64,000 bases of DNA from contig PRDH01000047.1 of assembly GCA_003345545.1 (NCBI GenBank), positions 1-64,000 of the forward strand. Reading direction: 5' to 3'. The notes under the pieces are model-generated. The model ran no database searches. It saw only the letters and a program-made list of their open reading frames with translations, and was not told the DNA's origin. Made by a program: the position numbers and the translations under genes. Shown here in pieces: positions 1 through 64,000 of the stretch (position 1 is the first letter of the stretch; each line of letters begins with the position of its first letter). Origin of the DNA: Candidatus Thorarchaeota archaeon. GTDB taxonomy: Archaea; Asgardarchaeota; Thorarchaeia; Thorarchaeales; Thorarchaeaceae.

Positions 1-10
1 AACATCTTAC

Positions 11-457
11 TCATTTCCATTCACTCCTGATTGGACCCAGTTCTTTTACTTGTTTTATAATCGCCTTTACGCCATCAGCGAAGACTTGTGCCTCAGAGGC
101 TGAGGCCCACTGCAAGCGAACCCTACGCGGGTCTACTCCAGCTTGTTCAATCGCCGTCTCCATTAGTGCCCACCGAGCGCGAGCCTTCAGATTGCCGCTT
201 GTATAGTGACAATCTCCGGGGTGGCACCCAGAAACAAGAACGCCGTCAGCGCCCATGTCCAGAGCGGCAAGAACAAACTCCGGGCTCAGCCTGCCAGTGC
301 AGTTCACCCTGACGATTCTTGCGTTCGTTGGATACTGTATTCGACTTGTTCCAGCCAAGTCTGCCCCTGCGTAGCTGCACCAGTTGCAGCAGTATGCAAC
401 GATGCGGGGCTCCCACTCTTTTTCTGCTGTTGTAGGGATGGTTGTTTCAGCGGTCAT
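11..457 (-). CDS. mvhD: Methyl-viologen-reducing hydrogenase delta subunit MvhD (Cys form)
   Basis: Motifs CCNWCSYAGAD, RVNCTGR, GADGVLVSGCHPGDCHY. ATG at 457 overlaps the hdrA stop (ATGA) and follows GGAGGTG. Confidence 0.95.
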   Translation of the reverse strand: MTAETTIPTTAEKEWEPRIVAYCCNWCSYAGADLAGTSRIQYPTNARIVRVNCTGRLSPEFVLAALDMGADGVLVSGCHPGDCHYTSGNLKARARWALMETAIEQAGVDPRRVRLQWASASEAQVFADGVKAIIKQVKELGPIRSEWK

Positions 458-2208
458 GCTGAACCACCTCCCTGAGCTTCTGGTGTTGTGCATAGATATG
501 CCTCAACCATAGCCATGATTTGGTCATCTGTGGAATGATACATGATAATTGCACTGCTAGGACAGGCAGCAGCACATGTCCCGCAGCCCTTGCATTTCGC
601 CTCTGTAACAAATGCGATGGGTGGGTCGTGCTCCTCATCCATTGCAATCGCGCCGTATGGGCAGGCAGTGACACAGGTGTGGCAAGATGAGCACAGGTCT
701 GAAATCACGTGCGAAACAGTTGACTCAATCTCAACCTTTCCCTGAGCCATGAGGCTTACAGCCTTTGCTGCAGCGCCACTCGCATCAATCACTGATTCAG
801 ACGCATTCTTTGCGGCCTGGGAAGCACCAGCAATCATCACACCAGCTGTATGGGTCGTCAGCGGTGCAAGTTTGATGTGCTCCGGGTTGAAGAATCCGTC
901 GCCGCTCCTTGTGAGGCTAAACATCTTTGCAGTCTCGTCCATGTCAGCCGGTGGAATCATGGCTGATGCTAGCACCAGCAAATCGGGTTCAAATTCGAGC
1001 TCGACGCCGCCAAGCACATCGAACCACCTCAGATGTATCTTGCCTCTCTTGATTGTGACCTCTGGTTTTGCGTCCTGTGGAAACTTGCTGTAGATCACAT
1101 GCTTTTGCCGCGCAAGCCTTTGAAACTCCTCGTGACCCTTTCCATAGGTTCTGATGTCTTGATAGAGGATGAGTGCCTCATCAACGCGGTCTCTGAGGTC
1201 TCCTGCAGCCTTAGCTGTGGCGGAGCAGCAGTGTCTTGAGCAATGCTCATGACCCTTCTTGCCGGGTTCACGAGAGCCAACACAACCGATGAAGACGAGA
1301 TTCTTCACAGGTTTGCCATCACTTGGCTTGAGCAGCATCTCATTCGGTTTAATCTCCTGGAGCTCTGCAAGCGTAATGATATCGGGATGAGTCCCGTAGC
1401 CGTAATAGCCTACAGGCTTGAAGGGTTCGAACCCTGTGGCGACTATGACAGCGCCCACCTCATATCGACGCTTCTTCTCAGTGTCTAGATTCTTAATCGT
1501 GACACCAAAGTTCCCAATGAATCCATCAAAGTCAGATACCTTGCTTCGCACATGGACCTTGATGCGCTTATGCTTCCTCACATCACTGATGAGAGGTCCG
1601 ATGATCTGAGCACCTGACTCATCTGAGGGAAAGAGATGGGTCCATTTGGCTACGTGGCCGCCAAGCTGGCTATCCTTCTCTACAAGTATCACATCAAAGC
1701 CACGCTCTGCAATGTCCAGAGATGCCCTGAGACCGGCAATTCCGCCTCCAACGACAAGTGTCTTCGGAATGACTTCCACTGACTTGATGGGCAGACTCTC
1801 TAGTTTTGCAGCTCTGGCAACTGACATACGAACCAGGTCCTTTGCCTTCTCTGTCGCCTTCTCAGGTTCCCTAGAATGACACCAGCTGACATGCTCCCTG
1901 AGGTTCACTTGGTCGAACAAATATCTATTCACACCAGCCTCCTCAACAACACGGCGGAAGGTCGGTTCATGCATTCTTGGTGAACAGCTAGCGACAACTA
2001 CTCTGTTGAGGTCGAGTTCCTTGATCTTATTTTTGATGAGCGTCTGTCCTGCATCTGAACACATGAACATCTCATCTGTTGCAAATGCAACGTTTGGTAG
2101 TTTCCTGGCCATTGCTGCAACTGAGGCCACATCAACGGTACCCGCTATATTATGGCCACAATGGCAGACGAACACGCCGATTCGTGGTTCTTCTTTAATG
2201 TCTGACAA
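454..2208 (-). CDS. hdrA: Heterodisulfide reductase subunit A-like protein: has N-terminal domain and C-terminal ferredoxin, lacks inserted ferredoxin
   Basis: N-terminal IGVFVCHCG...CS...ASCSPR, FAD motif GGGIAG, CVGSR/CSRHCC, two C-terminal CxxCxxCxxxCP motifs. Confidence 0.92.
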   Translation of the reverse strand: MSDIKEEPRIGVFVCHCGHNIAGTVDVASVAAMARKLPNVAFATDEMFMCSDAGQTLIKNKIKELDLNRVVVASCSPRMHEPTFRRVVEEAGVNRYLFDQVNLREHVSWCHSREPEKATEKAKDLVRMSVARAAKLESLPIKSVEVIPKTLVVGGGIAGLRASLDIAERGFDVILVEKDSQLGGHVAKWTHLFPSDESGAQIIGPLISDVRKHKRIKVHVRSKVSDFDGFIGNFGVTIKNLDTEKKRRYEVGAVIVATGFEPFKPVGYYGYGTHPDIITLAELQEIKPNEMLLKPSDGKPVKNLVFIGCVGSREPGKKGHEHCSRHCCSATAKAAGDLRDRVDEALILYQDIRTYGKGHEEFQRLARQKHVIYSKFPQDAKPEVTIKRGKIHLRWFDVLGGVELEFEPDLLVLASAMIPPADMDETAKMFSLTRSGDGFFNPEHIKLAPLTTHTAGVMIAGASQAAKNASESVIDASGAAAKAVSLMAQGKVEIESTVSHVISDLCSSCHTCVTACPYGAIAMDEEHDPPIAFVTEAKCKGCGTCAAACPSSAIIMYHSTDDQIMAMVEAYLCTTPEAQGGGSA

Positions 2209-2211
2209 ACT

Positions 2212-3513
2212 CTATGCTCCTCCTTTACTGAGGATAATCGTAGCCTTCATCGCAGCTGAACTTCCAGCGCTCACAGAGTCAGGAATATCTTTGGGTCCAT
2301 CCGCACATCCGCATACAAATACACCCGGAACCTTAGTTAAGGTGGGTCCGAAGAAGGAGTGTGCAATTTGGACATAACCGTCGTCGCTCTTGGCAATTCC
2401 CATCTTTGTGGCTAAGGTATCCATTCCTTCAGGAGGGATGATACCAGGACTGATTACAACCATGTCATGCTCAACAAGACGGATTGTTGAGCTCTCAGTA
2501 TCCTCGACCTTTACAACTAGATTACCTGTATTCTTGCCCTCCATCACCTCTGCAACACGACCTCTCACGAACCTCACGCCAAACCGTTTCTTGGCCATTT
2601 CATAGAATTCCTCGAATCCCTTGCCAAATGCTCTAATGTCAGCATAATACACCGATACTTCGGCGTCGGGATAGTGTTCGAGTGCCATTACAGCGTTTTT
2701 TATCGAGTACATACAGCACACACGACTACAGTAGGGAACACCTTTCTGAACATCCCTAGCACCAACACACTGCACAAATCCAATGCTATGGGGTTTCCTG
2801 CCATCGCTCAGACGAACAAGATGACCATGGGTTGGTCCTGCTGCATTAATGAGCCGTTCAAACTCCATCGCGTGGATGACATTTGGATAGTGACCATAGC
2901 CCAGTCGTGGATATTGACTTACATCGAATAGCTCGAACCCAGTGGCAATAATGATTGCACCGACGTGAATGTCCAGGGTCCTATCGGTCATTTCCATATC
3001 GATAGCATTCCTTTGGCATGCCTTCACGCACCTCCCGCAGTTGATGCAGTTCTCCTTGTCAACAGTATAGACATTGGGAGTTGCCTGCGGGAATCCAATA
3101 TAGATGGCTTTCCTGAATCCGATGTTCATATCGAACTCATTGGGGACTTCAGTAGGACATTCAGCGGCGCAGTCCCCACAACCAGAACAGAGGTCTTCCT
3201 TCACGAAGCGGGCCTTGCGTCTTATACGCACATGAAAGTCGCCAGATTTCCCAGTCACACTCCCGACTTCGGAGTAGGTCAGCAGGTTGATGTGCTTATG
3301 GTGAGAAACCTCACTGAGTTTGGGTGTCAAGATACATGCGCTACAGTCGAGGGTCGGAAATGTCTTGTCAATCTGAGCCATTCTACCACCTATTGAAGGT
3401 GTCCTCTCAACTAGGTAGACCTTGAATCCTTGGTTTGCTATGTCAAGCGCGGCTTGCATGCCTGCAACACCTCCGCCGATGACGAGTGCTGCTTGTGCTT
3501 TCCTTTCCGTCAT
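2212..3513 (-). CDS. hdrA: Short HdrA-like protein (FAD domain plus inserted ferredoxin; no N-terminal domain or C-terminal ferredoxin)
   Basis: GGGVAG, DKTFPTLDCSACIL, two ferredoxin motifs, QCVGAR, CSRVCCMYSIK, GPKDIPDSV. Confidence 0.92.
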   Translation of the reverse strand: MTERKAQAALVIGGGVAGMQAALDIANQGFKVYLVERTPSIGGRMAQIDKTFPTLDCSACILTPKLSEVSHHKHINLLTYSEVGSVTGKSGDFHVRIRRKARFVKEDLCSGCGDCAAECPTEVPNEFDMNIGFRKAIYIGFPQATPNVYTVDKENCINCGRCVKACQRNAIDMEMTDRTLDIHVGAIIIATGFELFDVSQYPRLGYGHYPNVIHAMEFERLINAAGPTHGHLVRLSDGRKPHSIGFVQCVGARDVQKGVPYCSRVCCMYSIKNAVMALEHYPDAEVSVYYADIRAFGKGFEEFYEMAKKRFGVRFVRGRVAEVMEGKNTGNLVVKVEDTESSTIRLVEHDMVVISPGIIPPEGMDTLATKMGIAKSDDGYVQIAHSFFGPTLTKVPGVFVCGCADGPKDIPDSVSAGSSAAMKATIILSKGGA

Positions 3514-3524
3514 TCTCTATTCCT

Positions 3525-4391
3525 CTAAGTTACTTGCAGAATCGCCTCTGGGCTGATCTTATTCAGTTGAATGCCTAGTTTGTCGAAGTTGATACCTAGT
3601 GCAGGACCCAGGAACTGCGGGAGAGTCAACACAGGTATCTTTGGTTCGCTTCCAGCCGTGTCCCCGAATTGCACTTGAGTCAACTGTATATCACAGAAGA
3701 CACAGGCGGTAACAATACCTTGTGCTCTCTCATTTCGAATATTCTTGATCTTGTCAAGGCCGATCTTGTTCGCAACTTCTTGATCCATTGCTAGCATGGG
3801 TCCTCCACAGCAACGAGTCTTTCCGGTGTAGTCCACCGGCGTTGCCCCAGCAATCTCAATGATCTTATCGATAATGACTGGAGTTTCGGGATTGTCAACC
3901 TGGACAATCTCCGGAGGGCGTGTGACGTGACAACCGTAGTGTGCAGCAAGACGCACACCATTGTAGGGCTTCACAATGGCAGCCTTTATCGCATCATAGC
4001 CAATGTCCTCATTGAAAATCTGCAGAAGATGCTTCACCTCTACAGTACCTGTATACTTCAGGCCCTCTTCAGCAAGAAGATCATTGACCTCCGCACGTAG
4101 GTCGGGGTTATGATCGAGATCATGCTTGACTATCTTGAGTGAGCCAGAGCATGCCCCACAGACTGCAAGGATATCGCGGTCCATACTCTCAGCAATAGCA
4201 AGGATTCTCCCACTCATCGCTGCAAAGGCAGTGTGGCTTACTGACTCAACATACTGTGCACCACAGCAATTGGCATCCTTCATTGGAATCAGACGAACGC
4301 CTAGTTTCTCAAGGACAATGGTGATTGCGGCTTCATAGGCTGGCAATCTAACAGGTGTCGTGCATCCTGTGTAGAGAACGAATTCTTTCAT
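3525..4391 (-). CDS. hdrB: Heterodisulfide reductase subunit B
   Basis: Two CCG domains (YTGC..NCCG..CGAC and HYGC..CCGG..CVFC). Confidence 0.93.
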   Translation of the reverse strand: MKEFVLYTGCTTPVRLPAYEAAITIVLEKLGVRLIPMKDANCCGAQYVESVSHTAFAAMSGRILAIAESMDRDILAVCGACSGSLKIVKHDLDHNPDLRAEVNDLLAEEGLKYTGTVEVKHLLQIFNEDIGYDAIKAAIVKPYNGVRLAAHYGCHVTRPPEIVQVDNPETPVIIDKIIEIAGATPVDYTGKTRCCGGPMLAMDQEVANKIGLDKIKNIRNERAQGIVTACVFCDIQLTQVQFGDTAGSEPKIPVLTLPQFLGPALGINFDKLGIQLNKISPEAILQVT

Positions 4392-4912
4392 TTCTTATTG
4401 CCTCCATTGAAGTAACGCTTCTTTACCTTCTTCACGAAATCATCGTTCCAGTCAAGTTTGGGATCCAATCCCAGGTCAGATCGGTCATCCTCAACAAAAT
4501 CAGTGTAGGCATCTTTGAGCAACCAGCCATCTTCTAGAACCTTATTGATCGTGTTCTGAAAGATCTTGGGAACGTAGCCTTCACGTGCAGCAATCTCGCG
4601 CACCGCATGGAAGATCTCTGCAAGGTTGACATCCTCCTGGCATCGCTCTTCACACAGCCTGCAGGTCATGCAGAGCCATGGGAGCTCGCTTGAGAGAACC
4701 TCTTCGCGTTTGCCAAGAAGGATTTTCTGGATGAGTTTTCGAGGACGATAACGGTCAGCCATGCTCGCAACCATGCACGAAGCTGTACACATACCACACT
4801 GGATACATTTCATTATCCCTTCCCCACCAAATTCCTTCTCGACCTCTTTAGCAAAATCTGAGCTTGGGACGTTGTTGACCACTGACTTCTGCGGGACACC
4901 ATCATTTGACAT
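4388..4912 (-). CDS. hdrC: Heterodisulfide reductase subunit C
   Basis: CIQCGMCTASC and WLCMTCRLCEERC. Start moved to ATG 4912, just after the upstream stop. Confidence 0.93.
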   Translation of the reverse strand: MSNDGVPQKSVVNNVPSSDFAKEVEKEFGGEGIMKCIQCGMCTASCMVASMADRYRPRKLIQKILLGKREEVLSSELPWLCMTCRLCEERCQEDVNLAEIFHAVREIAAREGYVPKIFQNTINKVLEDGWLLKDAYTDFVEDDRSDLGLDPKLDWNDDFVKKVKKRYFNGGNKK

Positions 4913-4914
4913 AG

Positions 4915-7668
4915 CTATTGCTCCTCTCTGTCCACCTTCGACAGAATGATAGTTGCTCTCATCGCTGCTGCGCTGCCAGCAGAAACCGAGTCGGGAATGT
5001 CTTTCGGTCCGTCTGCACATCCTGCAACGAACACACCAGGCACATCAGTATCGACAGGTGTGAGGACAGCATCTTGAACTTGGACATAGCCTTCTTCACT
5101 GAGTTCCATATTGAGCTCCACTGCCAAGTCTTCAAGTCCCTCCGGAGGCTGAATTCCAGGACTAAGAATGACAAGGTCATGAGAGACATCGTGCAGCTCA
5201 CCCGTTTCAGTATCCTCAAAGCGCACAATGAGCTTCTCATTCTTCTTATCCTCCATGACCTCTGCAACACGCCCTCGAACGAAGTTCACGCCGAAGCGTG
5301 TACGCGCCATCTCGTAGAACTCTTCAAATCCTTTTCCGAAGGCGCGAATATCTGCATAGTACACATTCACCTTTGCGTCGTGATGGTGGTCTTTCGCCAT
5401 GACGGCGTTCTTTATACCATACATGCAACACACTCTGGAACAGAACGGGACACCCTTCTGAACATCTCTCGCACCGACACACTGGACAAAACCAATACTC
5501 TCAGGTATCCTGCCGTCTGTGAGTCGAATCAGATGCCCATGTGTGGGGCCAGCCGCATTGATCAGCCTCTCGAACTCCATTGCTGTTATGACGTTCGGCA
5601 ACTTGCCATACCCATACTGTGGGTATTTTGCAACATCGAAAAGCCTGTACCCTGTAGCCAGAATAATGGCACCGACATGCAGGTCCACGACCTCATCAGT
5701 CATGTGATGATTGATAGCCTCCCGAGTGCATGCCTCAACGCATCTCTCGCACTCACAGCAGACTGCGCAGTTGAGACACCGTTCAGCTTCCTGAATAGAT
5801 TGGGCTTCACTGAATCCGAGCTCGACTTCAGAGAAGTCAGGTTTTCTGCTCTCAAGGATGTGCTTGGGCATTAGAGCACGAGACTCAACAGGAATATAGC
5901 TCTTATCCACCTCATAGGACTGTACTCTGTGGAGCTCGTTTGCGCGACCCTCCATCAAGTCAGTCCCGCGAATGTACTTGTCAATTGAGATGGCAGCCTG
6001 CTTTCCAGCACCAACGGCCTTGACGACTGTGTTTGGCCCGGTGAAAATATCTCCACCCGCAAAAACCCCAGGCACACTTGTTGCCAGGGTGATCGGATCA
6101 CACTTGACAGTCCCCCATTCGGTGCACTCCAGCTCACTCTGTACACCTTTCGGGTCTGTTGACTGACCAACTGCAACAATTATCTCATCCACAGCCATCG
6201 TGAATTCAGAATTTTGAATCGGAACAGGTCGACGCCGTCCGGAGTGGTCAGGCTCACCCAGACGCATCTTGATGCATCGAACTCCAGTGATATGACCCTT
6301 TGAAGACAAAATCTCAATAGGATTTGTCAGAAGCATGAACCTGACGCCCTCAGCCTTGGCGTCATCTACTTCACTTGGGATAGCAGGAATCTCCACGTGA
6401 GACCGTCTGTAGACAAGAGTGACTTCCTTTGCTCCGAGACGTCTTGCAACACGGGCGGAGTCGACAGCAGCATCTCCACCACCAACAACGACAACACGCT
6501 CTCCGACGGTTACCTTCTCGCCAGCATTAACATCTTGGAGAAACTTGATAGCATGGACAACGCCGTCAACATCTTCACCAGCAATTCCTAGCCTGTTGCT
6601 CTCCCAAGCCCCAGTAGCAACGAAGACAGCCTTGAAGCCCTTGTTAAGTAGATCATGGAGGGATTTGACATCTGTTCCTGTCTTGATTTTCACTCCCATG
6701 TCAACAACACGCTGAATTTCCTCATCCAGAATATCACGTGGTAGTCTATACTCAGGAATGCAGTATCGTAGCATCCCGCCAGCCTTCTGCTGTCGCTCAA
6801 AGACTGTGACTGGATAGCCCATGCGAGCAAGATGATAGGCACAACTGATACCACCAGGCCCGCCACCTACAACGGCCACCCGCTCTTTCTTATCGATAGC
6901 TGCAACTACAGGAGCAGCTCCATGAGAACGTTCGTAGTCGGCAAGGAATCTGTGAAGATTCCTGATACTTATGCTCTGGTCAAGCATTCCGCGCTCGCAT
7001 TCCGCTTCACAAAAGCTAATGCAGACCCTTCCGAGGACTCCAGCAAAAGGAATAGACCGCCTGACAATCTCCAGAGCTTCATCATACTTGCCATGGCGCA
7101 TCATTGTCACGAAGCCCTGCGCATTTACTTCAGCAGGACATGTTGATCTGCAGGCCGGCTCACCCCTCTTATCAACAGTAACGACATTAGGAGTTGCCTG
7201 CGGGAAAGGCGTATAGATAGCCTTCCGAAATCCTAGTCTGCCATCGAACTCATTTGGCACCTCAACAGGACAGACTGCAATACAATCCCCGCAACCATTG
7301 CATTTGCCCTCATCAACATAACGCGCGTGTCTGTGAACTCTGACTCGAAAATCCCCAGGCTCTCCACTTACTGATTTGATCTCAGAGTATGTGAGAAGAT
7401 CAATATTGGGATGACGTGAAACCTCACTAAGCCGTGGAGTCAGAATACATGCACTACAGTCAAGAGTTGGAAAGGTCTTATCTATTTTCGCCATAACTCC
7501 GCCGACCGAAGAGGACCTCTCGAGGAGAGTTACTTTAAAGCCCTGGTTAGCAATATCAATCGCGGCCTGCATTCCTGCAACGCCACCGCCGACAACGAGT
7601 GCTTCATTCGATTTGATAGCGGTGCTGCCTCTGCCGCCTTTGGATTCGTGCTGTTTCTCTGCGGTCAT
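4915..7668 (-). CDS. HdrA-like protein with inserted GltD/NfnB-type FAD/NAD(P)H module (HdrL-like)
   Basis: HdrA halves flank a GltD-like block (ACRSTCPA, GRVC...CEAECER, VVGGGPGG, GGGDAAVD, YRRS, EAERCLNC). ATG 7668 follows GGAGGT. Confidence 0.9.
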   Translation of the reverse strand: MTAEKQHESKGGRGSTAIKSNEALVVGGGVAGMQAAIDIANQGFKVTLLERSSSVGGVMAKIDKTFPTLDCSACILTPRLSEVSRHPNIDLLTYSEIKSVSGEPGDFRVRVHRHARYVDEGKCNGCGDCIAVCPVEVPNEFDGRLGFRKAIYTPFPQATPNVVTVDKRGEPACRSTCPAEVNAQGFVTMMRHGKYDEALEIVRRSIPFAGVLGRVCISFCEAECERGMLDQSISIRNLHRFLADYERSHGAAPVVAAIDKKERVAVVGGGPGGISCAYHLARMGYPVTVFERQQKAGGMLRYCIPEYRLPRDILDEEIQRVVDMGVKIKTGTDVKSLHDLLNKGFKAVFVATGAWESNRLGIAGEDVDGVVHAIKFLQDVNAGEKVTVGERVVVVGGGDAAVDSARVARRLGAKEVTLVYRRSHVEIPAIPSEVDDAKAEGVRFMLLTNPIEILSSKGHITGVRCIKMRLGEPDHSGRRRPVPIQNSEFTMAVDEIIVAVGQSTDPKGVQSELECTEWGTVKCDPITLATSVPGVFAGGDIFTGPNTVVKAVGAGKQAAISIDKYIRGTDLMEGRANELHRVQSYEVDKSYIPVESRALMPKHILESRKPDFSEVELGFSEAQSIQEAERCLNCAVCCECERCVEACTREAINHHMTDEVVDLHVGAIILATGYRLFDVAKYPQYGYGKLPNVITAMEFERLINAAGPTHGHLIRLTDGRIPESIGFVQCVGARDVQKGVPFCSRVCCMYGIKNAVMAKDHHHDAKVNVYYADIRAFGKGFEEFYEMARTRFGVNFVRGRVAEVMEDKKNEKLIVRFEDTETGELHDVSHDLVILSPGIQPPEGLEDLAVELNMELSEEGYVQVQDAVLTPVDTDVPGVFVAGCADGPKDIPDSVSAGSAAAMRATIILSKVDREEQ

Positions 7669-7847
7669 AAATCGACCTCCGTTGCTATGCAAGAAAAGGA
7701 TTTGGGATGGTGAAAGAAAAAGGCCACATGTTGGTTGGATGATGTACTCCGGTCCCCTATGACTGGAGTCTCCATCTTATTAGTTACTAAGGTCTTCTCG
7801 TTCAAGTACATCAAATCGGCCATGTGGTATCTCTTGTTACAATCTTG

Positions 7848-7866
7848 ACGACAATATACTTGTCGT
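7848..7866. promoter_or_regulatory. Inverted repeat ACGACAA-N5-TTGTCGT overlapping a TATA-like element (putative operator of the hdr operon)
   Basis: Perfect 7-bp arms in the hdr/aor divergent region; AGTATATT on the minus strand at its centre. Confidence 0.4.
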
Positions 7867-7990
7867 GTCTGATAGCGTCACTCACGGCATGTATCTGCTT
7901 TTTATCTCTTACATATGGACACCACAGATGATAGAAACCGTACATCTTGGAGCACAGACATGAAGTAGGGGCTTATTGATTAGCATAACA

Positions 7991-8009
7991 TGGTTAAAAA
8001 TTGTAACCA
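7991..8009. promoter_or_regulatory. Inverted repeat TGGTTA-N7-TAACCA (putative transcription-factor site)
   Basis: Perfect 6-bp arms with an AT-rich spacer, upstream of aor. Confidence 0.3.
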
Positions 8010-8208
8010 CGAACTTATGGGGAGAAAATGGACCTATTGAAGAAGAGACTCAAATGCGTGTTTTCCCCAAATGTCCTCCATCCTTTTCAGCCCATATGCA
8101 TAGTCGCGCACGTCAGCTAAGGCAAGACTCATATGTAAGACTCGTTTGGAGCCCATATCCTGCTATTGCATAACGTAAGCACATTGCCAACGGGAATGGT
8201 GAACATTC

Positions 8209-10395
8209 TTGACATTGAAGGAGTTCAAGTACACAGTTCCAATGATTAAGAGAGGATATGCAAGTCAGACTCTGTATATCAATCTCTCAGATCATACGAT
8301 CAGAATCAAACCAGTTGACCAAAGGATGAAGGACACCTTCACTGGCGGCAAGGGGTTTGACCTCTGGCTGATGTGGAACAGCCTTCCAAAGGATAGAATC
8401 GTGAAGTGGGATGACCCGGAGAACGAGATCTGCATTGCCACTGGCCCTCTGGGAGGAGTGACTCAGTACCCAGGAGCAGGCAAATCAATCGTCACCTCGA
8501 TTTCTCCAATGACCGGCATTCCAATCGATAGCAATGTTGGCGGCTATGTAGGACCTAATCTGAAGTTCTCTGGATTTGATGCTTTGGAGATACAGGGCAA
8601 GGCGGAGAATGATGTCTACATCCTCATTGATGGAGATAGTGGTAGAGTTGAGATAAATGATGCTAAGGGCCTCCCGAGTACTGCTTATGAGATCACTAGA
8701 GTCCTCAGTGAACGTCATACAGCATCGGAAGGCAAGGACATGGCAGTTGTAACCGCAGGTCCTGGCGCAGAGCATGCATGGATGGGGTGCCTGAACTTCT
8801 CGTGGTGGGATATGCGGAGAAACGTGCCGAGATACAAGCAAGCAGGACGAGGTGGAATAGGCACTGTCTTCCGAAATAAGAGAATCAAGGCAATTGCTGT
8901 CAAGCTAGAAAAAATCACACTCGAAATGAACAATCCTGCAGACCCAGACGGGATCAAGACCATTGGCCGTGAACACTCTGGCGAGATTCTGGAATTGGAT
9001 GGCAAACAGAACAGAATGAGAACCATCGGGACAGGGCACCTTCCCTCAATCATGGATGAGTTCGACTTGCTCCCAACCCGAAATTTCAGGACAGGTGGGG
9101 ATCCAGCTGCAAAGGCGTTATTCGGGACAGAGTGGGAGAAGATCTTTACTAATACGGGGAAAGGCTGGGATGGCTGTTGGAGACCCTGCGCTATCAACTG
9201 CAGTCACTGCATAGAAGGCTTCGTGCCAAAGACAGGCCCCTTCAAAGGGAAACAGGTGGTTGTCGACGGGCCAGAGTATGAAACAATTGCAGGATGCGGG
9301 TCAAACATAGGTGTCTTCGACCCGTATTGGATTGCGGAGCTGAACTTCTACTGCGATGCCTACGGTATCGATACCATCTCCTTCGGTACCACTATGGCAT
9401 TTGTTATGGAGCTCTTCGAGGGAGGCTTCATCGATGAGAAAGCCACTGGAGATCACAAGCTCAAGTGGGGTGCTGCTGATGAGGCACTCTCAGTTCTTCA
9501 TGAGATTGCCGATGGCAAGGGATTCGGTGGGCAGCATCTTGGAAAAGGCATTCACTACCTAAAGGGCTATTTCGGTGACAAGCATGGTGTCGACCATGAT
9601 CTGATGCAGGACATCGGCATGGAGCACAAAGGTCTGGAGTACTCGGAGTACGTCACCAAGGAGAGCCTTGCACAGCAGGGAGGTTACGGCCTCACACTAA
9701 AGGGCCCACAACACGACGAGGCATGGCTCATCTTCATGGATATGGTTCACAAGTACATGCCTACATTTGACCAGAAAGCTGAGGCATTGTACTACTTCCC
9801 AATGTGGCGTACTTGGTTCGGACTCAACGGGCTGTGCAAACTGCCGTGGAATGATGTTGTCCCTGCTGACAACAAACAGACATCTGAGCCGGCAAAGGTA
9901 CCAAAACACGTGGAGTTCTATGTTAAATTCTACTCGGCAATGAGTGGCAAGAAGGTCGGGGGCGATGACCTTATTGTAATGAGCGAGAAAGTGTACAACT
10001 TCCAGAGAGTCTTCAACATCAGACAAGGTAAGGGTCTTCGAATCAACGACTCCTTCATTCCGTATAGAAGCGCAGGGCCGGTCACTGACTGGGAATACGA
10101 GTCGAGAGCAGACCGTTATGATGGTCAGTTGAAGGAGCTTGGCATCGACATCTCAGGCATGAGCACGACTGAAAAGAACAAGAAACTCCGTGAGTACAGG
10201 GAGGAACGTTACAGGCTTCTCACAGATGCAGCCTACAAGAGGCGGGGTTGGACGCGGAATGGCGTTCCGACCATGGAGAAGATCAAGAAGCTTGGACTGG
10301 ATTGGATCCCTGACGTCGTCGATATTGTGAAGAAGCATGGAAGAACTGCTCCTCCCAGAAACACGCTCCCGGCTTCTGATGAAGCATGGAAGTAG
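8209..10395 (+). CDS. aor: Tungsten-containing aldehyde:ferredoxin oxidoreductase family protein
   Basis: SPMTG..DSNVGG, AGRGGIGTV, CWRPCAINC, GPEYET, CDAYGIDTIS, C-terminal YKRRGW..NGVPT. Confidence 0.93.
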   Translation: MTLKEFKYTVPMIKRGYASQTLYINLSDHTIRIKPVDQRMKDTFTGGKGFDLWLMWNSLPKDRIVKWDDPENEICIATGPLGGVTQYPGAGKSIVTSISPMTGIPIDSNVGGYVGPNLKFSGFDALEIQGKAENDVYILIDGDSGRVEINDAKGLPSTAYEITRVLSERHTASEGKDMAVVTAGPGAEHAWMGCLNFSWWDMRRNVPRYKQAGRGGIGTVFRNKRIKAIAVKLEKITLEMNNPADPDGIKTIGREHSGEILELDGKQNRMRTIGTGHLPSIMDEFDLLPTRNFRTGGDPAAKALFGTEWEKIFTNTGKGWDGCWRPCAINCSHCIEGFVPKTGPFKGKQVVVDGPEYETIAGCGSNIGVFDPYWIAELNFYCDAYGIDTISFGTTMAFVMELFEGGFIDEKATGDHKLKWGAADEALSVLHEIADGKGFGGQHLGKGIHYLKGYFGDKHGVDHDLMQDIGMEHKGLEYSEYVTKESLAQQGGYGLTLKGPQHDEAWLIFMDMVHKYMPTFDQKAEALYYFPMWRTWFGLNGLCKLPWNDVVPADNKQTSEPAKVPKHVEFYVKFYSAMSGKKVGGDDLIVMSEKVYNFQRVFNIRQGKGLRINDSFIPYRSAGPVTDWEYESRADRYDGQLKELGIDISGMSTTEKNKKLREYREERYRLLTDAAYKRRGWTRNGVPTMEKIKKLGLDWIPDVVDIVKKHGRTAPPRNTLPASDEAWK

Positions 10396-10400
10396 AAGAT

Positions 10401-10420
10401 GATTGTTCCGCTGAGCAATC
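10401..10420 (+). terminator. Hairpin immediately after the aor stop
   Basis: GATTGTTC-CGCT-GAGCAATC, 5 nt after the stop; no long U-tract. Confidence 0.4.
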
Positions 10421-10500
10421 TTCAGGAAGAAGCAGGAGAGATCCTCATGTGCCGAATCCTTTTCCTACTTCAGGAATATCAAGGGGCGTCGAAGTCTTTA

Positions 10501-10625
10501 CAGTGATTCGTGCTATTCTTCTCAAACGTACCTCTAAAGACAGTGCATATTGACTCGACTTCTTTGAGGCATCGGTCAAGGACATAGTGGCCACTAGTCC
10601 TTGCCCAAGAATGTCATACTTGTGA
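10501..10625 (-). pseudogene. Decayed copy of the 3' end of the nucleotidyltransferase-like gene at 12065-12982
   Basis: Translates WARTSGHYVLDRCLKEVES versus intact WATTSGYYVLHQCLREAES; DNA aligns to about 12021-12152. Confidence 0.85.
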
Positions 10626-10698
10626 CTGTGATATTCTGGAGGGATTGATGCATTGGAGTGCCAAATGTTCTCTCAAATGTAAATGCAGAGAATAGAAG

Positions 10699-11964
10699 TT
10701 GCAGACCGTTATCGAGAGAGACCGGGATGTGAGTAGAGCTGAATCCAAAAGTAGAAGCTTTTTCTGCTTCTATGATATTGTTCTAAAGCAGAGTCACCCG
10801 AAATGTGACAGGAGTGGAGCTCCTATCCTCCAAGATTACGTAGCAGCGTCTGTCGGCATAATAGGGCTCACATTCACCATATTAGTATGCTGTGTACTAC
10901 TTCGTGAAGTGGCTCCAAAAAAGCAGAAAGAAGACTCACTAGAAGTCGAATGGGGTGATAGGCATTCACTGCCTCCGTATCTGCAGAAAGAGATTGAGAG
11001 GACTGCAAGCCCAACAGGTGGCTTAATGGATCTCCCGGCATGGCGGCCCGTTGATCAGTGGAGGACGCGCTCAACAGAAACCCTCACGCCCGAGAAACGA
11101 CCAATACCTGGTGTTGCTCGTTCGCTAGCGGCCTATGGTTCATATTCACGGGATGAACAGCAGTCTGTGAAGGCGGTACGTGGAGGGGAATTCGTTGGCA
11201 ACCGGATGCGATTCAAGGTCAAGGTGTTGAATGAATCCAAGTACACAATAACGGATGTGAGAGTCTTTCTCATCTCATACCCATCAGAATCGCTAAGACT
11301 AGTTGATGAGGATGACCACGCATATTACTCAAAGATCGAACCGAGCGGTTTTCGAAGTCCCTCGTTCGATTTTTTGCCCACCCACGACTGTGTTAAAGGA
11401 GAAATCAGTGCAGGAGTGTCGTACGTTGACATGAAGGGGCAGCCTCACACATTGACCACCAAACCGTTCGTCATTCGCTCAGTCTGCGACCTACTCATAC
11501 CAGATCAGATAGATCCGAAGGAGTTCGCACTCAGGCTCAAGCAACTCGAGTGCGGTGAGATTGTCGTAAAGGTCACTGATTGGACACCTGAAGAGATGTA
11601 TGAGAAGGCATTGCATATCGTTGAAGATGCGAACTTCTTTGAGGTGATCAGCAATATTGAAACGAAAGATGGCATCATTCATGCGAGAATCAGCGGACTT
11701 GCTAAAGGGAAATTCACAGGCAAGAGCGTTGCAGCGGAGTTGCATATCAAAGGGCCCTCGGGCAAGAAGGGAGCCAGCTGTAAGGTAAAGGTCTCAGGTG
11801 AAGACCAAGCAATGATCTTGCCTGCAATAGATGATCTACGGGAGCGCCTGAACGCTTGGTTATGTCCCATGTGTTCAAGTCCGTTGACGCTCGAGAACGT
11901 GGAACAACTCAAGGATGGGAAAACGGTAGTCTGTCAGTTCTGCAGGGTCTCAATTGGACGCTAG
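10699..11964 (+). CDS. Membrane-anchored protein with beta-COP/adaptin appendage-like (Ig-sandwich + platform) domains and C-terminal Zn ribbon; start uncertain
   Basis: TM helix VAASVGIIGLTFTILVCCVLL; pattern FKVKVLNES.TITDV..F..LRLVD..IEP..G.I...VSY..DLLIP..IDPKEF; CPMC/CQFC at the end. Confidence 0.65.
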   Translation: MQTVIERDRDVSRAESKSRSFFCFYDIVLKQSHPKCDRSGAPILQDYVAASVGIIGLTFTILVCCVLLREVAPKKQKEDSLEVEWGDRHSLPPYLQKEIERTASPTGGLMDLPAWRPVDQWRTRSTETLTPEKRPIPGVARSLAAYGSYSRDEQQSVKAVRGGEFVGNRMRFKVKVLNESKYTITDVRVFLISYPSESLRLVDEDDHAYYSKIEPSGFRSPSFDFLPTHDCVKGEISAGVSYVDMKGQPHTLTTKPFVIRSVCDLLIPDQIDPKEFALRLKQLECGEIVVKVTDWTPEEMYEKALHIVEDANFFEVISNIETKDGIIHARISGLAKGKFTGKSVAAELHIKGPSGKKGASCKVKVSGEDQAMILPAIDDLRERLNAWLCPMCSSPLTLENVEQLKDGKTVVCQFCRVSIGR

Positions 11965-12064
11965 AAGTATTGGCAAGCTCATAGAATAGCAGAAACTACA
12001 TATGAGTGCTGGAGTTGATCCAGTGATTTGTCTTTTCGTGCCCGAGAACGGCATCCCCGAATAC

Positions 12065-12982
12065 CTAGTGCATAGACTCAGCTTCTCTGAGGCATTGGTG
12101 AAGGACATAGTAGCCGCTAGTTGTAGCCCATCTAAAGTCGTCAGAACTTGTGAAGCCTGAGAGAAATAGGTTCCACCCAGCCATGTAGAAGTCTTGGTAG
12201 CGGCGGGCAATCTCATTGTAGCCTTGCGCACATAGCTCCTGTGCAATATGAGTCCGATTCCAAGACCAGACATCTAGTGGGTCGTCTGCAGTTTGTGTGA
12301 GCAGTCGAACCGGACCAGGGGATACTCTCCAAGTCATTTCACGGATGATTGCCCAGAAATCCAATCCAGACCTGTCCGCCACCCTAGATGGTATCTTGGC
12401 CACAAATTCTGAAAGAGAGAGAAGATTCTCTAGATCGATACTTCGTATCCTATCAGTCGATGGGAATACAGGTTCAGAGAGCCGACCAATCAGGACTCTT
12501 ACATCACGCTTGCGAGGTGGAACATATTCCAGATCCTCAATCAACTTGTCGACCAAACTAAGCTGGCTTCGAGGGATGTGAAGATGGTCAGGTTTCAGCT
12601 CTGTGAATCTGTCTTCGTAATGTTTGGACAGGCACATGGAATCTTGAAAAGGATCCTCCGAGTACGGGAACAGATCTGCTTCACCATCGAGCTTGATGTG
12701 GATATCGACGTCACTAATTGTTGGCACGTAGTCAATAGGGGATTCCCATGGTTTCACCGCGGAACCCTTCGCATACGCGCACTTCACGTGGTCACCTAGT
12801 GTTTCGACCAATACGGATACCCAAGAATCGAGACATACCTTGATGTCATCCCTTGCCTTCTCTGCTAACGTATCCCAGTCAAACACGGATACCAAAACTC
12901 CCAGATTGAAGAAAACCGTTCCGGTCGCTTTTTGTGGATTTTGGTCATGCACCACAAGAACAATTAGGGGGCTATCTGCCAA
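12065..12982 (-). CDS. Pol-beta superfamily nucleotidyltransferase-like protein (true start probably downstream of the listed TTG)
   Basis: YAKGSA...SDVDIHI matches hG[GS]...DxD. Confidence 0.65.
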   Translation of the reverse strand: MADSPLIVLVVHDQNPQKATGTVFFNLGVLVSVFDWDTLAEKARDDIKVCLDSWVSVLVETLGDHVKCAYAKGSAVKPWESPIDYVPTISDVDIHIKLDGEADLFPYSEDPFQDSMCLSKHYEDRFTELKPDHLHIPRSQLSLVDKLIEDLEYVPPRKRDVRVLIGRLSEPVFPSTDRIRSIDLENLLSLSEFVAKIPSRVADRSGLDFWAIIREMTWRVSPGPVRLLTQTADDPLDVWSWNRTHIAQELCAQGYNEIARRYQDFYMAGWNLFLSGFTSSDDFRWATTSGYYVLHQCLREAESMH

Positions 12983-13037
12983 TTGAGAGAACTTCCAGCA
13001 TAGTCCGCTGACTATAGACCGTGTGATGATGCGCTAG

Positions 13038-14486
13038 ATGACACCGACTGCTATCTTCCGTGAACCAGCTACTGCAAAGACACCCGGTCCGTACAGAGTA
13101 GTAGGTGCAACAAGCTTCGGGGTCTTCCTCGGCGCGCTAGACGCTTCCATTGTCAATGTATCGCTTGTGACCATGATGGATAGCTTCGGAACAACAATTG
13201 ACGCAATTCAGTGGGTCGTCGTCGCGTATCTCTTGGCCTTAACATCCACGATGCCTCTCATGGGCAAATTTGGAGACCGCTATGGAAAGAAGAGAATCTT
13301 CCAAATGGGCATGCTCGTGTTTACATTGGGATCGTTTGGTTGTGCCATATCTATCGGACTAGCGATGCTTGTCATAGCTCGCATTTTTCAGGCACTTGGC
13401 GCAGCAATGATTACCGCAAACGGACTGGCACTAGTAACATATTTCACCACACCTCAAAATAGAGGCAGAGCAATTGGACTCAACTCAGTTGTTCTCGCTG
13501 CAGCCCTCGGTAGCGGACCAGTTCTTGGCGGAATTCTAACACAGCTGTTTGGCTGGCCAAGCATATTCTTGGTGAATGTTCCAGTAGGAATCATGGGGCT
13601 CTTCATAGTTCAAGTAGCAGTTCCTCGGACCGAGAAGGTCCAAGAAACTCGCTTTGATGTGATTGGCGCAGGGCTATTCTTCAGTTTCCTGTTCTTGGTC
13701 ATCTACTACGTCACGGTAGCCACTACATCACAGGTAGCCACTCGCTTCGTCCTTATCGCTGGAGCACTCATCACCTTTGTCGGATTCATAATCAGAGAAA
13801 AGACCTTTGAGTCACCAGTAATCTCGATAGATGTCCTCACAGACAAGAGAATCTCAGTCAGCATCTTCTCTGCTCTCCTAGCTTACATGTCGATGGTCCC
13901 TGTTTCATTCTTGCTTCCGTTCTATCTTCAAGAGGCATTGGGTTTCAGCCAAATAATCACTGGCGTCTTTCTTGTCATCCAGCCCATTATGATCTCAGTC
14001 ACAGGGCCGTTTGCTGGTCTTGTATCAGAGAGGGTCAATGCTCAGGTCCAGACAACTGTCGGGCTCATTGTTCAGTTGAGCGGGCTTGTGATTCTCGCGC
14101 TGACGATTCCGAATGTTTTTGGGATGGGCGTCGGAGTGGCAATCATGGGGACAGGCCTCTCATTCTTCAGTGTGGCAAATGGAAACTTCATCATGACGTC
14201 AGCACCAAAGAAGTACATGGGTGTCGTTAGCGCACTCACAAACTTGGCAAGAACGACGGGCTTTTCGATTGCCACTGCACTAGTCACAACCGTCTTCGGA
14301 GTCTTTTTCCTGACCTACAACCCATGGGGATTCGAGTCAGGTCCACTCTTTGTGGCAGGCTACAGTCGAGCCCTCCAATCCAGTATCTGGATCTTCTCTG
14401 CGCTGACATTGATTGCAGCAGTCATCTCAACGATTAGGGGATTGAACAAGGCCGAAGAGGAGCGGGTCGAAACAAGAGCCGTCTAG
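13038..14486 (+). CDS. MFS transporter, DHA2 (EmrB/QacA) type
   Basis: LDASIVNVSL, GKFGDRYGKKR, GPVLGG..GWPSIFLVNVPVG; about 14 TM helices. Confidence 0.92.
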   Translation: MTPTAIFREPATAKTPGPYRVVGATSFGVFLGALDASIVNVSLVTMMDSFGTTIDAIQWVVVAYLLALTSTMPLMGKFGDRYGKKRIFQMGMLVFTLGSFGCAISIGLAMLVIARIFQALGAAMITANGLALVTYFTTPQNRGRAIGLNSVVLAAALGSGPVLGGILTQLFGWPSIFLVNVPVGIMGLFIVQVAVPRTEKVQETRFDVIGAGLFFSFLFLVIYYVTVATTSQVATRFVLIAGALITFVGFIIREKTFESPVISIDVLTDKRISVSIFSALLAYMSMVPVSFLLPFYLQEALGFSQIITGVFLVIQPIMISVTGPFAGLVSERVNAQVQTTVGLIVQLSGLVILALTIPNVFGMGVGVAIMGTGLSFFSVANGNFIMTSAPKKYMGVVSALTNLARTTGFSIATALVTTVFGVFFLTYNPWGFESGPLFVAGYSRALQSSIWIFSALTLIAAVISTIRGLNKAEEERVETRAV

Positions 14487-14497
14487 ATCGTACTCCT

Positions 14498-15841
14498 TCA
14501 GAGCCCAAACTCATCTGCAATGAACAGGACTCTTCTGCGAAAGTCGGGATGGTCTGAGTTCAGCATATTGACGCCAACCTCACTGTCAAATAGCATTTTC
14601 TTCGGCTGAGCCCGCAGCAACTTCAGTAGTTCTGCCAACTCCTCTGAAGAGAGGCGTCGGTCTTGGTCGTAATCGACCTTCCTCCAGTCAACAACATTCA
14701 TGTCCCTTGTTGTTTTTGATACAGGTTTGGTGTCATTTCGAATCTTGAGGAGGGGCTGAATAGTGGGCTCCACAGCATCTTTGACCTGCTCATCACTCAG
14801 CTGAACACCATACACCTCTCTCAAATGCCTGAGCTTGGTCGATAGGAAAACCCATGGCGAAATCTCGCGAGCATTTCGCTCGTCGATACCATCCAGAGGG
14901 TACTGACTAATCATCCTCATGAGCTCAGCATTGGATATCGGGCCAACTCTCTCAGGATTGAGAGACTCAAGCCAGCGAATTTCATCAACAAGAACAGTTA
15001 TAGCTTCAACGCGTTGTCCTAGTCGTATCAGAGAGTTGATGGTAGCCTCATGACCAAGCACTGTGGCGGCATGATGGTCAGACATAAGCTCTGCAGCTCT
15101 TGATGCTCTCTGCATGAAGTAGTTCGAGAGCAGGGTAAGTATTCTAGAGAGAATGAAGAATGCTAGTAGTACGACTGCCCTGACTGCCGTGGAAAACAGG
15201 TCACCATCAACTAGGAGAGAATCCGCGATAGCCAAGACAAGCCGGACATAGATATACAGGTAGATGAGGTCAATGAAAATGGAAGGCATTCGCACAAAGA
15301 TCGTGACAATCGAGTCCCGATTCTTTATGTGACCGAGCTCATGAGCTATTACAGCTTGCATCTCTTCTTCATTCAAAATCTCCAGAGTATTGCTGTGAAC
15401 AACCACAGTGGAGCCCAGAAGAGGAAGACTGAATGTGTAAGCATTTGGAATAGGCGACGCCATTAGATAGACCTTATCGACTGAAACCTCGCTCTTCTTC
15501 GCCAAATCGAGCGTCCACTTGACTATGCTATCGCGGCTGTACTTGCGCCTCCAGGGAACCTCCTTGTTGAATCGTGGATAGAGCTCTATCAAATTGGAGC
15601 TTCGCATCATCTGAGCAACAGAGGAATACAGTAGTACAAGCTGCATTAGTGCAATGCTGAAGAACAATGCTGCCGAAGCAAGGGGGTTTGTTCGGGCGAA
15701 GTTAATGCCTACGACGAAGAGTGTATCATCATCAAGGTAAAGCAAAGATACAATGAGTATTTGTATGAAGTCCATAATCAGGAAAGCATAGATAGCATTC
15801 CACTTATCACGCGAGACTTCTTCAATCATGGACAACACCAA
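14498..15841 (-). CDS. M48 (HtpX-like) membrane zinc metalloprotease with C-terminal EF-hand-like motif
   Basis: PNAY, AVIAHELGH, SRAAELMSD, C-terminal DHPDFRRR; loop DYDQDRRLSSEE. Confidence 0.85.
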   Translation of the reverse strand: MVLSMIEEVSRDKWNAIYAFLIMDFIQILIVSLLYLDDDTLFVVGINFARTNPLASAALFFSIALMQLVLLYSSVAQMMRSSNLIELYPRFNKEVPWRRKYSRDSIVKWTLDLAKKSEVSVDKVYLMASPIPNAYTFSLPLLGSTVVVHSNTLEILNEEEMQAVIAHELGHIKNRDSIVTIFVRMPSIFIDLIYLYIYVRLVLAIADSLLVDGDLFSTAVRAVVLLAFFILSRILTLLSNYFMQRASRAAELMSDHHAATVLGHEATINSLIRLGQRVEAITVLVDEIRWLESLNPERVGPISNAELMRMISQYPLDGIDERNAREISPWVFLSTKLRHLREVYGVQLSDEQVKDAVEPTIQPLLKIRNDTKPVSKTTRDMNVVDWRKVDYDQDRRLSSEELAELLKLLRAQPKKMLFDSEVGVNMLNSDHPDFRRRVLFIADEFGL

Positions 15842-15938
15842 AATTCATCAGCATCGCACTGACAACTCTCGGAACCAGATTATTTGAATTCTGCGGTGGG
15901 TCCCATAGTCTTTATCATCAGGCGTAACTAGTGGAAGT

Positions 15939-17381
15939 TTGGCGTCTACAATGAGAGATGGGATGGATTTAGCGGAATACTGTATCGAGTTCGGACAAGG
16001 CCTCGGATGCAGCTATGTTGAAGCCAGATATGTCAGAGATCTGGCACGAGGGATGGCATTCAGGAACGGAGAACCAGTGTCAGGAGGTTACTCCCCCTCC
16101 TCTGGTATTGGAGTGCGCGTCCTTGTGAACGGAAACATGGGCTTTGCATCATTTGACAGATTCGAGAAGAGCCTAGCAGAGGAGTCTATCACAACTGCCT
16201 TCAGAATCGCAAAGAATGCCAAGAGGAAGATACCTATTGATCTTGGAAAGCCGATCTCCAACAAAGCAAAATGGAAGATGAAGGCAAAAGAACCACTCAC
16301 TGATGTTGATTCGGATACAATGATGCAGTTCACTACTGATACGAACAAACAGATGGAGGGGCTTGCAGCCTACGTATTCATGTTCAACCCCAAGGTGATT
16401 GACAAGTATTTTGTTACAAATGAAGGCGCTCAGATCGAGAGCCAATTATCCTACATCCTCATGTCCTCGACCCTAACCGCTCAGGCGCCAGGAGGTTCAG
16501 AGCAGAAATATCTTGACCTGACACTTGCCGGAGGATGGGAACGAATCCGAGAGTCTGATTGTCTTGAGCATCTCAAGGACGAGGTTGCGCGGTTGAGGAG
16601 GGCGGCTGAAACAGCTGTTAGGGTTGATGAGCTATTGAGCCAGCCGATTGACATGATTGTTGGGCCTCAGGTATCAGGCATCATGGCACATGAGAATGTC
16701 GGTCATCCAAGCGAGGGGGATCGTATCATGGGCAGAGAGGGAGCGCAGGCAGGAGAGAGCTTCTGGAGGGACCTCAAAATTGGGGAATCGCGCGTGGGGT
16801 CTAGTGCGGTGAATGTCTGCGAGAATCCGACAATCGAGAAGACATCCGGCTACTACCTCTATGATGATGAGGGAGTGAAGTCGCGAAAGCGGCAACTCAT
16901 CAAAAAGGGAATAATCAATGAACCACTCTTGAATAGAGAATTTGGTACGAGATTCGGAAGAGGCTCAAACGCAGCGGCACGTGCTTCAGCGTACAATAGA
17001 GAGCCAATAATCCGGATGGCGAACACCTATTTCGAACCAGGCGATTACTCCTTCGAAGAGCTCGTTGAGGACGTCAAGTTGGGAGTCTATATGAGAAGTT
17101 TCCAAGAGTGGAATATCGACGACAGACGATACCAAGCCAAGTATACAGGCTCCGAAGCCTATCTTATCAGAAATGGTGAGATAACGAACACGATGGTCAA
17201 GAGGCCTATCATGGAAACAACGAGCGTTGGAATGTTGAGTGCAGTTGATGCAGTCTCAAAGAATCTAGTCTTTGATTTCCCAGGAACATGCGGAAAGAGC
17301 GACCCCATGCAAGGAATTCCTGTCTATGCGGGAGGCGGAGAGATTAGATTCAGAGGCATCAGACTTGGAGGTGTTGGCTGA
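15939..17381 (+). CDS. tldD: TldD metalloprotease
   Basis: GIGVRV, HENVGHPSEGD, YDDEGV, RMANTY, GTCGKSDPMQ. Confidence 0.93.
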   Translation: MASTMRDGMDLAEYCIEFGQGLGCSYVEARYVRDLARGMAFRNGEPVSGGYSPSSGIGVRVLVNGNMGFASFDRFEKSLAEESITTAFRIAKNAKRKIPIDLGKPISNKAKWKMKAKEPLTDVDSDTMMQFTTDTNKQMEGLAAYVFMFNPKVIDKYFVTNEGAQIESQLSYILMSSTLTAQAPGGSEQKYLDLTLAGGWERIRESDCLEHLKDEVARLRRAAETAVRVDELLSQPIDMIVGPQVSGIMAHENVGHPSEGDRIMGREGAQAGESFWRDLKIGESRVGSSAVNVCENPTIEKTSGYYLYDDEGVKSRKRQLIKKGIINEPLLNREFGTRFGRGSNAAARASAYNREPIIRMANTYFEPGDYSFEELVEDVKLGVYMRSFQEWNIDDRRYQAKYTGSEAYLIRNGEITNTMVKRPIMETTSVGMLSAVDAVSKNLVFDFPGTCGKSDPMQGIPVYAGGGEIRFRGIRLGGVG

Positions 17382-18760
17382 TGAAGAACACCGACCAACT
17401 GAAGACATTCGTTGACGAAGCTGTCGACTATGGTGCACGAAAGACTGACGCAATCATAGCACGCGTCACTAGGAAGAAGGACTCACAGATCCGATTCTCG
17501 CAGAGTGATATAGACATCAGCAATCGATGGAACAGCTTGCAGCTGGAGCTTTTCGTTTTGGTGAAGGGTAAGAAGACAGGTTCCACAGAGCGCCCCGTGG
17601 CTTCGATTGACGATGTCAGAAAGACTGTCGATGATGCAGTCACCTTCACAGGAATTCTGCCCGATTCAATGTTCTTTGCAGGACTAGAAGATAAGATAGG
17701 GTCTTATCCTAGATTGAAGGAGCAGTATGACAGTCGAATCGACGAATTTGTTGAAGAAGCCCCAGAAATCGTCAACTCTGTTGTGGACCAGGCCCTACAA
17801 GAGGGCGCGAAAAGAGTGGCAGGTGCCCTCATGGTCACAGACCAGACATTCCTCTTTCGGTCGAGTCATGGACCAGAAGGCTCAGGCAAAAGGACTACTT
17901 TCGACCTCAATGTCAGAGCGCTCCAGGATGAGCTGGACTACTCCGGACAGGGACTGGAGTGCGGAACCATGCCCACGAAATCGAAGAAGAAGATGCTCGC
18001 TGCAGGTGCTAAAGCGGGAAGACTATCGAAGCAGGCCATTGGAGCGGCGCAAGGCACTCCAGGCAAATACGACCTCGTACTGTCGCCAACTGTGGCAGCC
18101 AGTGTAATCGGCCTAATTCCAGCTCAAGCGAATCCGTTTCTGATCATGACGGGTATGTCACCACTGAAAGACCGCATGGGTGAGCAGATTGCACCCGAGT
18201 TCGTTACTGCCTATGAGGACCCCTTGTTCGAGGGAGGTCTTGGAAGTACTCCATTCGACTGGGAAGGCACTCCGAGCAAGACACTGGCTATCACCGATAG
18301 AGGAGTACTCAAGGCATTGGTTCACAACACAACAACAGCGAAACTCTTTGAGTCTGAGAGCACTGGGAGCTCAAGAATGGTAGTTCTAGGAATGGGAATG
18401 AAGATGCTTCTTCCGGGGCCGTCAAACGTCGTATTCGAGAACGGAGACCATAACCTAGAAGAGATTCTTGATGTCAGTAGACCAACAATCTATGTGACAT
18501 GCAACTGGTACTCACGATTCCAGAACCATCAGACAGGCGACTTCTCAACTATTCCGAGAGATGCCATGTTCCTCGTCAAGAGGGGCGAGATGAAGCCCAT
18601 CAAGAACATGCGTATTAGTGACAACACAATGAGGATGTTGGCAAATATCGATGCTCTCGGTAGCGACCGTACACAGGTCTTCTGGTGGGAGGTTCAGACG
18701 CCAACGGTCATACCTACAATGAGGATTCGTGACTGCAAAATGACAGCAGCAACACAATAG
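17381..18760 (+). CDS. pmbA: PmbA/TldE partner subunit
   Basis: Translationally coupled to tldD; PGKYDLVLSP, PFDWEGTP, GDFSTIPRD; lacks HExxH. Confidence 0.9.
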   Translation: MKNTDQLKTFVDEAVDYGARKTDAIIARVTRKKDSQIRFSQSDIDISNRWNSLQLELFVLVKGKKTGSTERPVASIDDVRKTVDDAVTFTGILPDSMFFAGLEDKIGSYPRLKEQYDSRIDEFVEEAPEIVNSVVDQALQEGAKRVAGALMVTDQTFLFRSSHGPEGSGKRTTFDLNVRALQDELDYSGQGLECGTMPTKSKKKMLAAGAKAGRLSKQAIGAAQGTPGKYDLVLSPTVAASVIGLIPAQANPFLIMTGMSPLKDRMGEQIAPEFVTAYEDPLFEGGLGSTPFDWEGTPSKTLAITDRGVLKALVHNTTTAKLFESESTGSSRMVVLGMGMKMLLPGPSNVVFENGDHNLEEILDVSRPTIYVTCNWYSRFQNHQTGDFSTIPRDAMFLVKRGEMKPIKNMRISDNTMRMLANIDALGSDRTQVFWWEVQTPTVIPTMRIRDCKMTAATQ

Positions 18761-18779
18761 ATCGCAATCAGATGTTGTG

Positions 18780-18800
18780 GCGGAGCCTCCGTGGCTCCGC
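18780..18800 (+). terminator. GC-rich hairpin after pmbA
   Basis: GCGGAGCC-TCCGT-GGCTCCGC, perfect 8-bp stem. Confidence 0.5.
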
Positions 18801-19043
18801 TCCTGTATTCAAGAGCAGTTTCGAAGCAGTTTGCCCTGTTCGATGTGTTTCGCATGATTTGATAGAATCTCCGAACATCGAGTCTGAGAGACACAAGCAG
18901 CAAGAAATCCTACAGTTTCTTCAGCTTACTTTTGATAATGGGATATAGAAACAGCTTCTGGCACTTCACTGGTTGTCGATTAAGATTTATTAGCCAGTTC
19001 GCCCTCATGTGACATGATTCGCATATGGTATCGGTGATGACTA

Positions 19044-19445
19044 ATGACAAGAATAATAGATATTGAAGGAATAGGTACATCAAATGCTCAGAAACTCAAA
19101 GCAGCCGGTATAGAGAGTACCGAGAAGCTATTGGATGTAGGCGGTTCTCCTCATGGTAGGGACGAACTGAGTAAGAAGATAGGCATAACGAGTAGCCAGA
19201 TTTTGGAATGGGTCAATCGAGCCGATTTGTACAGGATCAAAGGGGTTGGCAAGCAGTATTCTGATCTTCTTGAACAGGCAGGAGTCGATACTGTAGTTGA
19301 ACTCGCGCAAAGAGTTCCAGAGAACTTACACGCAAAGATGTTAGAAGTGAATAAGGCTAAGAAATTCGTTCAAAGACCGCCCTCCCTCAATGCCGTGAAG
19401 AAATGGGTAGGCCAGGCCAAGGCTCTACCTCGAAAAATCCAATGA
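19044..19445 (+). CDS. DUF4332 domain (tandem HhH) protein
   Basis: IDIEGIG, ADLYRIKGVGKQYSDLLEQAGVDTVVELAQR. Confidence 0.9.
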   Translation: MTRIIDIEGIGTSNAQKLKAAGIESTEKLLDVGGSPHGRDELSKKIGITSSQILEWVNRADLYRIKGVGKQYSDLLEQAGVDTVVELAQRVPENLHAKMLEVNKAKKFVQRPPSLNAVKKWVGQAKALPRKIQ

Positions 19446-19803
19446 AGCTCCTTGAGTGTAAGAGCACGATAGTTCAATAATGGCAGGTTTGGGCCTGGAA
19501 TGAAAACGTTTCTCCCAGGTCCAGCTCATATTGCCTTGAAGAGCTTATACTATTGCATCAAGAAACTGCTAGATGTAATCAGACCAACCATATGTACGAT
19601 ATGCAACTGGTATTTGCCTTTCTAAAGGAGGTCAGGTTCCTCTTCAAGAAGATGCACCTCAGTGATAATACGATGAAGACGCTTCCGAGCTAGATGCATT
19701 TACGGATGACTTTGGACAGGTGTTTCGGTAGGAAGCAAGGGCGATTATTGTCTTGCTAATAATAAGAATGGGAATCTGCAGAATGACTGCAGCAACGCAG
19801 TGA
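19442..19803 (+). pseudogene. Decayed copy of the 3' ~140 codons of pmbA/tldE
   Basis: Reads KLLECKST..GMKTFLPGP..LLDVIRPTICTICNWY..SDNTMK..QVF..CRMTAATQ* versus intact KLFESEST..GMKMLLPGP..ILDVSRPTIYVTCNWY..SDNTMR..QVF..CKMTAATQ* (18338-18760), with frameshifts, a stop and deletions. Confidence 0.92.
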
Positions 19804-19850
19804 GCAGTCATCATTCACTACTATATGACTTGATGAATGTGGGTACTGTC

Positions 19851-20448
19851 TCACCATGGTTCTGAACTGCCCAGCCAACCGAATAGGAAAGCTGAAGCAA
19901 CTTGGATTCCAATCAGGAGGTTCACCAAGAGAATAGTCGCCCCAAGAGAGGTGTTGTGAGGTTTACAAAAGCCTACCACATAGAGATACCCCACCCAGAG
20001 ACCAGATATGAGCCCAAAATACGGAATCCATCCGAACAGCAGAACTGGTGAAGCCGAGAAAACGCCAATCTTCAAAGAGTCGAGAACAGTCCCAGTTCCG
20101 CGCAATCCCTTCGCAAAGATATGGAATAGCAGACCCAGAAGGGGCAACTTCAGTACATTGCCAAAATACGTCAGGATGCCAACCCAAAAGTAGCGACTAA
20201 TCCCTGTAGATGCTTCAAGGAGAGGAGCCTGTAGGTATGCTCCCATTTGTGCATTCGTACCTGCATGAACTATATCACAAGGAATGTGGAACCAGTTTAC
20301 AATGGGAGTTAGCAATGCCAAGATTACACTCAGACTAGGAAGAAACGCAGCACGGGCCAGAATCCTTGGATCTCTCGTTCCCTTCGAACACTACATCAGG
20401 GTGCAACACCAGACTGAGAGCCTTCCGAAAATCCCCAGTAAGTTACAT
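19851..20448 (-). pseudogene. Yip1-family membrane protein, disrupted at the 5' end
   Basis: C-terminal SASPVLLFGWIPY..LW...VGF...H is typical of archaeal YIP1. GAGGTG + ATG (20448) is followed by TAA; the N-terminal FRKALSLVLHPDVVFE and GFWPVLRFFLV lie in two other frames. Confidence 0.75.
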
Positions 20449-20463
20449 GCTGGCACCTCAAGT

Positions 20464-21012
20464 CTATACCTTGGCGGCATGACGAACTCGTCGTGACTCT
20501 GCTGCTGCATGCAGGAACATCTCCGATACGTTGTAACCCGTCCGTGCGGAGGTTTCAAAGTACTCAAGCTGAAGCAGATTTGCAAGTGAGTGGCCTTCCT
20601 GTTCAGAGATGACAGCTTCGTTCTTGAGGTCAGCTTTGTTGGCTACAAGTGAACCACTGAGGAATTTGTCCCTCTGGATGCAGATCTTCTCTGTGAGAGC
20701 CTCATAGAGAGGGGTGATTCGTTTGAAGGTCTCCTTATTGGTCATATCATAGACCATGATTAGGTGATGAGCGCCTTCATAGAACCTATTCCGCAAGCCT
20801 GCAAAGGTCTCCTGACCACCAACATCGACGATGGTCAGAACGACTTTTCCTTCTGGGAAATTGAACACTATGGCGCTGAGGTCAGCAGCGACAGTTGCAG
20901 TATGGTCTTCCCTGAACTCGTTGGTCTGATAGCGTCTGACAAGACTCGATTTGCCCACACTTGGTGCGCCGACAATGATTGTCTTGTATAGCTCTGCTGC
21001 CAAGTAGTCCAC
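20464..21012 (-). CDS. Rab-like small GTPase (Ras superfamily)
   Basis: G1 GAPSVGKS, G3 DVGGQ, G4 NKAD, G5 SAR; RabF-like FYEGA and MVYDMT; no C-terminal prenylation Cys. Confidence 0.92.
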   Translation of the reverse strand: MDYLAAELYKTIIVGAPSVGKSSLVRRYQTNEFREDHTATVAADLSAIVFNFPEGKVVLTIVDVGGQETFAGLRNRFYEGAHHLIMVYDMTNKETFKRITPLYEALTEKICIQRDKFLSGSLVANKADLKNEAVISEQEGHSLANLLQLEYFETSARTGYNVSEMFLHAAAESRRVRHAAKV

Positions 21013-21126
21013 CTATTGACTAATCCCTAAGAGAAAATGTGAGTACATCACTTATCAGTATTACTAATATCCTGCAGAAACACCAATCGAAGAGTTTTAG
21101 AAGACTCGCCGGCTCACCTTGGAAGT

Positions 21127-21594
21127 ATGATTGACTTCAAAGACATCAGGAAAAGGACGACAAGTGTTAGAGGATACGTTGACGCCTTATCCGAGAAAGA
21201 CAAAGATATCATAATACAAGCATACAAGGAATACAGACTCAATGAGGTCGCGCTGAGGGAGTTGAAGGTCCTGGCAAAGGGTCTCAAGGTCGTCGTGTTT
21301 AGTGCGGCCTGGTGCGGTGACTGCAAGAGAGCTATGCCAGTCATGCTCCATCTCGAAGAGCAGACAGGGATTGATGTCATGGTATTTGGAAACATCAAGA
21401 CGGATCCTCTGAACAAGGCTGCCAAGTGGAGAGTGCCACCTTCGCCTCCAGAGATGAACAAGTGGGGAGTGACTGCAATCCCCTGGTTCGAGTTCTTTGA
21501 TGCCAAGGGAAACAAGATAGGCACTCTTATCGAGAAACCAACAGTAAAAGATACGCTCGAAGAAGAGATTGTGCACGTGCTCAAGAATAAATAG
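21127..21594 (+). CDS. Thioredoxin-family protein
   Basis: WCGDC active site and a cis-Pro-like TAIP. Confidence 0.88.
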   Translation: MIDFKDIRKRTTSVRGYVDALSEKDKDIIIQAYKEYRLNEVALRELKVLAKGLKVVVFSAAWCGDCKRAMPVMLHLEEQTGIDVMVFGNIKTDPLNKAAKWRVPPSPPEMNKWGVTAIPWFEFFDAKGNKIGTLIEKPTVKDTLEEEIVHVLKNK

Positions 21595-21648
21595 TGATGC
21601 ACCTCGTATTAGTTCATTCACACGGAGGAAAGGACTTTGGAGATTCCG

Positions 21649-22899
21649 ATGCTGTCTAAATTCGTTGAAGGTCTGAAGCTCTTCTTTTCATCGAAGAGAC
21701 TGAAGTGGTTGACACTCGTATTCGTTCTTGGAGCTGGCCTAATCGCTCTAATGGAACGTATTGTACTTCTGGTGCCTTCATCAGTGACGAATCTGCTAGC
21801 CTTGTTCGCTGGTGGCGTATTCCCGACATTCTTCATGCTCACTGCGTTCTTCTCATTGATCGGACTTGCAAGATTCGTAGCGAGTGACGAGTCGTACGCT
21901 AGATCAGTCATCTTTACGATTATGTGGATGGTAGTTAGCATTGTAGTCTTGCTACTGCTAGTCTTCGTAGTGCGAGATTTCTTCAACATCATGTTCATCG
22001 GCGTTGCTTTTCTTGGCTGGATTGGCTTCCAGTCATATTTCTCTACGCGATCCTCACTGGGGTATGCAGAGAGTGCTGCAATTCAAAGCAAATCAAAGCT
22101 GGTGGGTATCCTCTATGGATTCCTGTACATTCTGAACTATGGTTTGATTGCTGGCTCTTTCATTGTCACATCATTCATTAATCCTTCAATCCTCTTAACG
22201 GCAGCATGGTTTCTAGCCATCCTAGGAGCACTGCTTGCAGCGGGCTTCAATTTCCTGAATGGCTGGGTCCTACTAGCTGAGCGTAACAAATCAACAGCAA
22301 GCAGCATAGCATTCCTAGGTCTGTTCATTTCGTCGTACTCAGCCTATTTCATATACAATGTTTTGAAAGGATTTGATGCAGGCTTCGACCTCGTAGGAGC
22401 GGCAATCTCAATCTTCTTCCTAGTGTATACGATGAGCAGTATTGGCCGGACACTGGCCAGCCGCGCAGAGTTAGATACAAGATGGAAACTAAGCAAGGAA
22501 TTGGCTGCCACGTCCACCTTCTTCCTCGCGTCAGGCTATATGTTCACAGATGCATTGTTTACTGTGATTCTCTCTGGCACTAATCCAGCGCTAGCGGGGG
22601 TAGTCGGAGATATCGTCAAACTCATCATCTTCCCGTTCGTTGCATTCATCATGGAGTTGAACTTCATTAGGAAGTCGAGGAAGATGCCCAAGGAAGCACC
22701 TATGCCTGAGGTTCTGCCTGCTACCCCAGTTGAAGGAGAGGAGCAGCTTGAAGAGGAACCAGAGATTCCTCAACCCCAAGTTGGCAGTTCTCAAGAGATG
22801 TTACCCGAGGACTCAGAGTCCCCAGAGGATTCGGAGGCGTCATCAGCAGAGGTGCTGGAAGAGGATACAACAGAGGCATCTGAAGAGGATTCCAAGTAG
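21649..22899 (+). CDS. Polytopic membrane protein with acidic low-complexity C-terminal tail
   Basis: About 10 hydrophobic segments, then an E/P/S-rich tail; ATG 21649 follows GGAG. Confidence 0.75.
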   Translation: MLSKFVEGLKLFFSSKRLKWLTLVFVLGAGLIALMERIVLLVPSSVTNLLALFAGGVFPTFFMLTAFFSLIGLARFVASDESYARSVIFTIMWMVVSIVVLLLLVFVVRDFFNIMFIGVAFLGWIGFQSYFSTRSSLGYAESAAIQSKSKLVGILYGFLYILNYGLIAGSFIVTSFINPSILLTAAWFLAILGALLAAGFNFLNGWVLLAERNKSTASSIAFLGLFISSYSAYFIYNVLKGFDAGFDLVGAAISIFFLVYTMSSIGRTLASRAELDTRWKLSKELAATSTFFLASGYMFTDALFTVILSGTNPALAGVVGDIVKLIIFPFVAFIMELNFIRKSRKMPKEAPMPEVLPATPVEGEEQLEEEPEIPQPQVGSSQEMLPEDSESPEDSEASSAEVLEEDTTEASEEDSK

Positions 22900-23039
22900 T
22901 TGAGTGAAGATGAACACTAGCATCCATTTCTCTCCGCATATCTAAGCGAAGTTTTTTAACCCGTGAGGTTTAGTTACTGGCAATACGCGGTACACTTGAC
23001 GGTACCCGAGTTCAACAGAACATTAGCGGAGAAACTAAA

Positions 23040-23204
23040 ATGGCAAAGTATGAATGCATGGTCTGTGGCTGGATATATGACGAGGACGTGGGTGACCCCG
23101 ACAGTGGGATTGAGGCGGGGACCAAGTTTGCTGACCTGCCGGATGACTGGGTCTGCCCTATGTGTGGCGCGGCCCGTGACGACTTCCAGTTACTAGAAGA
23201 GTGA
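23040..23204 (+). CDS. rub: Rubredoxin (54 aa, absent from the ORF track)
   Basis: [54 protein letters not shown], preceded by GGAG. Confidence 0.97.
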
Positions 23205-23599
23205 TTCTATCGGTAATTCAGGCAAGGGTTTCGTTTTGAAGCTCCTTGTCATCGTTTCCTTTTTCTGAGAAGTGGTTGTCTAGTCTAGCTCGTTTTCTCA
23301 CATCATTTGGAGGAGCCTTTCTCCACCACATTTCTACATCCTTTTGCGAACGAGTGTGAGCCTCCCAATGTGCAGAAACACGACCAGATGTGCTGTAGTA
23401 TCTGACGTAACACAAATGCCGTCCTGTGTTGATTCCCAGATTACTGCACAATCTCTGTTCATCGAGTTGGAGTGCGTTCTTATGGGATCTAGCAATGGTA
23501 TCTAGTTTCGAGGCGAGGTGTGCTACTGACGAGTCCTTCGATTTCTTGCTGAGAACTGCAATGTTATTATAATGTAAGAAAGTACTTGCAGCGACTCAT

Positions 23600-24526
23600 A
23601 TGAGGATTCATGACTGTTTCCCCAGGACCAGAATTGTGGCTCTATTTGTCTTCCTGTTATCATTCTCTTTGGTTCTTGCCATACCTAATGTTGGCAGAGC
23701 TGTGCCGGAAACGTTAGCTGATTCGGATCTGCATAATGTCAATGTCGCCATATACTTTGGTGATGGGTCTCTTGGATCTTCTGTCATGGCTCTTAAGTAC
23801 ATGTTTCTGTGGATGAATGCGACAGTTGAACTCATCGACGGAGCTCAAATCAGAAATGGTACATTGGACACCTATGATATCCTTGCGTTTCCAGGAGGCT
23901 CAGCGACTTCCTATGTAGGTGACCTAGAGGCTGAGGGCCTCGATATTGTTCGCGAGTTTGTCAGAGATGGCGGTTCTTACTTTGGAATCTGCGGAGGGGC
24001 GATGTTCGCCACAAATGCTGCCCTTGGCTTGTTCAATGGGTCATATAGCAGTCCAATCAGTGGAATAGATACATACCTCACTGAGATGTTCGTGAATCGC
24101 AACTCTACAGGACCGGATTTGTCGTCAGAACCTGATTCGTATCAGACAATGTACTGGGGCTCAGCGTATTTCTATAGTGATGATATGTCTGGTGTTATTC
24201 CAATTGCGAACTACTCTCTCAATAATAGACCCGGCATGATAGCTCTCACTTACGGTCAAGGCACCGTGTTCCTCTCCAGCCCTCATCCTGAATATGAAGA
24301 GGGTGACAACAGAGATGGCACCAATTACTGCGATTACCTGAGTGATCCTGACTCGGAATGGCCCTTGCTCTTGAGAGTATCTTGTTGGTTGGTCAATGCT
24401 TCGAGTAACGAGAATACAGATTCAGGAATCGCGTTTCCAGAATACATCACGTTGCTCGTTCTTGGAAGCGCAGGACTTCTTGGCCTTGGTCTTGTCATTT
24501 ATCTCACTAGATTCAGAAAATCGTAG
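23600..24526 (+). CDS. Secreted/anchored BPL-N (class I glutamine amidotransferase-like) domain protein
   Basis: Signal peptide; FPGG, GGSYFGICGGA, SPHPE triad; C-terminal TM anchor. Confidence 0.85.
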   Translation: MRIHDCFPRTRIVALFVFLLSFSLVLAIPNVGRAVPETLADSDLHNVNVAIYFGDGSLGSSVMALKYMFLWMNATVELIDGAQIRNGTLDTYDILAFPGGSATSYVGDLEAEGLDIVREFVRDGGSYFGICGGAMFATNAALGLFNGSYSSPISGIDTYLTEMFVNRNSTGPDLSSEPDSYQTMYWGSAYFYSDDMSGVIPIANYSLNNRPGMIALTYGQGTVFLSSPHPEYEEGDNRDGTNYCDYLSDPDSEWPLLLRVSCWLVNASSNENTDSGIAFPEYITLLVLGSAGLLGLGLVIYLTRFRKS

Positions 24527-24584
24527 TCAACATCTGACTAGAAACAGGAGCCATTTGCCCGGCTTACAAGCTCAAGACATATGT

Positions 24585-26480
24585 TCACTTACGTTTTCTG
24601 AAGGCGTATATGTGGCCTATTCCTAGCGTGACTGCAGAGTATACTGCAAAGGCTATTGCTGAGAGGAGGATGAAGAAATACATCAGTGGCACAGTGACAT
24701 CCTGTGCATGCCAGGGCAATCCATTTCCATTGAAGACGATGATAAGCGAGACGCTCAATAGATAGAGAATGGCTGTGGAAGCAATGAATCCCTTGGCAGA
24801 AGTCATCACCTCAGATTGATCCTGCTTTTTAGCAACGTACCTCTGTATAAGAAGGAGAACAGCCACAGCGGTCACGAACGGGACGAGTACAATAGCAAAC
24901 AGGCGGAGGAAGAGCTCGTCAAAATAGGCGGCCAGATAGCTTGCTGAGAACTGCCATCCAGAGAGCACTGTTGTTATTGGCAATATGATAAGGTAGACAG
25001 ACATCGGTAGAGCAATCATGACCGCTCTCTGTCGTACGGGAACTGCTTCGACTAACACACGCCTTGCTCTTCTAGATACGATGATCACACCGCCTATCAT
25101 ACAGCCTGAAAGAAGTAGGACGGCAAGACGAATAGCCGTTTCTTCACTAATCTTGGAATACAATGAGAACTGAAGAATCATGATAGAGGATTCCTCCGCT
25201 GCCATAGCAGCATCAATCGCCTGCTCATAGAGTCCGGCTGAGAAATTGCTCTCTGCCTGTGACAGCAGGCTACCTGCAGCGTCAATGTCTGATGCCAGCA
25301 TTTCGGCATGGCCCATCACCTGCGCACGTGCCTTGCCCTGTTCAAGACGCAGCGACGCCTGATTGATTCTATAGATAGATTCTTCCCGCAAGGATAGATT
25401 GAGGCTATCAAAAAGGACACTTCCGGACGCATCATAGGGTATCTCCCAGCCCATGACAACAGCGGCTGTAGGAGCAATGGAGTTCTGATGATGAGAGTCG
25501 GAGTAGATACCAGGAACGACGCGTGGGCCTCTCATGAGAAGTGGAGTGTGTAGAACCTCTGGTTCTATTCCTCCATGCTCGCCTCCCTTGCCAGGGAAGT
25601 CCGTCTGCCCATGGTCTGATGTCACCATGACAAGGGTTGAATTGAGGATTCCCAGGGCATCGTAGGCAGAGAGTATCTCACCGATATAAGCGTCCTGTCG
25701 TTCTATAGCCGCTCTGTAGGAATCAGATAGCGATCCATTCTCATGTCCGATTTCATCAGTTTCGCAGAAGTGTACGACAGTGAATGTTGGCAAATGAGTA
25801 GTGACCAGCTCGACGGCGTAGGCCGATATGAGCCCATCGCTATAGGCTGGCAGTTCCTGCTCGATTGGAGCGTAGCCCGAAGTTGTGTTCACGACGAGGG
25901 TTTCTTCTCCCGGGACACTTTCGGAGAATGTAATTGAGTAGTTCATCCACTCTCCAAAGAGCTCGTGCCATGTTTCGCTGCCCACAAATGCGGTTGTCCC
26001 GTCATGTCGAAGTGTGGACCTCCACAGAGAATCTGCTGTGAACGGACCAGTATGCTCATTGGCGATAACCTGACTCTCGGAAGTGTTCACACCTGAGGGA
26101 ATCACTCCATAGCCAGCTCTGCTGACACTGATAAGAGTAGAGCATTGTATATCTGTCAGATTCGCCCAGCTGCCAAAGTAGTCTAGACTTGGTTTATCAA
26201 TTGCGTAGAATACATCAGCTCTCACTCCGTCTAGGACAATGATCAGAGTGTGGTTAGCCTTGGGGCTGATGTCGGCATCTATCAGGGTAATTGGTCCGGT
26301 TGGGACATACGTGTAGGGATTGGAGTAGTTGAAGTAGTTGAGTAGTCCGACGACTAGGAGTCCGGTGCTAGCAAGCGAGAGAATGACGAGAGCAGCTGCT
26401 GCAGAACGTGCCGACGACATGATGTTGGGCATCACCGCGTTTTCCCGTGATACAACTCTTGGAGATTTGCTGGGCTTCAC
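24585..26480 (-). CDS. Alkaline phosphatase superfamily membrane protein (phosphodiesterase / phosphoethanolamine-transferase-like)
   Basis: N-terminal TM; LDGVRAD, DEIGH, TSDHG, EHGG, IAPT; about 5 C-terminal TM helices. Confidence 0.8.
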   Translation of the reverse strand: MKPSKSPRVVSRENAVMPNIMSSARSAAAALVILSLASTGLLVVGLLNYFNYSNPYTYVPTGPITLIDADISPKANHTLIIVLDGVRADVFYAIDKPSLDYFGSWANLTDIQCSTLISVSRAGYGVIPSGVNTSESQVIANEHTGPFTADSLWRSTLRHDGTTAFVGSETWHELFGEWMNYSITFSESVPGEETLVVNTTSGYAPIEQELPAYSDGLISAYAVELVTTHLPTFTVVHFCETDEIGHENGSLSDSYRAAIERQDAYIGEILSAYDALGILNSTLVMVTSDHGQTDFPGKGGEHGGIEPEVLHTPLLMRGPRVVPGIYSDSHHQNSIAPTAAVVMGWEIPYDASGSVLFDSLNLSLREESIYRINQASLRLEQGKARAQVMGHAEMLASDIDAAGSLLSQAESNFSAGLYEQAIDAAMAAEESSIMILQFSLYSKISEETAIRLAVLLLSGCMIGGVIIVSRRARRVLVEAVPVRQRAVMIALPMSVYLIILPITTVLSGWQFSASYLAAYFDELFLRLFAIVLVPFVTAVAVLLLIQRYVAKKQDQSEVMTSAKGFIASTAILYLLSVSLIIVFNGNGLPWHAQDVTVPLMYFFILLSAIAFAVYSAVTLGIGHIYAFRKRK

Positions 26481-26700
26481 TCAGCAGCATTCGGAGTATT
26501 GACCTTTACGGAATCTCAGAAGGGGCCCACTAGGATGATATTATTTAATGACGAAACCCCTCATCTCTCTAGGATACTATTGATTCGCTTGCGAATAGGA
26601 ATGAAATTACTATCGACTGATATTCATTCGTTGGATATGAAAAGAACACCAAGAAATACCATTTCTCAATCCTTATGTGCGAATTCGCCAAGTCTGACTG

Positions 26701-27366
26701 ATGTGCGGCCGTTTCTCCATGTTCTCTGACATCAAGGCACTTAGGGACAGGTTCAAGATAGAGGAGATACTCAAGGCTCCAGAGCCAAGATACAACATTG
26801 CACCGGCTCAGAAGATAAGTGTCATAGTTCAGCAAGAAAAAAGGAAACTCACAGAGATGAAGTGGGGACTGGTCCCCTCCTGGGCGAAGGACTCTAGGAT
26901 GGGCAATAGTCTAATCAATGCTCGGGCGGAAACAGTCGCCACGAAGCCCGCGTTCAGGAACGCGTTCAAGAGACGCAGATGTCTCATTCTTGCAGACAGC
27001 TTCTTCGAGTGGCAGAAGAGTGGAGAAATCAAGACTCCAATTCTCATTCGACTAAAGTCCGAGCAGCCCTTTGCAATGGCAGGGCTCTATGAGTACTGGA
27101 AGATGAAGTCCGGCAAGACCCTAGAGAGCTGTGCTATAGTGACAACAGCGGCGAATACCTTCATGAAGCCTATTCATGATAGGATGCCTGTCATCCTCAG
27201 ACCGGAGAATGAGGATAGATGGCTCGACCCTGAGCTACAGGAAACCGCACAGATTGCTGCCCTGCTGGAACCAGTTGAATCTGGCCTCCTTGAGTCATTT
27301 GAAGTATCCACGTATGTGAACTCCCCAAAGAATCGTGACTCTGTGGTCATTCGACCAATACATTGA
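26701..27366 (+). CDS. SRAP/HMCES (YedK) abasic-site processing protein
   Basis: MCGRF N-terminus, RYNIAP, WGLVP, INARAET, FFEW, HDRMPVIL. Confidence 0.96.
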   Translation: MCGRFSMFSDIKALRDRFKIEEILKAPEPRYNIAPAQKISVIVQQEKRKLTEMKWGLVPSWAKDSRMGNSLINARAETVATKPAFRNAFKRRRCLILADSFFEWQKSGEIKTPILIRLKSEQPFAMAGLYEYWKMKSGKTLESCAIVTTAANTFMKPIHDRMPVILRPENEDRWLDPELQETAQIAALLEPVESGLLESFEVSTYVNSPKNRDSVVIRPIH

Positions 27367-27469
27367 CGAATTAAGCAGACTGTCCCAGTTCCTCTTCCAG
27401 CCTTTTTCTTGCGATCCTTCTTCATGCTATGGCAGAAGTGAGTCGGGGTTAGGAATTTAAGCGGCCTAG

Positions 27470-28474
27470 ATGTCACTATTCTTTATGCAACCGAAATGGG
27501 CATCCCTTCTCGAATATGACCCATTGGCGCACCTGCAATCCGTCAGCAATCCCGCGATTCAATTCTTCGTCCAGAGAGACTTGTTGGACAATCGAGACCT
27601 GTCAGTCGAAAAGCTCTGGACCCTTCCCGGTGCGGAGAAGGTCCTGCGAAGGCAGCAACCGAACGGCTCATGGCCGGACAAGAACAAGAAGAAGCACGCT
27701 AACTCGCCCACGAATTATGCAGTACTCGAGACCTACAGGTCGCTCCGCGTCTTGGTCGAGTGTTATGGGCTGAACAAAAAGCATCCCGCAATCCAGAAGG
27801 CGGCTGAATTCTTGTTCAGTACTCAGACGTCCTATGGCGACTTTCGAGGCATTTATGGCACACAGTTCACAACGAACTACTCGGGAGGGATACTGGAGTT
27901 CCTCGTGAAGGCGGGTTATGACAGCGACGCCCGCATAGATAGGGCCTTCAAGTGGTTCATGTCAGTCCAGCAAGATGACGGCGGCTGGCTGCTCCCGGTC
28001 CAGGTGGCGGGCCTAAGTAGTCTAGCGAGTGATGATTGGATGCAGCAACCCACCGAGGTCGCATTCGACCCCACGCTGCCTTCTTCCCACATGGTGGCAG
28101 GCATCGTAATTCGGGCCTTTGCGAACCATCCCAAGTACCGGCAGACACCCGAAGCGCGCAAGGCTGCAGATTTCTTGGTTTCTCGCATCTTCAAATCAGA
28201 CAAATACACTTTTCGTCAGCACAAGAGCTACTGGACCAAGTATACCTTCCCTTTTTGGTGGAATGACCTCATTGGGTGCCTGGATGCGCTTTCCCTGATG
28301 CATTATCCTGTGGACACACCCGGTGTGCAAGGTGCATTGCACCATTTCAGGACAACCCAGCTCCCAAACGGATCATGGCGACTCGACCTGCTCGCCGCGA
28401 AGACGATTCCGGACATCACCTCGTGGTTTGACCTCATGATTAGCCGAATCTTCAAGCGGTTCTATGGGAACTAG
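27470..28474 (+). CDS. Prenyltransferase/squalene-oxidase-repeat (alpha/alpha toroid) protein
   Basis: QW-type repeats QQPNGSW, QTSYGDF, QQDDGGW, QLPNGSW. Confidence 0.75.
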   Translation: MSLFFMQPKWASLLEYDPLAHLQSVSNPAIQFFVQRDLLDNRDLSVEKLWTLPGAEKVLRRQQPNGSWPDKNKKKHANSPTNYAVLETYRSLRVLVECYGLNKKHPAIQKAAEFLFSTQTSYGDFRGIYGTQFTTNYSGGILEFLVKAGYDSDARIDRAFKWFMSVQQDDGGWLLPVQVAGLSSLASDDWMQQPTEVAFDPTLPSSHMVAGIVIRAFANHPKYRQTPEARKAADFLVSRIFKSDKYTFRQHKSYWTKYTFPFWWNDLIGCLDALSLMHYPVDTPGVQGALHHFRTTQLPNGSWRLDLLAAKTIPDITSWFDLMISRIFKRFYGN

Positions 28475-28621
28475 AGTATCATGCAGCACACTTGGACAGA
28501 AAAGGTCCGCGACATGTTCAACATTCATCATCAGAGAACTACCAATGTAATGCACAGCATGAAGCCATGCGAAAGCTAATCCAAACTGGGCCGGGCTAAT
28601 CTACGATCATCAGGCCAGAAA

Positions 28622-28915
28622 CTATCGTCTATGAGGGCTGTACTTCAACTCCATGCCACCATCGATTAGACGCATGTTGTAGGGAAACAGTCCGACTCTG
28701 TCTCCGTCCCTCATGTACTCGGACTGACGGACTACTGTGCCATTGATGAAGCAGTCTCCAATGTCTGACATCTTAAGTCCTAGTCTACCAATGAGCTGAC
28801 GGAAATCCTCACCTTCTCTGAAATCAAGACATAGAATTGTATCCTCGTCCACTCGACTTCCTGGAACCATTTCCCTCAGAATTCCATAGAGGTGGATCTC
28901 AATCATAACCTGCAA
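28622..28915 (-). CDS. MoaD/ThiS/SAMP-like ubiquitin-fold protein with internal GG and C-terminal extension
   Basis: IEIHLYGILRE...FING...DGDRVGLFP, then YNMRLIDGG-MELKYSPHRR. Confidence 0.8.
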   Translation of the reverse strand: MQVMIEIHLYGILREMVPGSRVDEDTILCLDFREGEDFRQLIGRLGLKMSDIGDCFINGTVVRQSEYMRDGDRVGLFPYNMRLIDGGMELKYSPHRR

Positions 28916-29059
28916 ATGCTATCAATCTCAAATAAACATTGTAGAACCTCTTCAGATTTCTCAATAGGGCTAATCACACCCTACATTCACCATGTTTCAT
29001 TGAGCGGCAATTCGAAGCCTTCATTAGCGGACGACCTCACGCTCGCCTTGTGACTGTCT

Positions 29060-29863
29060 ATGTCAAAGGAAAGAAACCGCCAGTCTTGGGACACCCTCAG
29101 CAAGTGCTACCAGTCCGAACACATCATATCCCTCGAGGATGTGCACTACGGGCCGCATGCTCCTGGAGAGAGGAGCTTAGGTCTGATTGGAAATGTGAGA
29201 GGTCTGGATGTGCTCGAGATTGGCTGCGGGGGAGGCCAGAACTCCATAGTCTTGATGAAGTGGGGGGCAAAAAGCGCAACGGGCATTGACCAGTCAGAAG
29301 CCCAGCTAGAGTACGCCAGGAAGTTGGCTCAGAAGGAAAAAGTCGTTGTTAGTTTTCTGCAAGCAGACATGGAGGATTTGCATGTCTTTCGAAACTCGAC
29401 ATTTGATTTAGTTGTGTCCTCACATGCATTTGACTACGCTGAGAATCTGGACCGAGTCTTTCAAGAAACTGCGCGAGTGCTTCGGAAAGGAGGCCGATTC
29501 GTCTTCTGCATGCTCAACCCAATCTGGAGAGTGGTTGGGACAGCATTGGAGAGCGAAGACCTTGCGAAGGTTCAAGCATACTTCGGGGAAGAAGCAGAGA
29601 AATGGTCATGGGCAACGTCGGATGGACAATCCATAGGTGCGTTTGAAACAGTTCCTTGGCGCTTCGAACAAATCATCAATGGTGTCATCCAATCAGGCCT
29701 GCGTATTGATCGCGTTGTTGAACCTCGTGGATACAACGGGAATGAGGCAGAGGAGATTGGCGTGGAATCAATACCATATCGGGATGCATATCCTAGTGAG
29801 AAGTTCCTCGCTCTCATACGACGAATACCATTCACAATAATCATTTCCGCCAAGAAGAGCTAG
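29060..29863 (+). CDS. Class I SAM-dependent methyltransferase
   Basis: VLEIGCGGG, GIDQS, FDLVVS, RVLRKGG. Confidence 0.92.
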   Translation: MSKERNRQSWDTLSKCYQSEHIISLEDVHYGPHAPGERSLGLIGNVRGLDVLEIGCGGGQNSIVLMKWGAKSATGIDQSEAQLEYARKLAQKEKVVVSFLQADMEDLHVFRNSTFDLVVSSHAFDYAENLDRVFQETARVLRKGGRFVFCMLNPIWRVVGTALESEDLAKVQAYFGEEAEKWSWATSDGQSIGAFETVPWRFEQIINGVIQSGLRIDRVVEPRGYNGNEAEEIGVESIPYRDAYPSEKFLALIRRIPFTIIISAKKS

Positions 29864-30091
29864 AGTGCTGACACTGAGAAAGGAATCTACAAAAGAAGAA
29901 CCTACGAAGAGTTTGAGGGGCTATGTAAGTCGTTGATGACATATGCAGTCCAATCCATGCGCAAAGGAACAGCTCAGACAAAATTCATCGACCGGTTTTC
30001 AATGACCCGGATAGAAGGCGTTATACGCAATTGAGCTGCCGCCAATGTCTCAAGTATTGAGTAAAGAAACTGGTTTCTCAGAGGCGGGCCA

Positions 30092-30973
30092 ATGTTGGAT
30101 TACAAAGTGCGTCGAGTTGTTGAGTCTGATAGAGTAGACATACTTGAGATGGCGAGAAGAACATGGGGGGGTCATGACTACATGCCAGCCCAGCTTCACG
30201 GCTGGATGAGGAGCCGTAAGTGCCGTCTTGTTGGCATAGAAGTGAAAGACCACCTCGTAGGAATGGCGAACCTGCACTTGATCGACTTAGGAAAGACGGG
30301 CTGGATGGAAGGACTTCGAGTACATCCCAAGTACCGAAAGAAGGGACTAGCTCGAGTATTGACGCAGGCGCTCGTGAACGAAGGCATCGAGGCAGGTGTT
30401 GAAAGACTGAGATACACCACTGATTCATCAAACTCAGCCTCGATCAGCCTTGCACACGGAATAGGGATGAACGTCAAGACCAAGATGGGCGTCTTTTGGA
30501 AAGGGAGCCTGAAGAGAGTAAAACGCGGAGGTGTGAGAGAGCCTCCTGTGCCTGTTAGGCCAGCGTCTGCAAGGGCTCTGCTCAAGGAAGCAGGGACGCT
30601 ATTCTCGGATCGTCTGATTGTCCATGATTGGAAGGCATATGATTTCAGCGCGGAAGGAATCGCCCAAGTTGTCAAGCAATCAGAAGTCTACATAGGCAGG
30701 AAGGAAGGCAAGATTGATTCGGTGACATTTGGGACCGAGAGGGTTGAAGGAGGCGAGGGTGGATGGTCAATCACGATATACGCAGAATCTCAGCAAGCCT
30801 TCCTCCAGGCAGTCTACTCACAGATACTGCTGGCCAAAGAGAAGGTCAGCCCCTTCGTGATGGGAATCTACCCGATGCAATTCCGGGACATATTGCTTGA
30901 GCAGCGATGGATTCCAAAGTGGACACAGGATTTCGCAATCCTCCTCTTTGAAAAGGACATGAGACCAAGATAG
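30092..30973 (+). CDS. GNAT family N-acetyltransferase
   Basis: GWMEGLRVHPKYRKKGLA (motif A), N.AS. Confidence 0.9.
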   Translation: MLDYKVRRVVESDRVDILEMARRTWGGHDYMPAQLHGWMRSRKCRLVGIEVKDHLVGMANLHLIDLGKTGWMEGLRVHPKYRKKGLARVLTQALVNEGIEAGVERLRYTTDSSNSASISLAHGIGMNVKTKMGVFWKGSLKRVKRGGVREPPVPVRPASARALLKEAGTLFSDRLIVHDWKAYDFSAEGIAQVVKQSEVYIGRKEGKIDSVTFGTERVEGGEGGWSITIYAESQQAFLQAVYSQILLAKEKVSPFVMGIYPMQFRDILLEQRWIPKWTQDFAILLFEKDMRPR

Positions 30974-31063
30974 ATCTGAGTCATGAGCCGCGCAGAGAAG
31001 ACAAACCAGTCTATTCAGTGATGTCAAGTCAGACTTATTAGAAAGCTCGGAACTTGAAGGTGT

Positions 31064-31717
31064 ATGCGTCCCAGATGCATAGCACTGCTATTGATTGTTA
31101 TTCTCGGAGCTGGAGTTCTTATTGGTCTCTATGGACTGCAAAACAACCTATTCACAACCTTCGACCCCGGAGATCGTTACCAATCAGAGCGACTGGACTA
31201 CATGGGTGTGATCTATGCGAACAGGTCGAACCAGTATGGCTTCTTCGAGGGATACAGTGAAACAAGCAGCTGTCCGTGGGGATTCATCCACAGAGGCATC
31301 GATTACTTCTTCATAAACAACACTGAGGTCATTGCCGCTGCTCCAGGTTGTGTCGAACAAGTTTTCTGGCGTGTCAATCCAAATGCAACATTGAACATGT
31401 ACAATATCTACGTGTGGATTCGGTTCAATGCATCCATTATTCTGTATTATACTTTCGAGCCATTCACCCATGTTGAAGGAGACCAAGATAGACAGCTGGC
31501 AATGCTGAGTGTTCAGGTTGGCGACTGGGTGATGAAGGGAAGTGTCATCGGTCGATTTCTATATGTGGAAGACGCAGCACACATTGATTTTAGCGTCCGA
31601 AACGGTGAGGTAGCGTACGATCCTGAGCCCTTCTTTGGCTCTAGCGACCATGATGAAATCATGGGACTCATTAATGACTACCACCCAGGGTGGAATCTAT
31701 CATATACTGCGCCCTAG
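31064..31717 (+). CDS. Membrane-anchored M23/LytM-like protein, possibly degenerate
   Basis: N-terminal TM; HRGID, VIAAAPGCV, VQVGDWV.KG.VIG; HID in place of HxH. Confidence 0.7.
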   Translation: MRPRCIALLLIVILGAGVLIGLYGLQNNLFTTFDPGDRYQSERLDYMGVIYANRSNQYGFFEGYSETSSCPWGFIHRGIDYFFINNTEVIAAAPGCVEQVFWRVNPNATLNMYNIYVWIRFNASIILYYTFEPFTHVEGDQDRQLAMLSVQVGDWVMKGSVIGRFLYVEDAAHIDFSVRNGEVAYDPEPFFGSSDHDEIMGLINDYHPGWNLSYTAP

Positions 31718-31887
31718 TTGCCTTTCGAGTCAACAAAGGCTCGGTTTATTGATTTGCCATGGTCCATGTGTCAGGGCTCGCACAAAGGACACCATAAGGC
31801 TCCTGCTTATATAGGTGAGAGGAACTACAAGGAGCTACTTCTTGAATTTGCGATTCATTCGCTTTGCAAGGAGGAGGACTATTACCG

Positions 31888-33531
31888 ATGAATAAGAATC
31901 AGACTATCGCGATAGCTCTCATCGTCATCATCGTAGTTGGCGCCGCTGGTGTGTATCTAATCATGTTCCCACCAGGACCGACTGTACCTACGATTGTCAT
32001 AGGTACTACAGACTCTGTTGAGTCTAATCTGGACATGGCGCTGGCTTACGACTACTTTGGATGGGAGATGATCATTGCACTGAGCTCAGGCTTAGTGGAA
32101 ATAGAACCCGGCTCTGAAGCTGGGGCGGAAGATATAGAACCTGCATTGGCTACGGACTGGATAGCGACTGGAGGAGGAACAATCTGGGACTTCGAACTTA
32201 GAGAGAACGTCACATTCCCTGATGGTCGTGAGTTCAACGCAACGGATGTGAAGTACACATTCGATAGGAACTGCAACCTGACAGGAGTAGGTCTCTTTGA
32301 GCTTGATGGGCCACAACTCAATATGGAGTACAATGCTGTAATCAAGAACGTGACCATCATTAGCGAGTTCGTTGTTCGCTTCTATCTGTGGATACCATTC
32401 GCACCATTCCTGCAACTCATGTCCTGTGCTGCATCCTACATGGTAGACAGGGCAGTTGCACCAATGGATGCTCTTCTCGGATACGCAAACACTACACAGA
32501 CCCCCTGTGCATTAGGTCCGTACCTGCTCGACGAGTGGGTCAGGATAGGCGGTAGTGATGACCACGTCACTCTCGTCAAGAACCCTGACTACTGGAATGC
32601 CGCTGCAGGATATCCCAAGACTGACAGAATCATCATCAAGATGTACGCCAGCGATACCGCACTTGCGTCAGCAATGACAGCAAAAGAGATTGATATTGCA
32701 TATAGGCAGCTCACAGCAAGCCAGATCAATGCCTTCAAGGCAGACGCTTCAGTTAAGGTCTGGGAAGGTATTGGTGCTCAGATTCAATACCTCTGTTTCA
32801 ACCAGGATGTACATCCATACGATGAAACAGCTGTCAGGCAAGCACTCGCTGCTGGCATCAACAGAACTCATGTCTGTGCGAGCGTGTTCCTAGGAACATT
32901 CGATCCACTCTACAGCATGATTCCGCAGGGAATGGCATACGCAAACACTGCATTCAACAAGTGGGAGTACAACAAGACGTTGGTTGCTCAGCTCCTAGCA
33001 CCTTTTGGCTACAACAACGTGACCAAGCTAAAGCTCAATATGACCTATGAGAGCTCTGGACACTACCCACAGAGTGCACAACAAGCGCTTGTATACGAGC
33101 AGGACTGGGAAGACACTGGCGTGATTGATGTCACACTCTATGGTCTTGACTGGCCAAGCTACAAGGTCGCCAGAGATGCGGGATCTTTGAATGTCTTCAT
33201 GTACGGATGGTATCCAGACTTCATCGACCCAGACAACTATGAGTTCCTGCCATTCGCAGCTTGGCTGAACATGGGCTACAACAGCACTTATCCTGCTGGC
33301 GGTATAGCTCAGTACAACCTTTGGGTTCAGGGAAGAAGTGCGACAAATGATACTGCACGACAGGCTGCGTATGTTGCACTCCAGAATCTCCAAGCAGATG
33401 AATGCTCAGTTGTTCCACTCTGGCAGAGCAGCACTGTTGCAGTGTCTAAGTTAAGCATCAAGGGTGTTGTTCTGGACATTACAGTCAACTGGCGTAATTG
33501 GCTGCTCTACATTGAAACACCCACAACATAA
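31888..33531 (+). CDS. dppA: Peptide ABC transporter substrate-binding protein (family 5)
   Basis: PALATDW, FELRENVTFPDG..NATDVKYTFDR, GWYPDFIDPDNY; N-terminal anchor; many N-x-S/T sequons. Confidence 0.93.
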   Translation: MNKNQTIAIALIVIIVVGAAGVYLIMFPPGPTVPTIVIGTTDSVESNLDMALAYDYFGWEMIIALSSGLVEIEPGSEAGAEDIEPALATDWIATGGGTIWDFELRENVTFPDGREFNATDVKYTFDRNCNLTGVGLFELDGPQLNMEYNAVIKNVTIISEFVVRFYLWIPFAPFLQLMSCAASYMVDRAVAPMDALLGYANTTQTPCALGPYLLDEWVRIGGSDDHVTLVKNPDYWNAAAGYPKTDRIIIKMYASDTALASAMTAKEIDIAYRQLTASQINAFKADASVKVWEGIGAQIQYLCFNQDVHPYDETAVRQALAAGINRTHVCASVFLGTFDPLYSMIPQGMAYANTAFNKWEYNKTLVAQLLAPFGYNNVTKLKLNMTYESSGHYPQSAQQALVYEQDWEDTGVIDVTLYGLDWPSYKVARDAGSLNVFMYGWYPDFIDPDNYEFLPFAAWLNMGYNSTYPAGGIAQYNLWVQGRSATNDTARQAAYVALQNLQADECSVVPLWQSSTVAVSKLSIKGVVLDITVNWRNWLLYIETPTT

Positions 33532-33550
33532 GCGCATACGAATCCAGGAA

Positions 33551-33587
33551 GAGCAGGCTTCTCCGCCTGCTCCCTTGTTTTTTTTTT
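33551..33587 (+). terminator. Hairpin plus poly-T terminator/attenuator between dppA and dppB
   Basis: GAGCAGGC-TTCTCC-GCCTGCTC followed by a T10 tract. Confidence 0.8.
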
Positions 33588-33715
33588 CTCCCCGTGGTTT
33601 AGTTCAATTGAAGTCTGTCTTTTTGTGATATTCGAATTCTTTCGTCATTCGAAGAGCTTAAGTCTTTGAATAAAGCAGATTTCTGTGCTCTGTGCCTAGC
33701 ATTTGGGTGATTGAG

Positions 33716-34726
33716 TTGACTCTAAAGACGTATGTGACTAGCAGAATCCTTCTCACCATTCCAATGATTCTCCTTCTGTTCACGTTTGTGTTCATAATTG
33801 TGAGAATCCTGCCTGGGGATCCTGCTGCAGCCCACTTTGAGAAATCTGTTGATCCATTGGTTCTACAAGAATTCAGACATCGTCTTGGGCTGGATGCGGA
33901 TCCGTTTACTCAGTATTTCGCCTACCTCGGAGGCATTCCATTTGGCAACTTCGGGCTGTCCATGCAGGACTTCTCACCTATTAGCAGCCACATAGCAATT
34001 AGATTTCCAGCAACCCTTGAACTGACGATTTACGCTATGCTCTTTGCTGTCCTCTTTGGAGTGGCTCTTGGTGTCCAATCAGCAAAGAAATACGACACAG
34101 TGCAAGATCATGGCATCAGATTCTTTGGAATAGTCACCTATGCAATCCCTGTCTTCTTTCTCGGTATGATTCTTCAGTTCATATTCTCAATCTGGCTTGG
34201 TTTCCTGCCAACAGGAACTCGCTTTGACCCCCGCTACGATGCGCCTACAACAATCACAGGCCTGTATACGATCGACAGTCTCTTAACGGGCAATATTCAG
34301 GCGTTCGTCATCTCCATCAGGTATCTTCTACTACCATCTATCACTTTGGGCCTTATCCTTTGCGGGATATTCATTCGGCTCACGAGAACTAACATGCTCG
34401 AGACTCTAAGAATGGACTTCGTCGTGGCAGCAGAGGCGCGCGGATTATCGGAAGCGAAGGTCACATATGGCTATGCATTGAAGAATGCGTTCCTTCCAAT
34501 TCTTACAATGATAGGACTGCAATTTGCTGCACTACTAGCAGGCGCTATTCTCACAGAAACTACATTCAGCTGGCCAGGGCTTGGTACGTACCTTGTACAA
34601 CGCATCAACCATAGAGACTATACGGCGATTCAGGGAGTTGTCGTGTTCTTTGGTATTCTTGTCAGTCTGGTCACGCTGTTTGTTGACATTCTATACGCGT
34701 ATTTGGATCCACGAATTAGACTGTAG
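33716..34726 (+). CDS. dppB: Peptide ABC permease DppB
   Basis: LPGDP, RFPATLEL, EAA loop AEARGL, TETTFSWPGLG, DPRIR. Confidence 0.95.
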   Translation: MTLKTYVTSRILLTIPMILLLFTFVFIIVRILPGDPAAAHFEKSVDPLVLQEFRHRLGLDADPFTQYFAYLGGIPFGNFGLSMQDFSPISSHIAIRFPATLELTIYAMLFAVLFGVALGVQSAKKYDTVQDHGIRFFGIVTYAIPVFFLGMILQFIFSIWLGFLPTGTRFDPRYDAPTTITGLYTIDSLLTGNIQAFVISIRYLLLPSITLGLILCGIFIRLTRTNMLETLRMDFVVAAEARGLSEAKVTYGYALKNAFLPILTMIGLQFAALLAGAILTETTFSWPGLGTYLVQRINHRDYTAIQGVVVFFGILVSLVTLFVDILYAYLDPRIRL

Positions 34727-34737
34727 GTGAATGCTAG

Positions 34738-36036
34738 ATGACTCAGAAGAACATCATGGGTGGCATTTTCATTCACCTAAGACCGTCAAAGGAGACTTTT
34801 CAAGAACGCTCAATGAAATGGTGGATCACATTTGTCGTGATCGTGGCAGGAACAGCAGTAGTTCTCGCAGGACTAGTATTCCTGGCCGCTATTTCGAGAA
34901 GCGGGATAGGCCTGCAAGTGGTCAGCTGTACTTTCATCTTCGGGGTCATCATCCTGATAACAGGTGCAGCACGTAGAGGGATGATACACGAACAAAGGCT
35001 CACGATTCGTCAAGGCAACATCCTGCTTGTGTTAGTGTCTGCGATTCTTGTTGCTATCATGGCAGAGGTTGGATACATCACAATTGCGGACCCCGTTTTG
35101 AGAGCAAGTCTACCTGAAGCTATGAGGGGTTCGAGTCTCTCGACCTCTCTGGTATTGGGGGGAGTACTATTCTCTCTCATTATCCTACTACTCTATGAGG
35201 GATATCCAATACTCAGTCACAGGGGTTCTCCGGGTTTTGTCGCCATGTCTGGGCTGTTGATAGTATTCGCGATTGTATACATGACCGCTGTCTCTTGGTG
35301 GATTGTTCCCTATGACCCGACTAGGCTCGATGTGGGCCCATATGGAGGCGCTCCATCGCTTCAATTTCCGCTAGGGACCACGGCTCTTGGACAGGACCTT
35401 TTGAGCAGAGTGATCTCAGGAGGGGGAATAATGCTCCAAGTAGCGATAATTTCGGTGGCTGTGTGTTTCTCAATCGGCGTGCCTATGGGTCTTGCCGCAT
35501 CATACAGAGGAGGTCTTCCCGATAGAGCAGTATCCCTCGTCATGGATAGTATCTTCGCATTTCCGGGCCTTGTTTTAGCTATTGCGATTGCAGCCATATT
35601 GGGTCCGGGCGTCACGAATATGGCAATGGCAATTGCTGTAGTCTATATACCATCGTACTTCAGAGTAGTCCGGAGTCAGGTGCTAACAATCAAGGAGCTT
35701 CCCTACATTGAAGCAGCTATTGTCATGGGAGCAAGGAATCGAGACATCATCTTCCGGTATATCTTGCCTAATATCCTACCATCTGCAGTAGTAGTCATGT
35801 CGATCAATTTTGCTGATGCAGTTCTTACTGCGGCAGGCCTGACTTTTGTGGGTCTTGGTCTTCCAGTCGATGTGCCAGATTGGGGATGGGACTTAACCTT
35901 TGGTTCCCACGAATACGTTACAGGCAAGTGGTGGAGCATCACTTTTCCAGGACTCATGATAGTCGTATTAGCACTGGGCTTCACACTGGCTGGAGAAGGG
36001 CTTAATGAAGTGCTGACTCCCAAGCTCAAGGAGTGA
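34738..36036 (+). CDS. dppC: Peptide ABC permease DppC with extra N-terminal TM domain
   Basis: PLGTTALGQDL, FAFPGLVLA, YIEAAIVMGA, PDWG. Confidence 0.93.
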   Translation: MTQKNIMGGIFIHLRPSKETFQERSMKWWITFVVIVAGTAVVLAGLVFLAAISRSGIGLQVVSCTFIFGVIILITGAARRGMIHEQRLTIRQGNILLVLVSAILVAIMAEVGYITIADPVLRASLPEAMRGSSLSTSLVLGGVLFSLIILLLYEGYPILSHRGSPGFVAMSGLLIVFAIVYMTAVSWWIVPYDPTRLDVGPYGGAPSLQFPLGTTALGQDLLSRVISGGGIMLQVAIISVAVCFSIGVPMGLAASYRGGLPDRAVSLVMDSIFAFPGLVLAIAIAAILGPGVTNMAMAIAVVYIPSYFRVVRSQVLTIKELPYIEAAIVMGARNRDIIFRYILPNILPSAVVVMSINFADAVLTAAGLTFVGLGLPVDVPDWGWDLTFGSHEYVTGKWWSITFPGLMIVVLALGFTLAGEGLNEVLTPKLKE

Positions 36037-36042
36037 TCAACT

Positions 36043-37065
36043 GTGTTAGAGAGTGAGAATAACCTTCTTGAGATCAGAGATTTGTCAGTGGAATACAAAA
36101 CGCGAAGGGGTGTAGCTAAAGGCGTCGATGCAATATCGTTGAATGTTCCAGAGAATAAGACTCTCGGTGTTGCCGGAGAGAGCGGTTGTGGCAAAAGCAC
36201 CCTTGGCAGGGCAATCATGCGGCTTGTGGCTTATCCAGGGCGAATCATCAGTGGCGACATCATATTCAACATAGAGGAGGATATCGTGACAAGTAATGCC
36301 ACCATCAAAAGAGGACAGGTTAACCTTCTGAAGTTGAACGAGAAAGAGATGAGGGCTATCCGTGGAAAGGAGATTTCGTACATTTTCCAAGATCCCATGA
36401 CTTCCTTGAATCCGATGGCCACTGTTGGCACGCATTTCATCGAGATTATGAAAGCCCATGACCCTACAATCGAGGATGAGAAGGCCATTGATAGAGCGAA
36501 AAAGATACTCATCGGCTTAGGTATCAATCCTGAAAGAGTGACCGACTATCCCCATCAATTCAGTGGGGGAATGAGACAGCGAGTCATGATCGGTCTTGCT
36601 CTTGCCCTAAAACCCAAGCTACTAATCGCTGATGAGCCTACGACCTCTCTCGATGTAATAGTCGAAGCGCAAATACTTGAGGAAATTGCTGCTCTCAAGG
36701 ACAAGTTCAATCTCACGATGATTCTCATAACGCACAATCTGGGGGTCCTTGCCCAGACAGCCGATAATATCGCCATCATGTACACAAGCAGAGTGGTGGA
36801 ATTGTCGCCAACACTGGACTTATTCGAGAAACCCCTCCATCCATATGCGCAAGCCCTGCTTCAATCCGTTCCCGACGTCACGCATCCCGAGAAGCAACTT
36901 GCCTGGATTCCTGGTGCTCCTCCAGACCTAGTCAATCCACTCCCAGGATGTATGTATCATCCAAGATGCCCCCATGCGATGGATATCTGCACACAGATTG
37001 TACCGCCACTGGTCGAAGTAGAGCCTGGAAGACTCGTGGCATGCCATCTCTACCTGGAGGGATAA
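36043..37065 (+). CDS. dppD: Peptide ABC ATPase DppD
   Basis: GESGCGKS, FSGGMRQR, ADEPT, HPY and C-terminal 4-Cys domain. Confidence 0.95.
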   Translation: MLESENNLLEIRDLSVEYKTRRGVAKGVDAISLNVPENKTLGVAGESGCGKSTLGRAIMRLVAYPGRIISGDIIFNIEEDIVTSNATIKRGQVNLLKLNEKEMRAIRGKEISYIFQDPMTSLNPMATVGTHFIEIMKAHDPTIEDEKAIDRAKKILIGLGINPERVTDYPHQFSGGMRQRVMIGLALALKPKLLIADEPTTSLDVIVEAQILEEIAALKDKFNLTMILITHNLGVLAQTADNIAIMYTSRVVELSPTLDLFEKPLHPYAQALLQSVPDVTHPEKQLAWIPGAPPDLVNPLPGCMYHPRCPHAMDICTQIVPPLVEVEPGRLVACHLYLEG

Positions 37066-37068
37066 TGT

Positions 37069-38046
37069 ATGGCACTCATTGAGTTTAGAAAAGTAAAGAA
37101 GTTCTTCCCTGTACAGATGGGCTTCATTAGCTCTCTGATATCAAAGAATCAAGAGTATGTTAGAGCTGTAGATGGAATCTCATTCGAAATCAGGAAGGGA
37201 GAGGTTTTGGGGCTCGCTGGAGAGAGCGGCTCCGGAAAGACAACTACTGGCAGACTGGCGGTAAGGCTTCTGCAACCCACAGAGGGTGAGATCATCTATG
37301 ATGGACAGGATATTGCCTTTCTCAAGGGACAACAACTACGCCTGCTCAGAAGGCGTCTGCAGTTCACATTCCAGGATCCCACTTCGTCGCTCAACCCAAG
37401 GATGAAGGTAGGAGACGCTATTGCTGATGCTTTGAGACTTCAGGGCATTGGAACGAAGACAGAGAGAAAGGAGAGAGCTGAGGAAACGCTGGATAAAGTA
37501 GGTCTCTCTCCACCTAGCTCATTCTATGAACGACTTCCTCATCAGCTGAGCGGCGGCCAAAAACAACGCGTGGTCTTTGGCAGGGCAATCATCCTCAAAC
37601 CTGAATTCATCGTGACAGACGAGCCAGTAGCAATGGTGGATGTTTCAATTAAGGCACAGATTCTGAACCTGATGACAGAATTGAAGAAAGAACTCAACTT
37701 GACCTACCTATTCATCAGTCACGACCTAGCGACAGCCAGGCATGTCTGCGATAGGATTGCAATCATGTATCTTGGGCAAATCATCGAGGTTGCGGACAGG
37801 GACAGCATCTATGAAGATCCTCTTCATCCCTATTCAGTTGGTCTAATGAGCGCGATACCAGTGCCGAATCCGAGAGCTCAGAAGAACGAGGCAGTCCCGC
37901 GTGGAGAGATACCCAGTCCCATCAACCCGCCAAGTGGATGTAGATTTCATCCTAGATGCCCAAGGGCTTTTGAGAAGTGTCCGCTTGAAGTGCCAGAACT
38001 GAAAGAAGTGTCCGATGGCCGAATGGTCGCATGTCATCTCTACTGA
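37069..38046 (+). CDS. dppF: Peptide ABC ATPase DppF
   Basis: [32 protein letters not shown]. Confidence 0.95.
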   Translation: MALIEFRKVKKFFPVQMGFISSLISKNQEYVRAVDGISFEIRKGEVLGLAGESGSGKTTTGRLAVRLLQPTEGEIIYDGQDIAFLKGQQLRLLRRRLQFTFQDPTSSLNPRMKVGDAIADALRLQGIGTKTERKERAEETLDKVGLSPPSSFYERLPHQLSGGQKQRVVFGRAIILKPEFIVTDEPVAMVDVSIKAQILNLMTELKKELNLTYLFISHDLATARHVCDRIAIMYLGQIIEVADRDSIYEDPLHPYSVGLMSAIPVPNPRAQKNEAVPRGEIPSPINPPSGCRFHPRCPRAFEKCPLEVPELKEVSDGRMVACHLY

Positions 38047-38168
38047 GTCATAGTCAGTGCAGATAATCAGTACGAGCCACCCCGGACTTGCTGCCCACTT
38101 CATTATTCTGCCCCTCGCACTGAAAGAATAAATGGACCTGTGTACACCAAACGGGCGGGATAAATGCA

Positions 38169-39743
38169 GTGACAGAACTAGAAACAAGGATATCCAAGGT
38201 ATCTATCTTTCGAGATGGCGCGAGAGTCACGCGTGTAGGCAAGGCACACCTTGGAAAAGGTGCGCAGAGAGTCACGGTCGGCAAGATTACTGAGCTTGCA
38301 CAAAGGGATAGCTTTCGAGTAAAAGGCAGAGGACCCGCGAAGCTCTCCAGTATTGATGTGCAGCAAGTGTCGCAGGTCTATGAGCCATCCGAGGACGTGA
38401 AACCTCTGCATGAGGAACTGAAGCAGCTCCAAAAACAATATGATGAAACCAAGGATGAGATCGAGTTTCATAACGCGAAACTAGCGAATCTCAAGAGTAT
38501 GACCACGGAGTTTTCCAATCACTTTGGACTAGTATATGCTGCAAATGAGGGAGAAATAACACAGCTCACGGAGATGGACAAGAAATCCTCCAAGCTGATG
38601 CTCGACACTCAGAGGACAATGAGAGAACTGGAGGATAAGCTGCAAGAGATAACCAAGAAGATTGAAGTGGTGAGAGCGAACATAGGAAGAATCGGTTCTG
38701 TGCGAAGAACAGAGATGACAAACACTGTTGAGGTCGCTCTTGAGGTGTCTGAGGAAGCAGACATTGAACTGGACATCACTTATCAAACGCAGAATGCTCA
38801 TTGGCTACCAATCTACGATGTAGATCTTCGTCCAGGAGATTCCAAATTACGCAGAATGGCGCTTCTCTACAATCGGACCGGGGAGGACTGGAATAAGGTC
38901 GATATTGTAGTGTCGACAGCCACAGCAAGGCCAATTGAGGCCATCGAACCAACTCCATACTATGTTGGGGTATATGATCCGGCAGAAGAACGCGCGAGAA
39001 TCGACTCACGTAAAATGAAGAGGGCGCTCGCTATGCCATCAGCTGCACCAATGGCTGCAAAGGCGGTGGCTCCGCCAGCTCCGCCTCCAGAAATCGAAGA
39101 AGAATTCGCAGAGCCAACAGAGACCATCTCCGGGATTGCTACCTACGAACTCCCGAAGCCTGTCAGTATTCCCTCAGATAATGAGAAACATCCAGTGACG
39201 CTGTTTGAAGAGAGTCTAAGCTCTGAAACTGTACACTATTGGTACGCTGAGGGAATGGCCGAGGTGGTTGCACAAGACAAGGTTACAAACGCCGACAATG
39301 TGATCCTGCCAGGAACGGTCAGGGTCTATGCTGAGGGAGATTACATAGGAGAAACTACTCTTCCTCAGATATCGCCCAGAGAGTCGTTCAAGATTGGAAC
39401 CCGTATTGCACAGGATGTCAAGGCAGAGAAGAAACTCACTCATCGAGAAGTTGAGAAAGCTGGCGTGACGCACGGGAAACTGAAACGCTCGTACGGCTAT
39501 CGTCTTGAGATACAGAGCTTCTCAAAGCATGCAATAGAGATTGACATCTTTGACAGGATCCCCCACAGTCTCAATCCTGTCATTGAAGTCAAAGTCGACT
39601 GGGAGAAGACTGGAACAAAGAGTCAGAACCTGGGTGTTGCTGAGTGGCATAGGACAATCCAGCCGAATCAGAAAGCAATGGTCGAGTATGAGTACGATGT
39701 ATCTTGGGAGAAAGGAGTCACAATTCATCCGCCGCTACCATAG
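38169..39743 (+). CDS. DUF4140/DUF4139 (MuiA-like) protein, copy 1
   Basis: ISKVSIFRDGARVTR, coiled coil, W.P.YD, NRTGEDW, VSTA, DRIP. Confidence 0.9.
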   Translation: MTELETRISKVSIFRDGARVTRVGKAHLGKGAQRVTVGKITELAQRDSFRVKGRGPAKLSSIDVQQVSQVYEPSEDVKPLHEELKQLQKQYDETKDEIEFHNAKLANLKSMTTEFSNHFGLVYAANEGEITQLTEMDKKSSKLMLDTQRTMRELEDKLQEITKKIEVVRANIGRIGSVRRTEMTNTVEVALEVSEEADIELDITYQTQNAHWLPIYDVDLRPGDSKLRRMALLYNRTGEDWNKVDIVVSTATARPIEAIEPTPYYVGVYDPAEERARIDSRKMKRALAMPSAAPMAAKAVAPPAPPPEIEEEFAEPTETISGIATYELPKPVSIPSDNEKHPVTLFEESLSSETVHYWYAEGMAEVVAQDKVTNADNVILPGTVRVYAEGDYIGETTLPQISPRESFKIGTRIAQDVKAEKKLTHREVEKAGVTHGKLKRSYGYRLEIQSFSKHAIEIDIFDRIPHSLNPVIEVKVDWEKTGTKSQNLGVAEWHRTIQPNQKAMVEYEYDVSWEKGVTIHPPLP

Positions 39744-39754
39744 GAGGCTAATCA

Positions 39755-41332
39755 ATGAAGGATATGGAAACAAGAATCACGAGCGCAACAGTATTCCGCG
39801 ATGGCGCCAGAATAACAAGAATCGGTAAGACTGAACTGACCAGGGGAGAGCAAATCGTGCGAGTCGGGGGGATTACCGAGTATGCACTGCAAGACAGCTT
39901 CCGAGTAAGAGGTCATGGCAAAGCCATTCTCCGAGGCATTGACGTAAAGAAGACGACTCAGACCTATGAACCACAGAGTGACATCAAGGAAGACCTGATG
40001 AAACTGAAAAATCTTGAGAAAGAGAAGAGAGGCATTCAGGACCAGGTCGAACTTCAGAAAGCCAGAATCAGTCATCTTACGACGATGATGGCCCAATTCA
40101 GTTCCGAGTTCGGCAAGTGGTTCAGCGTGGGTGAAACGGGGATGGACCATCTGACCAAGATGGATAAAATGAATCAGGATCTGGTTTCAGACGCCAAAAA
40201 GAACCTCCGCACACTATCCACTGAACTCGAACGAATCGATGCTGAAATAGCTGCTCTTCGGAATAATATCCAACGGATTCAGGGCGAGAGACGGACTCAG
40301 ACATTCACTGAGGTTTATGTGACTCTTGATGTAAAGGAGAGCACGCCCCTTGAACTCGAGGTGATCTACCAACTATCAGTTGCGAGTTGGTACTCCACAT
40401 ATGACGTAGACATTGGACAGGGCGAGGCATCTCTGAAGCGCATCGCCATGGTATACAACAACACCATGGAGAACTGGGAAGACATCGATCTAATTGTATC
40501 AACAGCCTCTGCACGACCAGTCGAGGCAGTGAAACCCCAACCATACTACGTCGACGTATATCGACCAGCTCCACAGGGAGTTGCGTATGCTAGCGGAGGT
40601 CGCTATGCAGAGGCAGCACCAGCGATGGCGATGGACTCTGAGAAACTCATGGAAAAAGAGGAAGCAGAGCCCATGCCAGAGATGGTTGAAGAGTATGCTG
40701 AGGCGTCTGAGAGCCTGAGTGGAATCACAACATACGATGTGCCTGGCAAGGTCACAATTGAAGCCAATAGAGACCCGCAGCCGATCACACTGACATTGGA
40801 CAACTTTGAGTCAAAGAGGCTTCATTATTGGAATGCTTCAGCAATGACCGAGGTTGTTGCTCAAGATGAGATTACTAATGGAGACCTCGTGATACTCCCA
40901 GGAAATGTGAAAGTGTACGCAGATGGCGATTTCATAGGCGAAACAGGCATCAGTACCATTGCTCCTCGTGAGAAATTCAGATTGGGAACAAGAGCTGCCT
41001 ATGATATGAAGGCCGAGAAGAAACTCAAGGAGAAAGACACAGAGAAGGCCGGACTGACCCGGGGCAAACAGAAGAGGGGCTACAAGTATCTCCTCGAATT
41101 GAAGAACTTCTCGAAGAGTGAAATCGAGATACGTATTGTAGATCGAATTCCATATAGCACGTCAGAGAAGATCATCATTCAGATGAGCCAACCGACGTTG
41201 GCGTACAAGACCTTGGAACTTGGGATTGTTACCTGGGAAACCAAGCTCGAGAGCGGCAAGGAACTTAAGATTGAATACGGTTTTGAGGTCGAATGGGAGA
41301 AGGACCTCATTGTGAGACCCCCACTTCCGTGA
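39755..41332 (+). CDS. DUF4140/DUF4139 (MuiA-like) protein, copy 2
   Basis: Full-length paralogue of the preceding gene; both end PPLP. Confidence 0.9.
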   Translation: MKDMETRITSATVFRDGARITRIGKTELTRGEQIVRVGGITEYALQDSFRVRGHGKAILRGIDVKKTTQTYEPQSDIKEDLMKLKNLEKEKRGIQDQVELQKARISHLTTMMAQFSSEFGKWFSVGETGMDHLTKMDKMNQDLVSDAKKNLRTLSTELERIDAEIAALRNNIQRIQGERRTQTFTEVYVTLDVKESTPLELEVIYQLSVASWYSTYDVDIGQGEASLKRIAMVYNNTMENWEDIDLIVSTASARPVEAVKPQPYYVDVYRPAPQGVAYASGGRYAEAAPAMAMDSEKLMEKEEAEPMPEMVEEYAEASESLSGITTYDVPGKVTIEANRDPQPITLTLDNFESKRLHYWNASAMTEVVAQDEITNGDLVILPGNVKVYADGDFIGETGISTIAPREKFRLGTRAAYDMKAEKKLKEKDTEKAGLTRGKQKRGYKYLLELKNFSKSEIEIRIVDRIPYSTSEKIIIQMSQPTLAYKTLELGIVTWETKLESGKELKIEYGFEVEWEKDLIVRPPLP

Positions 41333-41360
41333 ATGCTCTGAGTAGGCCGAGCGCAATCTC

Positions 41361-42701
41361 TTACCAGCGGCTCATCTCATCAATGATAGCTACTATTCTA
41401 TGCTGCGCCCTGCGAAAGTTCTCTAGCGAAATGCTCTCATTAGGTGAGTGCGCGTTTCCGAGATGGTCACTACAACCCACAGATACCATTGGAACGTACC
41501 TGTTGAATAGATAGAGCGGGCCAGAACCAGGGCTTGTAGGATGGATGATGAGATCACCGAAGACTCGTCTGTTAGCAGCCTTAACGATCTTGACGAACGG
41601 ATGGCTTATGGGAGTCTTCGCCGGTGGATAGCCCTCGATATAGCCAATCTTGATATCGTTGAAACCATGGCTATCAAGATGCCTGCGGAGTTTCCTATGA
41701 ATTTCGTCTGGGTGCATGCCCTCTATTAGACGGAAATCGATCTTCACAGAGGCCTTCGCAGGAAGGACCGTCATCGATCCTCTTCCCTGGTACCCACTAG
41801 TGATTCCGCAGATGTTGCATGTTGGGGCTCCATAGTATGCCTTCTTGAGCTCCATACCACTGAGTCCATTCAGGTACTCATCTACAGCATATATCTCTTT
41901 GAAGTCAGCCTCGTGAAGATCAATCTTCTCAATAGCCTTAATCTCAGCCTTCGTCAATGGTTTCATACCATCATAGAATCCGTCGATCAATATCCTGCTA
42001 TTCCCGTCTCTGAGCGTACTGAGCGCCCATACAAGTCGATAGGCTGCAGATGGCAGAATGCAGGCAAGGCTCGAATGAACATTCTTGGATAGTCGCTCAA
42101 CTTCCAGCTCTACATAGTAGATGCCCTTGAGGCCTAACCATGCTTCCTGTATCCCATCAATATCTGCCCCACCAAACTCCCAAATCCCTCCATCTGCAGT
42201 GATGAAGTCCTTGTTCTTCTTGGTATACTCGGGAAGATGTGGACTGCCTATTTCCTCTTCACCTTCGATTACAAACTTGATGTTCACTGGAAGATCTGTA
42301 CCAGTTTCTTTGAATGCCTTGATGACCTGAATTCGCGATGTTGTGTCGCCCTTGTTATCAGCCACGCCTCGTCCCCATAGACGGCCTTCTCTTACCTCTG
42401 GCTCGAAAGGCGGCGAAGCCCATAAGTCCATTGGCTCGGCAGGTTGAACATCGTAGTGGTCATAGAACAAGAGCGTTCGCTTAGCGCCCACATCCAGCCA
42501 ACCTGTCACGACAGGAGCACCACTCGTTGGATGGATTTGGGTTTCCAGTCCCGCATCCCGAAGCATTCTCTCAACCAACTCCGAGGTCTCTGGTATCCCC
42601 TCGCCCTTGGCAGCGACTGTTGGTATCTCTACAAGTTTCTTCAGAGCATCAACAGAACTATGAAGGTCATCATCGATAGACCGGCTGACTTCTTCATACA
42701 T
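41361..42701 (-). CDS. M20 family metallopeptidase/dipeptidase (ArgE/DapE-like)
   Basis: YDHYDVQP, GRGVADNKG, EGEEEIGS, HSPNE. Confidence 0.93.
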   Translation of the reverse strand: MYEEVSRSIDDDLHSSVDALKKLVEIPTVAAKGEGIPETSELVERMLRDAGLETQIHPTSGAPVVTGWLDVGAKRTLLFYDHYDVQPAEPMDLWASPPFEPEVREGRLWGRGVADNKGDTTSRIQVIKAFKETGTDLPVNIKFVIEGEEEIGSPHLPEYTKKNKDFITADGGIWEFGGADIDGIQEAWLGLKGIYYVELEVERLSKNVHSSLACILPSAAYRLVWALSTLRDGNSRILIDGFYDGMKPLTKAEIKAIEKIDLHEADFKEIYAVDEYLNGLSGMELKKAYYGAPTCNICGITSGYQGRGSMTVLPAKASVKIDFRLIEGMHPDEIHRKLRRHLDSHGFNDIKIGYIEGYPPAKTPISHPFVKIVKAANRRVFGDLIIHPTSPGSGPLYLFNRYVPMVSVGCSDHLGNAHSPNESISLENFRRAQHRIVAIIDEMSRW

Positions 42702-42769
42702 ATATCACACCGGCCATCACTCAATCAACGCGGGTGATATATCCTCTCCTTTAGGCGAAGAGGAGAAGT

Positions 42770-42950
42770 GAAGGGCGAACAGCGAAGGAGAATGGTCTTG
42801 CTCGACAGAATCCCGACATCAAATGATTTTCCAGCTGGTCATGGTTTCAAGCCAAGATGCCAAGAAAGCGGAAACATGTGCAAAACAGATGAGTCCCAAC
42901 TGGCTGAGGTGTTCGATGGACATTAAGCAGCCTGCCGGACATGGAGATGA
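42770..42950 (+). pseudogene. Decayed 3' end of a DppF-type ATPase gene
   Basis: RRRMVLLDRIPTSNDFPAGHGFKPRCQESGNMCKTDESQLAEVFDGH*AAC versus Dpp[49 protein letters not shown]; in-frame TAA at 42924. Confidence 0.75.
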
Positions 42951-42952
42951 AG

Positions 42953-42989
42953 CTCTGGAGGCCACCCAACTCCGGGGCATCCTCCAGAG
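42953..42989. terminator. Hairpin downstream of the small Cys-rich gene
   Basis: CTCTGGAGG...CCTCCAGAG, 9-bp stem. Confidence 0.45.
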
Positions 42990-43012
42990 GAACTGCTTCT
43001 GAACGAGATTCA

Positions 43013-43165
43013 CTAGAGATCTACTGGTCGGCAGAGGTAGTCTTTGCTGTTAGCTGCTCGCCCGCAGACTTCACAGATGTACTTTGGATTCTTTACTCGT
43101 TCTCGCATCTTTGCCACGTTATTGTGCTTTGCGAACTCACACATGTGTTCTTTATGTTCACTCAA
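43013..43165 (-). CDS. Small Cys-rich putative metal-binding protein (50 aa, absent from the ORF track)
   Basis: TTG start after GGAGGT; MSEHKEHMCEFAKHNNVAKMRERVKNPKYICEVCGRAANSKDYLCRPVDL. Confidence 0.85.
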   Translation of the reverse strand: MSEHKEHMCEFAKHNNVAKMRERVKNPKYICEVCGRAANSKDYLCRPVDL

Positions 43166-43398
43166 CTCTAATACCTCCATGAGTGTCCAAAGGGGGATTG
43201 AGGTCTTTAATAAGGATTAGGACTCGCTCAAGCATCATAGAACCCATGTCTGTGTTTCTAGCTGTTTTGAAGACATGAAGAAGCACCAACATGCAACGGA
43301 TGAAATCAGCTCGAGAGACAGAAACGTTCTATGAGCAAAGATATATCAAAGAGCAGTTTCTCAATTCTACGCAGTCACACAGGAGAGTTGGCTTAATC

Positions 43399-44403
43399 AT
43401 GACAGTTCGTGTAGCAATTAATGGATTTGGAAGGATAGGTCGCGGTTTTCTTCGCGCGGTCCTAACGAAGAAAGGGTTCGATATTGTGGCAACAAATGAT
43501 CTCACTACTGAATCAACCCTTGCTCACTTGATGAAATATGATACAGTGATGGGGCGTTTCGACGGTACCGTTGAGGCAGGTAAGGGTTCAATCACAGTCA
43601 ATGGTGATGAAATCAAGGTACTCTCTGAGAAAGACCCCGCGAAGCTTCCATGGAAGGAACTCGATATTGACATCGTCATTGAGTCGACCGGGCTCTTCAC
43701 CAAACGGGAAGATGCTGAGAAGCACATTACGGCGGGTGCAAAGAAGGTTATTGTGAGTGCACCCGGCAAGGGAGAGATGCTTACAATCGTGCCAGGAGTT
43801 AACGAGCATGACTATGATCCTGCAAAACACAACGTTATATCCAATGCATCCTGCACAACCAACTGTTTGGCTCCAATGGTCAAGGTCGTCGATGAGGCCT
43901 TCGGGATCGTGCAAGGTTTCATGACCACAGTCCACGCAGTGACGAATGACCAGGTCATGTTGGATGGGCCTCATAAAGATCTTAGAAGAGCAAGAGCTGC
44001 CTGCTGGAATATAGTTCCGACTAGCACCGGAGCTGCAAAAGCGATTGGTCTTGTCTATCCTAAGGCTGCAGGAAAGCTCAACGGAATAGCTCTCCGGGTT
44101 CCTGTGATGGATGCATCCATCGTTGATTTGAACGTCGTTGTGGAGAAACCTGTGGACATTGATACTGTCAATGGTGCGTTCAAGAAGGCATCGAAGCAGG
44201 GCAGTCTTGCTCCGTACTTGGCTTATGTCGACGAACCACTCGTTTCGTCAGACTTCATCAATGACCCTCATTCATGTTCATTCGACTCGTTGCTCACGAT
44301 GACTCAGGGCAACATGATTAAGGTTCTCGGATGGTATGATAACGAAGCGGGCTACAGTCACCGACTTGCCGATCTTGCCCACGTGATTGGCAAGAAGATG
44401 TAG
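43399..44403 (+). CDS. gap: Glyceraldehyde-3-phosphate dehydrogenase, class I (bacterial/eukaryotic type)
   Basis: VAINGFGRIGR, SNASCTTNCLAP, WYDNEAGY; ATG 43399 follows AGGAG. Confidence 0.97.
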   Translation: MTVRVAINGFGRIGRGFLRAVLTKKGFDIVATNDLTTESTLAHLMKYDTVMGRFDGTVEAGKGSITVNGDEIKVLSEKDPAKLPWKELDIDIVIESTGLFTKREDAEKHITAGAKKVIVSAPGKGEMLTIVPGVNEHDYDPAKHNVISNASCTTNCLAPMVKVVDEAFGIVQGFMTTVHAVTNDQVMLDGPHKDLRRARAACWNIVPTSTGAAKAIGLVYPKAAGKLNGIALRVPVMDASIVDLNVVVEKPVDIDTVNGAFKKASKQGSLAPYLAYVDEPLVSSDFINDPHSCSFDSLLTMTQGNMIKVLGWYDNEAGYSHRLADLAHVIGKKM

Positions 44404-44409
44404 AACCCA

Positions 44410-45462
44410 GTGAATAGGACCCCTCGAGAGAAGAGGGGTCATCTCTTGCTGTTATCCACAGAGAGTAGCGTGATGATTCGTCCCATGGAACCAATCAGCA
44501 GTATCGACACCTCAAGCAATCAGCTCTACTTCAGGGGACTGAATGCTGTCAGACTGGCAAAAGAGCAGGATTACGAATCGGTGTTGTTTCTTCTAGTCCA
44601 TGGACAACTTCCAACAGCAAGGCAACACGACTCAGAAAGACAACGACTAATCGAGCTGAGAGCCCTCTACAGCTCGAACATGAATTCGATTGAAAATCTG
44701 GTGAGGGCCCTCCAGTCAATACGTGACGAGGATGACCTCCAATCAGAGGACCTACTTCTTGCGTTTGTCGCACTCGCCCCTCTCGCTCTCAGCAGTCAAT
44801 TAGCTGGACCGAAAAGCAGGAGAATGAACACCCAGAATGAAAAACTGGGACACGCTGCAAACTTGCTATGGATGATTAGCGGCGAGATGCCATCAGAGGA
44901 AGATATCAAGGAGTTCGATACGTGCTTGATTCTCCATATGGATGACCCTGACAATCCCTCGCTCACAGCCCTCTTTACCTCACTCATCTCAGGAGCTTCT
45001 GTTACCACCGCACTTGAATCAGCACTCTCAGAGCATGTCAGACCAAGCCATCACGGAGCAGGTCTCGAAACAATGAGAATGATTCTCGCTATCGGCAAGA
45101 AGGACAACGCCTCGGACTATCTCAGAACGCGATTGAACTCGGGTCAGAAGATATCCGGCCTTGGTCATAGAATATACCGAGGAGTTGATCCTCGTGCTGT
45201 TGTACTTCGTGAGATCTTAGGTCGAAGAACAAAAGGAACCGAGGAAGAGGAGCTCTTCAGAATAGCAGAAGAAGTGGCAGACCAAGGTAGCTCTCTTCTT
45301 CATGAGTACAAAGGAATCGACGCCTATCCCAATGTTGATCTGTATAATGCATTGACCTACTTCACTTTCGGGTTTCCACCAGAATTGAACACAGAGCTGT
45401 TCGCAGTATCAAGAGCAGCGGGTTGGATGGCACACATCCTAGAGTGGAAGCAACACCCGTAG
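44410..45462 (+). CDS. Divergent citrate synthase-family protein
   Basis: GLGHRIYRGVDPR, YPNVDLY, FAVSRAAGWMAH; start possibly GTG 44470. Confidence 0.82.
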   Translation: MNRTPREKRGHLLLLSTESSVMIRPMEPISSIDTSSNQLYFRGLNAVRLAKEQDYESVLFLLVHGQLPTARQHDSERQRLIELRALYSSNMNSIENLVRALQSIRDEDDLQSEDLLLAFVALAPLALSSQLAGPKSRRMNTQNEKLGHAANLLWMISGEMPSEEDIKEFDTCLILHMDDPDNPSLTALFTSLISGASVTTALESALSEHVRPSHHGAGLETMRMILAIGKKDNASDYLRTRLNSGQKISGLGHRIYRGVDPRAVVLREILGRRTKGTEEEELFRIAEEVADQGSSLLHEYKGIDAYPNVDLYNALTYFTFGFPPELNTELFAVSRAAGWMAHILEWKQHP

Positions 45463-45620
45463 TCAAGGACAACAACACTTTTCATCCACGGCATTGAGAA
45501 TACGTGAATGAAGGTTATCTTGTGAGAGCTACTATCAATGCCACAATTCAGTATTCAGAGAATGAACACATCAAGGTTGGAATTGGCTCATCTGACGAAT
45601 TGAGTAGGAAGTGACGATGG

Positions 45621-45980
45621 TTGAGAAAGGGGTCTTTGGCAGTTGGAATTGTGATGTTAGCAATAGGAGGCTATTCATTCACTATGTCTATGCTCATGAT
45701 CACTAATATGACACTCCCCTTCGATTGGATCATATGGGCTGTTTTCCTCGCAATTGGTATTATCCTTGTTTCTCTTGGTCCAAGCATTATAGCTTGGTCC
45801 TTCGTCAGCAAGCATCAGGCAGCTAACGAACTGGCGCAATGGCAGGTTGTCCAGCTTCCAAGAATATGCCCCGAATGCAACCATAGCCTTGAGATTCATA
45901 GCTTGGAATGGATAGGGCCTGAGGAAGCCCGATGCCCATTTTGTTCGAGTCAAGTCCAAATCCGCAAGAGTGTTGTTTAG
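45621..45980 (+). CDS. Two-TM protein with C-terminal Zn ribbon
   Basis: Two hydrophobic helices, then CPEC...CPFC. Confidence 0.8.
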   Translation: MRKGSLAVGIVMLAIGGYSFTMSMLMITNMTLPFDWIIWAVFLAIGIILVSLGPSIIAWSFVSKHQAANELAQWQVVQLPRICPECNHSLEIHSLEWIGPEEARCPFCSSQVQIRKSVV

Positions 45981-45985
45981 GTTCA

Positions 45986-46903
45986 TCAAAACTGCCAATC
46001 CTTGATTGCGTCAACCACCGACTGGCGTTCTGAATCACTCAACCTGTGAATCGGAGGACGACAGAGTCCGCCAACAAGTCCAACGTGGTCCATTGCAGCC
46101 TTCACGACTGGCACATTGTTTGCAGTTCCATGTCCTTCGCGCAAGAACTCGAGATCGCTTATCTTCTCTTGTATGGCCATTGCAGTTTGGTAGTCACCCT
46201 TGCTCAGGGCTACATACATTTGCTTCGTTATCCTAGGTGCGAAATTCCCCAGTCCACTTGTGAATGCTCTCGCACCTGCCAACCAGAAAAATGGGGCAAA
46301 ACGTTCAGCCGTGCCGCATGACCAGACTACCTTGTGTCCCAGTTTTTGAACTGACTGAGAGAAGTCCACAATGCGGCCGAATGCATATTTCACACCAACA
46401 AGATTCTCGTATTCAAACAGCTTTGCCAATACAGCATCCGAGAGTAGTGGTCCCTTCTTGTAGAGGACGACGTTCATCTTCCCGGAGGCATCAAGAAGGG
46501 CTCTATAGTAGGCAAGCACTCCTTCTTCTGACGCAAACACGTGCTGAGGATACATAACCATGACAGCGGAAATCCCGAGGTCTCTTGCCTTCTCTATCTG
46601 GGAGATAGCAGTCTTGGTTGAATGACCAATACCCGACATCACAGCTATCTTGTCTCCTGAGGCCTCAACTGCGGCCCTCAAGACCTCAAACCACTCAGTC
46701 TCTGAGAGTGAATAGAACTCTCCTGTGTTGCCATTGGGAATTATCATTGGCACCCCTTGTTTAACCAAGAACTCGATGTTACTAGAGATTCCATCCGCAT
46801 CGACCTGTGATAGGTCTTTACTGAATGGAGTAACGGTAGTCACTGAGAACCCACTGAGAATCTTCTTGAATTTCTGAGAGTCCATGCTGTCACCTCGTTC
46901 CAT
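45986..46903 (-). CDS. DHDPS/NAL family lyase
   Basis: TPF, GNTGEFYSLS, catalytic Tyr (VLY) and Lys (GVKY). Confidence 0.9.
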   Translation of the reverse strand: MERGDSMDSQKFKKILSGFSVTTVTPFSKDLSQVDADGISSNIEFLVKQGVPMIIPNGNTGEFYSLSETEWFEVLRAAVEASGDKIAVMSGIGHSTKTAISQIEKARDLGISAVMVMYPQHVFASEEGVLAYYRALLDASGKMNVVLYKKGPLLSDAVLAKLFEYENLVGVKYAFGRIVDFSQSVQKLGHKVVWSCGTAERFAPFFWLAGARAFTSGLGNFAPRITKQMYVALSKGDYQTAMAIQEKISDLEFLREGHGTANNVPVVKAAMDHVGLVGGLCRPPIHRLSDSERQSVVDAIKDWQF

Positions 46904-46950
46904 GCATAACTACAAGTCTGACACATATATGCGACGTTTGAGGCCAGGTC

Positions 46951-47796
46951 CTAGGGAAATCTCATAACGAGTTGTTCCTTCTTCTCATCTGAAGCGTCAA
47001 AATCAACCACGAATTCTTTGAAGACACCGCTGCACGGATTGCCAGGAGTGACACTGATTCTGAATTCCATATCCCTCGATCCAAGTCCGGAAACCTCAGC
47101 AATATAGCTATACACTGTTTCTCCTAGATAGGGATTCGATACTTTGCCTGTTTTTCGATGTCTGCATATAGAATCGAATCCTCTGCCAGAAGCGTGAGTC
47201 CCCATGAGCTTGACAATGTCCATCGTTGAAGCTGCATCTCTCAGAAGTTGGGCTGCCTGCTGCCTGCGACTCTGACTGGTGGCAAGAGGACCTCCTGCTT
47301 CACGTTCCGCAGCTGAAGCCTTCTTGAGTATCTCAGCAGTCGGCAGCACTAGATGATGATTAGTTCTTATAATCATTGAACTGTCCCGCTCAAGGACACA
47401 CACTCCATCACCAATCTCAATCGCTCCGGCGCCCTGCGGTGATGCAAGAACGAAATTGCACCATTGATACCTTGAGCCGCTGCTCAAGTCATCTCTAACA
47501 AGGTCATATGCCTCTTCGATTGTCTTGCATTCACGAAGCACACATTCAAGGAGTGTGTCATAAGGGGGGTCATCAGTGACAAGGACAGTAGTGTTGCATG
47601 CAGAGAGACCCCATCTGTTCATACCGAAGGATGCGCCACATGGTTTTGCATCACTCACATCAACACCACGGACGAGAAGAACGTCTTTCTCAAATACGAT
47701 ACTGTCAGTGAAGTCAGTCCAAATCAGGTCGCGATTCTTAGCTAGCATATATCTATTGCCAACCAGCTTTGCTAATGCAGTACATCCTTCTGACAT
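46951..47796 (-). CDS. Ntn-hydrolase, peptidase C45-like
   Basis: GCT near the N-terminus, AKNRD, GMNRWGL, RTNH. Confidence 0.8.
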   Translation of the reverse strand: MSEGCTALAKLVGNRYMLAKNRDLIWTDFTDSIVFEKDVLLVRGVDVSDAKPCGASFGMNRWGLSACNTTVLVTDDPPYDTLLECVLRECKTIEEAYDLVRDDLSSGSRYQWCNFVLASPQGAGAIEIGDGVCVLERDSSMIIRTNHHLVLPTAEILKKASAAEREAGGPLATSQSRRQQAAQLLRDAASTMDIVKLMGTHASGRGFDSICRHRKTGKVSNPYLGETVYSYIAEVSGLGSRDMEFRISVTPGNPCSGVFKEFVVDFDASDEKKEQLVMRFP

Positions 47797-47838
47797 GGCT
47801 CAATGCATTCATTCTGTTCATTTCAACATTGCTCAGCT

Positions 47839-49065
47839 CTACTCTAATTCAGCAGTGCCAGTCGAGGTCTCGGATCCCATAGCAGGAGTGTTCTCGGTTT
47901 GACTTCTTGGTCTTTGCATCCCGAGAAGTGACACAGCCAGAAGCAAAGCGATGACATTGAATAACATATTAATGAATGAAAGAGGTTGCACAGTAAGGAA
48001 CACGTACTCAGCGAATATACCTCCAATGAGAGGGCCAATCCACCCGCCTGCATTCTGCGCGCCATAGATTAGAGACATCGCACGACCGCGTTCATCCTCT
48101 CCCGAGATATGAGCAGCTAGAGTAGTGGTCGCGGTTGCAGAGAGTGGATAGATGGGTAATGCCCACAGCAATACTGCAATGACGGGGTCTGTCACAATCC
48201 CAAATAGAAAAGCAAATGCGACGTAGGAGGCATATGCGAGGATCAGAACTTTGATAGGTCCGCTCTTGTCGACGATCTTCCCAACCTGTCCAGTAATGGC
48301 AACTGCAATCAGAGTTGCACCTGCATTTGCATAACCAACGAATGCAGTGCTGCCGCCCAGCTCATCAACAATCATGATTGCTAGGAATGCAGAAACCGTA
48401 TTCATTCCAATCTGACTGAAAGCCACTGCCGCCGTAAGTCTGCTCATTCCTCCTTTTCTCAGAAGACCTCGAAAACCTCTTCTGACAGATTTGTCGACGT
48501 CATTGAAGGCAATATCATGAATCAATGCAGCGGAACTTACTATTGCTCCCAAAGACAGAACAGCTGCCACAATGAAGAGTACTCTCATCCCAATAATATC
48601 ATAGAGTACTCCGCTAATGAATGAGCCAGAGAAATAGCCTGCAGACTGTGCCGCTACGAAATATCCAAGGCGCTCACCCTTATTGGGGGCATTAGTTGTC
48701 AAATGGGCTTGCCCCATTGGCAAGGCAGCTGAAGAAAACATGGCTCCTAACCCGGCAACAGCCATGTATTGTATAATGTCGACAACTAATGCGTAGAAGA
48801 GGAAAGTAATGGCGTATCCAGCAAAGCCAATCATCATGAACATCTTTCTTTTCTTCCAACGGTCAGACAAGGACCCCCAGACATTCGTCATGATCATTAT
48901 CACAATGGCTGGAAGCGCGAGTGCTACTGATTGTTCGAGAAATGAAGAGGTAGCGAGGTCATGCTTGATGAAGTAAGTCACGTATTGCCAGCTTATCGCT
49001 TGTGCTGTTGCTTGTAGCGCGTATGCAATATAGACTGATGCGATAGACCGGTTCAGAAATGCCAT
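47839..49065 (-). CDS. MFS transporter
   Basis: WGSLSDRWKKRK motif A, ERGRAMS; about 12 TM helices. Confidence 0.9.
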   Translation of the reverse strand: MAFLNRSIASVYIAYALQATAQAISWQYVTYFIKHDLATSSFLEQSVALALPAIVIMIMTNVWGSLSDRWKKRKMFMMIGFAGYAITFLFYALVVDIIQYMAVAGLGAMFSSAALPMGQAHLTTNAPNKGERLGYFVAAQSAGYFSGSFISGVLYDIIGMRVLFIVAAVLSLGAIVSSAALIHDIAFNDVDKSVRRGFRGLLRKGGMSRLTAAVAFSQIGMNTVSAFLAIMIVDELGGSTAFVGYANAGATLIAVAITGQVGKIVDKSGPIKVLILAYASYVAFAFLFGIVTDPVIAVLLWALPIYPLSATATTTLAAHISGEDERGRAMSLIYGAQNAGGWIGPLIGGIFAEYVFLTVQPLSFINMLFNVIALLLAVSLLGMQRPRSQTENTPAMGSETSTGTAELE

Positions 49066-49222
49066 ACAGCGGAGGCCTCGATTGTTGAGGCCATGCACCA
49101 AACTGACTCCTTATGGATGTGACGGAGGAGGAAACACAACAAGCCACAACAGTGGTTTGAGAGGCAGATGCGCAAGTAGGATGGTATATCTATCCAGACC
49201 CTCTCGTCGTCAGTGAACTCGG

Positions 49223-50662
49223 ATGACGTTATCAGGAGAATCGCCAGCTCATGAACAGACAGGTGGCGAACTCGGACAGGTCAGTGAGAAGAAGAGGCCT
49301 TACTACTTCCAGCTAGATGTTTTGAAGGCCATTGCTATCGTCCTTGTAGTCATGGACCATAGCTTGACTTGGGAGGTCAAGGGATCAATTGGCAGCCTCT
49401 TCTGGGAGAGACTTTCCATTCCGTTCTTCCTGATGGTCATGGGCTTCAATATGGCAATCTCATTCAAATACAGTGGAAGTACAAATCTTGGAGAATTGTA
49501 CAACTGGGCATACTTCAGACGCAAAATCGTGCGATATGTTCTCCCGTTCGCTATTCTCTACATGGGCTCTATACTCTTGGGGCTCTATATCGGATATCTA
49601 AGCTTCAATGAGTACACCCTACTGGGCTCTCTTCCCTTCTGGGGACCTGGTGACTGGTTCATCCCACTTCTCTTTGGCTCCATTGTTGTGTTTCCACTTG
49701 TTTACTGGGCATTCAAAAAGCAGCCAATCCTTACAATGTTGCTGTGCTTCATGAGCGAAATCGTCCTTCAACTAGTCATGTACATCTGGTTCCCTCTTCC
49801 ATTTGAGACTGCATTGGAAGGATTCATAGTATCAGCCATACGAATGAACATCCTATTCTTCATGCCAGCTGTAGCTCTTGGCCTTTGGTTCTCCGAAGAC
49901 TACAACCTATTCAAGAAACACAACTGGTTCCTTGCAATATATGCACCGGTCTGTTTCATCCTCATGATAGACTATACTACACACCTCGTAAGATCTATCG
50001 GAGGCGATGTCGGTTACGCCTTTACGTTAATTGACAATATCTTCAGAGGAGACTATACGCTCCTCTTCTATGGATGGGCCGCTGTTTTCATGCTAGTAGC
50101 TCTGTCAGTAATCCCCCAGACTGCAGAGGGGAGAATCCAGGTGTTCATTCAAAAGATAGGGAGAGCCTCGTATCACATTCTCTTGTTCCAGATTCTCTGG
50201 ATGTCAATAGTCTACTGGTCGGTCTCGCACGAAGCGGTCTACTACCACATAATTCCGGATTTCGCAACCATACTGGACTGGTCAACACCTCTCCTCTACG
50301 TACCATTCTATCTCATGAATCTCACAGTTTCGCTTGCAGGCGGACTCGCGTGGTATGAAGCAGAGAAACGAGCCAGTACAAAAGGAAGGCCTTGGTGGCA
50401 GCATGCTTGGTTCAGGAGGATATACTACCTGTTTGGTGCAGTCATGTCGCTGGTATTGATGGGAGCAGCTATTGAATTCATCAGCGACATCACCGGGCTG
50501 ACTGAATGGAGCCGGACACATGGAGGAAACTTCATTCTGAATGAGATCACGGGACCCGGGATGATGGCCAGCTTGCTGGCTATTCTATTCTTCATTGGTT
50601 TTTGTATGGTGTTGATGTACAGAGCGTTCACCCTGCATGATGATAGCGAGGTTCCAGTCTAG
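49223..50662 (+). CDS. Acyltransferase-3 (OafA-like) membrane protein
   Basis: LDVLKAIAIVLVVMDH, PFFLMVMGF, IGRASYHILLFQ. Confidence 0.85.
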   Translation: MTLSGESPAHEQTGGELGQVSEKKRPYYFQLDVLKAIAIVLVVMDHSLTWEVKGSIGSLFWERLSIPFFLMVMGFNMAISFKYSGSTNLGELYNWAYFRRKIVRYVLPFAILYMGSILLGLYIGYLSFNEYTLLGSLPFWGPGDWFIPLLFGSIVVFPLVYWAFKKQPILTMLLCFMSEIVLQLVMYIWFPLPFETALEGFIVSAIRMNILFFMPAVALGLWFSEDYNLFKKHNWFLAIYAPVCFILMIDYTTHLVRSIGGDVGYAFTLIDNIFRGDYTLLFYGWAAVFMLVALSVIPQTAEGRIQVFIQKIGRASYHILLFQILWMSIVYWSVSHEAVYYHIIPDFATILDWSTPLLYVPFYLMNLTVSLAGGLAWYEAEKRASTKGRPWWQHAWFRRIYYLFGAVMSLVLMGAAIEFISDITGLTEWSRTHGGNFILNEITGPGMMASLLAILFFIGFCMVLMYRAFTLHDDSEVPV

Positions 50663-50719
50663 GCAGATTCACACTGCGCTAGCCGTAGGGTATTTGAGTC
50701 CTGCCTTCATCGGGAATTC

Positions 50720-51847
50720 ATGGCTGCCGAAGATAATGAGGTTGTTCTTCGAGTCGAGCGACTCAAGGCCTTCTACACGTCCAGTAGGGGTCTTGTCAGA
50801 GCAGTGAACAATATCACATTTGAGATCCGCAGGGGAGAATCGGTCGGCCTCTTTGGCGAATCAGGCGCTGGCAAGACAACTGTTGCACTTGCGATTCTTG
50901 GTCTCTTCGAGAGCCTCTCTAGACGTTATGCATCGATTGCGGCCAATGAGGACAGCAAACGGCTCTGGGAGCTGAGGGACAATGCAAGGAAAAGAGGGCT
51001 CACTTCGGATCAGATTGGGCAAGAACTACCTGGCATTGAAGGGCACATCTGGTTTGGAGGAAGAGACCTTCTTACACTCAATGAGAAAGACTATCGCCAA
51101 ATCAGAGGAAATGAGATAACGTACGTCCCACAGGGCTCAACGAAATCGCTCAATCCCTACTCGAATATTGCAGAACAGACTGCAGAAAGCCTCTGGGCTC
51201 ACGATATAGATAACACATTGAATGAACGTGTCGTGATGAAGAGAGTTCTTCAAGCCCTTGACCTTATCGAACTGGGGGATGTAGACCTTCGAAAGACGAT
51301 GAAACCATCCCAGTTCAGCGTCGGAGAGGACCAGCGGGTTCTGATTGCCATGGCGCTCATTCCCGATCCTGTCCTCATGATAGCCGATGAACCGACAACG
51401 GCTGTTGATATGGCGATACAGCAGCGTATCCTTGAGGCTATTCAGATTGTCAGGAGAGAAATGCATCTCTCGATGCTCATAATCAGCAACAATCAGGGAA
51501 CAATCTCTCAAACCTGTGATAAGGTAGGAGTCATGACAGCTGGTCACATCATGGAATTCGGACCTGCAGCCACAGTCATGAATTCCCCGGGGCATCCATT
51601 CACTCGAGCATTCATCATGAGCAATCCGACAATGCAAGTCATTCGCAAAATCAAAGAGAAGAAACTGAGAATCCGTGGGATCCCAGGTAAGCCGCCGGAC
51701 CTAGCAGAGACAATCGCTGGGTGTCCATTCAAAGAGAGGTGCGAGTACGCTCAGGATATCTGCAGAGAACTGAAGCCGGAATACAGAGAGGTTGAAGCAG
51801 GTCACTGGATAATGTGCCATCGATATGAGGAACTTCCAGCGTGGTAG
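50720..51847 (+). CDS. Orphan DppD-like ABC ATPase with degenerate motifs
   Basis: GESGAGKT and ADEPT present; signature FSVGE; H-loop ISNN; C-terminal 4-Cys domain. Confidence 0.88.
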   Translation: MAAEDNEVVLRVERLKAFYTSSRGLVRAVNNITFEIRRGESVGLFGESGAGKTTVALAILGLFESLSRRYASIAANEDSKRLWELRDNARKRGLTSDQIGQELPGIEGHIWFGGRDLLTLNEKDYRQIRGNEITYVPQGSTKSLNPYSNIAEQTAESLWAHDIDNTLNERVVMKRVLQALDLIELGDVDLRKTMKPSQFSVGEDQRVLIAMALIPDPVLMIADEPTTAVDMAIQQRILEAIQIVRREMHLSMLIISNNQGTISQTCDKVGVMTAGHIMEFGPAATVMNSPGHPFTRAFIMSNPTMQVIRKIKEKKLRIRGIPGKPPDLAETIAGCPFKERCEYAQDICRELKPEYREVEAGHWIMCHRYEELPAW

Positions 51848-51932
51848 CAGCCTGACTCCTCCCTTCATGTGATGATTTATATCTCAAATCACGATAGGGA
51901 ATTCAGTGCGTTCATTATTGTGGGGAGCACTA

Positions 51933-52196
51933 ATGGCCGAAATTGATGTGCCAAAATCACCGCCGCCTCCGAGAAGCGGAACAAGAGATGACAGTGTGGA
52001 AACACTATGCAAGCTGGCAGGAGGCTGTTGTCTGGCTGTATTCGGATGCACATTCGGGCCCCTCTTGCTTGTCTCCTCACTGACCCTAGTAACCTATGGC
52101 TTCGGGTGGCTCGCAATCATATCCTTATTCGTCATTGTGCTTGGTTGTTACTCTGCCAAGTACACGTGGGATGGAATAAAGAAGAATTCTGCATAG
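51933..52196 (+). CDS. Small Cys-rich two-TM membrane protein
   Basis: ATG after GGGGAG; Pro-rich N-terminus, CKLAGGCC, two hydrophobic segments. Confidence 0.65.
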   Translation: MAEIDVPKSPPPPRSGTRDDSVETLCKLAGGCCLAVFGCTFGPLLLVSSLTLVTYGFGWLAIISLFVIVLGCYSAKYTWDGIKKNSA

Positions 52197-52259
52197 CATA
52201 TTGTGAACAATCACTTAGACGTAAATCACCAGAGTTTGACGAAATCCCAGGAATGTAAT

Positions 52260-52805
52260 TCATTCTGTTATTTGCCCTAGTTTCTCGTCATGTAGTTTCT
52301 TCACAATCTCAATGACAGAATCGACTGCAGTGCTCCAGGTGTCTTCCTGAGAACTCAGCGGCGGAATTCCTCCGATCATATGCCGAATCTTGGAAATCTG
52401 TGCCGCATGATAGAGGCCATGCTGGTATGTTCTCAGTATACACCACGCAACGCTCGGACCACCCTCTGTGGTAGGCGGGACAATCCGAATCTGTCTTCCA
52501 TCACACTGGCTGACCACACGCCTGATTCCGTCGGTGTTCGCCCTCAGCTTTGCCTGGATGTCGTCAAACGTTTCAATACTGAACTTGGGTCCAATATCGT
52601 GCTTCGCCCGATGGAACCAGTAGGTTTCGGCGCCCCCAATATGCCAAATGAGCGAGAGCATGTGGGGGAACTGCTTCTCATCAGAGATCTGTTTCATCAG
52701 AATCTCCTGTGTCAATCCGTCAATAACACGGTATAGATGTGTACGCATATTCAGATGGGCCTGAATCAGCTCTTTCCTCATCAATTCTTCGGCCATGATT
52801 TTCAC
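52260..52805 (-). CDS. DinB/DUF664 family protein
   Basis: HIGGAETYW and HGLYHAAQISKIR His triad. Confidence 0.85.
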   Translation of the reverse strand: MKIMAEELMRKELIQAHLNMRTHLYRVIDGLTQEILMKQISDEKQFPHMLSLIWHIGGAETYWFHRAKHDIGPKFSIETFDDIQAKLRANTDGIRRVVSQCDGRQIRIVPPTTEGGPSVAWCILRTYQHGLYHAAQISKIRHMIGGIPPLSSQEDTWSTAVDSVIEIVKKLHDEKLGQITE

Positions 52806-52978
52806 CGTTAAAAAACACGGATATTAATCTTCACTCAGGTGAGAGGAAGCCGGCAGATAGGCCCGCGAGAGTACCGCCATGTGCCTCTCCGTTGTGTATT
52901 TGCCTGCAGGCAGATCCTCAGTAATGCTCCTTTGACACGGTTTATTAGCGCCATATTCAATGCCCGCCTTGATGCACA

Positions 52979-54064
52979 ATGGCCAAGGGTGATCCACTAC
53001 TCATAGTTCAAAACCTGAGGGCTTATTATCCATCAAAAAAGGGACTTGTCCGCGCTGTTGATGATGTCTCATTCATTGTACGTGAGGGTGAGTGCGTTGG
53101 TCTCCTTGGAGAGAGCGGGTCAGGCAAGAGTAGCATGGCCCTCGCTATTCTGGGGCTTTTTGAGAAGGTCGCACGGTTTGCTGCAGGCGCATCAAATGAC
53201 CCTGAACTAAAACAGGCTTTTGACCGAGGAACCTCTGGAAGTAACGAGAGACCCGGTCTTAGGGGGAGGGTTGTTTTCAGAGATAGGGAATTGACAGGCT
53301 TGCCTCAAGAGGAACTCGTCAAAATCAGGGGAAAAGAACTGAGCCTGATACCTCAGGGTCTCGGACATGCTCTGAATCCGCAACATAGTATAGGGCACCA
53401 GACTGCAGAACCTATTGAAGTCCATGAGGATGAGGTGCGGCTTCTTGAATTGAAGAAGAAAGTTCTCGAATACCTCGGTATCGTTCAATTGGCAGATGCA
53501 GGCCTTAGGTATGTGATGGATCCTGGTTGTTTTTCCGGGGGCGAGAGTCAACGCATTCTCATCGCCATGGCGCTCATAGCGGGACCATACATGGTCATTG
53601 CGGACGAACCAACCTCAGCTTTGGATGTGACCATGCAACGTCAGATCATGAACGTTCTCAGAATGATTAAGGAGGAGTTCGATGTATCCCTTCTCTTGAT
53701 AAGCCATGACGCTGGTGTGATTGCTGAGTTGGCAGATCGAGTTGCTGTAATGTATGCAGGCAAGATAGTCGAATCAGGACCCGCGGTTCAGATATTTCAC
53801 AATCCTCAACATCCTTACACAATGGGCTTAATGACCTCATTTCCAACAATCGCAATGATGCAGATGAAAGCGGGAAAGAAACCAAGACTGCGAGGCATCC
53901 CGGGAGACCCTCCAGACCTCGCCAATATTCCCTCGGGTTGCCCTTTTCATCCGAGATGTAGGTATGTCATCGATATCTGTAGAGAAATCATTCCAGAAGA
54001 CAGAGAAGTAGAGCCAGATCACCACATACGGTGTCACCGCTGGGGCGAGATATCTGACGAATAA
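52979..54064 (+). CDS. Orphan DppD-like ABC ATPase
   Basis: GESGSGKS, FSGGE, ADEPTSALD, ISHD, HPY and 4-Cys domain. Confidence 0.9.
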   Translation: MAKGDPLLIVQNLRAYYPSKKGLVRAVDDVSFIVREGECVGLLGESGSGKSSMALAILGLFEKVARFAAGASNDPELKQAFDRGTSGSNERPGLRGRVVFRDRELTGLPQEELVKIRGKELSLIPQGLGHALNPQHSIGHQTAEPIEVHEDEVRLLELKKKVLEYLGIVQLADAGLRYVMDPGCFSGGESQRILIAMALIAGPYMVIADEPTSALDVTMQRQIMNVLRMIKEEFDVSLLLISHDAGVIAELADRVAVMYAGKIVESGPAVQIFHNPQHPYTMGLMTSFPTIAMMQMKAGKKPRLRGIPGDPPDLANIPSGCPFHPRCRYVIDICREIIPEDREVEPDHHIRCHRWGEISDE

Positions 54065-54067
54065 GGT

Positions 54068-54089
54068 GTGAGCGCCAAGAGGCGCCCAC
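54068..54089. terminator. Hairpin right after the ATPase stop
   Basis: GTGAGCGCC-AAGA-GGCGCCCAC. Confidence 0.45.
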
Positions 54090-54309
54090 GTGAGCTAACC
54101 ATTCCCAAGTCTTGACCCTCTGGGCCGTGATTCTCTCTCTAGAAATCACGCAATACATCCCATCAGTTGTGATTGGTTTCTCCCGGCTCGACAACCTTGT
54201 CCGTGTGCGGTTCTCATATATACGCCTTGCTTAAGAGCTCCATTTGAGCAAAGACAGGCATACAAGTCATCTGCAGGCTGAGAGAGAATTTTCAGGAGGG
54301 GCACCTATT

Positions 54310-55350
54310 CTACTGCTTGCCCATTGTCAGAGCCAACACTGCCTTCTGAACATGAAGTCGATTCTCTGCGACATCATATACGATGGATCGTGGACCATCA
54401 CAGACCTCATCAGTCACCTCTGCATTTCGATCCACGGGGCCGCAATGAGTGAAGAACGCATCATTTGTCTTGGCCATCCAGTCTTTGGTTGTAATCCAAT
54501 CATCGTACTTAGCTGCAAGTTCAATCTCTTTCTTCTTGGCTTCAGCTTCTCCGCGCTTCGCCATATCATCATAGAAGTTCGATGTCATCCAATTTCGGGA
54601 GTATACAATGTTAGCGCCGTTGTAACCCTCCTCTAGGTCATGAACAATCTCGAAGTTGCTTCCTGAGGCAGCTGCGTTCTCCTCGCACATCTTGATGACT
54701 TCAGGGTCAAGATCATATCCCTGAGGATATGCTAGCGTCACATCCATGCCGAGTCTCGAATTGAGCAGAATGCTCTCTTGGACACTGCACCAAGAACGCA
54801 CAAGAGCTCCCTTCCCCCAGACTTGGAGAATCTTCTTGCCTTTGAGTCGCTTGCCAATATGCTGCCTATATCCCATGACATCAGCTAGACCTTGGAATGG
54901 GTGATACTTATCATGGGCCATGCTGACAATCGGTATGCTTGCGTGCGTGGCATACTGCCTGAGCAGCTCTTCGCCCTGACCGTAGTAATCGATGGCAGTT
55001 TCCAGAATTCTGATGCCCATACCGACTGCATACCGGCTCATAACTTGGGCCGCATCTTCGACTGTCTCACCGGCCGACTTTGACGACTTCAGGCGCATCG
55101 ACTTTGGTTCGAGGAATTGAGCATGTCCCCCGAGCTCTGTTGCAGCGGCTTCAAAGGACTGCCTTGTTCTCACCGATGGATTGTAAAAGAACATGAAGAA
55201 AGTACGCCTATCAAGACAATTGTTCAATGGATGATCATAGCGGTTTGCCTTGAACTCAAACGCAAGGGACAGAGCTTTCTCTATCTCCTTGACACTCCAA
55301 TCTTGTGTCGTAATCAGGTCTCTTCCATATAGGTCGCTCATCGTGCTCAC
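54310..55350 (-). CDS. Ornithine carbamoyltransferase-family enzyme (acetyl-ornithine/YgeW-like variant)
   Basis: NPSVRT, HPFQGLAD, HCGPVDR, AENRLH; YSRNW in place of YTDVW. Confidence 0.88.
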   Translation of the reverse strand: MSTMSDLYGRDLITTQDWSVKEIEKALSLAFEFKANRYDHPLNNCLDRRTFFMFFYNPSVRTRQSFEAAATELGGHAQFLEPKSMRLKSSKSAGETVEDAAQVMSRYAVGMGIRILETAIDYYGQGEELLRQYATHASIPIVSMAHDKYHPFQGLADVMGYRQHIGKRLKGKKILQVWGKGALVRSWCSVQESILLNSRLGMDVTLAYPQGYDLDPEVIKMCEENAAASGSNFEIVHDLEEGYNGANIVYSRNWMTSNFYDDMAKRGEAEAKKKEIELAAKYDDWITTKDWMAKTNDAFFTHCGPVDRNAEVTDEVCDGPRSIVYDVAENRLHVQKAVLALTMGKQ

Positions 55351-55515
55351 CGCTACAATCGAAGCTGCATTTGGGTTTTAGGTCTATCGTATTATTCCTC
55401 GGTTTCTTTCCTTCTACGACAAGCCCTTTCTCAATCGCCACAGCACGCCTTCGGAGCAGGAAATTGTGCGCAAAAGAAACGCTTTTCAAAGCATTAAGTT
55501 CCACGCATCTCTGCC

Positions 55516-56349
55516 ATGAGGAGCACGTATCCTGCCAAAGCATATGCGGAGGTTATTGACAAACACAACCTGGCCTTGGACTTGTCCCCGGAGCAGTCTG
55601 CAGCCATAGCTGAAGGGAGAGAAATCAGTCTATCGGAAAAACAGATTGAGAGTATAACTGACCAATTGACTGCTCAAGCTGGGATAGACTCATTTCTCAA
55701 TGCAACCTGCAAAGAACTGCTACCATTCTCGTCTTCCCTTTTTGTCATTAATGACCGTCTTTGGAAGATGATGGATAGGAAAATCTGGGATTGTAGGAAG
55801 ATGCTCGCAATGACCACAATCCCCTTGTGCACTTGGGACCATGATTGTGAAACAACACGCAATCCGAAGGGAGCAAGAAGATGGCCAATTAAATCCAATA
55901 GCATGGACATCGACTTGGGGCCCAAACCTGTACTGAAGATTCAAGGAGAGGGAGGGGATTTCTCAGGATTCATTGAGCAGAGTCATTTGACTGCGAGAAA
56001 GTGGGGAATTCCTGACACGAGAAGGCTCTTGCCGAACTATGTTTTCGAGTCACTCCGAATTGAAGCGAACTTGGATCGAGCAGTTCTGGAAATCCATCCA
56101 AGCCCAAGAGACGAGCTTGATTATGACTTCTCAGATAATGCGAGAGTCTTCTTTGAGCACGGTTTCTTGGTTCATGTTCCTGGAGAAGATGTTACTCTTC
56201 AGGTTGGCAAAAGGAAGCCAACACAAATGGCAGGCGATGTGCTGCTACTTGTCGGAAAACGTTTTGATGGGGATGATGATTCGAACCTAGAACTTCTTGT
56301 AGATATTTGGCTGAAGGCTTTTGAAAAGAGAATGGCATCGGTGAAATAA
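55516..56349 (+). CDS. Hypothetical soluble protein
   Basis: 277-aa ORF filling the gap, coupled to the next gene; no motif recognised. Confidence 0.7.
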   Translation: MRSTYPAKAYAEVIDKHNLALDLSPEQSAAIAEGREISLSEKQIESITDQLTAQAGIDSFLNATCKELLPFSSSLFVINDRLWKMMDRKIWDCRKMLAMTTIPLCTWDHDCETTRNPKGARRWPIKSNSMDIDLGPKPVLKIQGEGGDFSGFIEQSHLTARKWGIPDTRRLLPNYVFESLRIEANLDRAVLEIHPSPRDELDYDFSDNARVFFEHGFLVHVPGEDVTLQVGKRKPTQMAGDVLLLVGKRFDGDDDSNLELLVDIWLKAFEKRMASVK

Positions 56350-56352
56350 GAG

Positions 56353-57120
56353 ATGTTCATGATAGGTGGGTTGTTGGTACTGGGACTCCTTTCGCTGGGC
56401 GCAGCCCTCCATTGGTTCAGAAAGGTCCATCAGCTCGATCGCTTCCTTGCACCCCTTGCAGAAAGCATAGGGGAACCAGACATCTCGGGAAAGACGAAAT
56501 ACACGGACTGCGGCTCTCATCAGTGGCTGATTAAAAATGTCATTCACGGAGATTACCTGAAGTCTGCTGAGGGTTTCAGGAACTTCATGATGAATCGAAC
56601 TCTCACTGGTACTCTAGTATTGGGCATGGTTCTCGGCCTCATCCCTGTGATTGCCGTATACCTCCTCTTTCAGAGCTACCAGCTCATTGGCACTTCGCTC
56701 ATTCTAGTCGTTCTCTCTGTGTTCATTGTCCTAGGACCTGGCGACCTTGAGGTCTCAGAGCAATTGGTTCAGTGGCAAACTGAACAGGAATACAGTGCTC
56801 TAGACATGGGTGACCTTGCCTATGCAAGAATATCCCAAAAGGCCATGAAGAACTGGATTATGAAACTGTCAGTAATAGGTGTCATTTGCTTCATTCTTTC
56901 TCCCTGGGGAGAGTCAATAATGCCTGTGCTCGCCTTCGTATTCACCGTGTTCGTCGGATTCGTCTACGCAAACATCTTTCTCCCGGTCTCAATGTACTCG
57001 ATGCCACTTGCCCTAATGATCTTCTTCACTATCATACCCCTTGTCCTCTCGATGATTATCGTCGGAGTAAGGGTGGCACGGAAGAAGGCGCAGACCGACT
57101 CGGATGAGCTCAAGGTTTAG
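56353..57120 (+). CDS. Hypothetical membrane protein
   Basis: About 6 TM segments; 3 nt after the upstream stop. Confidence 0.75.
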   Translation: MFMIGGLLVLGLLSLGAALHWFRKVHQLDRFLAPLAESIGEPDISGKTKYTDCGSHQWLIKNVIHGDYLKSAEGFRNFMMNRTLTGTLVLGMVLGLIPVIAVYLLFQSYQLIGTSLILVVLSVFIVLGPGDLEVSEQLVQWQTEQEYSALDMGDLAYARISQKAMKNWIMKLSVIGVICFILSPWGESIMPVLAFVFTVFVGFVYANIFLPVSMYSMPLALMIFFTIIPLVLSMIIVGVRVARKKAQTDSDELKV

Positions 57121-57455
57121 AAGAGAGATAGAAACGAAGCAAGAGCTACGATAGCAGCATATAGAAACAGAATGAGGGCAGTCAACAGCATCTGCCTTCC
57201 GATGAGAGCCATTTTCCATGCCGTCGTAACATTGCCATCTTCAGTGTATCTGCCCTTATTCTCAAGGGGTTGCCTAGACATCATACATCCTCCCACAATC
57301 AGAAGAAGGCCTAATTCGAGAAACGCTCCTCCTCCTGCAACAGTCGAAGCCAATACAGGCGGTGCAAAGGTTGCAGCGGCAAACCCTACAGCGAAATTCA
57401 ATGCCATCAAGGCCGTGGCAAAGAGCAAGCCACGCTCGAGGTCCCTGTCTAGCAT
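57117..57455 (-). CDS. Small 3-TM membrane protein at the end of the dpp operon
   Basis: GGAG before ATG; three hydrophobic helices. Confidence 0.75.
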   Translation of the reverse strand: MLDRDLERGLLFATALMALNFAVGFAAATFAPPVLASTVAGGGAFLELGLLLIVGGCMMSRQPLENKGRYTEDGNVTTAWKMALIGRQMLLTALILFLYAAIVALASFLSLF

Positions 57456-57468
57456 ATCATTAGCTCCA

Positions 57469-57687
57469 TCATAGAAATGTGCCGACCAGTAGACCGATTA
57501 CGATGAGAAAAACTGCAAGTATAACAAGAGGAAGGAAGATGGTCTGAAGCGATGCAATGAATAATGCGATTATGTCCTTTCCCTCAAGATTCGTCGTTGC
57601 TTGGTCATGATCACCATAGACAGACCAATCGAATTCATTGCTTTTCTCCTCGTGCTCCCTCGAATCTACGTCATCATCAAACGACAA
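57469..57687 (-). CDS. Small membrane protein, dpp-operon associated
   Basis: AGGAGAGG before TTG; acidic N-terminus, then KDIIALFIASLQTIFLP and a TM helix. Confidence 0.75.
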   Translation of the reverse strand: MSFDDDVDSREHEEKSNEFDWSVYGDHDQATTNLEGKDIIALFIASLQTIFLPLVILAVFLIVIGLLVGTFL

Positions 57688-57770
57688 TTCATTTCCTCTC
57701 CTTTAGGATGAATGGTGGGAACGCAGCCATATAGACATTGTCAGGCTTCGCTCTCACACGCTTCAACATA

Positions 57771-58802
57771 TCATGCCTCTGCAGCAGCATTAGATTCCAC
57801 ATTCAGGCCTTCCTTGTATCTGAGGTCGAGCTCTCCAGCATAGTGACAGGCTACCATATGCCCATTGCCCATGTCACGCAGCTCAGGAATCTCTTCACTG
57901 CAGCGCTCAGTAGCAAATCTGCATCTCGGATGGAAGCGGCAACCACTTGGGGGATTGATTGGACTTGGCACTTCTCCAGCAAGAATCTCGGCGCGCCCCC
58001 TCAGAGACGGGTCCGGGACGGGCACTGCAGAAACAAGAGCTGCAGAGTACGGATGCATAGCATCTTCGAAGATATCAGTAGGAGTGAGTTCAACAATCTT
58101 GCCCAAGTACATCACTGCAACTCTGTCAGACATGTGTTTCACAACACTGAGGTTATGACTGATGAAGAGGTATGTGAGGTCGAACTCCTGCTGCAGATCC
58201 TTCATAAGATTAAGGGTCTGAGCCTGAACAGACACGTCTGTGCTTGATGTTGGCTCGTCCATAACAACGAATTTCGGTCGCAACGCAAGCGCTCTTGCGA
58301 TACATACTCTCTGTCTTTGACCACCCGAGAACTCATGAGGGAATCTATTTAGATGGTCTTCACTAAGACCAACCTTCTCTAGCAACTCGAGCACCATGTT
58401 TCGCAAACGGTGACCACGGGCGATTCCGTTTACCAGAAGAGGCTCGCCAACTGCGTTCTTGATCGTCAAGCGGGGGTCAAGTGATGCCATTGGGTCTTGA
58501 AAGATGATACTCATGTTTCGACGAAGTCTGTGAAGGTCTCCTCGAGACATCTTATTGATGTCCTCGCCTTCAAAGAAAATCTCGCCGGCAGTTGCAGGGA
58601 CAAGCCTAAGAATGGTGCGTCCCGCTGTAGTCTTGCCACAGCCCGACTCGCCTACCAATCCAAGAGTTTCACCCTTGTAGATGTCAAAAGAGATATCATC
58701 GACTGCTCGTACATAGCCAACTACCTTTCTGAATACTCCTCCACTTAGCGGGTAGTACTTCTTGAGATTCTTGACTTCTATCAGTATATTTGCGCTTGCC
58801 AT
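57771..58802 (-). CDS. dppF: Peptide ABC ATPase DppF
   Basis: [32 protein letters not shown]; ATG 58802. Confidence 0.95.
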
Positions 58803-58806
58803 TGAA

Positions 58807-60021
58807 TCACTTCCTCCCAGCAAGTGAGCCTTGGGGATGCCAGCATTCCACCCAGTGCCCAGGCTTCATTTCCTCTCTTGGAGGTCGTTCGTTACTGCAT
58901 TGCTCTGTCGCAAACTCACAGCGAGGGTGAAATCTGCAGCCTGTCGGCGGATTGATTAAGTTGGGGACTGTACCCATAATCTGCGTCAGTTTGGCAACCT
59001 TCTCGGTTAGCTTCGGAATGGCACGAAGAAGCCCAGATGTATAGGGATGAATGGGGTCCGAAAAAAGCTCCCTCGTATTCGTGTATTCTACCACAACCCC
59101 TGCGTACATCACTGCAACCTGAGTACAGGTTTCAGCGACCACACCGAGGTCGTGAGTGATGATAATGATGGAAGCATCCAATACGGCCTTGAGATCGTTC
59201 AGGAGTTTGAGTACCTGTGCTTGAACAGTGACGTCCAGAGCAGTCGTAGCTTCATCGGCTATCAGAATCTTTGGGTTGCAGGAGAGAGACATTGCAATAA
59301 GGGCTCTCTGTCGCATTCCTCCAGATAGTTCGTGCGGATACTGATTGGCTATCTCTGCTGCAGAAGGCATTCGTACCATATTGAGCATTTCTACAGCCTT
59401 CCGCTTTGCAGCTTTCTTGATTTCAGCATCAGTTGGTTTCGGAGGATTGGAAAGTTGTCCTCGCAGCTCCGCAAGACGTGAAGATATTTGATCAGCGGTT
59501 CTTCCTTCTGCCAATTTCAAAGCGTCTTCCATTGCTGCAATCTTCTCCTCAAGTATATCGAGTGATAGATCCTGATGTAGCCTAATTACTTCAGCAATTT
59601 GATCGCCGATTCTGAACACAGGATTCGGATAGGTTGCTGGATCTTGGAAAACAATCGAGATGTGATTGCCCCGGATCTTCCGCATCTCATCCTCTGAAAT
59701 CTTCAGAAGGTCTTTGACAACACGTGTGCCATCTTTTTCCTCATCCATGAAGAGAATCTCGCCAGCCTCGACTCTCCCAGGAGAATCCACGAGCCGCATG
59801 ATGGACTTTGCTGTCACGCTCTTGCCACACCCAGTCTCACCAACTAGCGCAAGAGTGTCACCTCGCCTCAGCTGAACTGTGACACCATCAAGCGCCTTGA
59901 CGACACCCTCGTACGTGTAGAAGTTCGTTTTCAGTTCCCTTATGTCAAGGATCAGGTTGGGATCCATCTCAAGCTCGGGCTCTGAGTTACTATCAGTATG
60001 CGACGTTTCATCTAAAGCCAT
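58807..60021 (-). CDS. dppD: Peptide ABC ATPase DppD with helical insertion
   Basis: GETGCGKS, LSGGMRQR, ADEAT, ITHD; about 50-aa helical insert. Confidence 0.93.
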   Translation of the reverse strand: MALDETSHTDSNSEPELEMDPNLILDIRELKTNFYTYEGVVKALDGVTVQLRRGDTLALVGETGCGKSVTAKSIMRLVDSPGRVEAGEILFMDEEKDGTRVVKDLLKISEDEMRKIRGNHISIVFQDPATYPNPVFRIGDQIAEVIRLHQDLSLDILEEKIAAMEDALKLAEGRTADQISSRLAELRGQLSNPPKPTDAEIKKAAKRKAVEMLNMVRMPSAAEIANQYPHELSGGMRQRALIAMSLSCNPKILIADEATTALDVTVQAQVLKLLNDLKAVLDASIIIITHDLGVVAETCTQVAVMYAGVVVEYTNTRELFSDPIHPYTSGLLRAIPKLTEKVAKLTQIMGTVPNLINPPTGCRFHPRCEFATEQCSNERPPREEMKPGHWVECWHPQGSLAGRK

Positions 60022-60024
60022 GGT

Positions 60025-61320
60025 CTAGCGCCTCCTCAGTTTGGGATCCAATATGTCTCGCACTCCATCACCTACAAGGTTGAACGAGAGCGCGCAGAGA
60101 AGAATCGCCATTCCTGGATAGAATGTCACCCAGTAGTTCATGAAGTGTTGCTGTCCCTGAGATATCATCAAGCCCCATTCCGCTGTCCCTGCCTCTGCAC
60201 CAAACCCGATGAAACTCAGACCAGCTGCAGTGAGGAGTACACCACCCATGTCAAGTGTCGCCTGAACAATGACCGGTTGAATTGTGTTCGGGAGAATGTG
60301 GAAAACAAGTATTCTCACATCAGAGGCACCGACAGAACGTGCAGCTTCAACGTAGAGCTTCTCACGCTCAATCAGCACCTGTCCTCTGACCAATCTAGCA
60401 TATGTCGGCCACCACACTACCATCAGAGCTATGCTGATGTTGTCAAGGTTCTTCTCACCGAGCGCTGCAACAATTGCCATCGCCAGTATAAGACCTGGGA
60501 AGGCAAAGAAGACATCAGTGATTCTCATGACTACCTCATCAACGGCACCGCCAAAGTAGCCAGCAGCCGCGCCAATAAACGAACCCAAGACAAGAGCAAT
60601 TGCCACGACTGCAATTGCAATCTTTAGATCGATTTGAGTGGCCCAAATGACCATGCTATAGATATCACCGCCATTTTGGTCAGTTCCCCAGATATGTGTT
60701 CCCCCGGGAGGCCGCATTGTTTCATACCAATTCCGCTCTGTCGGTCCATAGGGTGTGATGTAGGGAGCAAAGACTGCAAGAAGGATATACACGGCAATAA
60801 TGAGGATGCCAGCAATGACAAGAGGGCTCCTTCGAATGAGATGGAGCATATACCTCGATTCCTTGGCTCTTGGACCCATATCTTCCTTGAAGAGGTCCCA
60901 CCAGTACTTCTTGATGGCAGGAACAAATAACAATGCAATTGCTAGAAGATTGAACAGAATTGCTAGAATAAAGACAGCGCCAGCAAGCAGTATCATTAGG
61001 CCCATAAGTAGGTTTCCATAGATTACCCATGAGAAGGCATAGGTTTCGAGTTTTCGCAAATCCAGTCCGACACGAATAAGAAGAAAGCCAATCACGATCG
61101 TCGGTATTGCTATAGTGAAGAATGATCCCAGCACTCCGACCAAGGGAATGTCCCCTCCGTCGAAGAGATGATAGGCGTTGATGAACACCATAGAACCCGT
61201 TATCATGCCAATGATGGCAACGACAATCTGAAAGCCAGAGAATGCTGTGATCGATGATGGTGCCTCTTCGGTCTGTAAATCCCCTGTGATTGCAGCACTC
61301 CATGTGTCTTCTTGTGTCAT
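60025..61320 (-). CDS. dppC: Peptide ABC permease DppC with extra N-terminal TM domain
   Basis: HIWGTDQNGGD, YVEAARSVGA, EWG, FNLVGDGVRDILDP; ATG 61320 follows AGGAG. Confidence 0.93.
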   Translation of the reverse strand: MTQEDTWSAAITGDLQTEEAPSSITAFSGFQIVVAIIGMITGSMVFINAYHLFDGGDIPLVGVLGSFFTIAIPTIVIGFLLIRVGLDLRKLETYAFSWVIYGNLLMGLMILLAGAVFILAILFNLLAIALLFVPAIKKYWWDLFKEDMGPRAKESRYMLHLIRRSPLVIAGILIIAVYILLAVFAPYITPYGPTERNWYETMRPPGGTHIWGTDQNGGDIYSMVIWATQIDLKIAIAVVAIALVLGSFIGAAAGYFGGAVDEVVMRITDVFFAFPGLILAMAIVAALGEKNLDNISIALMVVWWPTYARLVRGQVLIEREKLYVEAARSVGASDVRILVFHILPNTIQPVIVQATLDMGGVLLTAAGLSFIGFGAEAGTAEWGLMISQGQQHFMNYWVTFYPGMAILLCALSFNLVGDGVRDILDPKLRRR

Positions 61321-61333
61321 TGTTCTCTCTCTC

Positions 61334-62359
61334 CTATCCATATCTAATTCTCGGATCCAGTGTTCCATAGATCAGGTCGACTACTAGATTTGCCGCAACA
61401 AAGATGAAAGCTACGAGCAGCGTGAATGCATTGATGCTCGGAATATCTGACTGCAGAATCGCACGTACGGACCATCGACCTAGACCGGGCCAGCTAAAGA
61501 TGGTCTCAGTAAGGACTGCTCCTGTCATCAACCCACCAAATGCCAGACCAATGACTGTTACAGTTGGTATCATAGCATTTCTCAGGGCATGCTTATAGAT
61601 GACCACTCTGTCTCGAAGACCCTTTGAGCGTGCGAGTGTTATGTAGTCTTCTTTGAGTACCTCCAACATGCTAGAACGCATCATCCTAGTGATGATAGCC
61701 AATGTAAGATAGCCCAAAGCGAAACCGGGCAGTATGAGATGGATTGCTGTATCAAAGAACAAGACAGGATTAAGAGTCAGAATAGAATCCAACAGCATGA
61801 AGTTGGTAATAGGAGTGTAGGAAACATACTCGTATGAATATCGACCTCCTTCCGGAAGGAAGGGTAGACCCCAGACGTAGAACTGATAGAAGAAGAGATA
61901 CTTCAGAATCAATGCAAACCAAAAGATGGGCATAGACACTCCTGCAAGGGCGACCACACGAGTAACATGGTCGGGCACTCTGTCCTTCTTGGTTGCGGAC
62001 AGGATGCCAAGTGGAATACCGGCTATAACTGCGAAAACCAGCGCGACCATAGCGAGCTCAATGGTCGCTGGGAATCTCTGGGCAATTGTCGCTGTTACGT
62101 CCATCCTTGCTGATCGGGAATATCCCCAATTACCCATCATCAAATCTCTCAGATAGAAGAAGAATTGAATATAGAGAGGTTGATTCAGGCCGTGCTCAGC
62201 CCTGATTCCAGGAATAGCCTCAATGGGTGTTCTTTCAGTCGTATATAGTGTAATCGGATCTCCGACCATATATGAAAGAACAAAAGTAATTGCGAGAACC
62301 CCGATCACTACAGGAATTGCGAGCAAGAGTCGCCGTATTATATAATCTCTAAGTTTCAT
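61334..62359 (-). CDS. dppB: Peptide ABC permease DppB
   Basis: YIIRRLL, RFPATIEL, ARSKGL, TETIFSWPGLG, DPRIRY. Confidence 0.95.
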   Translation of the reverse strand: MKLRDYIIRRLLLAIPVVIGVLAITFVLSYMVGDPITLYTTERTPIEAIPGIRAEHGLNQPLYIQFFFYLRDLMMGNWGYSRSARMDVTATIAQRFPATIELAMVALVFAVIAGIPLGILSATKKDRVPDHVTRVVALAGVSMPIFWFALILKYLFFYQFYVWGLPFLPEGGRYSYEYVSYTPITNFMLLDSILTLNPVLFFDTAIHLILPGFALGYLTLAIITRMMRSSMLEVLKEDYITLARSKGLRDRVVIYKHALRNAMIPTVTVIGLAFGGLMTGAVLTETIFSWPGLGRWSVRAILQSDIPSINAFTLLVAFIFVAANLVVDLIYGTLDPRIRYG

Positions 62360-62531
62360 GGTGAAACTAGCACCCGCGGTACACGAGTCAGTATGCCATT
62401 CTGCTATTGCATTGAAGAGGGCGAACCTTTTGTGCGTTATTTAAGGCTATGGTTCTCGGAATAAACCGTAACCTCATTTACGTAGGATATTCCGCCTAAT
62501 AACTGGGTATTGATGTGCGCAATAACCATCC

Positions 62532-62608
62532 AAAAAATGGAGAGTTCCGATTGAATGACATGACTCTTCGCTAAAAAAGATGGAGAAACCCTGCACTGTG
62601 GGCAGGGT
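62532..62608 (-). terminator. Hairpin plus two T-tracts downstream of rubrerythrin
   Basis: Minus strand ACCCTGC-N7-GCAGGGT, then TCTCCATCTTTTTT and a second TCTCCATTTTTT. Confidence 0.6.
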
Positions 62609-62626
62609 CCTAATCAAAGATGTTGC

Positions 62627-63208
62627 CTACACGAAGACATGTGGGAAGAAGAATCCCTTGGGATGGTCACATGCAGGGCATTTCTCAGGAGGATTGACTC
62701 CTTCATGGATGTAGCCGCAGTTTGCACAGCGCCACTTGATCTTCTCTTTTTTCTTCAGAATAGAACCATCAGCTATTTTCTCGGCTAGTCCGATGTATCG
62801 CTCATGGTGCCATGTTTCAGCTCGAGCAATCATTCTCCAGACAGCTGCAATCTTGGGAAAACCCTCCTTGTCAGCTATGTCTGCATAGCCAGGATACATG
62901 TTTGAGAACTCAAATTTCTCTCCTGCTGCTGCTGAGCGAAGGTTCTCCTCAGTGGTACCTATATGGCCTGTCGGGAAGTTCCACTCGACTTTGACCTCGG
63001 GTGTGCACTCACTCTCATTCATCAACTTGAAGAACCTTGATGCATGTTCGTACTCCTGTCTGGCAGTTTCCTCGAATACTTGGGATACATATTCGTAACC
63101 ATCATCGATGGCTGCCTTTGCGAATCTCTGATACCTATTTCTTGCCTGAGATTCACCGGCAAAAGATGTCAGTAGGTTCTTCTCAGTCTTTGTTCCAGTT
63201 AGCTTCAT
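62627..63208 (-). CDS. rbr: Rubrerythrin
   Basis: TEKNLLTSFAGESQARNRY, two ExxH motifs, WRCANCGY...CPAC; ATG 63208. Confidence 0.97.
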   Translation of the reverse strand: MKLTGTKTEKNLLTSFAGESQARNRYQRFAKAAIDDGYEYVSQVFEETARQEYEHASRFFKLMNESECTPEVKVEWNFPTGHIGTTEENLRSAAAGEKFEFSNMYPGYADIADKEGFPKIAAVWRMIARAETWHHERYIGLAEKIADGSILKKKEKIKWRCANCGYIHEGVNPPEKCPACDHPKGFFFPHVFV

Positions 63209-63344
63209 TATTCTCAACTCTCTCAATGGAGTCTATGCTCCATCTCTTTCTTCTCTAAGGCGAGAATGATACAACACGCGAGTTCTCGCTAATAAGACTG
63301 TCTTTGGGTCAGACTGACAGTTCATGGGTTGCTTCTCGCAACTA

Positions 63345-64000
63345 TCAACTGAGCTTTGAGGCGATTGCCTCTGCAAGTCTCTTGACCATCTCAGTTTCCT
63401 CTTTAGATGGTCTGCCTCTGACCTTAACGATGGGTTCTAGTACTTCCCACTTCATCTCCTCTGCCATCTTTTGGAGCTTCTCAAGAGCTCCGCCACCCCA
63501 GCCGAATGTTCCAAAGAAACCAACTGGCCTGGGTGCAAACCGCTTGCCCTGCAATTCATTGACATATGTCCATACTCTGGGAAACGGGAAAGCATCATAT
63601 GTAGGGGCACCAATAACAATGACTCCGGCTCGGACTGTATTTGTAATGATGTCACCTATGTCAGAGTATGAAACATTGTCTATCTTCACCTCAACGCCAA
63701 GGTTTAGCAACTCCTTCTTGAGTTTCATTGCTAGACGATGAGTATAGCCATACATTGTTCCATACACTATCGCGCAGTATTTGTCTAGCTTCGGGCTGCT
63801 CCACTCATCGTACTTGGAAACTATCCAGTTGGGATTCTTTCGATAGATAATTCCGTGACTCGGTGCTATGATCTTGATGTTGAGTCCCAGATCCTTGACC
63901 TTCTTGATGGCATTCTGGACGAACTTGAAATACGAGGTGATAATGACTGAAACATACCGTCTACTCTCACGTTCTACAAGTTCCATATTTGCCTCATCGT
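63345..64000 (-). CDS. fprA: FprA flavodiiron protein, C-terminal part (5' end lies outside the window)
   Basis: IAPSHG, YGTMYGYT, GAPTY, FGTFGWGGGA flavodoxin domain. Confidence 0.93.
   Translation of the reverse strand, partial: DEANMELVERESRRYVSVIITSYFKFVQNAIKKVKDLGLNIKIIAPSHGIIYRKNPNWIVSKYDEWSSPKLDKYCAIVYGTMYGYTHRLAMKLKKELLNLGVEVKIDNVSYSDIGDIITNTVRAGVIVIGAPTYDAFPFPRVWTYVNELQGKRFAPRPVGFFGTFGWGGGALEKLQKMAEEMKWEVLEPIVKVRGRPSKEETEMVKRLAEAIASKLS

Follow-up and report, generated by a model that had tools for sequence, protein, structure and literature searches.

Decayed gene ends in a Thorarchaeota genome: two insertions and the debris of a deleted transporter operon

The genomes of Asgard archaea are large and rich in genes, horizontal transfer and duplication are common in them, and we know of no established route by which new genes enter their densely packed chromosomes. 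The question is raised by a 64,000-nt window (the whole stretch of DNA analysed, whose positions serve as coordinates throughout) of a Thorarchaeota (Asgard) genome, named G000 here, with relatives named G001, G002, etc. The G000 assembly comprises 2.69 Mb, is 93% complete and has a coding density of 89%. A preliminary description reported three eroded gene 3′ ends in intergenic DNA, each near an intact copy of the same gene and separated from it by extra genes, and proposed that incoming DNA carrying a homologous 3′ end had integrated by single crossover. All three remnants exist, with similarity above chance, and each reaches the exact C-terminus; no RNA genes were detected in the region by Rfam and tRNA scans. 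They are two different things. The remnants behind a nucleotidyltransferase gene and behind pmbA mark insertions, and for them the arrangement of intact gene, cargo and decayed tail stands, but the remnant behind dppF is debris of a deleted transporter operon, to which that arrangement does not apply. In literature searches, no description of such a pattern in Asgard archaea was found.

The remnant behind dppF is a deletion relic

The remnant located at 42780..42944 on the plus strand had been considered a copy of the nearby dppF gene (37069-38046). It is 33% identical to residues 271-325 of dppF, with an in-frame stop, vs 52% identity to the tail of an opp/dpp ATPase gene, F2, in the second ABC operon of G001, and it is therefore assigned to the deleted F2 gene. 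This second opp/dpp operon is intact at the position of the remnant in G001, G002 and G003, where the gene order is M20 peptidase, operon 2 (D2, F2), a 55-aa gene and GAPDH, and homology to G001 resumes at 42950, just past the end of the remnant at 42944. The 55-codon gene, a conserved CxxC gene (43013..43180, minus strand) that is convergent with the remnant, shows 68-95% protein identity in eight relatives. The two DUF4139 genes (plus strand) and the M20 peptidase gene (minus strand) at 38169..42701, previously interpreted as cargo, are ancestral neighbours of dppF; throughout the genus they separate dppF from GAPDH, and at least nine of its genomes keep the same order.

With an intact orthologue in place and collinear flanks, the remnant is a deletion relic of the second opp/dpp operon. 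This case teaches that what remains of a gene end close to a paralogue may simply reflect a deletion, and that such remnants should be polarised against relatives before they are counted as insertion scars.

Insertions behind pmbA and a nucleotidyltransferase gene

The pmbA gene (17381..18760, plus strand), a member of the TldD/PmbA peptidase family (Pfam PmbA_TldD), is intact and native over its full length, with 88% protein identity to G001. It is followed by a spacer of 283 nt (18761..19043, plus strand), which was brought in with the cargo, and by the cargo itself (19044..19445, plus strand), a gene for a 133-aa DUF4332 helix-hairpin-helix protein (Pfam DUF4332) that is foreign to the genus. 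Neither the DUF4332 gene nor the spacer has a DNA match in the 27 other genomes of the genus, and a protein search in four of these revealed only a 30%-identical paralogue of 237 aa. Homologues of the cargo protein reach 74-75% identity in other Thorarchaeota and 90% identity on one ENA contig, and a metagenome scan provided relatives at ≤63% identity only. The ENA contig shares the G000 gene order, with Yip1 and a Ras GTPase gene beyond a 490-bp gap behind the DUF4332 gene, and the distance of its Yip1 to that of G000 equals that of the G001 Yip1. In other Thorarchaeota the DUF4332 gene is found between an abhydrolase gene and TBP, away from pmbA; an abhydrolase relic from this possible donor context was sought in the G000 spacer, and none was detected.

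Directly behind the cargo lies a decayed pmbA tail (19445..19803, plus strand) of approximately 355 nt, which corresponds to about codons 320-459. Frameshifts and two deletions have accumulated in it, its identity to the pmbA tails of the genus is 60-65%, and its last 27 nt match the G001 gene end at 26 of 27 positions. DNA similarity to the relative's pmbA begins at 19445; at the protein level, pmbA residues 336-459 match 19488-19800 (plus strand) in three frames (E 5e-15). Phylogenetic placement of the tail was also tried as a test of which copy is native. The tail was placed within the G000/G001 clade (bootstrap 73, or 67 without the last 27 nt), but with such a long branch and 67-73% support its placement is compatible with either copy being the native one.

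The gene after the scar (19851..20321, minus strand) belongs to the Yip1 family, occurs in the G000/G001 clade only and is N-terminally short in G000 (156 vs 199 aa). As the single-crossover proposal had predicted, the closest relative, G001, lacks the cargo: its pmbA is joined to Yip1, and the two matches overlap by 23 nt. In eight further species, pmbA is located directly beside the next conserved gene. Behind Yip1, a search for a second copy of the pmbA tail gave a local alignment score no better than that of shuffled sequence. On the other hand, the same proposal had called for a phylogenetic breakpoint in the repaired target gene, and none is present in the intact pmbA. In an identity profile, G001 is its nearest relative in all 180-nt windows, and third positions are 63% identical over the 5′ part versus 68% over the tail; the gene thus bears no sign of repair by a foreign tail.

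With regard to the other insertion, the host gene, or anchor (12065..12982, minus strand), encodes a 305-aa protein without a Pfam match, which is probably a Pol-beta-type nucleotidyltransferase, as NTP_transf_2 clusters are among its Atlas feature and structure neighbours. Its last 21 codons and stop (12067-12130) recur as a spare copy of 66 nt at 10542..10607 on the minus strand, forming a direct repeat with 82% identity (E 2e-14) and a 2-nt indel near the end; at the protein level, residues 285-304 match 10548-10607 (minus strand) at 13 of 20 positions. The spare copy adjoins a convergent aldehyde:ferredoxin oxidoreductase (AFOR) gene (8209..10395, plus strand; Pfam AFOR_N and AFOR_C). Between the two copies is the cargo gene (10699..11964, plus strand), which is convergent with the anchor and encodes a 421-aa alpha-solenoid protein (HEAT/adaptin-like) of a multi-copy Thorarchaeota family. 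This protein has no Pfam match, and its neighbours by structure in the Atlas belong to HEAT_2 and adaptin clusters. A paralogue with an in-frame stop is present at G000:C3:12912-14051 (61% protein identity; 81% DNA identity over the last 865 nt), and the family forms tandem arrays in relatives. The empty site expected in G001 is replaced by a deletion derivative, in which the AFOR gene is fused tail-to-tail to a truncated anchor. Conservation of this anchor within the genus is weak, with 49% identity to the G006 and G010 proteins, and this weakens the argument from anchor conservation considered below.

Recurrence of the structure and absence of recombinase genes

The suggestion that the pattern extends beyond these cases is borne out at etfA, actin, gene A of contig C59 and the 16S trailer, which share this structure. 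At etfA, tail copies of 34-124 nt are found in three species, with differing cargo. Additional copies of the actin tail number one in G000, two with the same boundaries in G007 and one in G035, and there are at least 10 occurrences of the 16S trailer. At C59 gene A, a 1338-bp insert is flanked by a 170-nt repeat, and the site is cleanly empty in G001; immediately before the spare tail of the upstream gene lies a diverged 5′ fragment of the gene downstream. An AlkZ-like gene represents a mirror-image case at the 5′ end, and the statement that only 3′ ends survive was therefore too strong. A single-copy empty site together with duplicated flanks is seen only for pmbA (G001), C59 gene A (G001) and the AlkZ-like gene (G001 and G007). 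The switch patterns at C59 gene A and the AlkZ-like gene fit hybrid donor/native repeats and decay of a native duplication equally.

Genome-wide, gene fragments comprise 22 C-terminal, 14 N-terminal and 28 internal ones, and the terminal fragments outnumber wrong-side controls. A C-terminal excess is thus present, as anticipated, but it is only about 2:1, and the internal fragments and the many derived from distant loci do not fit the anticipated bias. Two further candidates were set aside: C56 contains an intact 67-codon ORF that is 91% conserved in G001 and hence is probably a real small gene, and the C35 candidate is uninformative, as G001 has other sequence in place of its anchor, cargo and repeat alike.

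The earlier statement that no integrase is involved agrees with searches for tyrosine (PF00589) and serine (PF00239) recombinases, which yielded no match in the 2.69-Mb assembly and were positive in 14 and 12 of 14 control genomes, respectively; at 93% completeness, a recombinase gene could be unassembled. No nuclease, integrase or recombinase domain was detected in the cargo genes, and only chance 8-9-mers are common to the repeats of different anchors. Repeat lengths range overall from 34-nt decayed copies to the approximately 355 nt at pmbA, and in both window insertions the repeats end at the stop codon. Cargo orientation is mixed (convergent at the nucleotidyltransferase gene, co-directional at pmbA), and the anchors are mostly highly conserved sequences. 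Conserved anchors, variable repeat length, lack of a motif and mixed orientation favour homology over a fixed att site.

Homology-guided insertion and other explanations

We consider it an even chance that both window insertions are explained by recombinase-free, homology-guided insertion at gene ends. Each consists of a single gene placed at the stop codon of an anchor, and beyond this gene the last 66 nt (nucleotidyltransferase gene) or approximately 355 nt (pmbA) of the anchor are repeated. Briefly, DNA containing a gene and a stretch similar to the anchor tail would pair with the end of the anchor, and a single crossover or one-ended homologous event would integrate it and duplicate the tail. 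The ordinary homologous-recombination machinery of the cell would perform the insertion, with no dedicated recombinase. The intact anchor copy would be kept under selection and the redundant tail would decay, except for parts needed by the neighbouring gene, such as a shared terminator region, which would remain conserved. Later recombination between the two tail copies could excise the cassette cleanly; both the homology-driven entry and this reversibility are inferred. The single-crossover model of the preliminary description is thus supported by the synteny at pmbA, the recurrence and the lack of a recombinase match, but not by the dppF remnant, the G001 site of the nucleotidyltransferase gene or the unbroken pmbA. 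Further points speak against homology-guided insertion: the genus-foreign DUF4332 gene and a pmbA tail of native type would first have to be joined on one circle, and the two window insertions are single old events that need not share the mechanism of the arrays. Nor was any young event found with a demonstrably donor-derived repeat half.

The main rival, which we regard as unlikely but as the strongest of the other explanations, is duplicative illegitimate insertion combined with survivorship. Foreign or relocated DNA would enter via staggered breaks, replication template switching or unequal sister-copy joining, with a duplication of target sequence spanning tens to hundreds of bases. In an 89%-coding genome, only insertions that spare one complete gene and its signals would survive, which would leave scars of 3′ ends downstream or of 5′ ends upstream of an intact gene. 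This would account for the lack of a breakpoint in pmbA, the 5′ mirror case with empty sites in G001 and G007, the excess of terminal fragments over wrong-side controls and the wide spread of repeat lengths, as well as for C59 and the AlkZ-like gene, where both copies look native and each keeps only the half that is needed. It leaves unexplained the repeated use of the same anchors in different species, the arrays of 3 to >10 tail copies (actin, etfA, 16S trailer), the high conservation of most anchors and the stop-codon junction in both window insertions. Tandem duplication of a gene-tail segment followed by deletions or insertions, the alternative named in the preliminary description, appears very improbable. 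The 5′ piece of the downstream gene before the spare tail at C59 is what a tandem-duplication joint would look like, but neither junction in the window contains a fragment of the neighbouring gene (Yip1 or AFOR, whose relics are absent from the spacers) or a second cargo copy, for which reason the explanation is poorly supported; moreover, the G001 empty site at pmbA is exact, and the DUF4332 gene, being foreign to the genus, would require at least one insertion in any case.

Decayed or trans-mobilised site-specific elements are somewhat less improbable than tandem duplication, although we still consider them improbable. The repeats would then be attL/attR sites at gene 3′ ends, or scars of a homing-endonuclease element that exchanges the gene end whenever it invades, like the WHO elements of yeast, with the enzyme gene lost, located elsewhere or unassembled. 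The architecture agrees with that of integrase elements with a replacement 3′ end and of WHO elements, and the actin tail copies of G007 have common boundaries. Against this stand the assembly without tyrosine or serine recombinase matches, the cargo without nuclease or recombinase domains, the lack of a motif across anchors whose repeats vary from 34 to about 355 nt, and the need for as many specificities as there are anchors (at least six).

If homology at conserved gene ends suffices to dock single-gene cassettes, it would provide a simple, general route of gene gain, without a mobile-element enzyme, in the closest archaeal relatives of eukaryotes. We more tentatively propose, as a possibility, that Thorarchaeota gain and lose accessory genes as recombinase-free cassettes, which would loop out as circles with one tail copy and re-enter the same or a related genome by homologous recombination at the end of that gene. 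Natural landing pads would then be provided by gene ends such as those of actin, etfA, rRNA and pmbA, with an integron-like function without integrase or attC. Docking by homology is directly testable in metagenome reads, as filled/empty polymorphisms and circular junctions.

Several known systems share parts of this architecture. Like integrons, integrase-less attC arrays, tRNA-anchored additive islands and tycheposon arrays, the insertions form rows of small accessory-gene units that sit behind one chromosomal anchor, with repeats in between. Integrons require IntI, have an attI site, carry attC hairpins unrelated to the neighbouring gene and have one cassette orientation, whereas here no integrase was found, the repeats are copies of the coding end of the anchor and orientation is mixed. 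Integrase elements at the 3′ ends of protein-coding or tRNA genes, such as e14 and phage 21, which carry a replacement end for E. coli icd, and archaeal integrated elements likewise have direct repeats flanking the insert, an intact gene and a displaced old end; however, they have or need an integrase and a fixed att core, whereas the present insertions have one-gene cargo, variable repeats and no recombinase detected in element or genome. Campbell-type pop-in/pop-out and homology-facilitated illegitimate recombination share duplicated homology on both sides, exact removal and independence from a dedicated recombinase. They are known mainly from the laboratory or from transformation, and we know of no report of either as a recurrent natural route that builds rows of cassettes behind conserved genes. 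In polymorphic toxins such as Rhs and CdiA, whose anchors have variable tips and immunity genes and which leave orphan C-terminal modules, the old 3′ end is similarly pushed downstream by a new one that arrives with a partner gene; in the present cases, housekeeping genes with unchanging tails serve as anchors. WHO homing elements replace the 3′ end of yeast FBA1 at each integration (Coughlan et al. 2020, PMC7282813). As in the present cases, an intact gene has inserted genes behind it, together with displaced, decaying copies of its 3′ end, and repeated events build arrays behind one anchor. Unlike WHO elements, which encode a homing endonuclease and replace the gene end with a cut-resistant allele, the insertions described here have cargo without a nuclease and no endonuclease beside the anchor end, and pmbA retains its own 3′ end.

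Copied gene ends at pmbA and a nucleotidyltransferase-like gene

The assembly from which the window derives (G000; 2.69 Mb in 82 contigs, 93% complete) was compared with 27 other species of the same genus, of which the nearest relative (G001) shows 86-92% DNA identity to it. The window corresponds to C47:1-64000 of this assembly, which is assigned to Thorarchaeota, an Asgard group, by the names of its nearest protein homologues. The preliminary description had reported three places in which an intact gene is separated by other genes from a decayed copy of its own 3′ end. Translated searches of the corresponding intergenic DNA reproduced all three similarities, and every remnant extends precisely to the C-terminus of its model protein. 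The observation holds in part: two of the three cases fit, while the third remnant belongs to a deleted operon and its supposed cargo is ancestral. The window contributes two anchors (host genes whose ends are copied), one clean empty site, one foreign cargo, and one cautionary false case.

At pmbA (17381-18760, plus strand), a DUF4332 gene (19044-19445, plus strand) precedes the remnant (19445-19803), which is followed by a Yip1-family gene. A translated search aligned PmbA residues 336-459 with 19488-19800, spread over three reading frames (E = 5e-15), and similarity to the pmbA DNA of G001 starts at 19445, where the stop codon of DUF4332 has its last base. In eight genus members, tldD-pmbA is directly followed by a convergent Ras-family GTPase gene, and in G001 the Yip1 gene is placed between pmbA and the GTPase gene. 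G001 lacks the cargo, and its pmbA adjoins Yip1, as expected of an empty site. Relative to it, G000 carries 1020 additional bases (18757-19776), comprised of a 283-nt spacer, the DUF4332 gene, and the decayed pmbA tail; the two G001 matches around this DNA overlap by 23 nt, corresponding to the end of pmbA and of the remnant.

DUF4332 and the spacer gave no DNA match in the 27 other genus genomes, and a DUF4332 protein search of four of the genus genomes detected only one 237-aa paralogue (30% identical). Homologues that are 74-75% identical occur in other Thorarchaeota, in a different gene context, and this cargo is therefore foreign to the genus. A single ENA contig (3.2 kb) contains, in the G000 order, DUF4332 (90% identical, truncated), a 490-bp gap, Yip1, and the GTPase gene; its Yip1 is 92% identical to that of G000, and the Yip1 of G001 is equally distant. 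The Yip1-family gene of the window (19851-20321, minus strand) encodes 156 aa, with a stop upstream, compared with 199 aa in G001 and other homologues; this N-terminally short gene may be truncated or broken.

The decayed pmbA tail is 60-65% identical to the tails of the genus, with G001 nearest, and was grouped with G001 inside the G000/G001 clade (bootstrap 73; 67 without the last 27 nt). Between G000 and G001, pmbA is 63-68% identical at third codon positions, and the remnant is therefore about as old as the split between them. Identity to G001 reaches 93% over the last 27 nt of the remnant and the 50-nt spacer to Yip1; this is attributed to constraint from the 3′ region of the convergent gene. 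It had also been proposed that an incoming tail repairs the target gene and displaces its native tail. A windowed identity comparison along pmbA provided no evidence for such foreign-tail repair: the intact gene is nearest to G001 in every window compared, with no breakpoint within it.

The second anchor (12065-12982, minus strand; 305 aa) has no Pfam match, and a Pol-beta-type nucleotidyltransferase fold is backed by its Atlas neighbours. Its residues 285-304 match 10548-10607 (minus strand; 13/20 identical, translated search), beside an AFOR gene, and the DNA contains a direct repeat of 66 nt with 82% identity (10542-10607 versus 12067-12130). Window positions 10403-12184 are missing from G001, in which the last 33 codons of the anchor (residues 273-305) are deleted and 15 junk codons run into the antisense end of AFOR (contig C14, locus L012, 1822-2680). 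G001 is therefore a deletion derivative here and not an empty site. Among farther relatives the 3′ flank of this anchor varies: sulfation genes and a solenoid paralogue are found in G006, 2.2 kb of other genes and then a spare tail (residues 244-304) in G010, and in G007 the tail alone (residues 251-304) is kept, beside an MFS transporter gene.

The cargo, a HEAT-solenoid gene (10699-11964, plus strand), is a member of a multi-copy HEAT/adaptin-like family. A paralogue on another contig (G000:C3:12912-14051), at what seems to be the ancestral position, is interrupted by an in-frame stop near codon 323. Over its last 865 nt it has 81% identity to the gene in the window, and over its 5′ part far less, a pattern suggestive of recombination between the paralogues.

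The relic of a deleted operon

The third remnant (42780-42944, plus strand) had been ascribed to dppF (37069-38046), with two DUF4139 genes and an M20 peptidase gene as cargo. Its similarity to dppF residues 271-325 is 33%, including an in-frame stop. Upstream of GAPDH, G001 has a complete second opp/dpp operon (permease, ATPase D2, and ATPase F2), and two further relatives (G002 and G003) have the same order, namely M20, operon 2, a 55-codon gene, and GAPDH. The remnant is 52% identical to the F2 tail of G001, and G000-G001 homology restarts at 42950, just past the end of the remnant. Given the intact operon in these relatives and the closer F2 match, a copy of the dppF tail is ruled out and the remnant is debris of an operon deleted in G000. 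G010, which also lacks operon 2, retains a faint F2-tail relic at the same site. The order of dppF, two DUF4139 genes, and M20 is kept throughout the genus, and the supposed cargo is therefore ancestral.

The unannotated 55-codon CxxC...C gene (43013-43180, minus strand), located between the M20 and GAPDH genes, shows 68-95% protein identity in eight genus genomes and is better kept than its neighbours. Elsewhere in the window, intergenic positions 23281-23502 (minus strand) resemble residues 793-865 of an 897-aa protein from contig C69 (38% identical, E = 6e-8) and may likewise be left over from a lost gene.

Recurrence across the genome

In the whole 2.69-Mb, 93%-complete assembly, no gene of the Phage_integrase (PF00589) or Resolvase (PF00239) families was detected, which bears out the reported lack of an integrase. 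A XerA-type chromosome resolvase is likewise missing from this assembly (PF00589 search; 93% complete). Recombinase-free, tail-bounded insertions are real and recurrent, the structure being present also at etfA, actin, gene A of contig C59, and the 16S trailer. Spare etfA tails of 34-124 nt are present in G000, G001, and G007 with different cargo, a terminator hairpin being attached to the spare copy. The G000 actin gene (C12:76926-78065; L130, 2927-4066; Pfam E = 4.5e-133) has one spare tail (a copy of its last ~50 nt) some 1.1 kb downstream, the interval containing small ORFs (DUF1801 and one of 90 aa); G007 carries two extra copies and G035 one, and the tail is exactly where G001 contigs break. 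At C59 gene A (C59:4276-7274), a 170-nt repeat, made up of the gene tail and all of the spacer as far as the start codon that follows, surrounds a 1338-bp insert with an opposite-strand 273-codon ORF. Just before the spare tail sits a diverged 5′ fragment of the gene downstream, and G001 has a clean empty site. Downstream of the sole 16S gene (C81:68432-80330) lie all of the at least 10 same-strand copies of a ~110-nt trailer piece, 77-95% identical and 0.4-1.6 kb apart.

Strict 3′ specificity is not borne out: a mirror image exists at an AlkZ-like glycosylase gene (C21:44419-46735; L052), whose 5′ end and upstream region are copied over 122 nt on the far side of a 934-bp insert missing from both G001 and G007. 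A comparison of every ORF product of 100 aa or more with uncovered DNA, contig ends being left out of the counts, gave fragments that were C-terminal in 22 cases, N-terminal in 14, and internal in 28; 5 of the 14 N-terminal ones are 16S-trailer copies taken for ORFs, and real small genes account for many of the internal matches. In a DNA repeat test of gene tails, heads, and middles, each against its own 10-kb flanks, tail-downstream repeats occurred at ~6 loci and head-upstream repeats at 3-5, with fewer in wrong-side controls. The insertion structure is recurrent, yet not confined to 3′ ends.

Known systems and possible mechanisms

Literature searches turned up no account of the pattern in Asgard archaea. 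Among described architectures, the closest is that of the yeast WHO element, each integration of which replaces the 3′ end of FBA1 (PMC7282813); this element differs in encoding its own endonuclease. Integrase elements carrying a replacement gene end, integrons, tRNA-anchored islands, and orphan toxin modules each have part of the picture in common, but for each of them a defining feature is lacking here.

The interpretation in the preliminary description is partly supported. A homology-guided process is favoured, in which general recombination enzymes would act at anchor ends and recombination between the two copies would remove the cargo precisely. It is favoured because, besides the lack of a recombinase, no nuclease or recombinase domain was found in the cargo genes examined, no motif is common to the repeats of different anchors, whose lengths run from 34 nt in decayed copies to about 355 nt, cargo orientation is mixed relative to the anchors, anchors are mostly highly conserved sequences, and repeat similarity at pmbA and the nucleotidyltransferase-like gene stops at the stop codon. 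Tandem duplication with later loss, the main alternative raised earlier, is disfavoured for these two cases, whose junctions contain no piece of a neighbouring gene.

Duplicative illegitimate insertion filtered by selection is a serious rival. At C59 gene A and the AlkZ-like gene, the half still needed in each copy is 88-98% identical to G001 and the redundant halves are near 73%, which is expected under plain target duplication and subsequent decay and is predicted alike by single-crossover integration of near-identical DNA; no repeat examined had a demonstrably donor-derived half. This rival accounts less well for the arrays and for the same anchors being used repeatedly.
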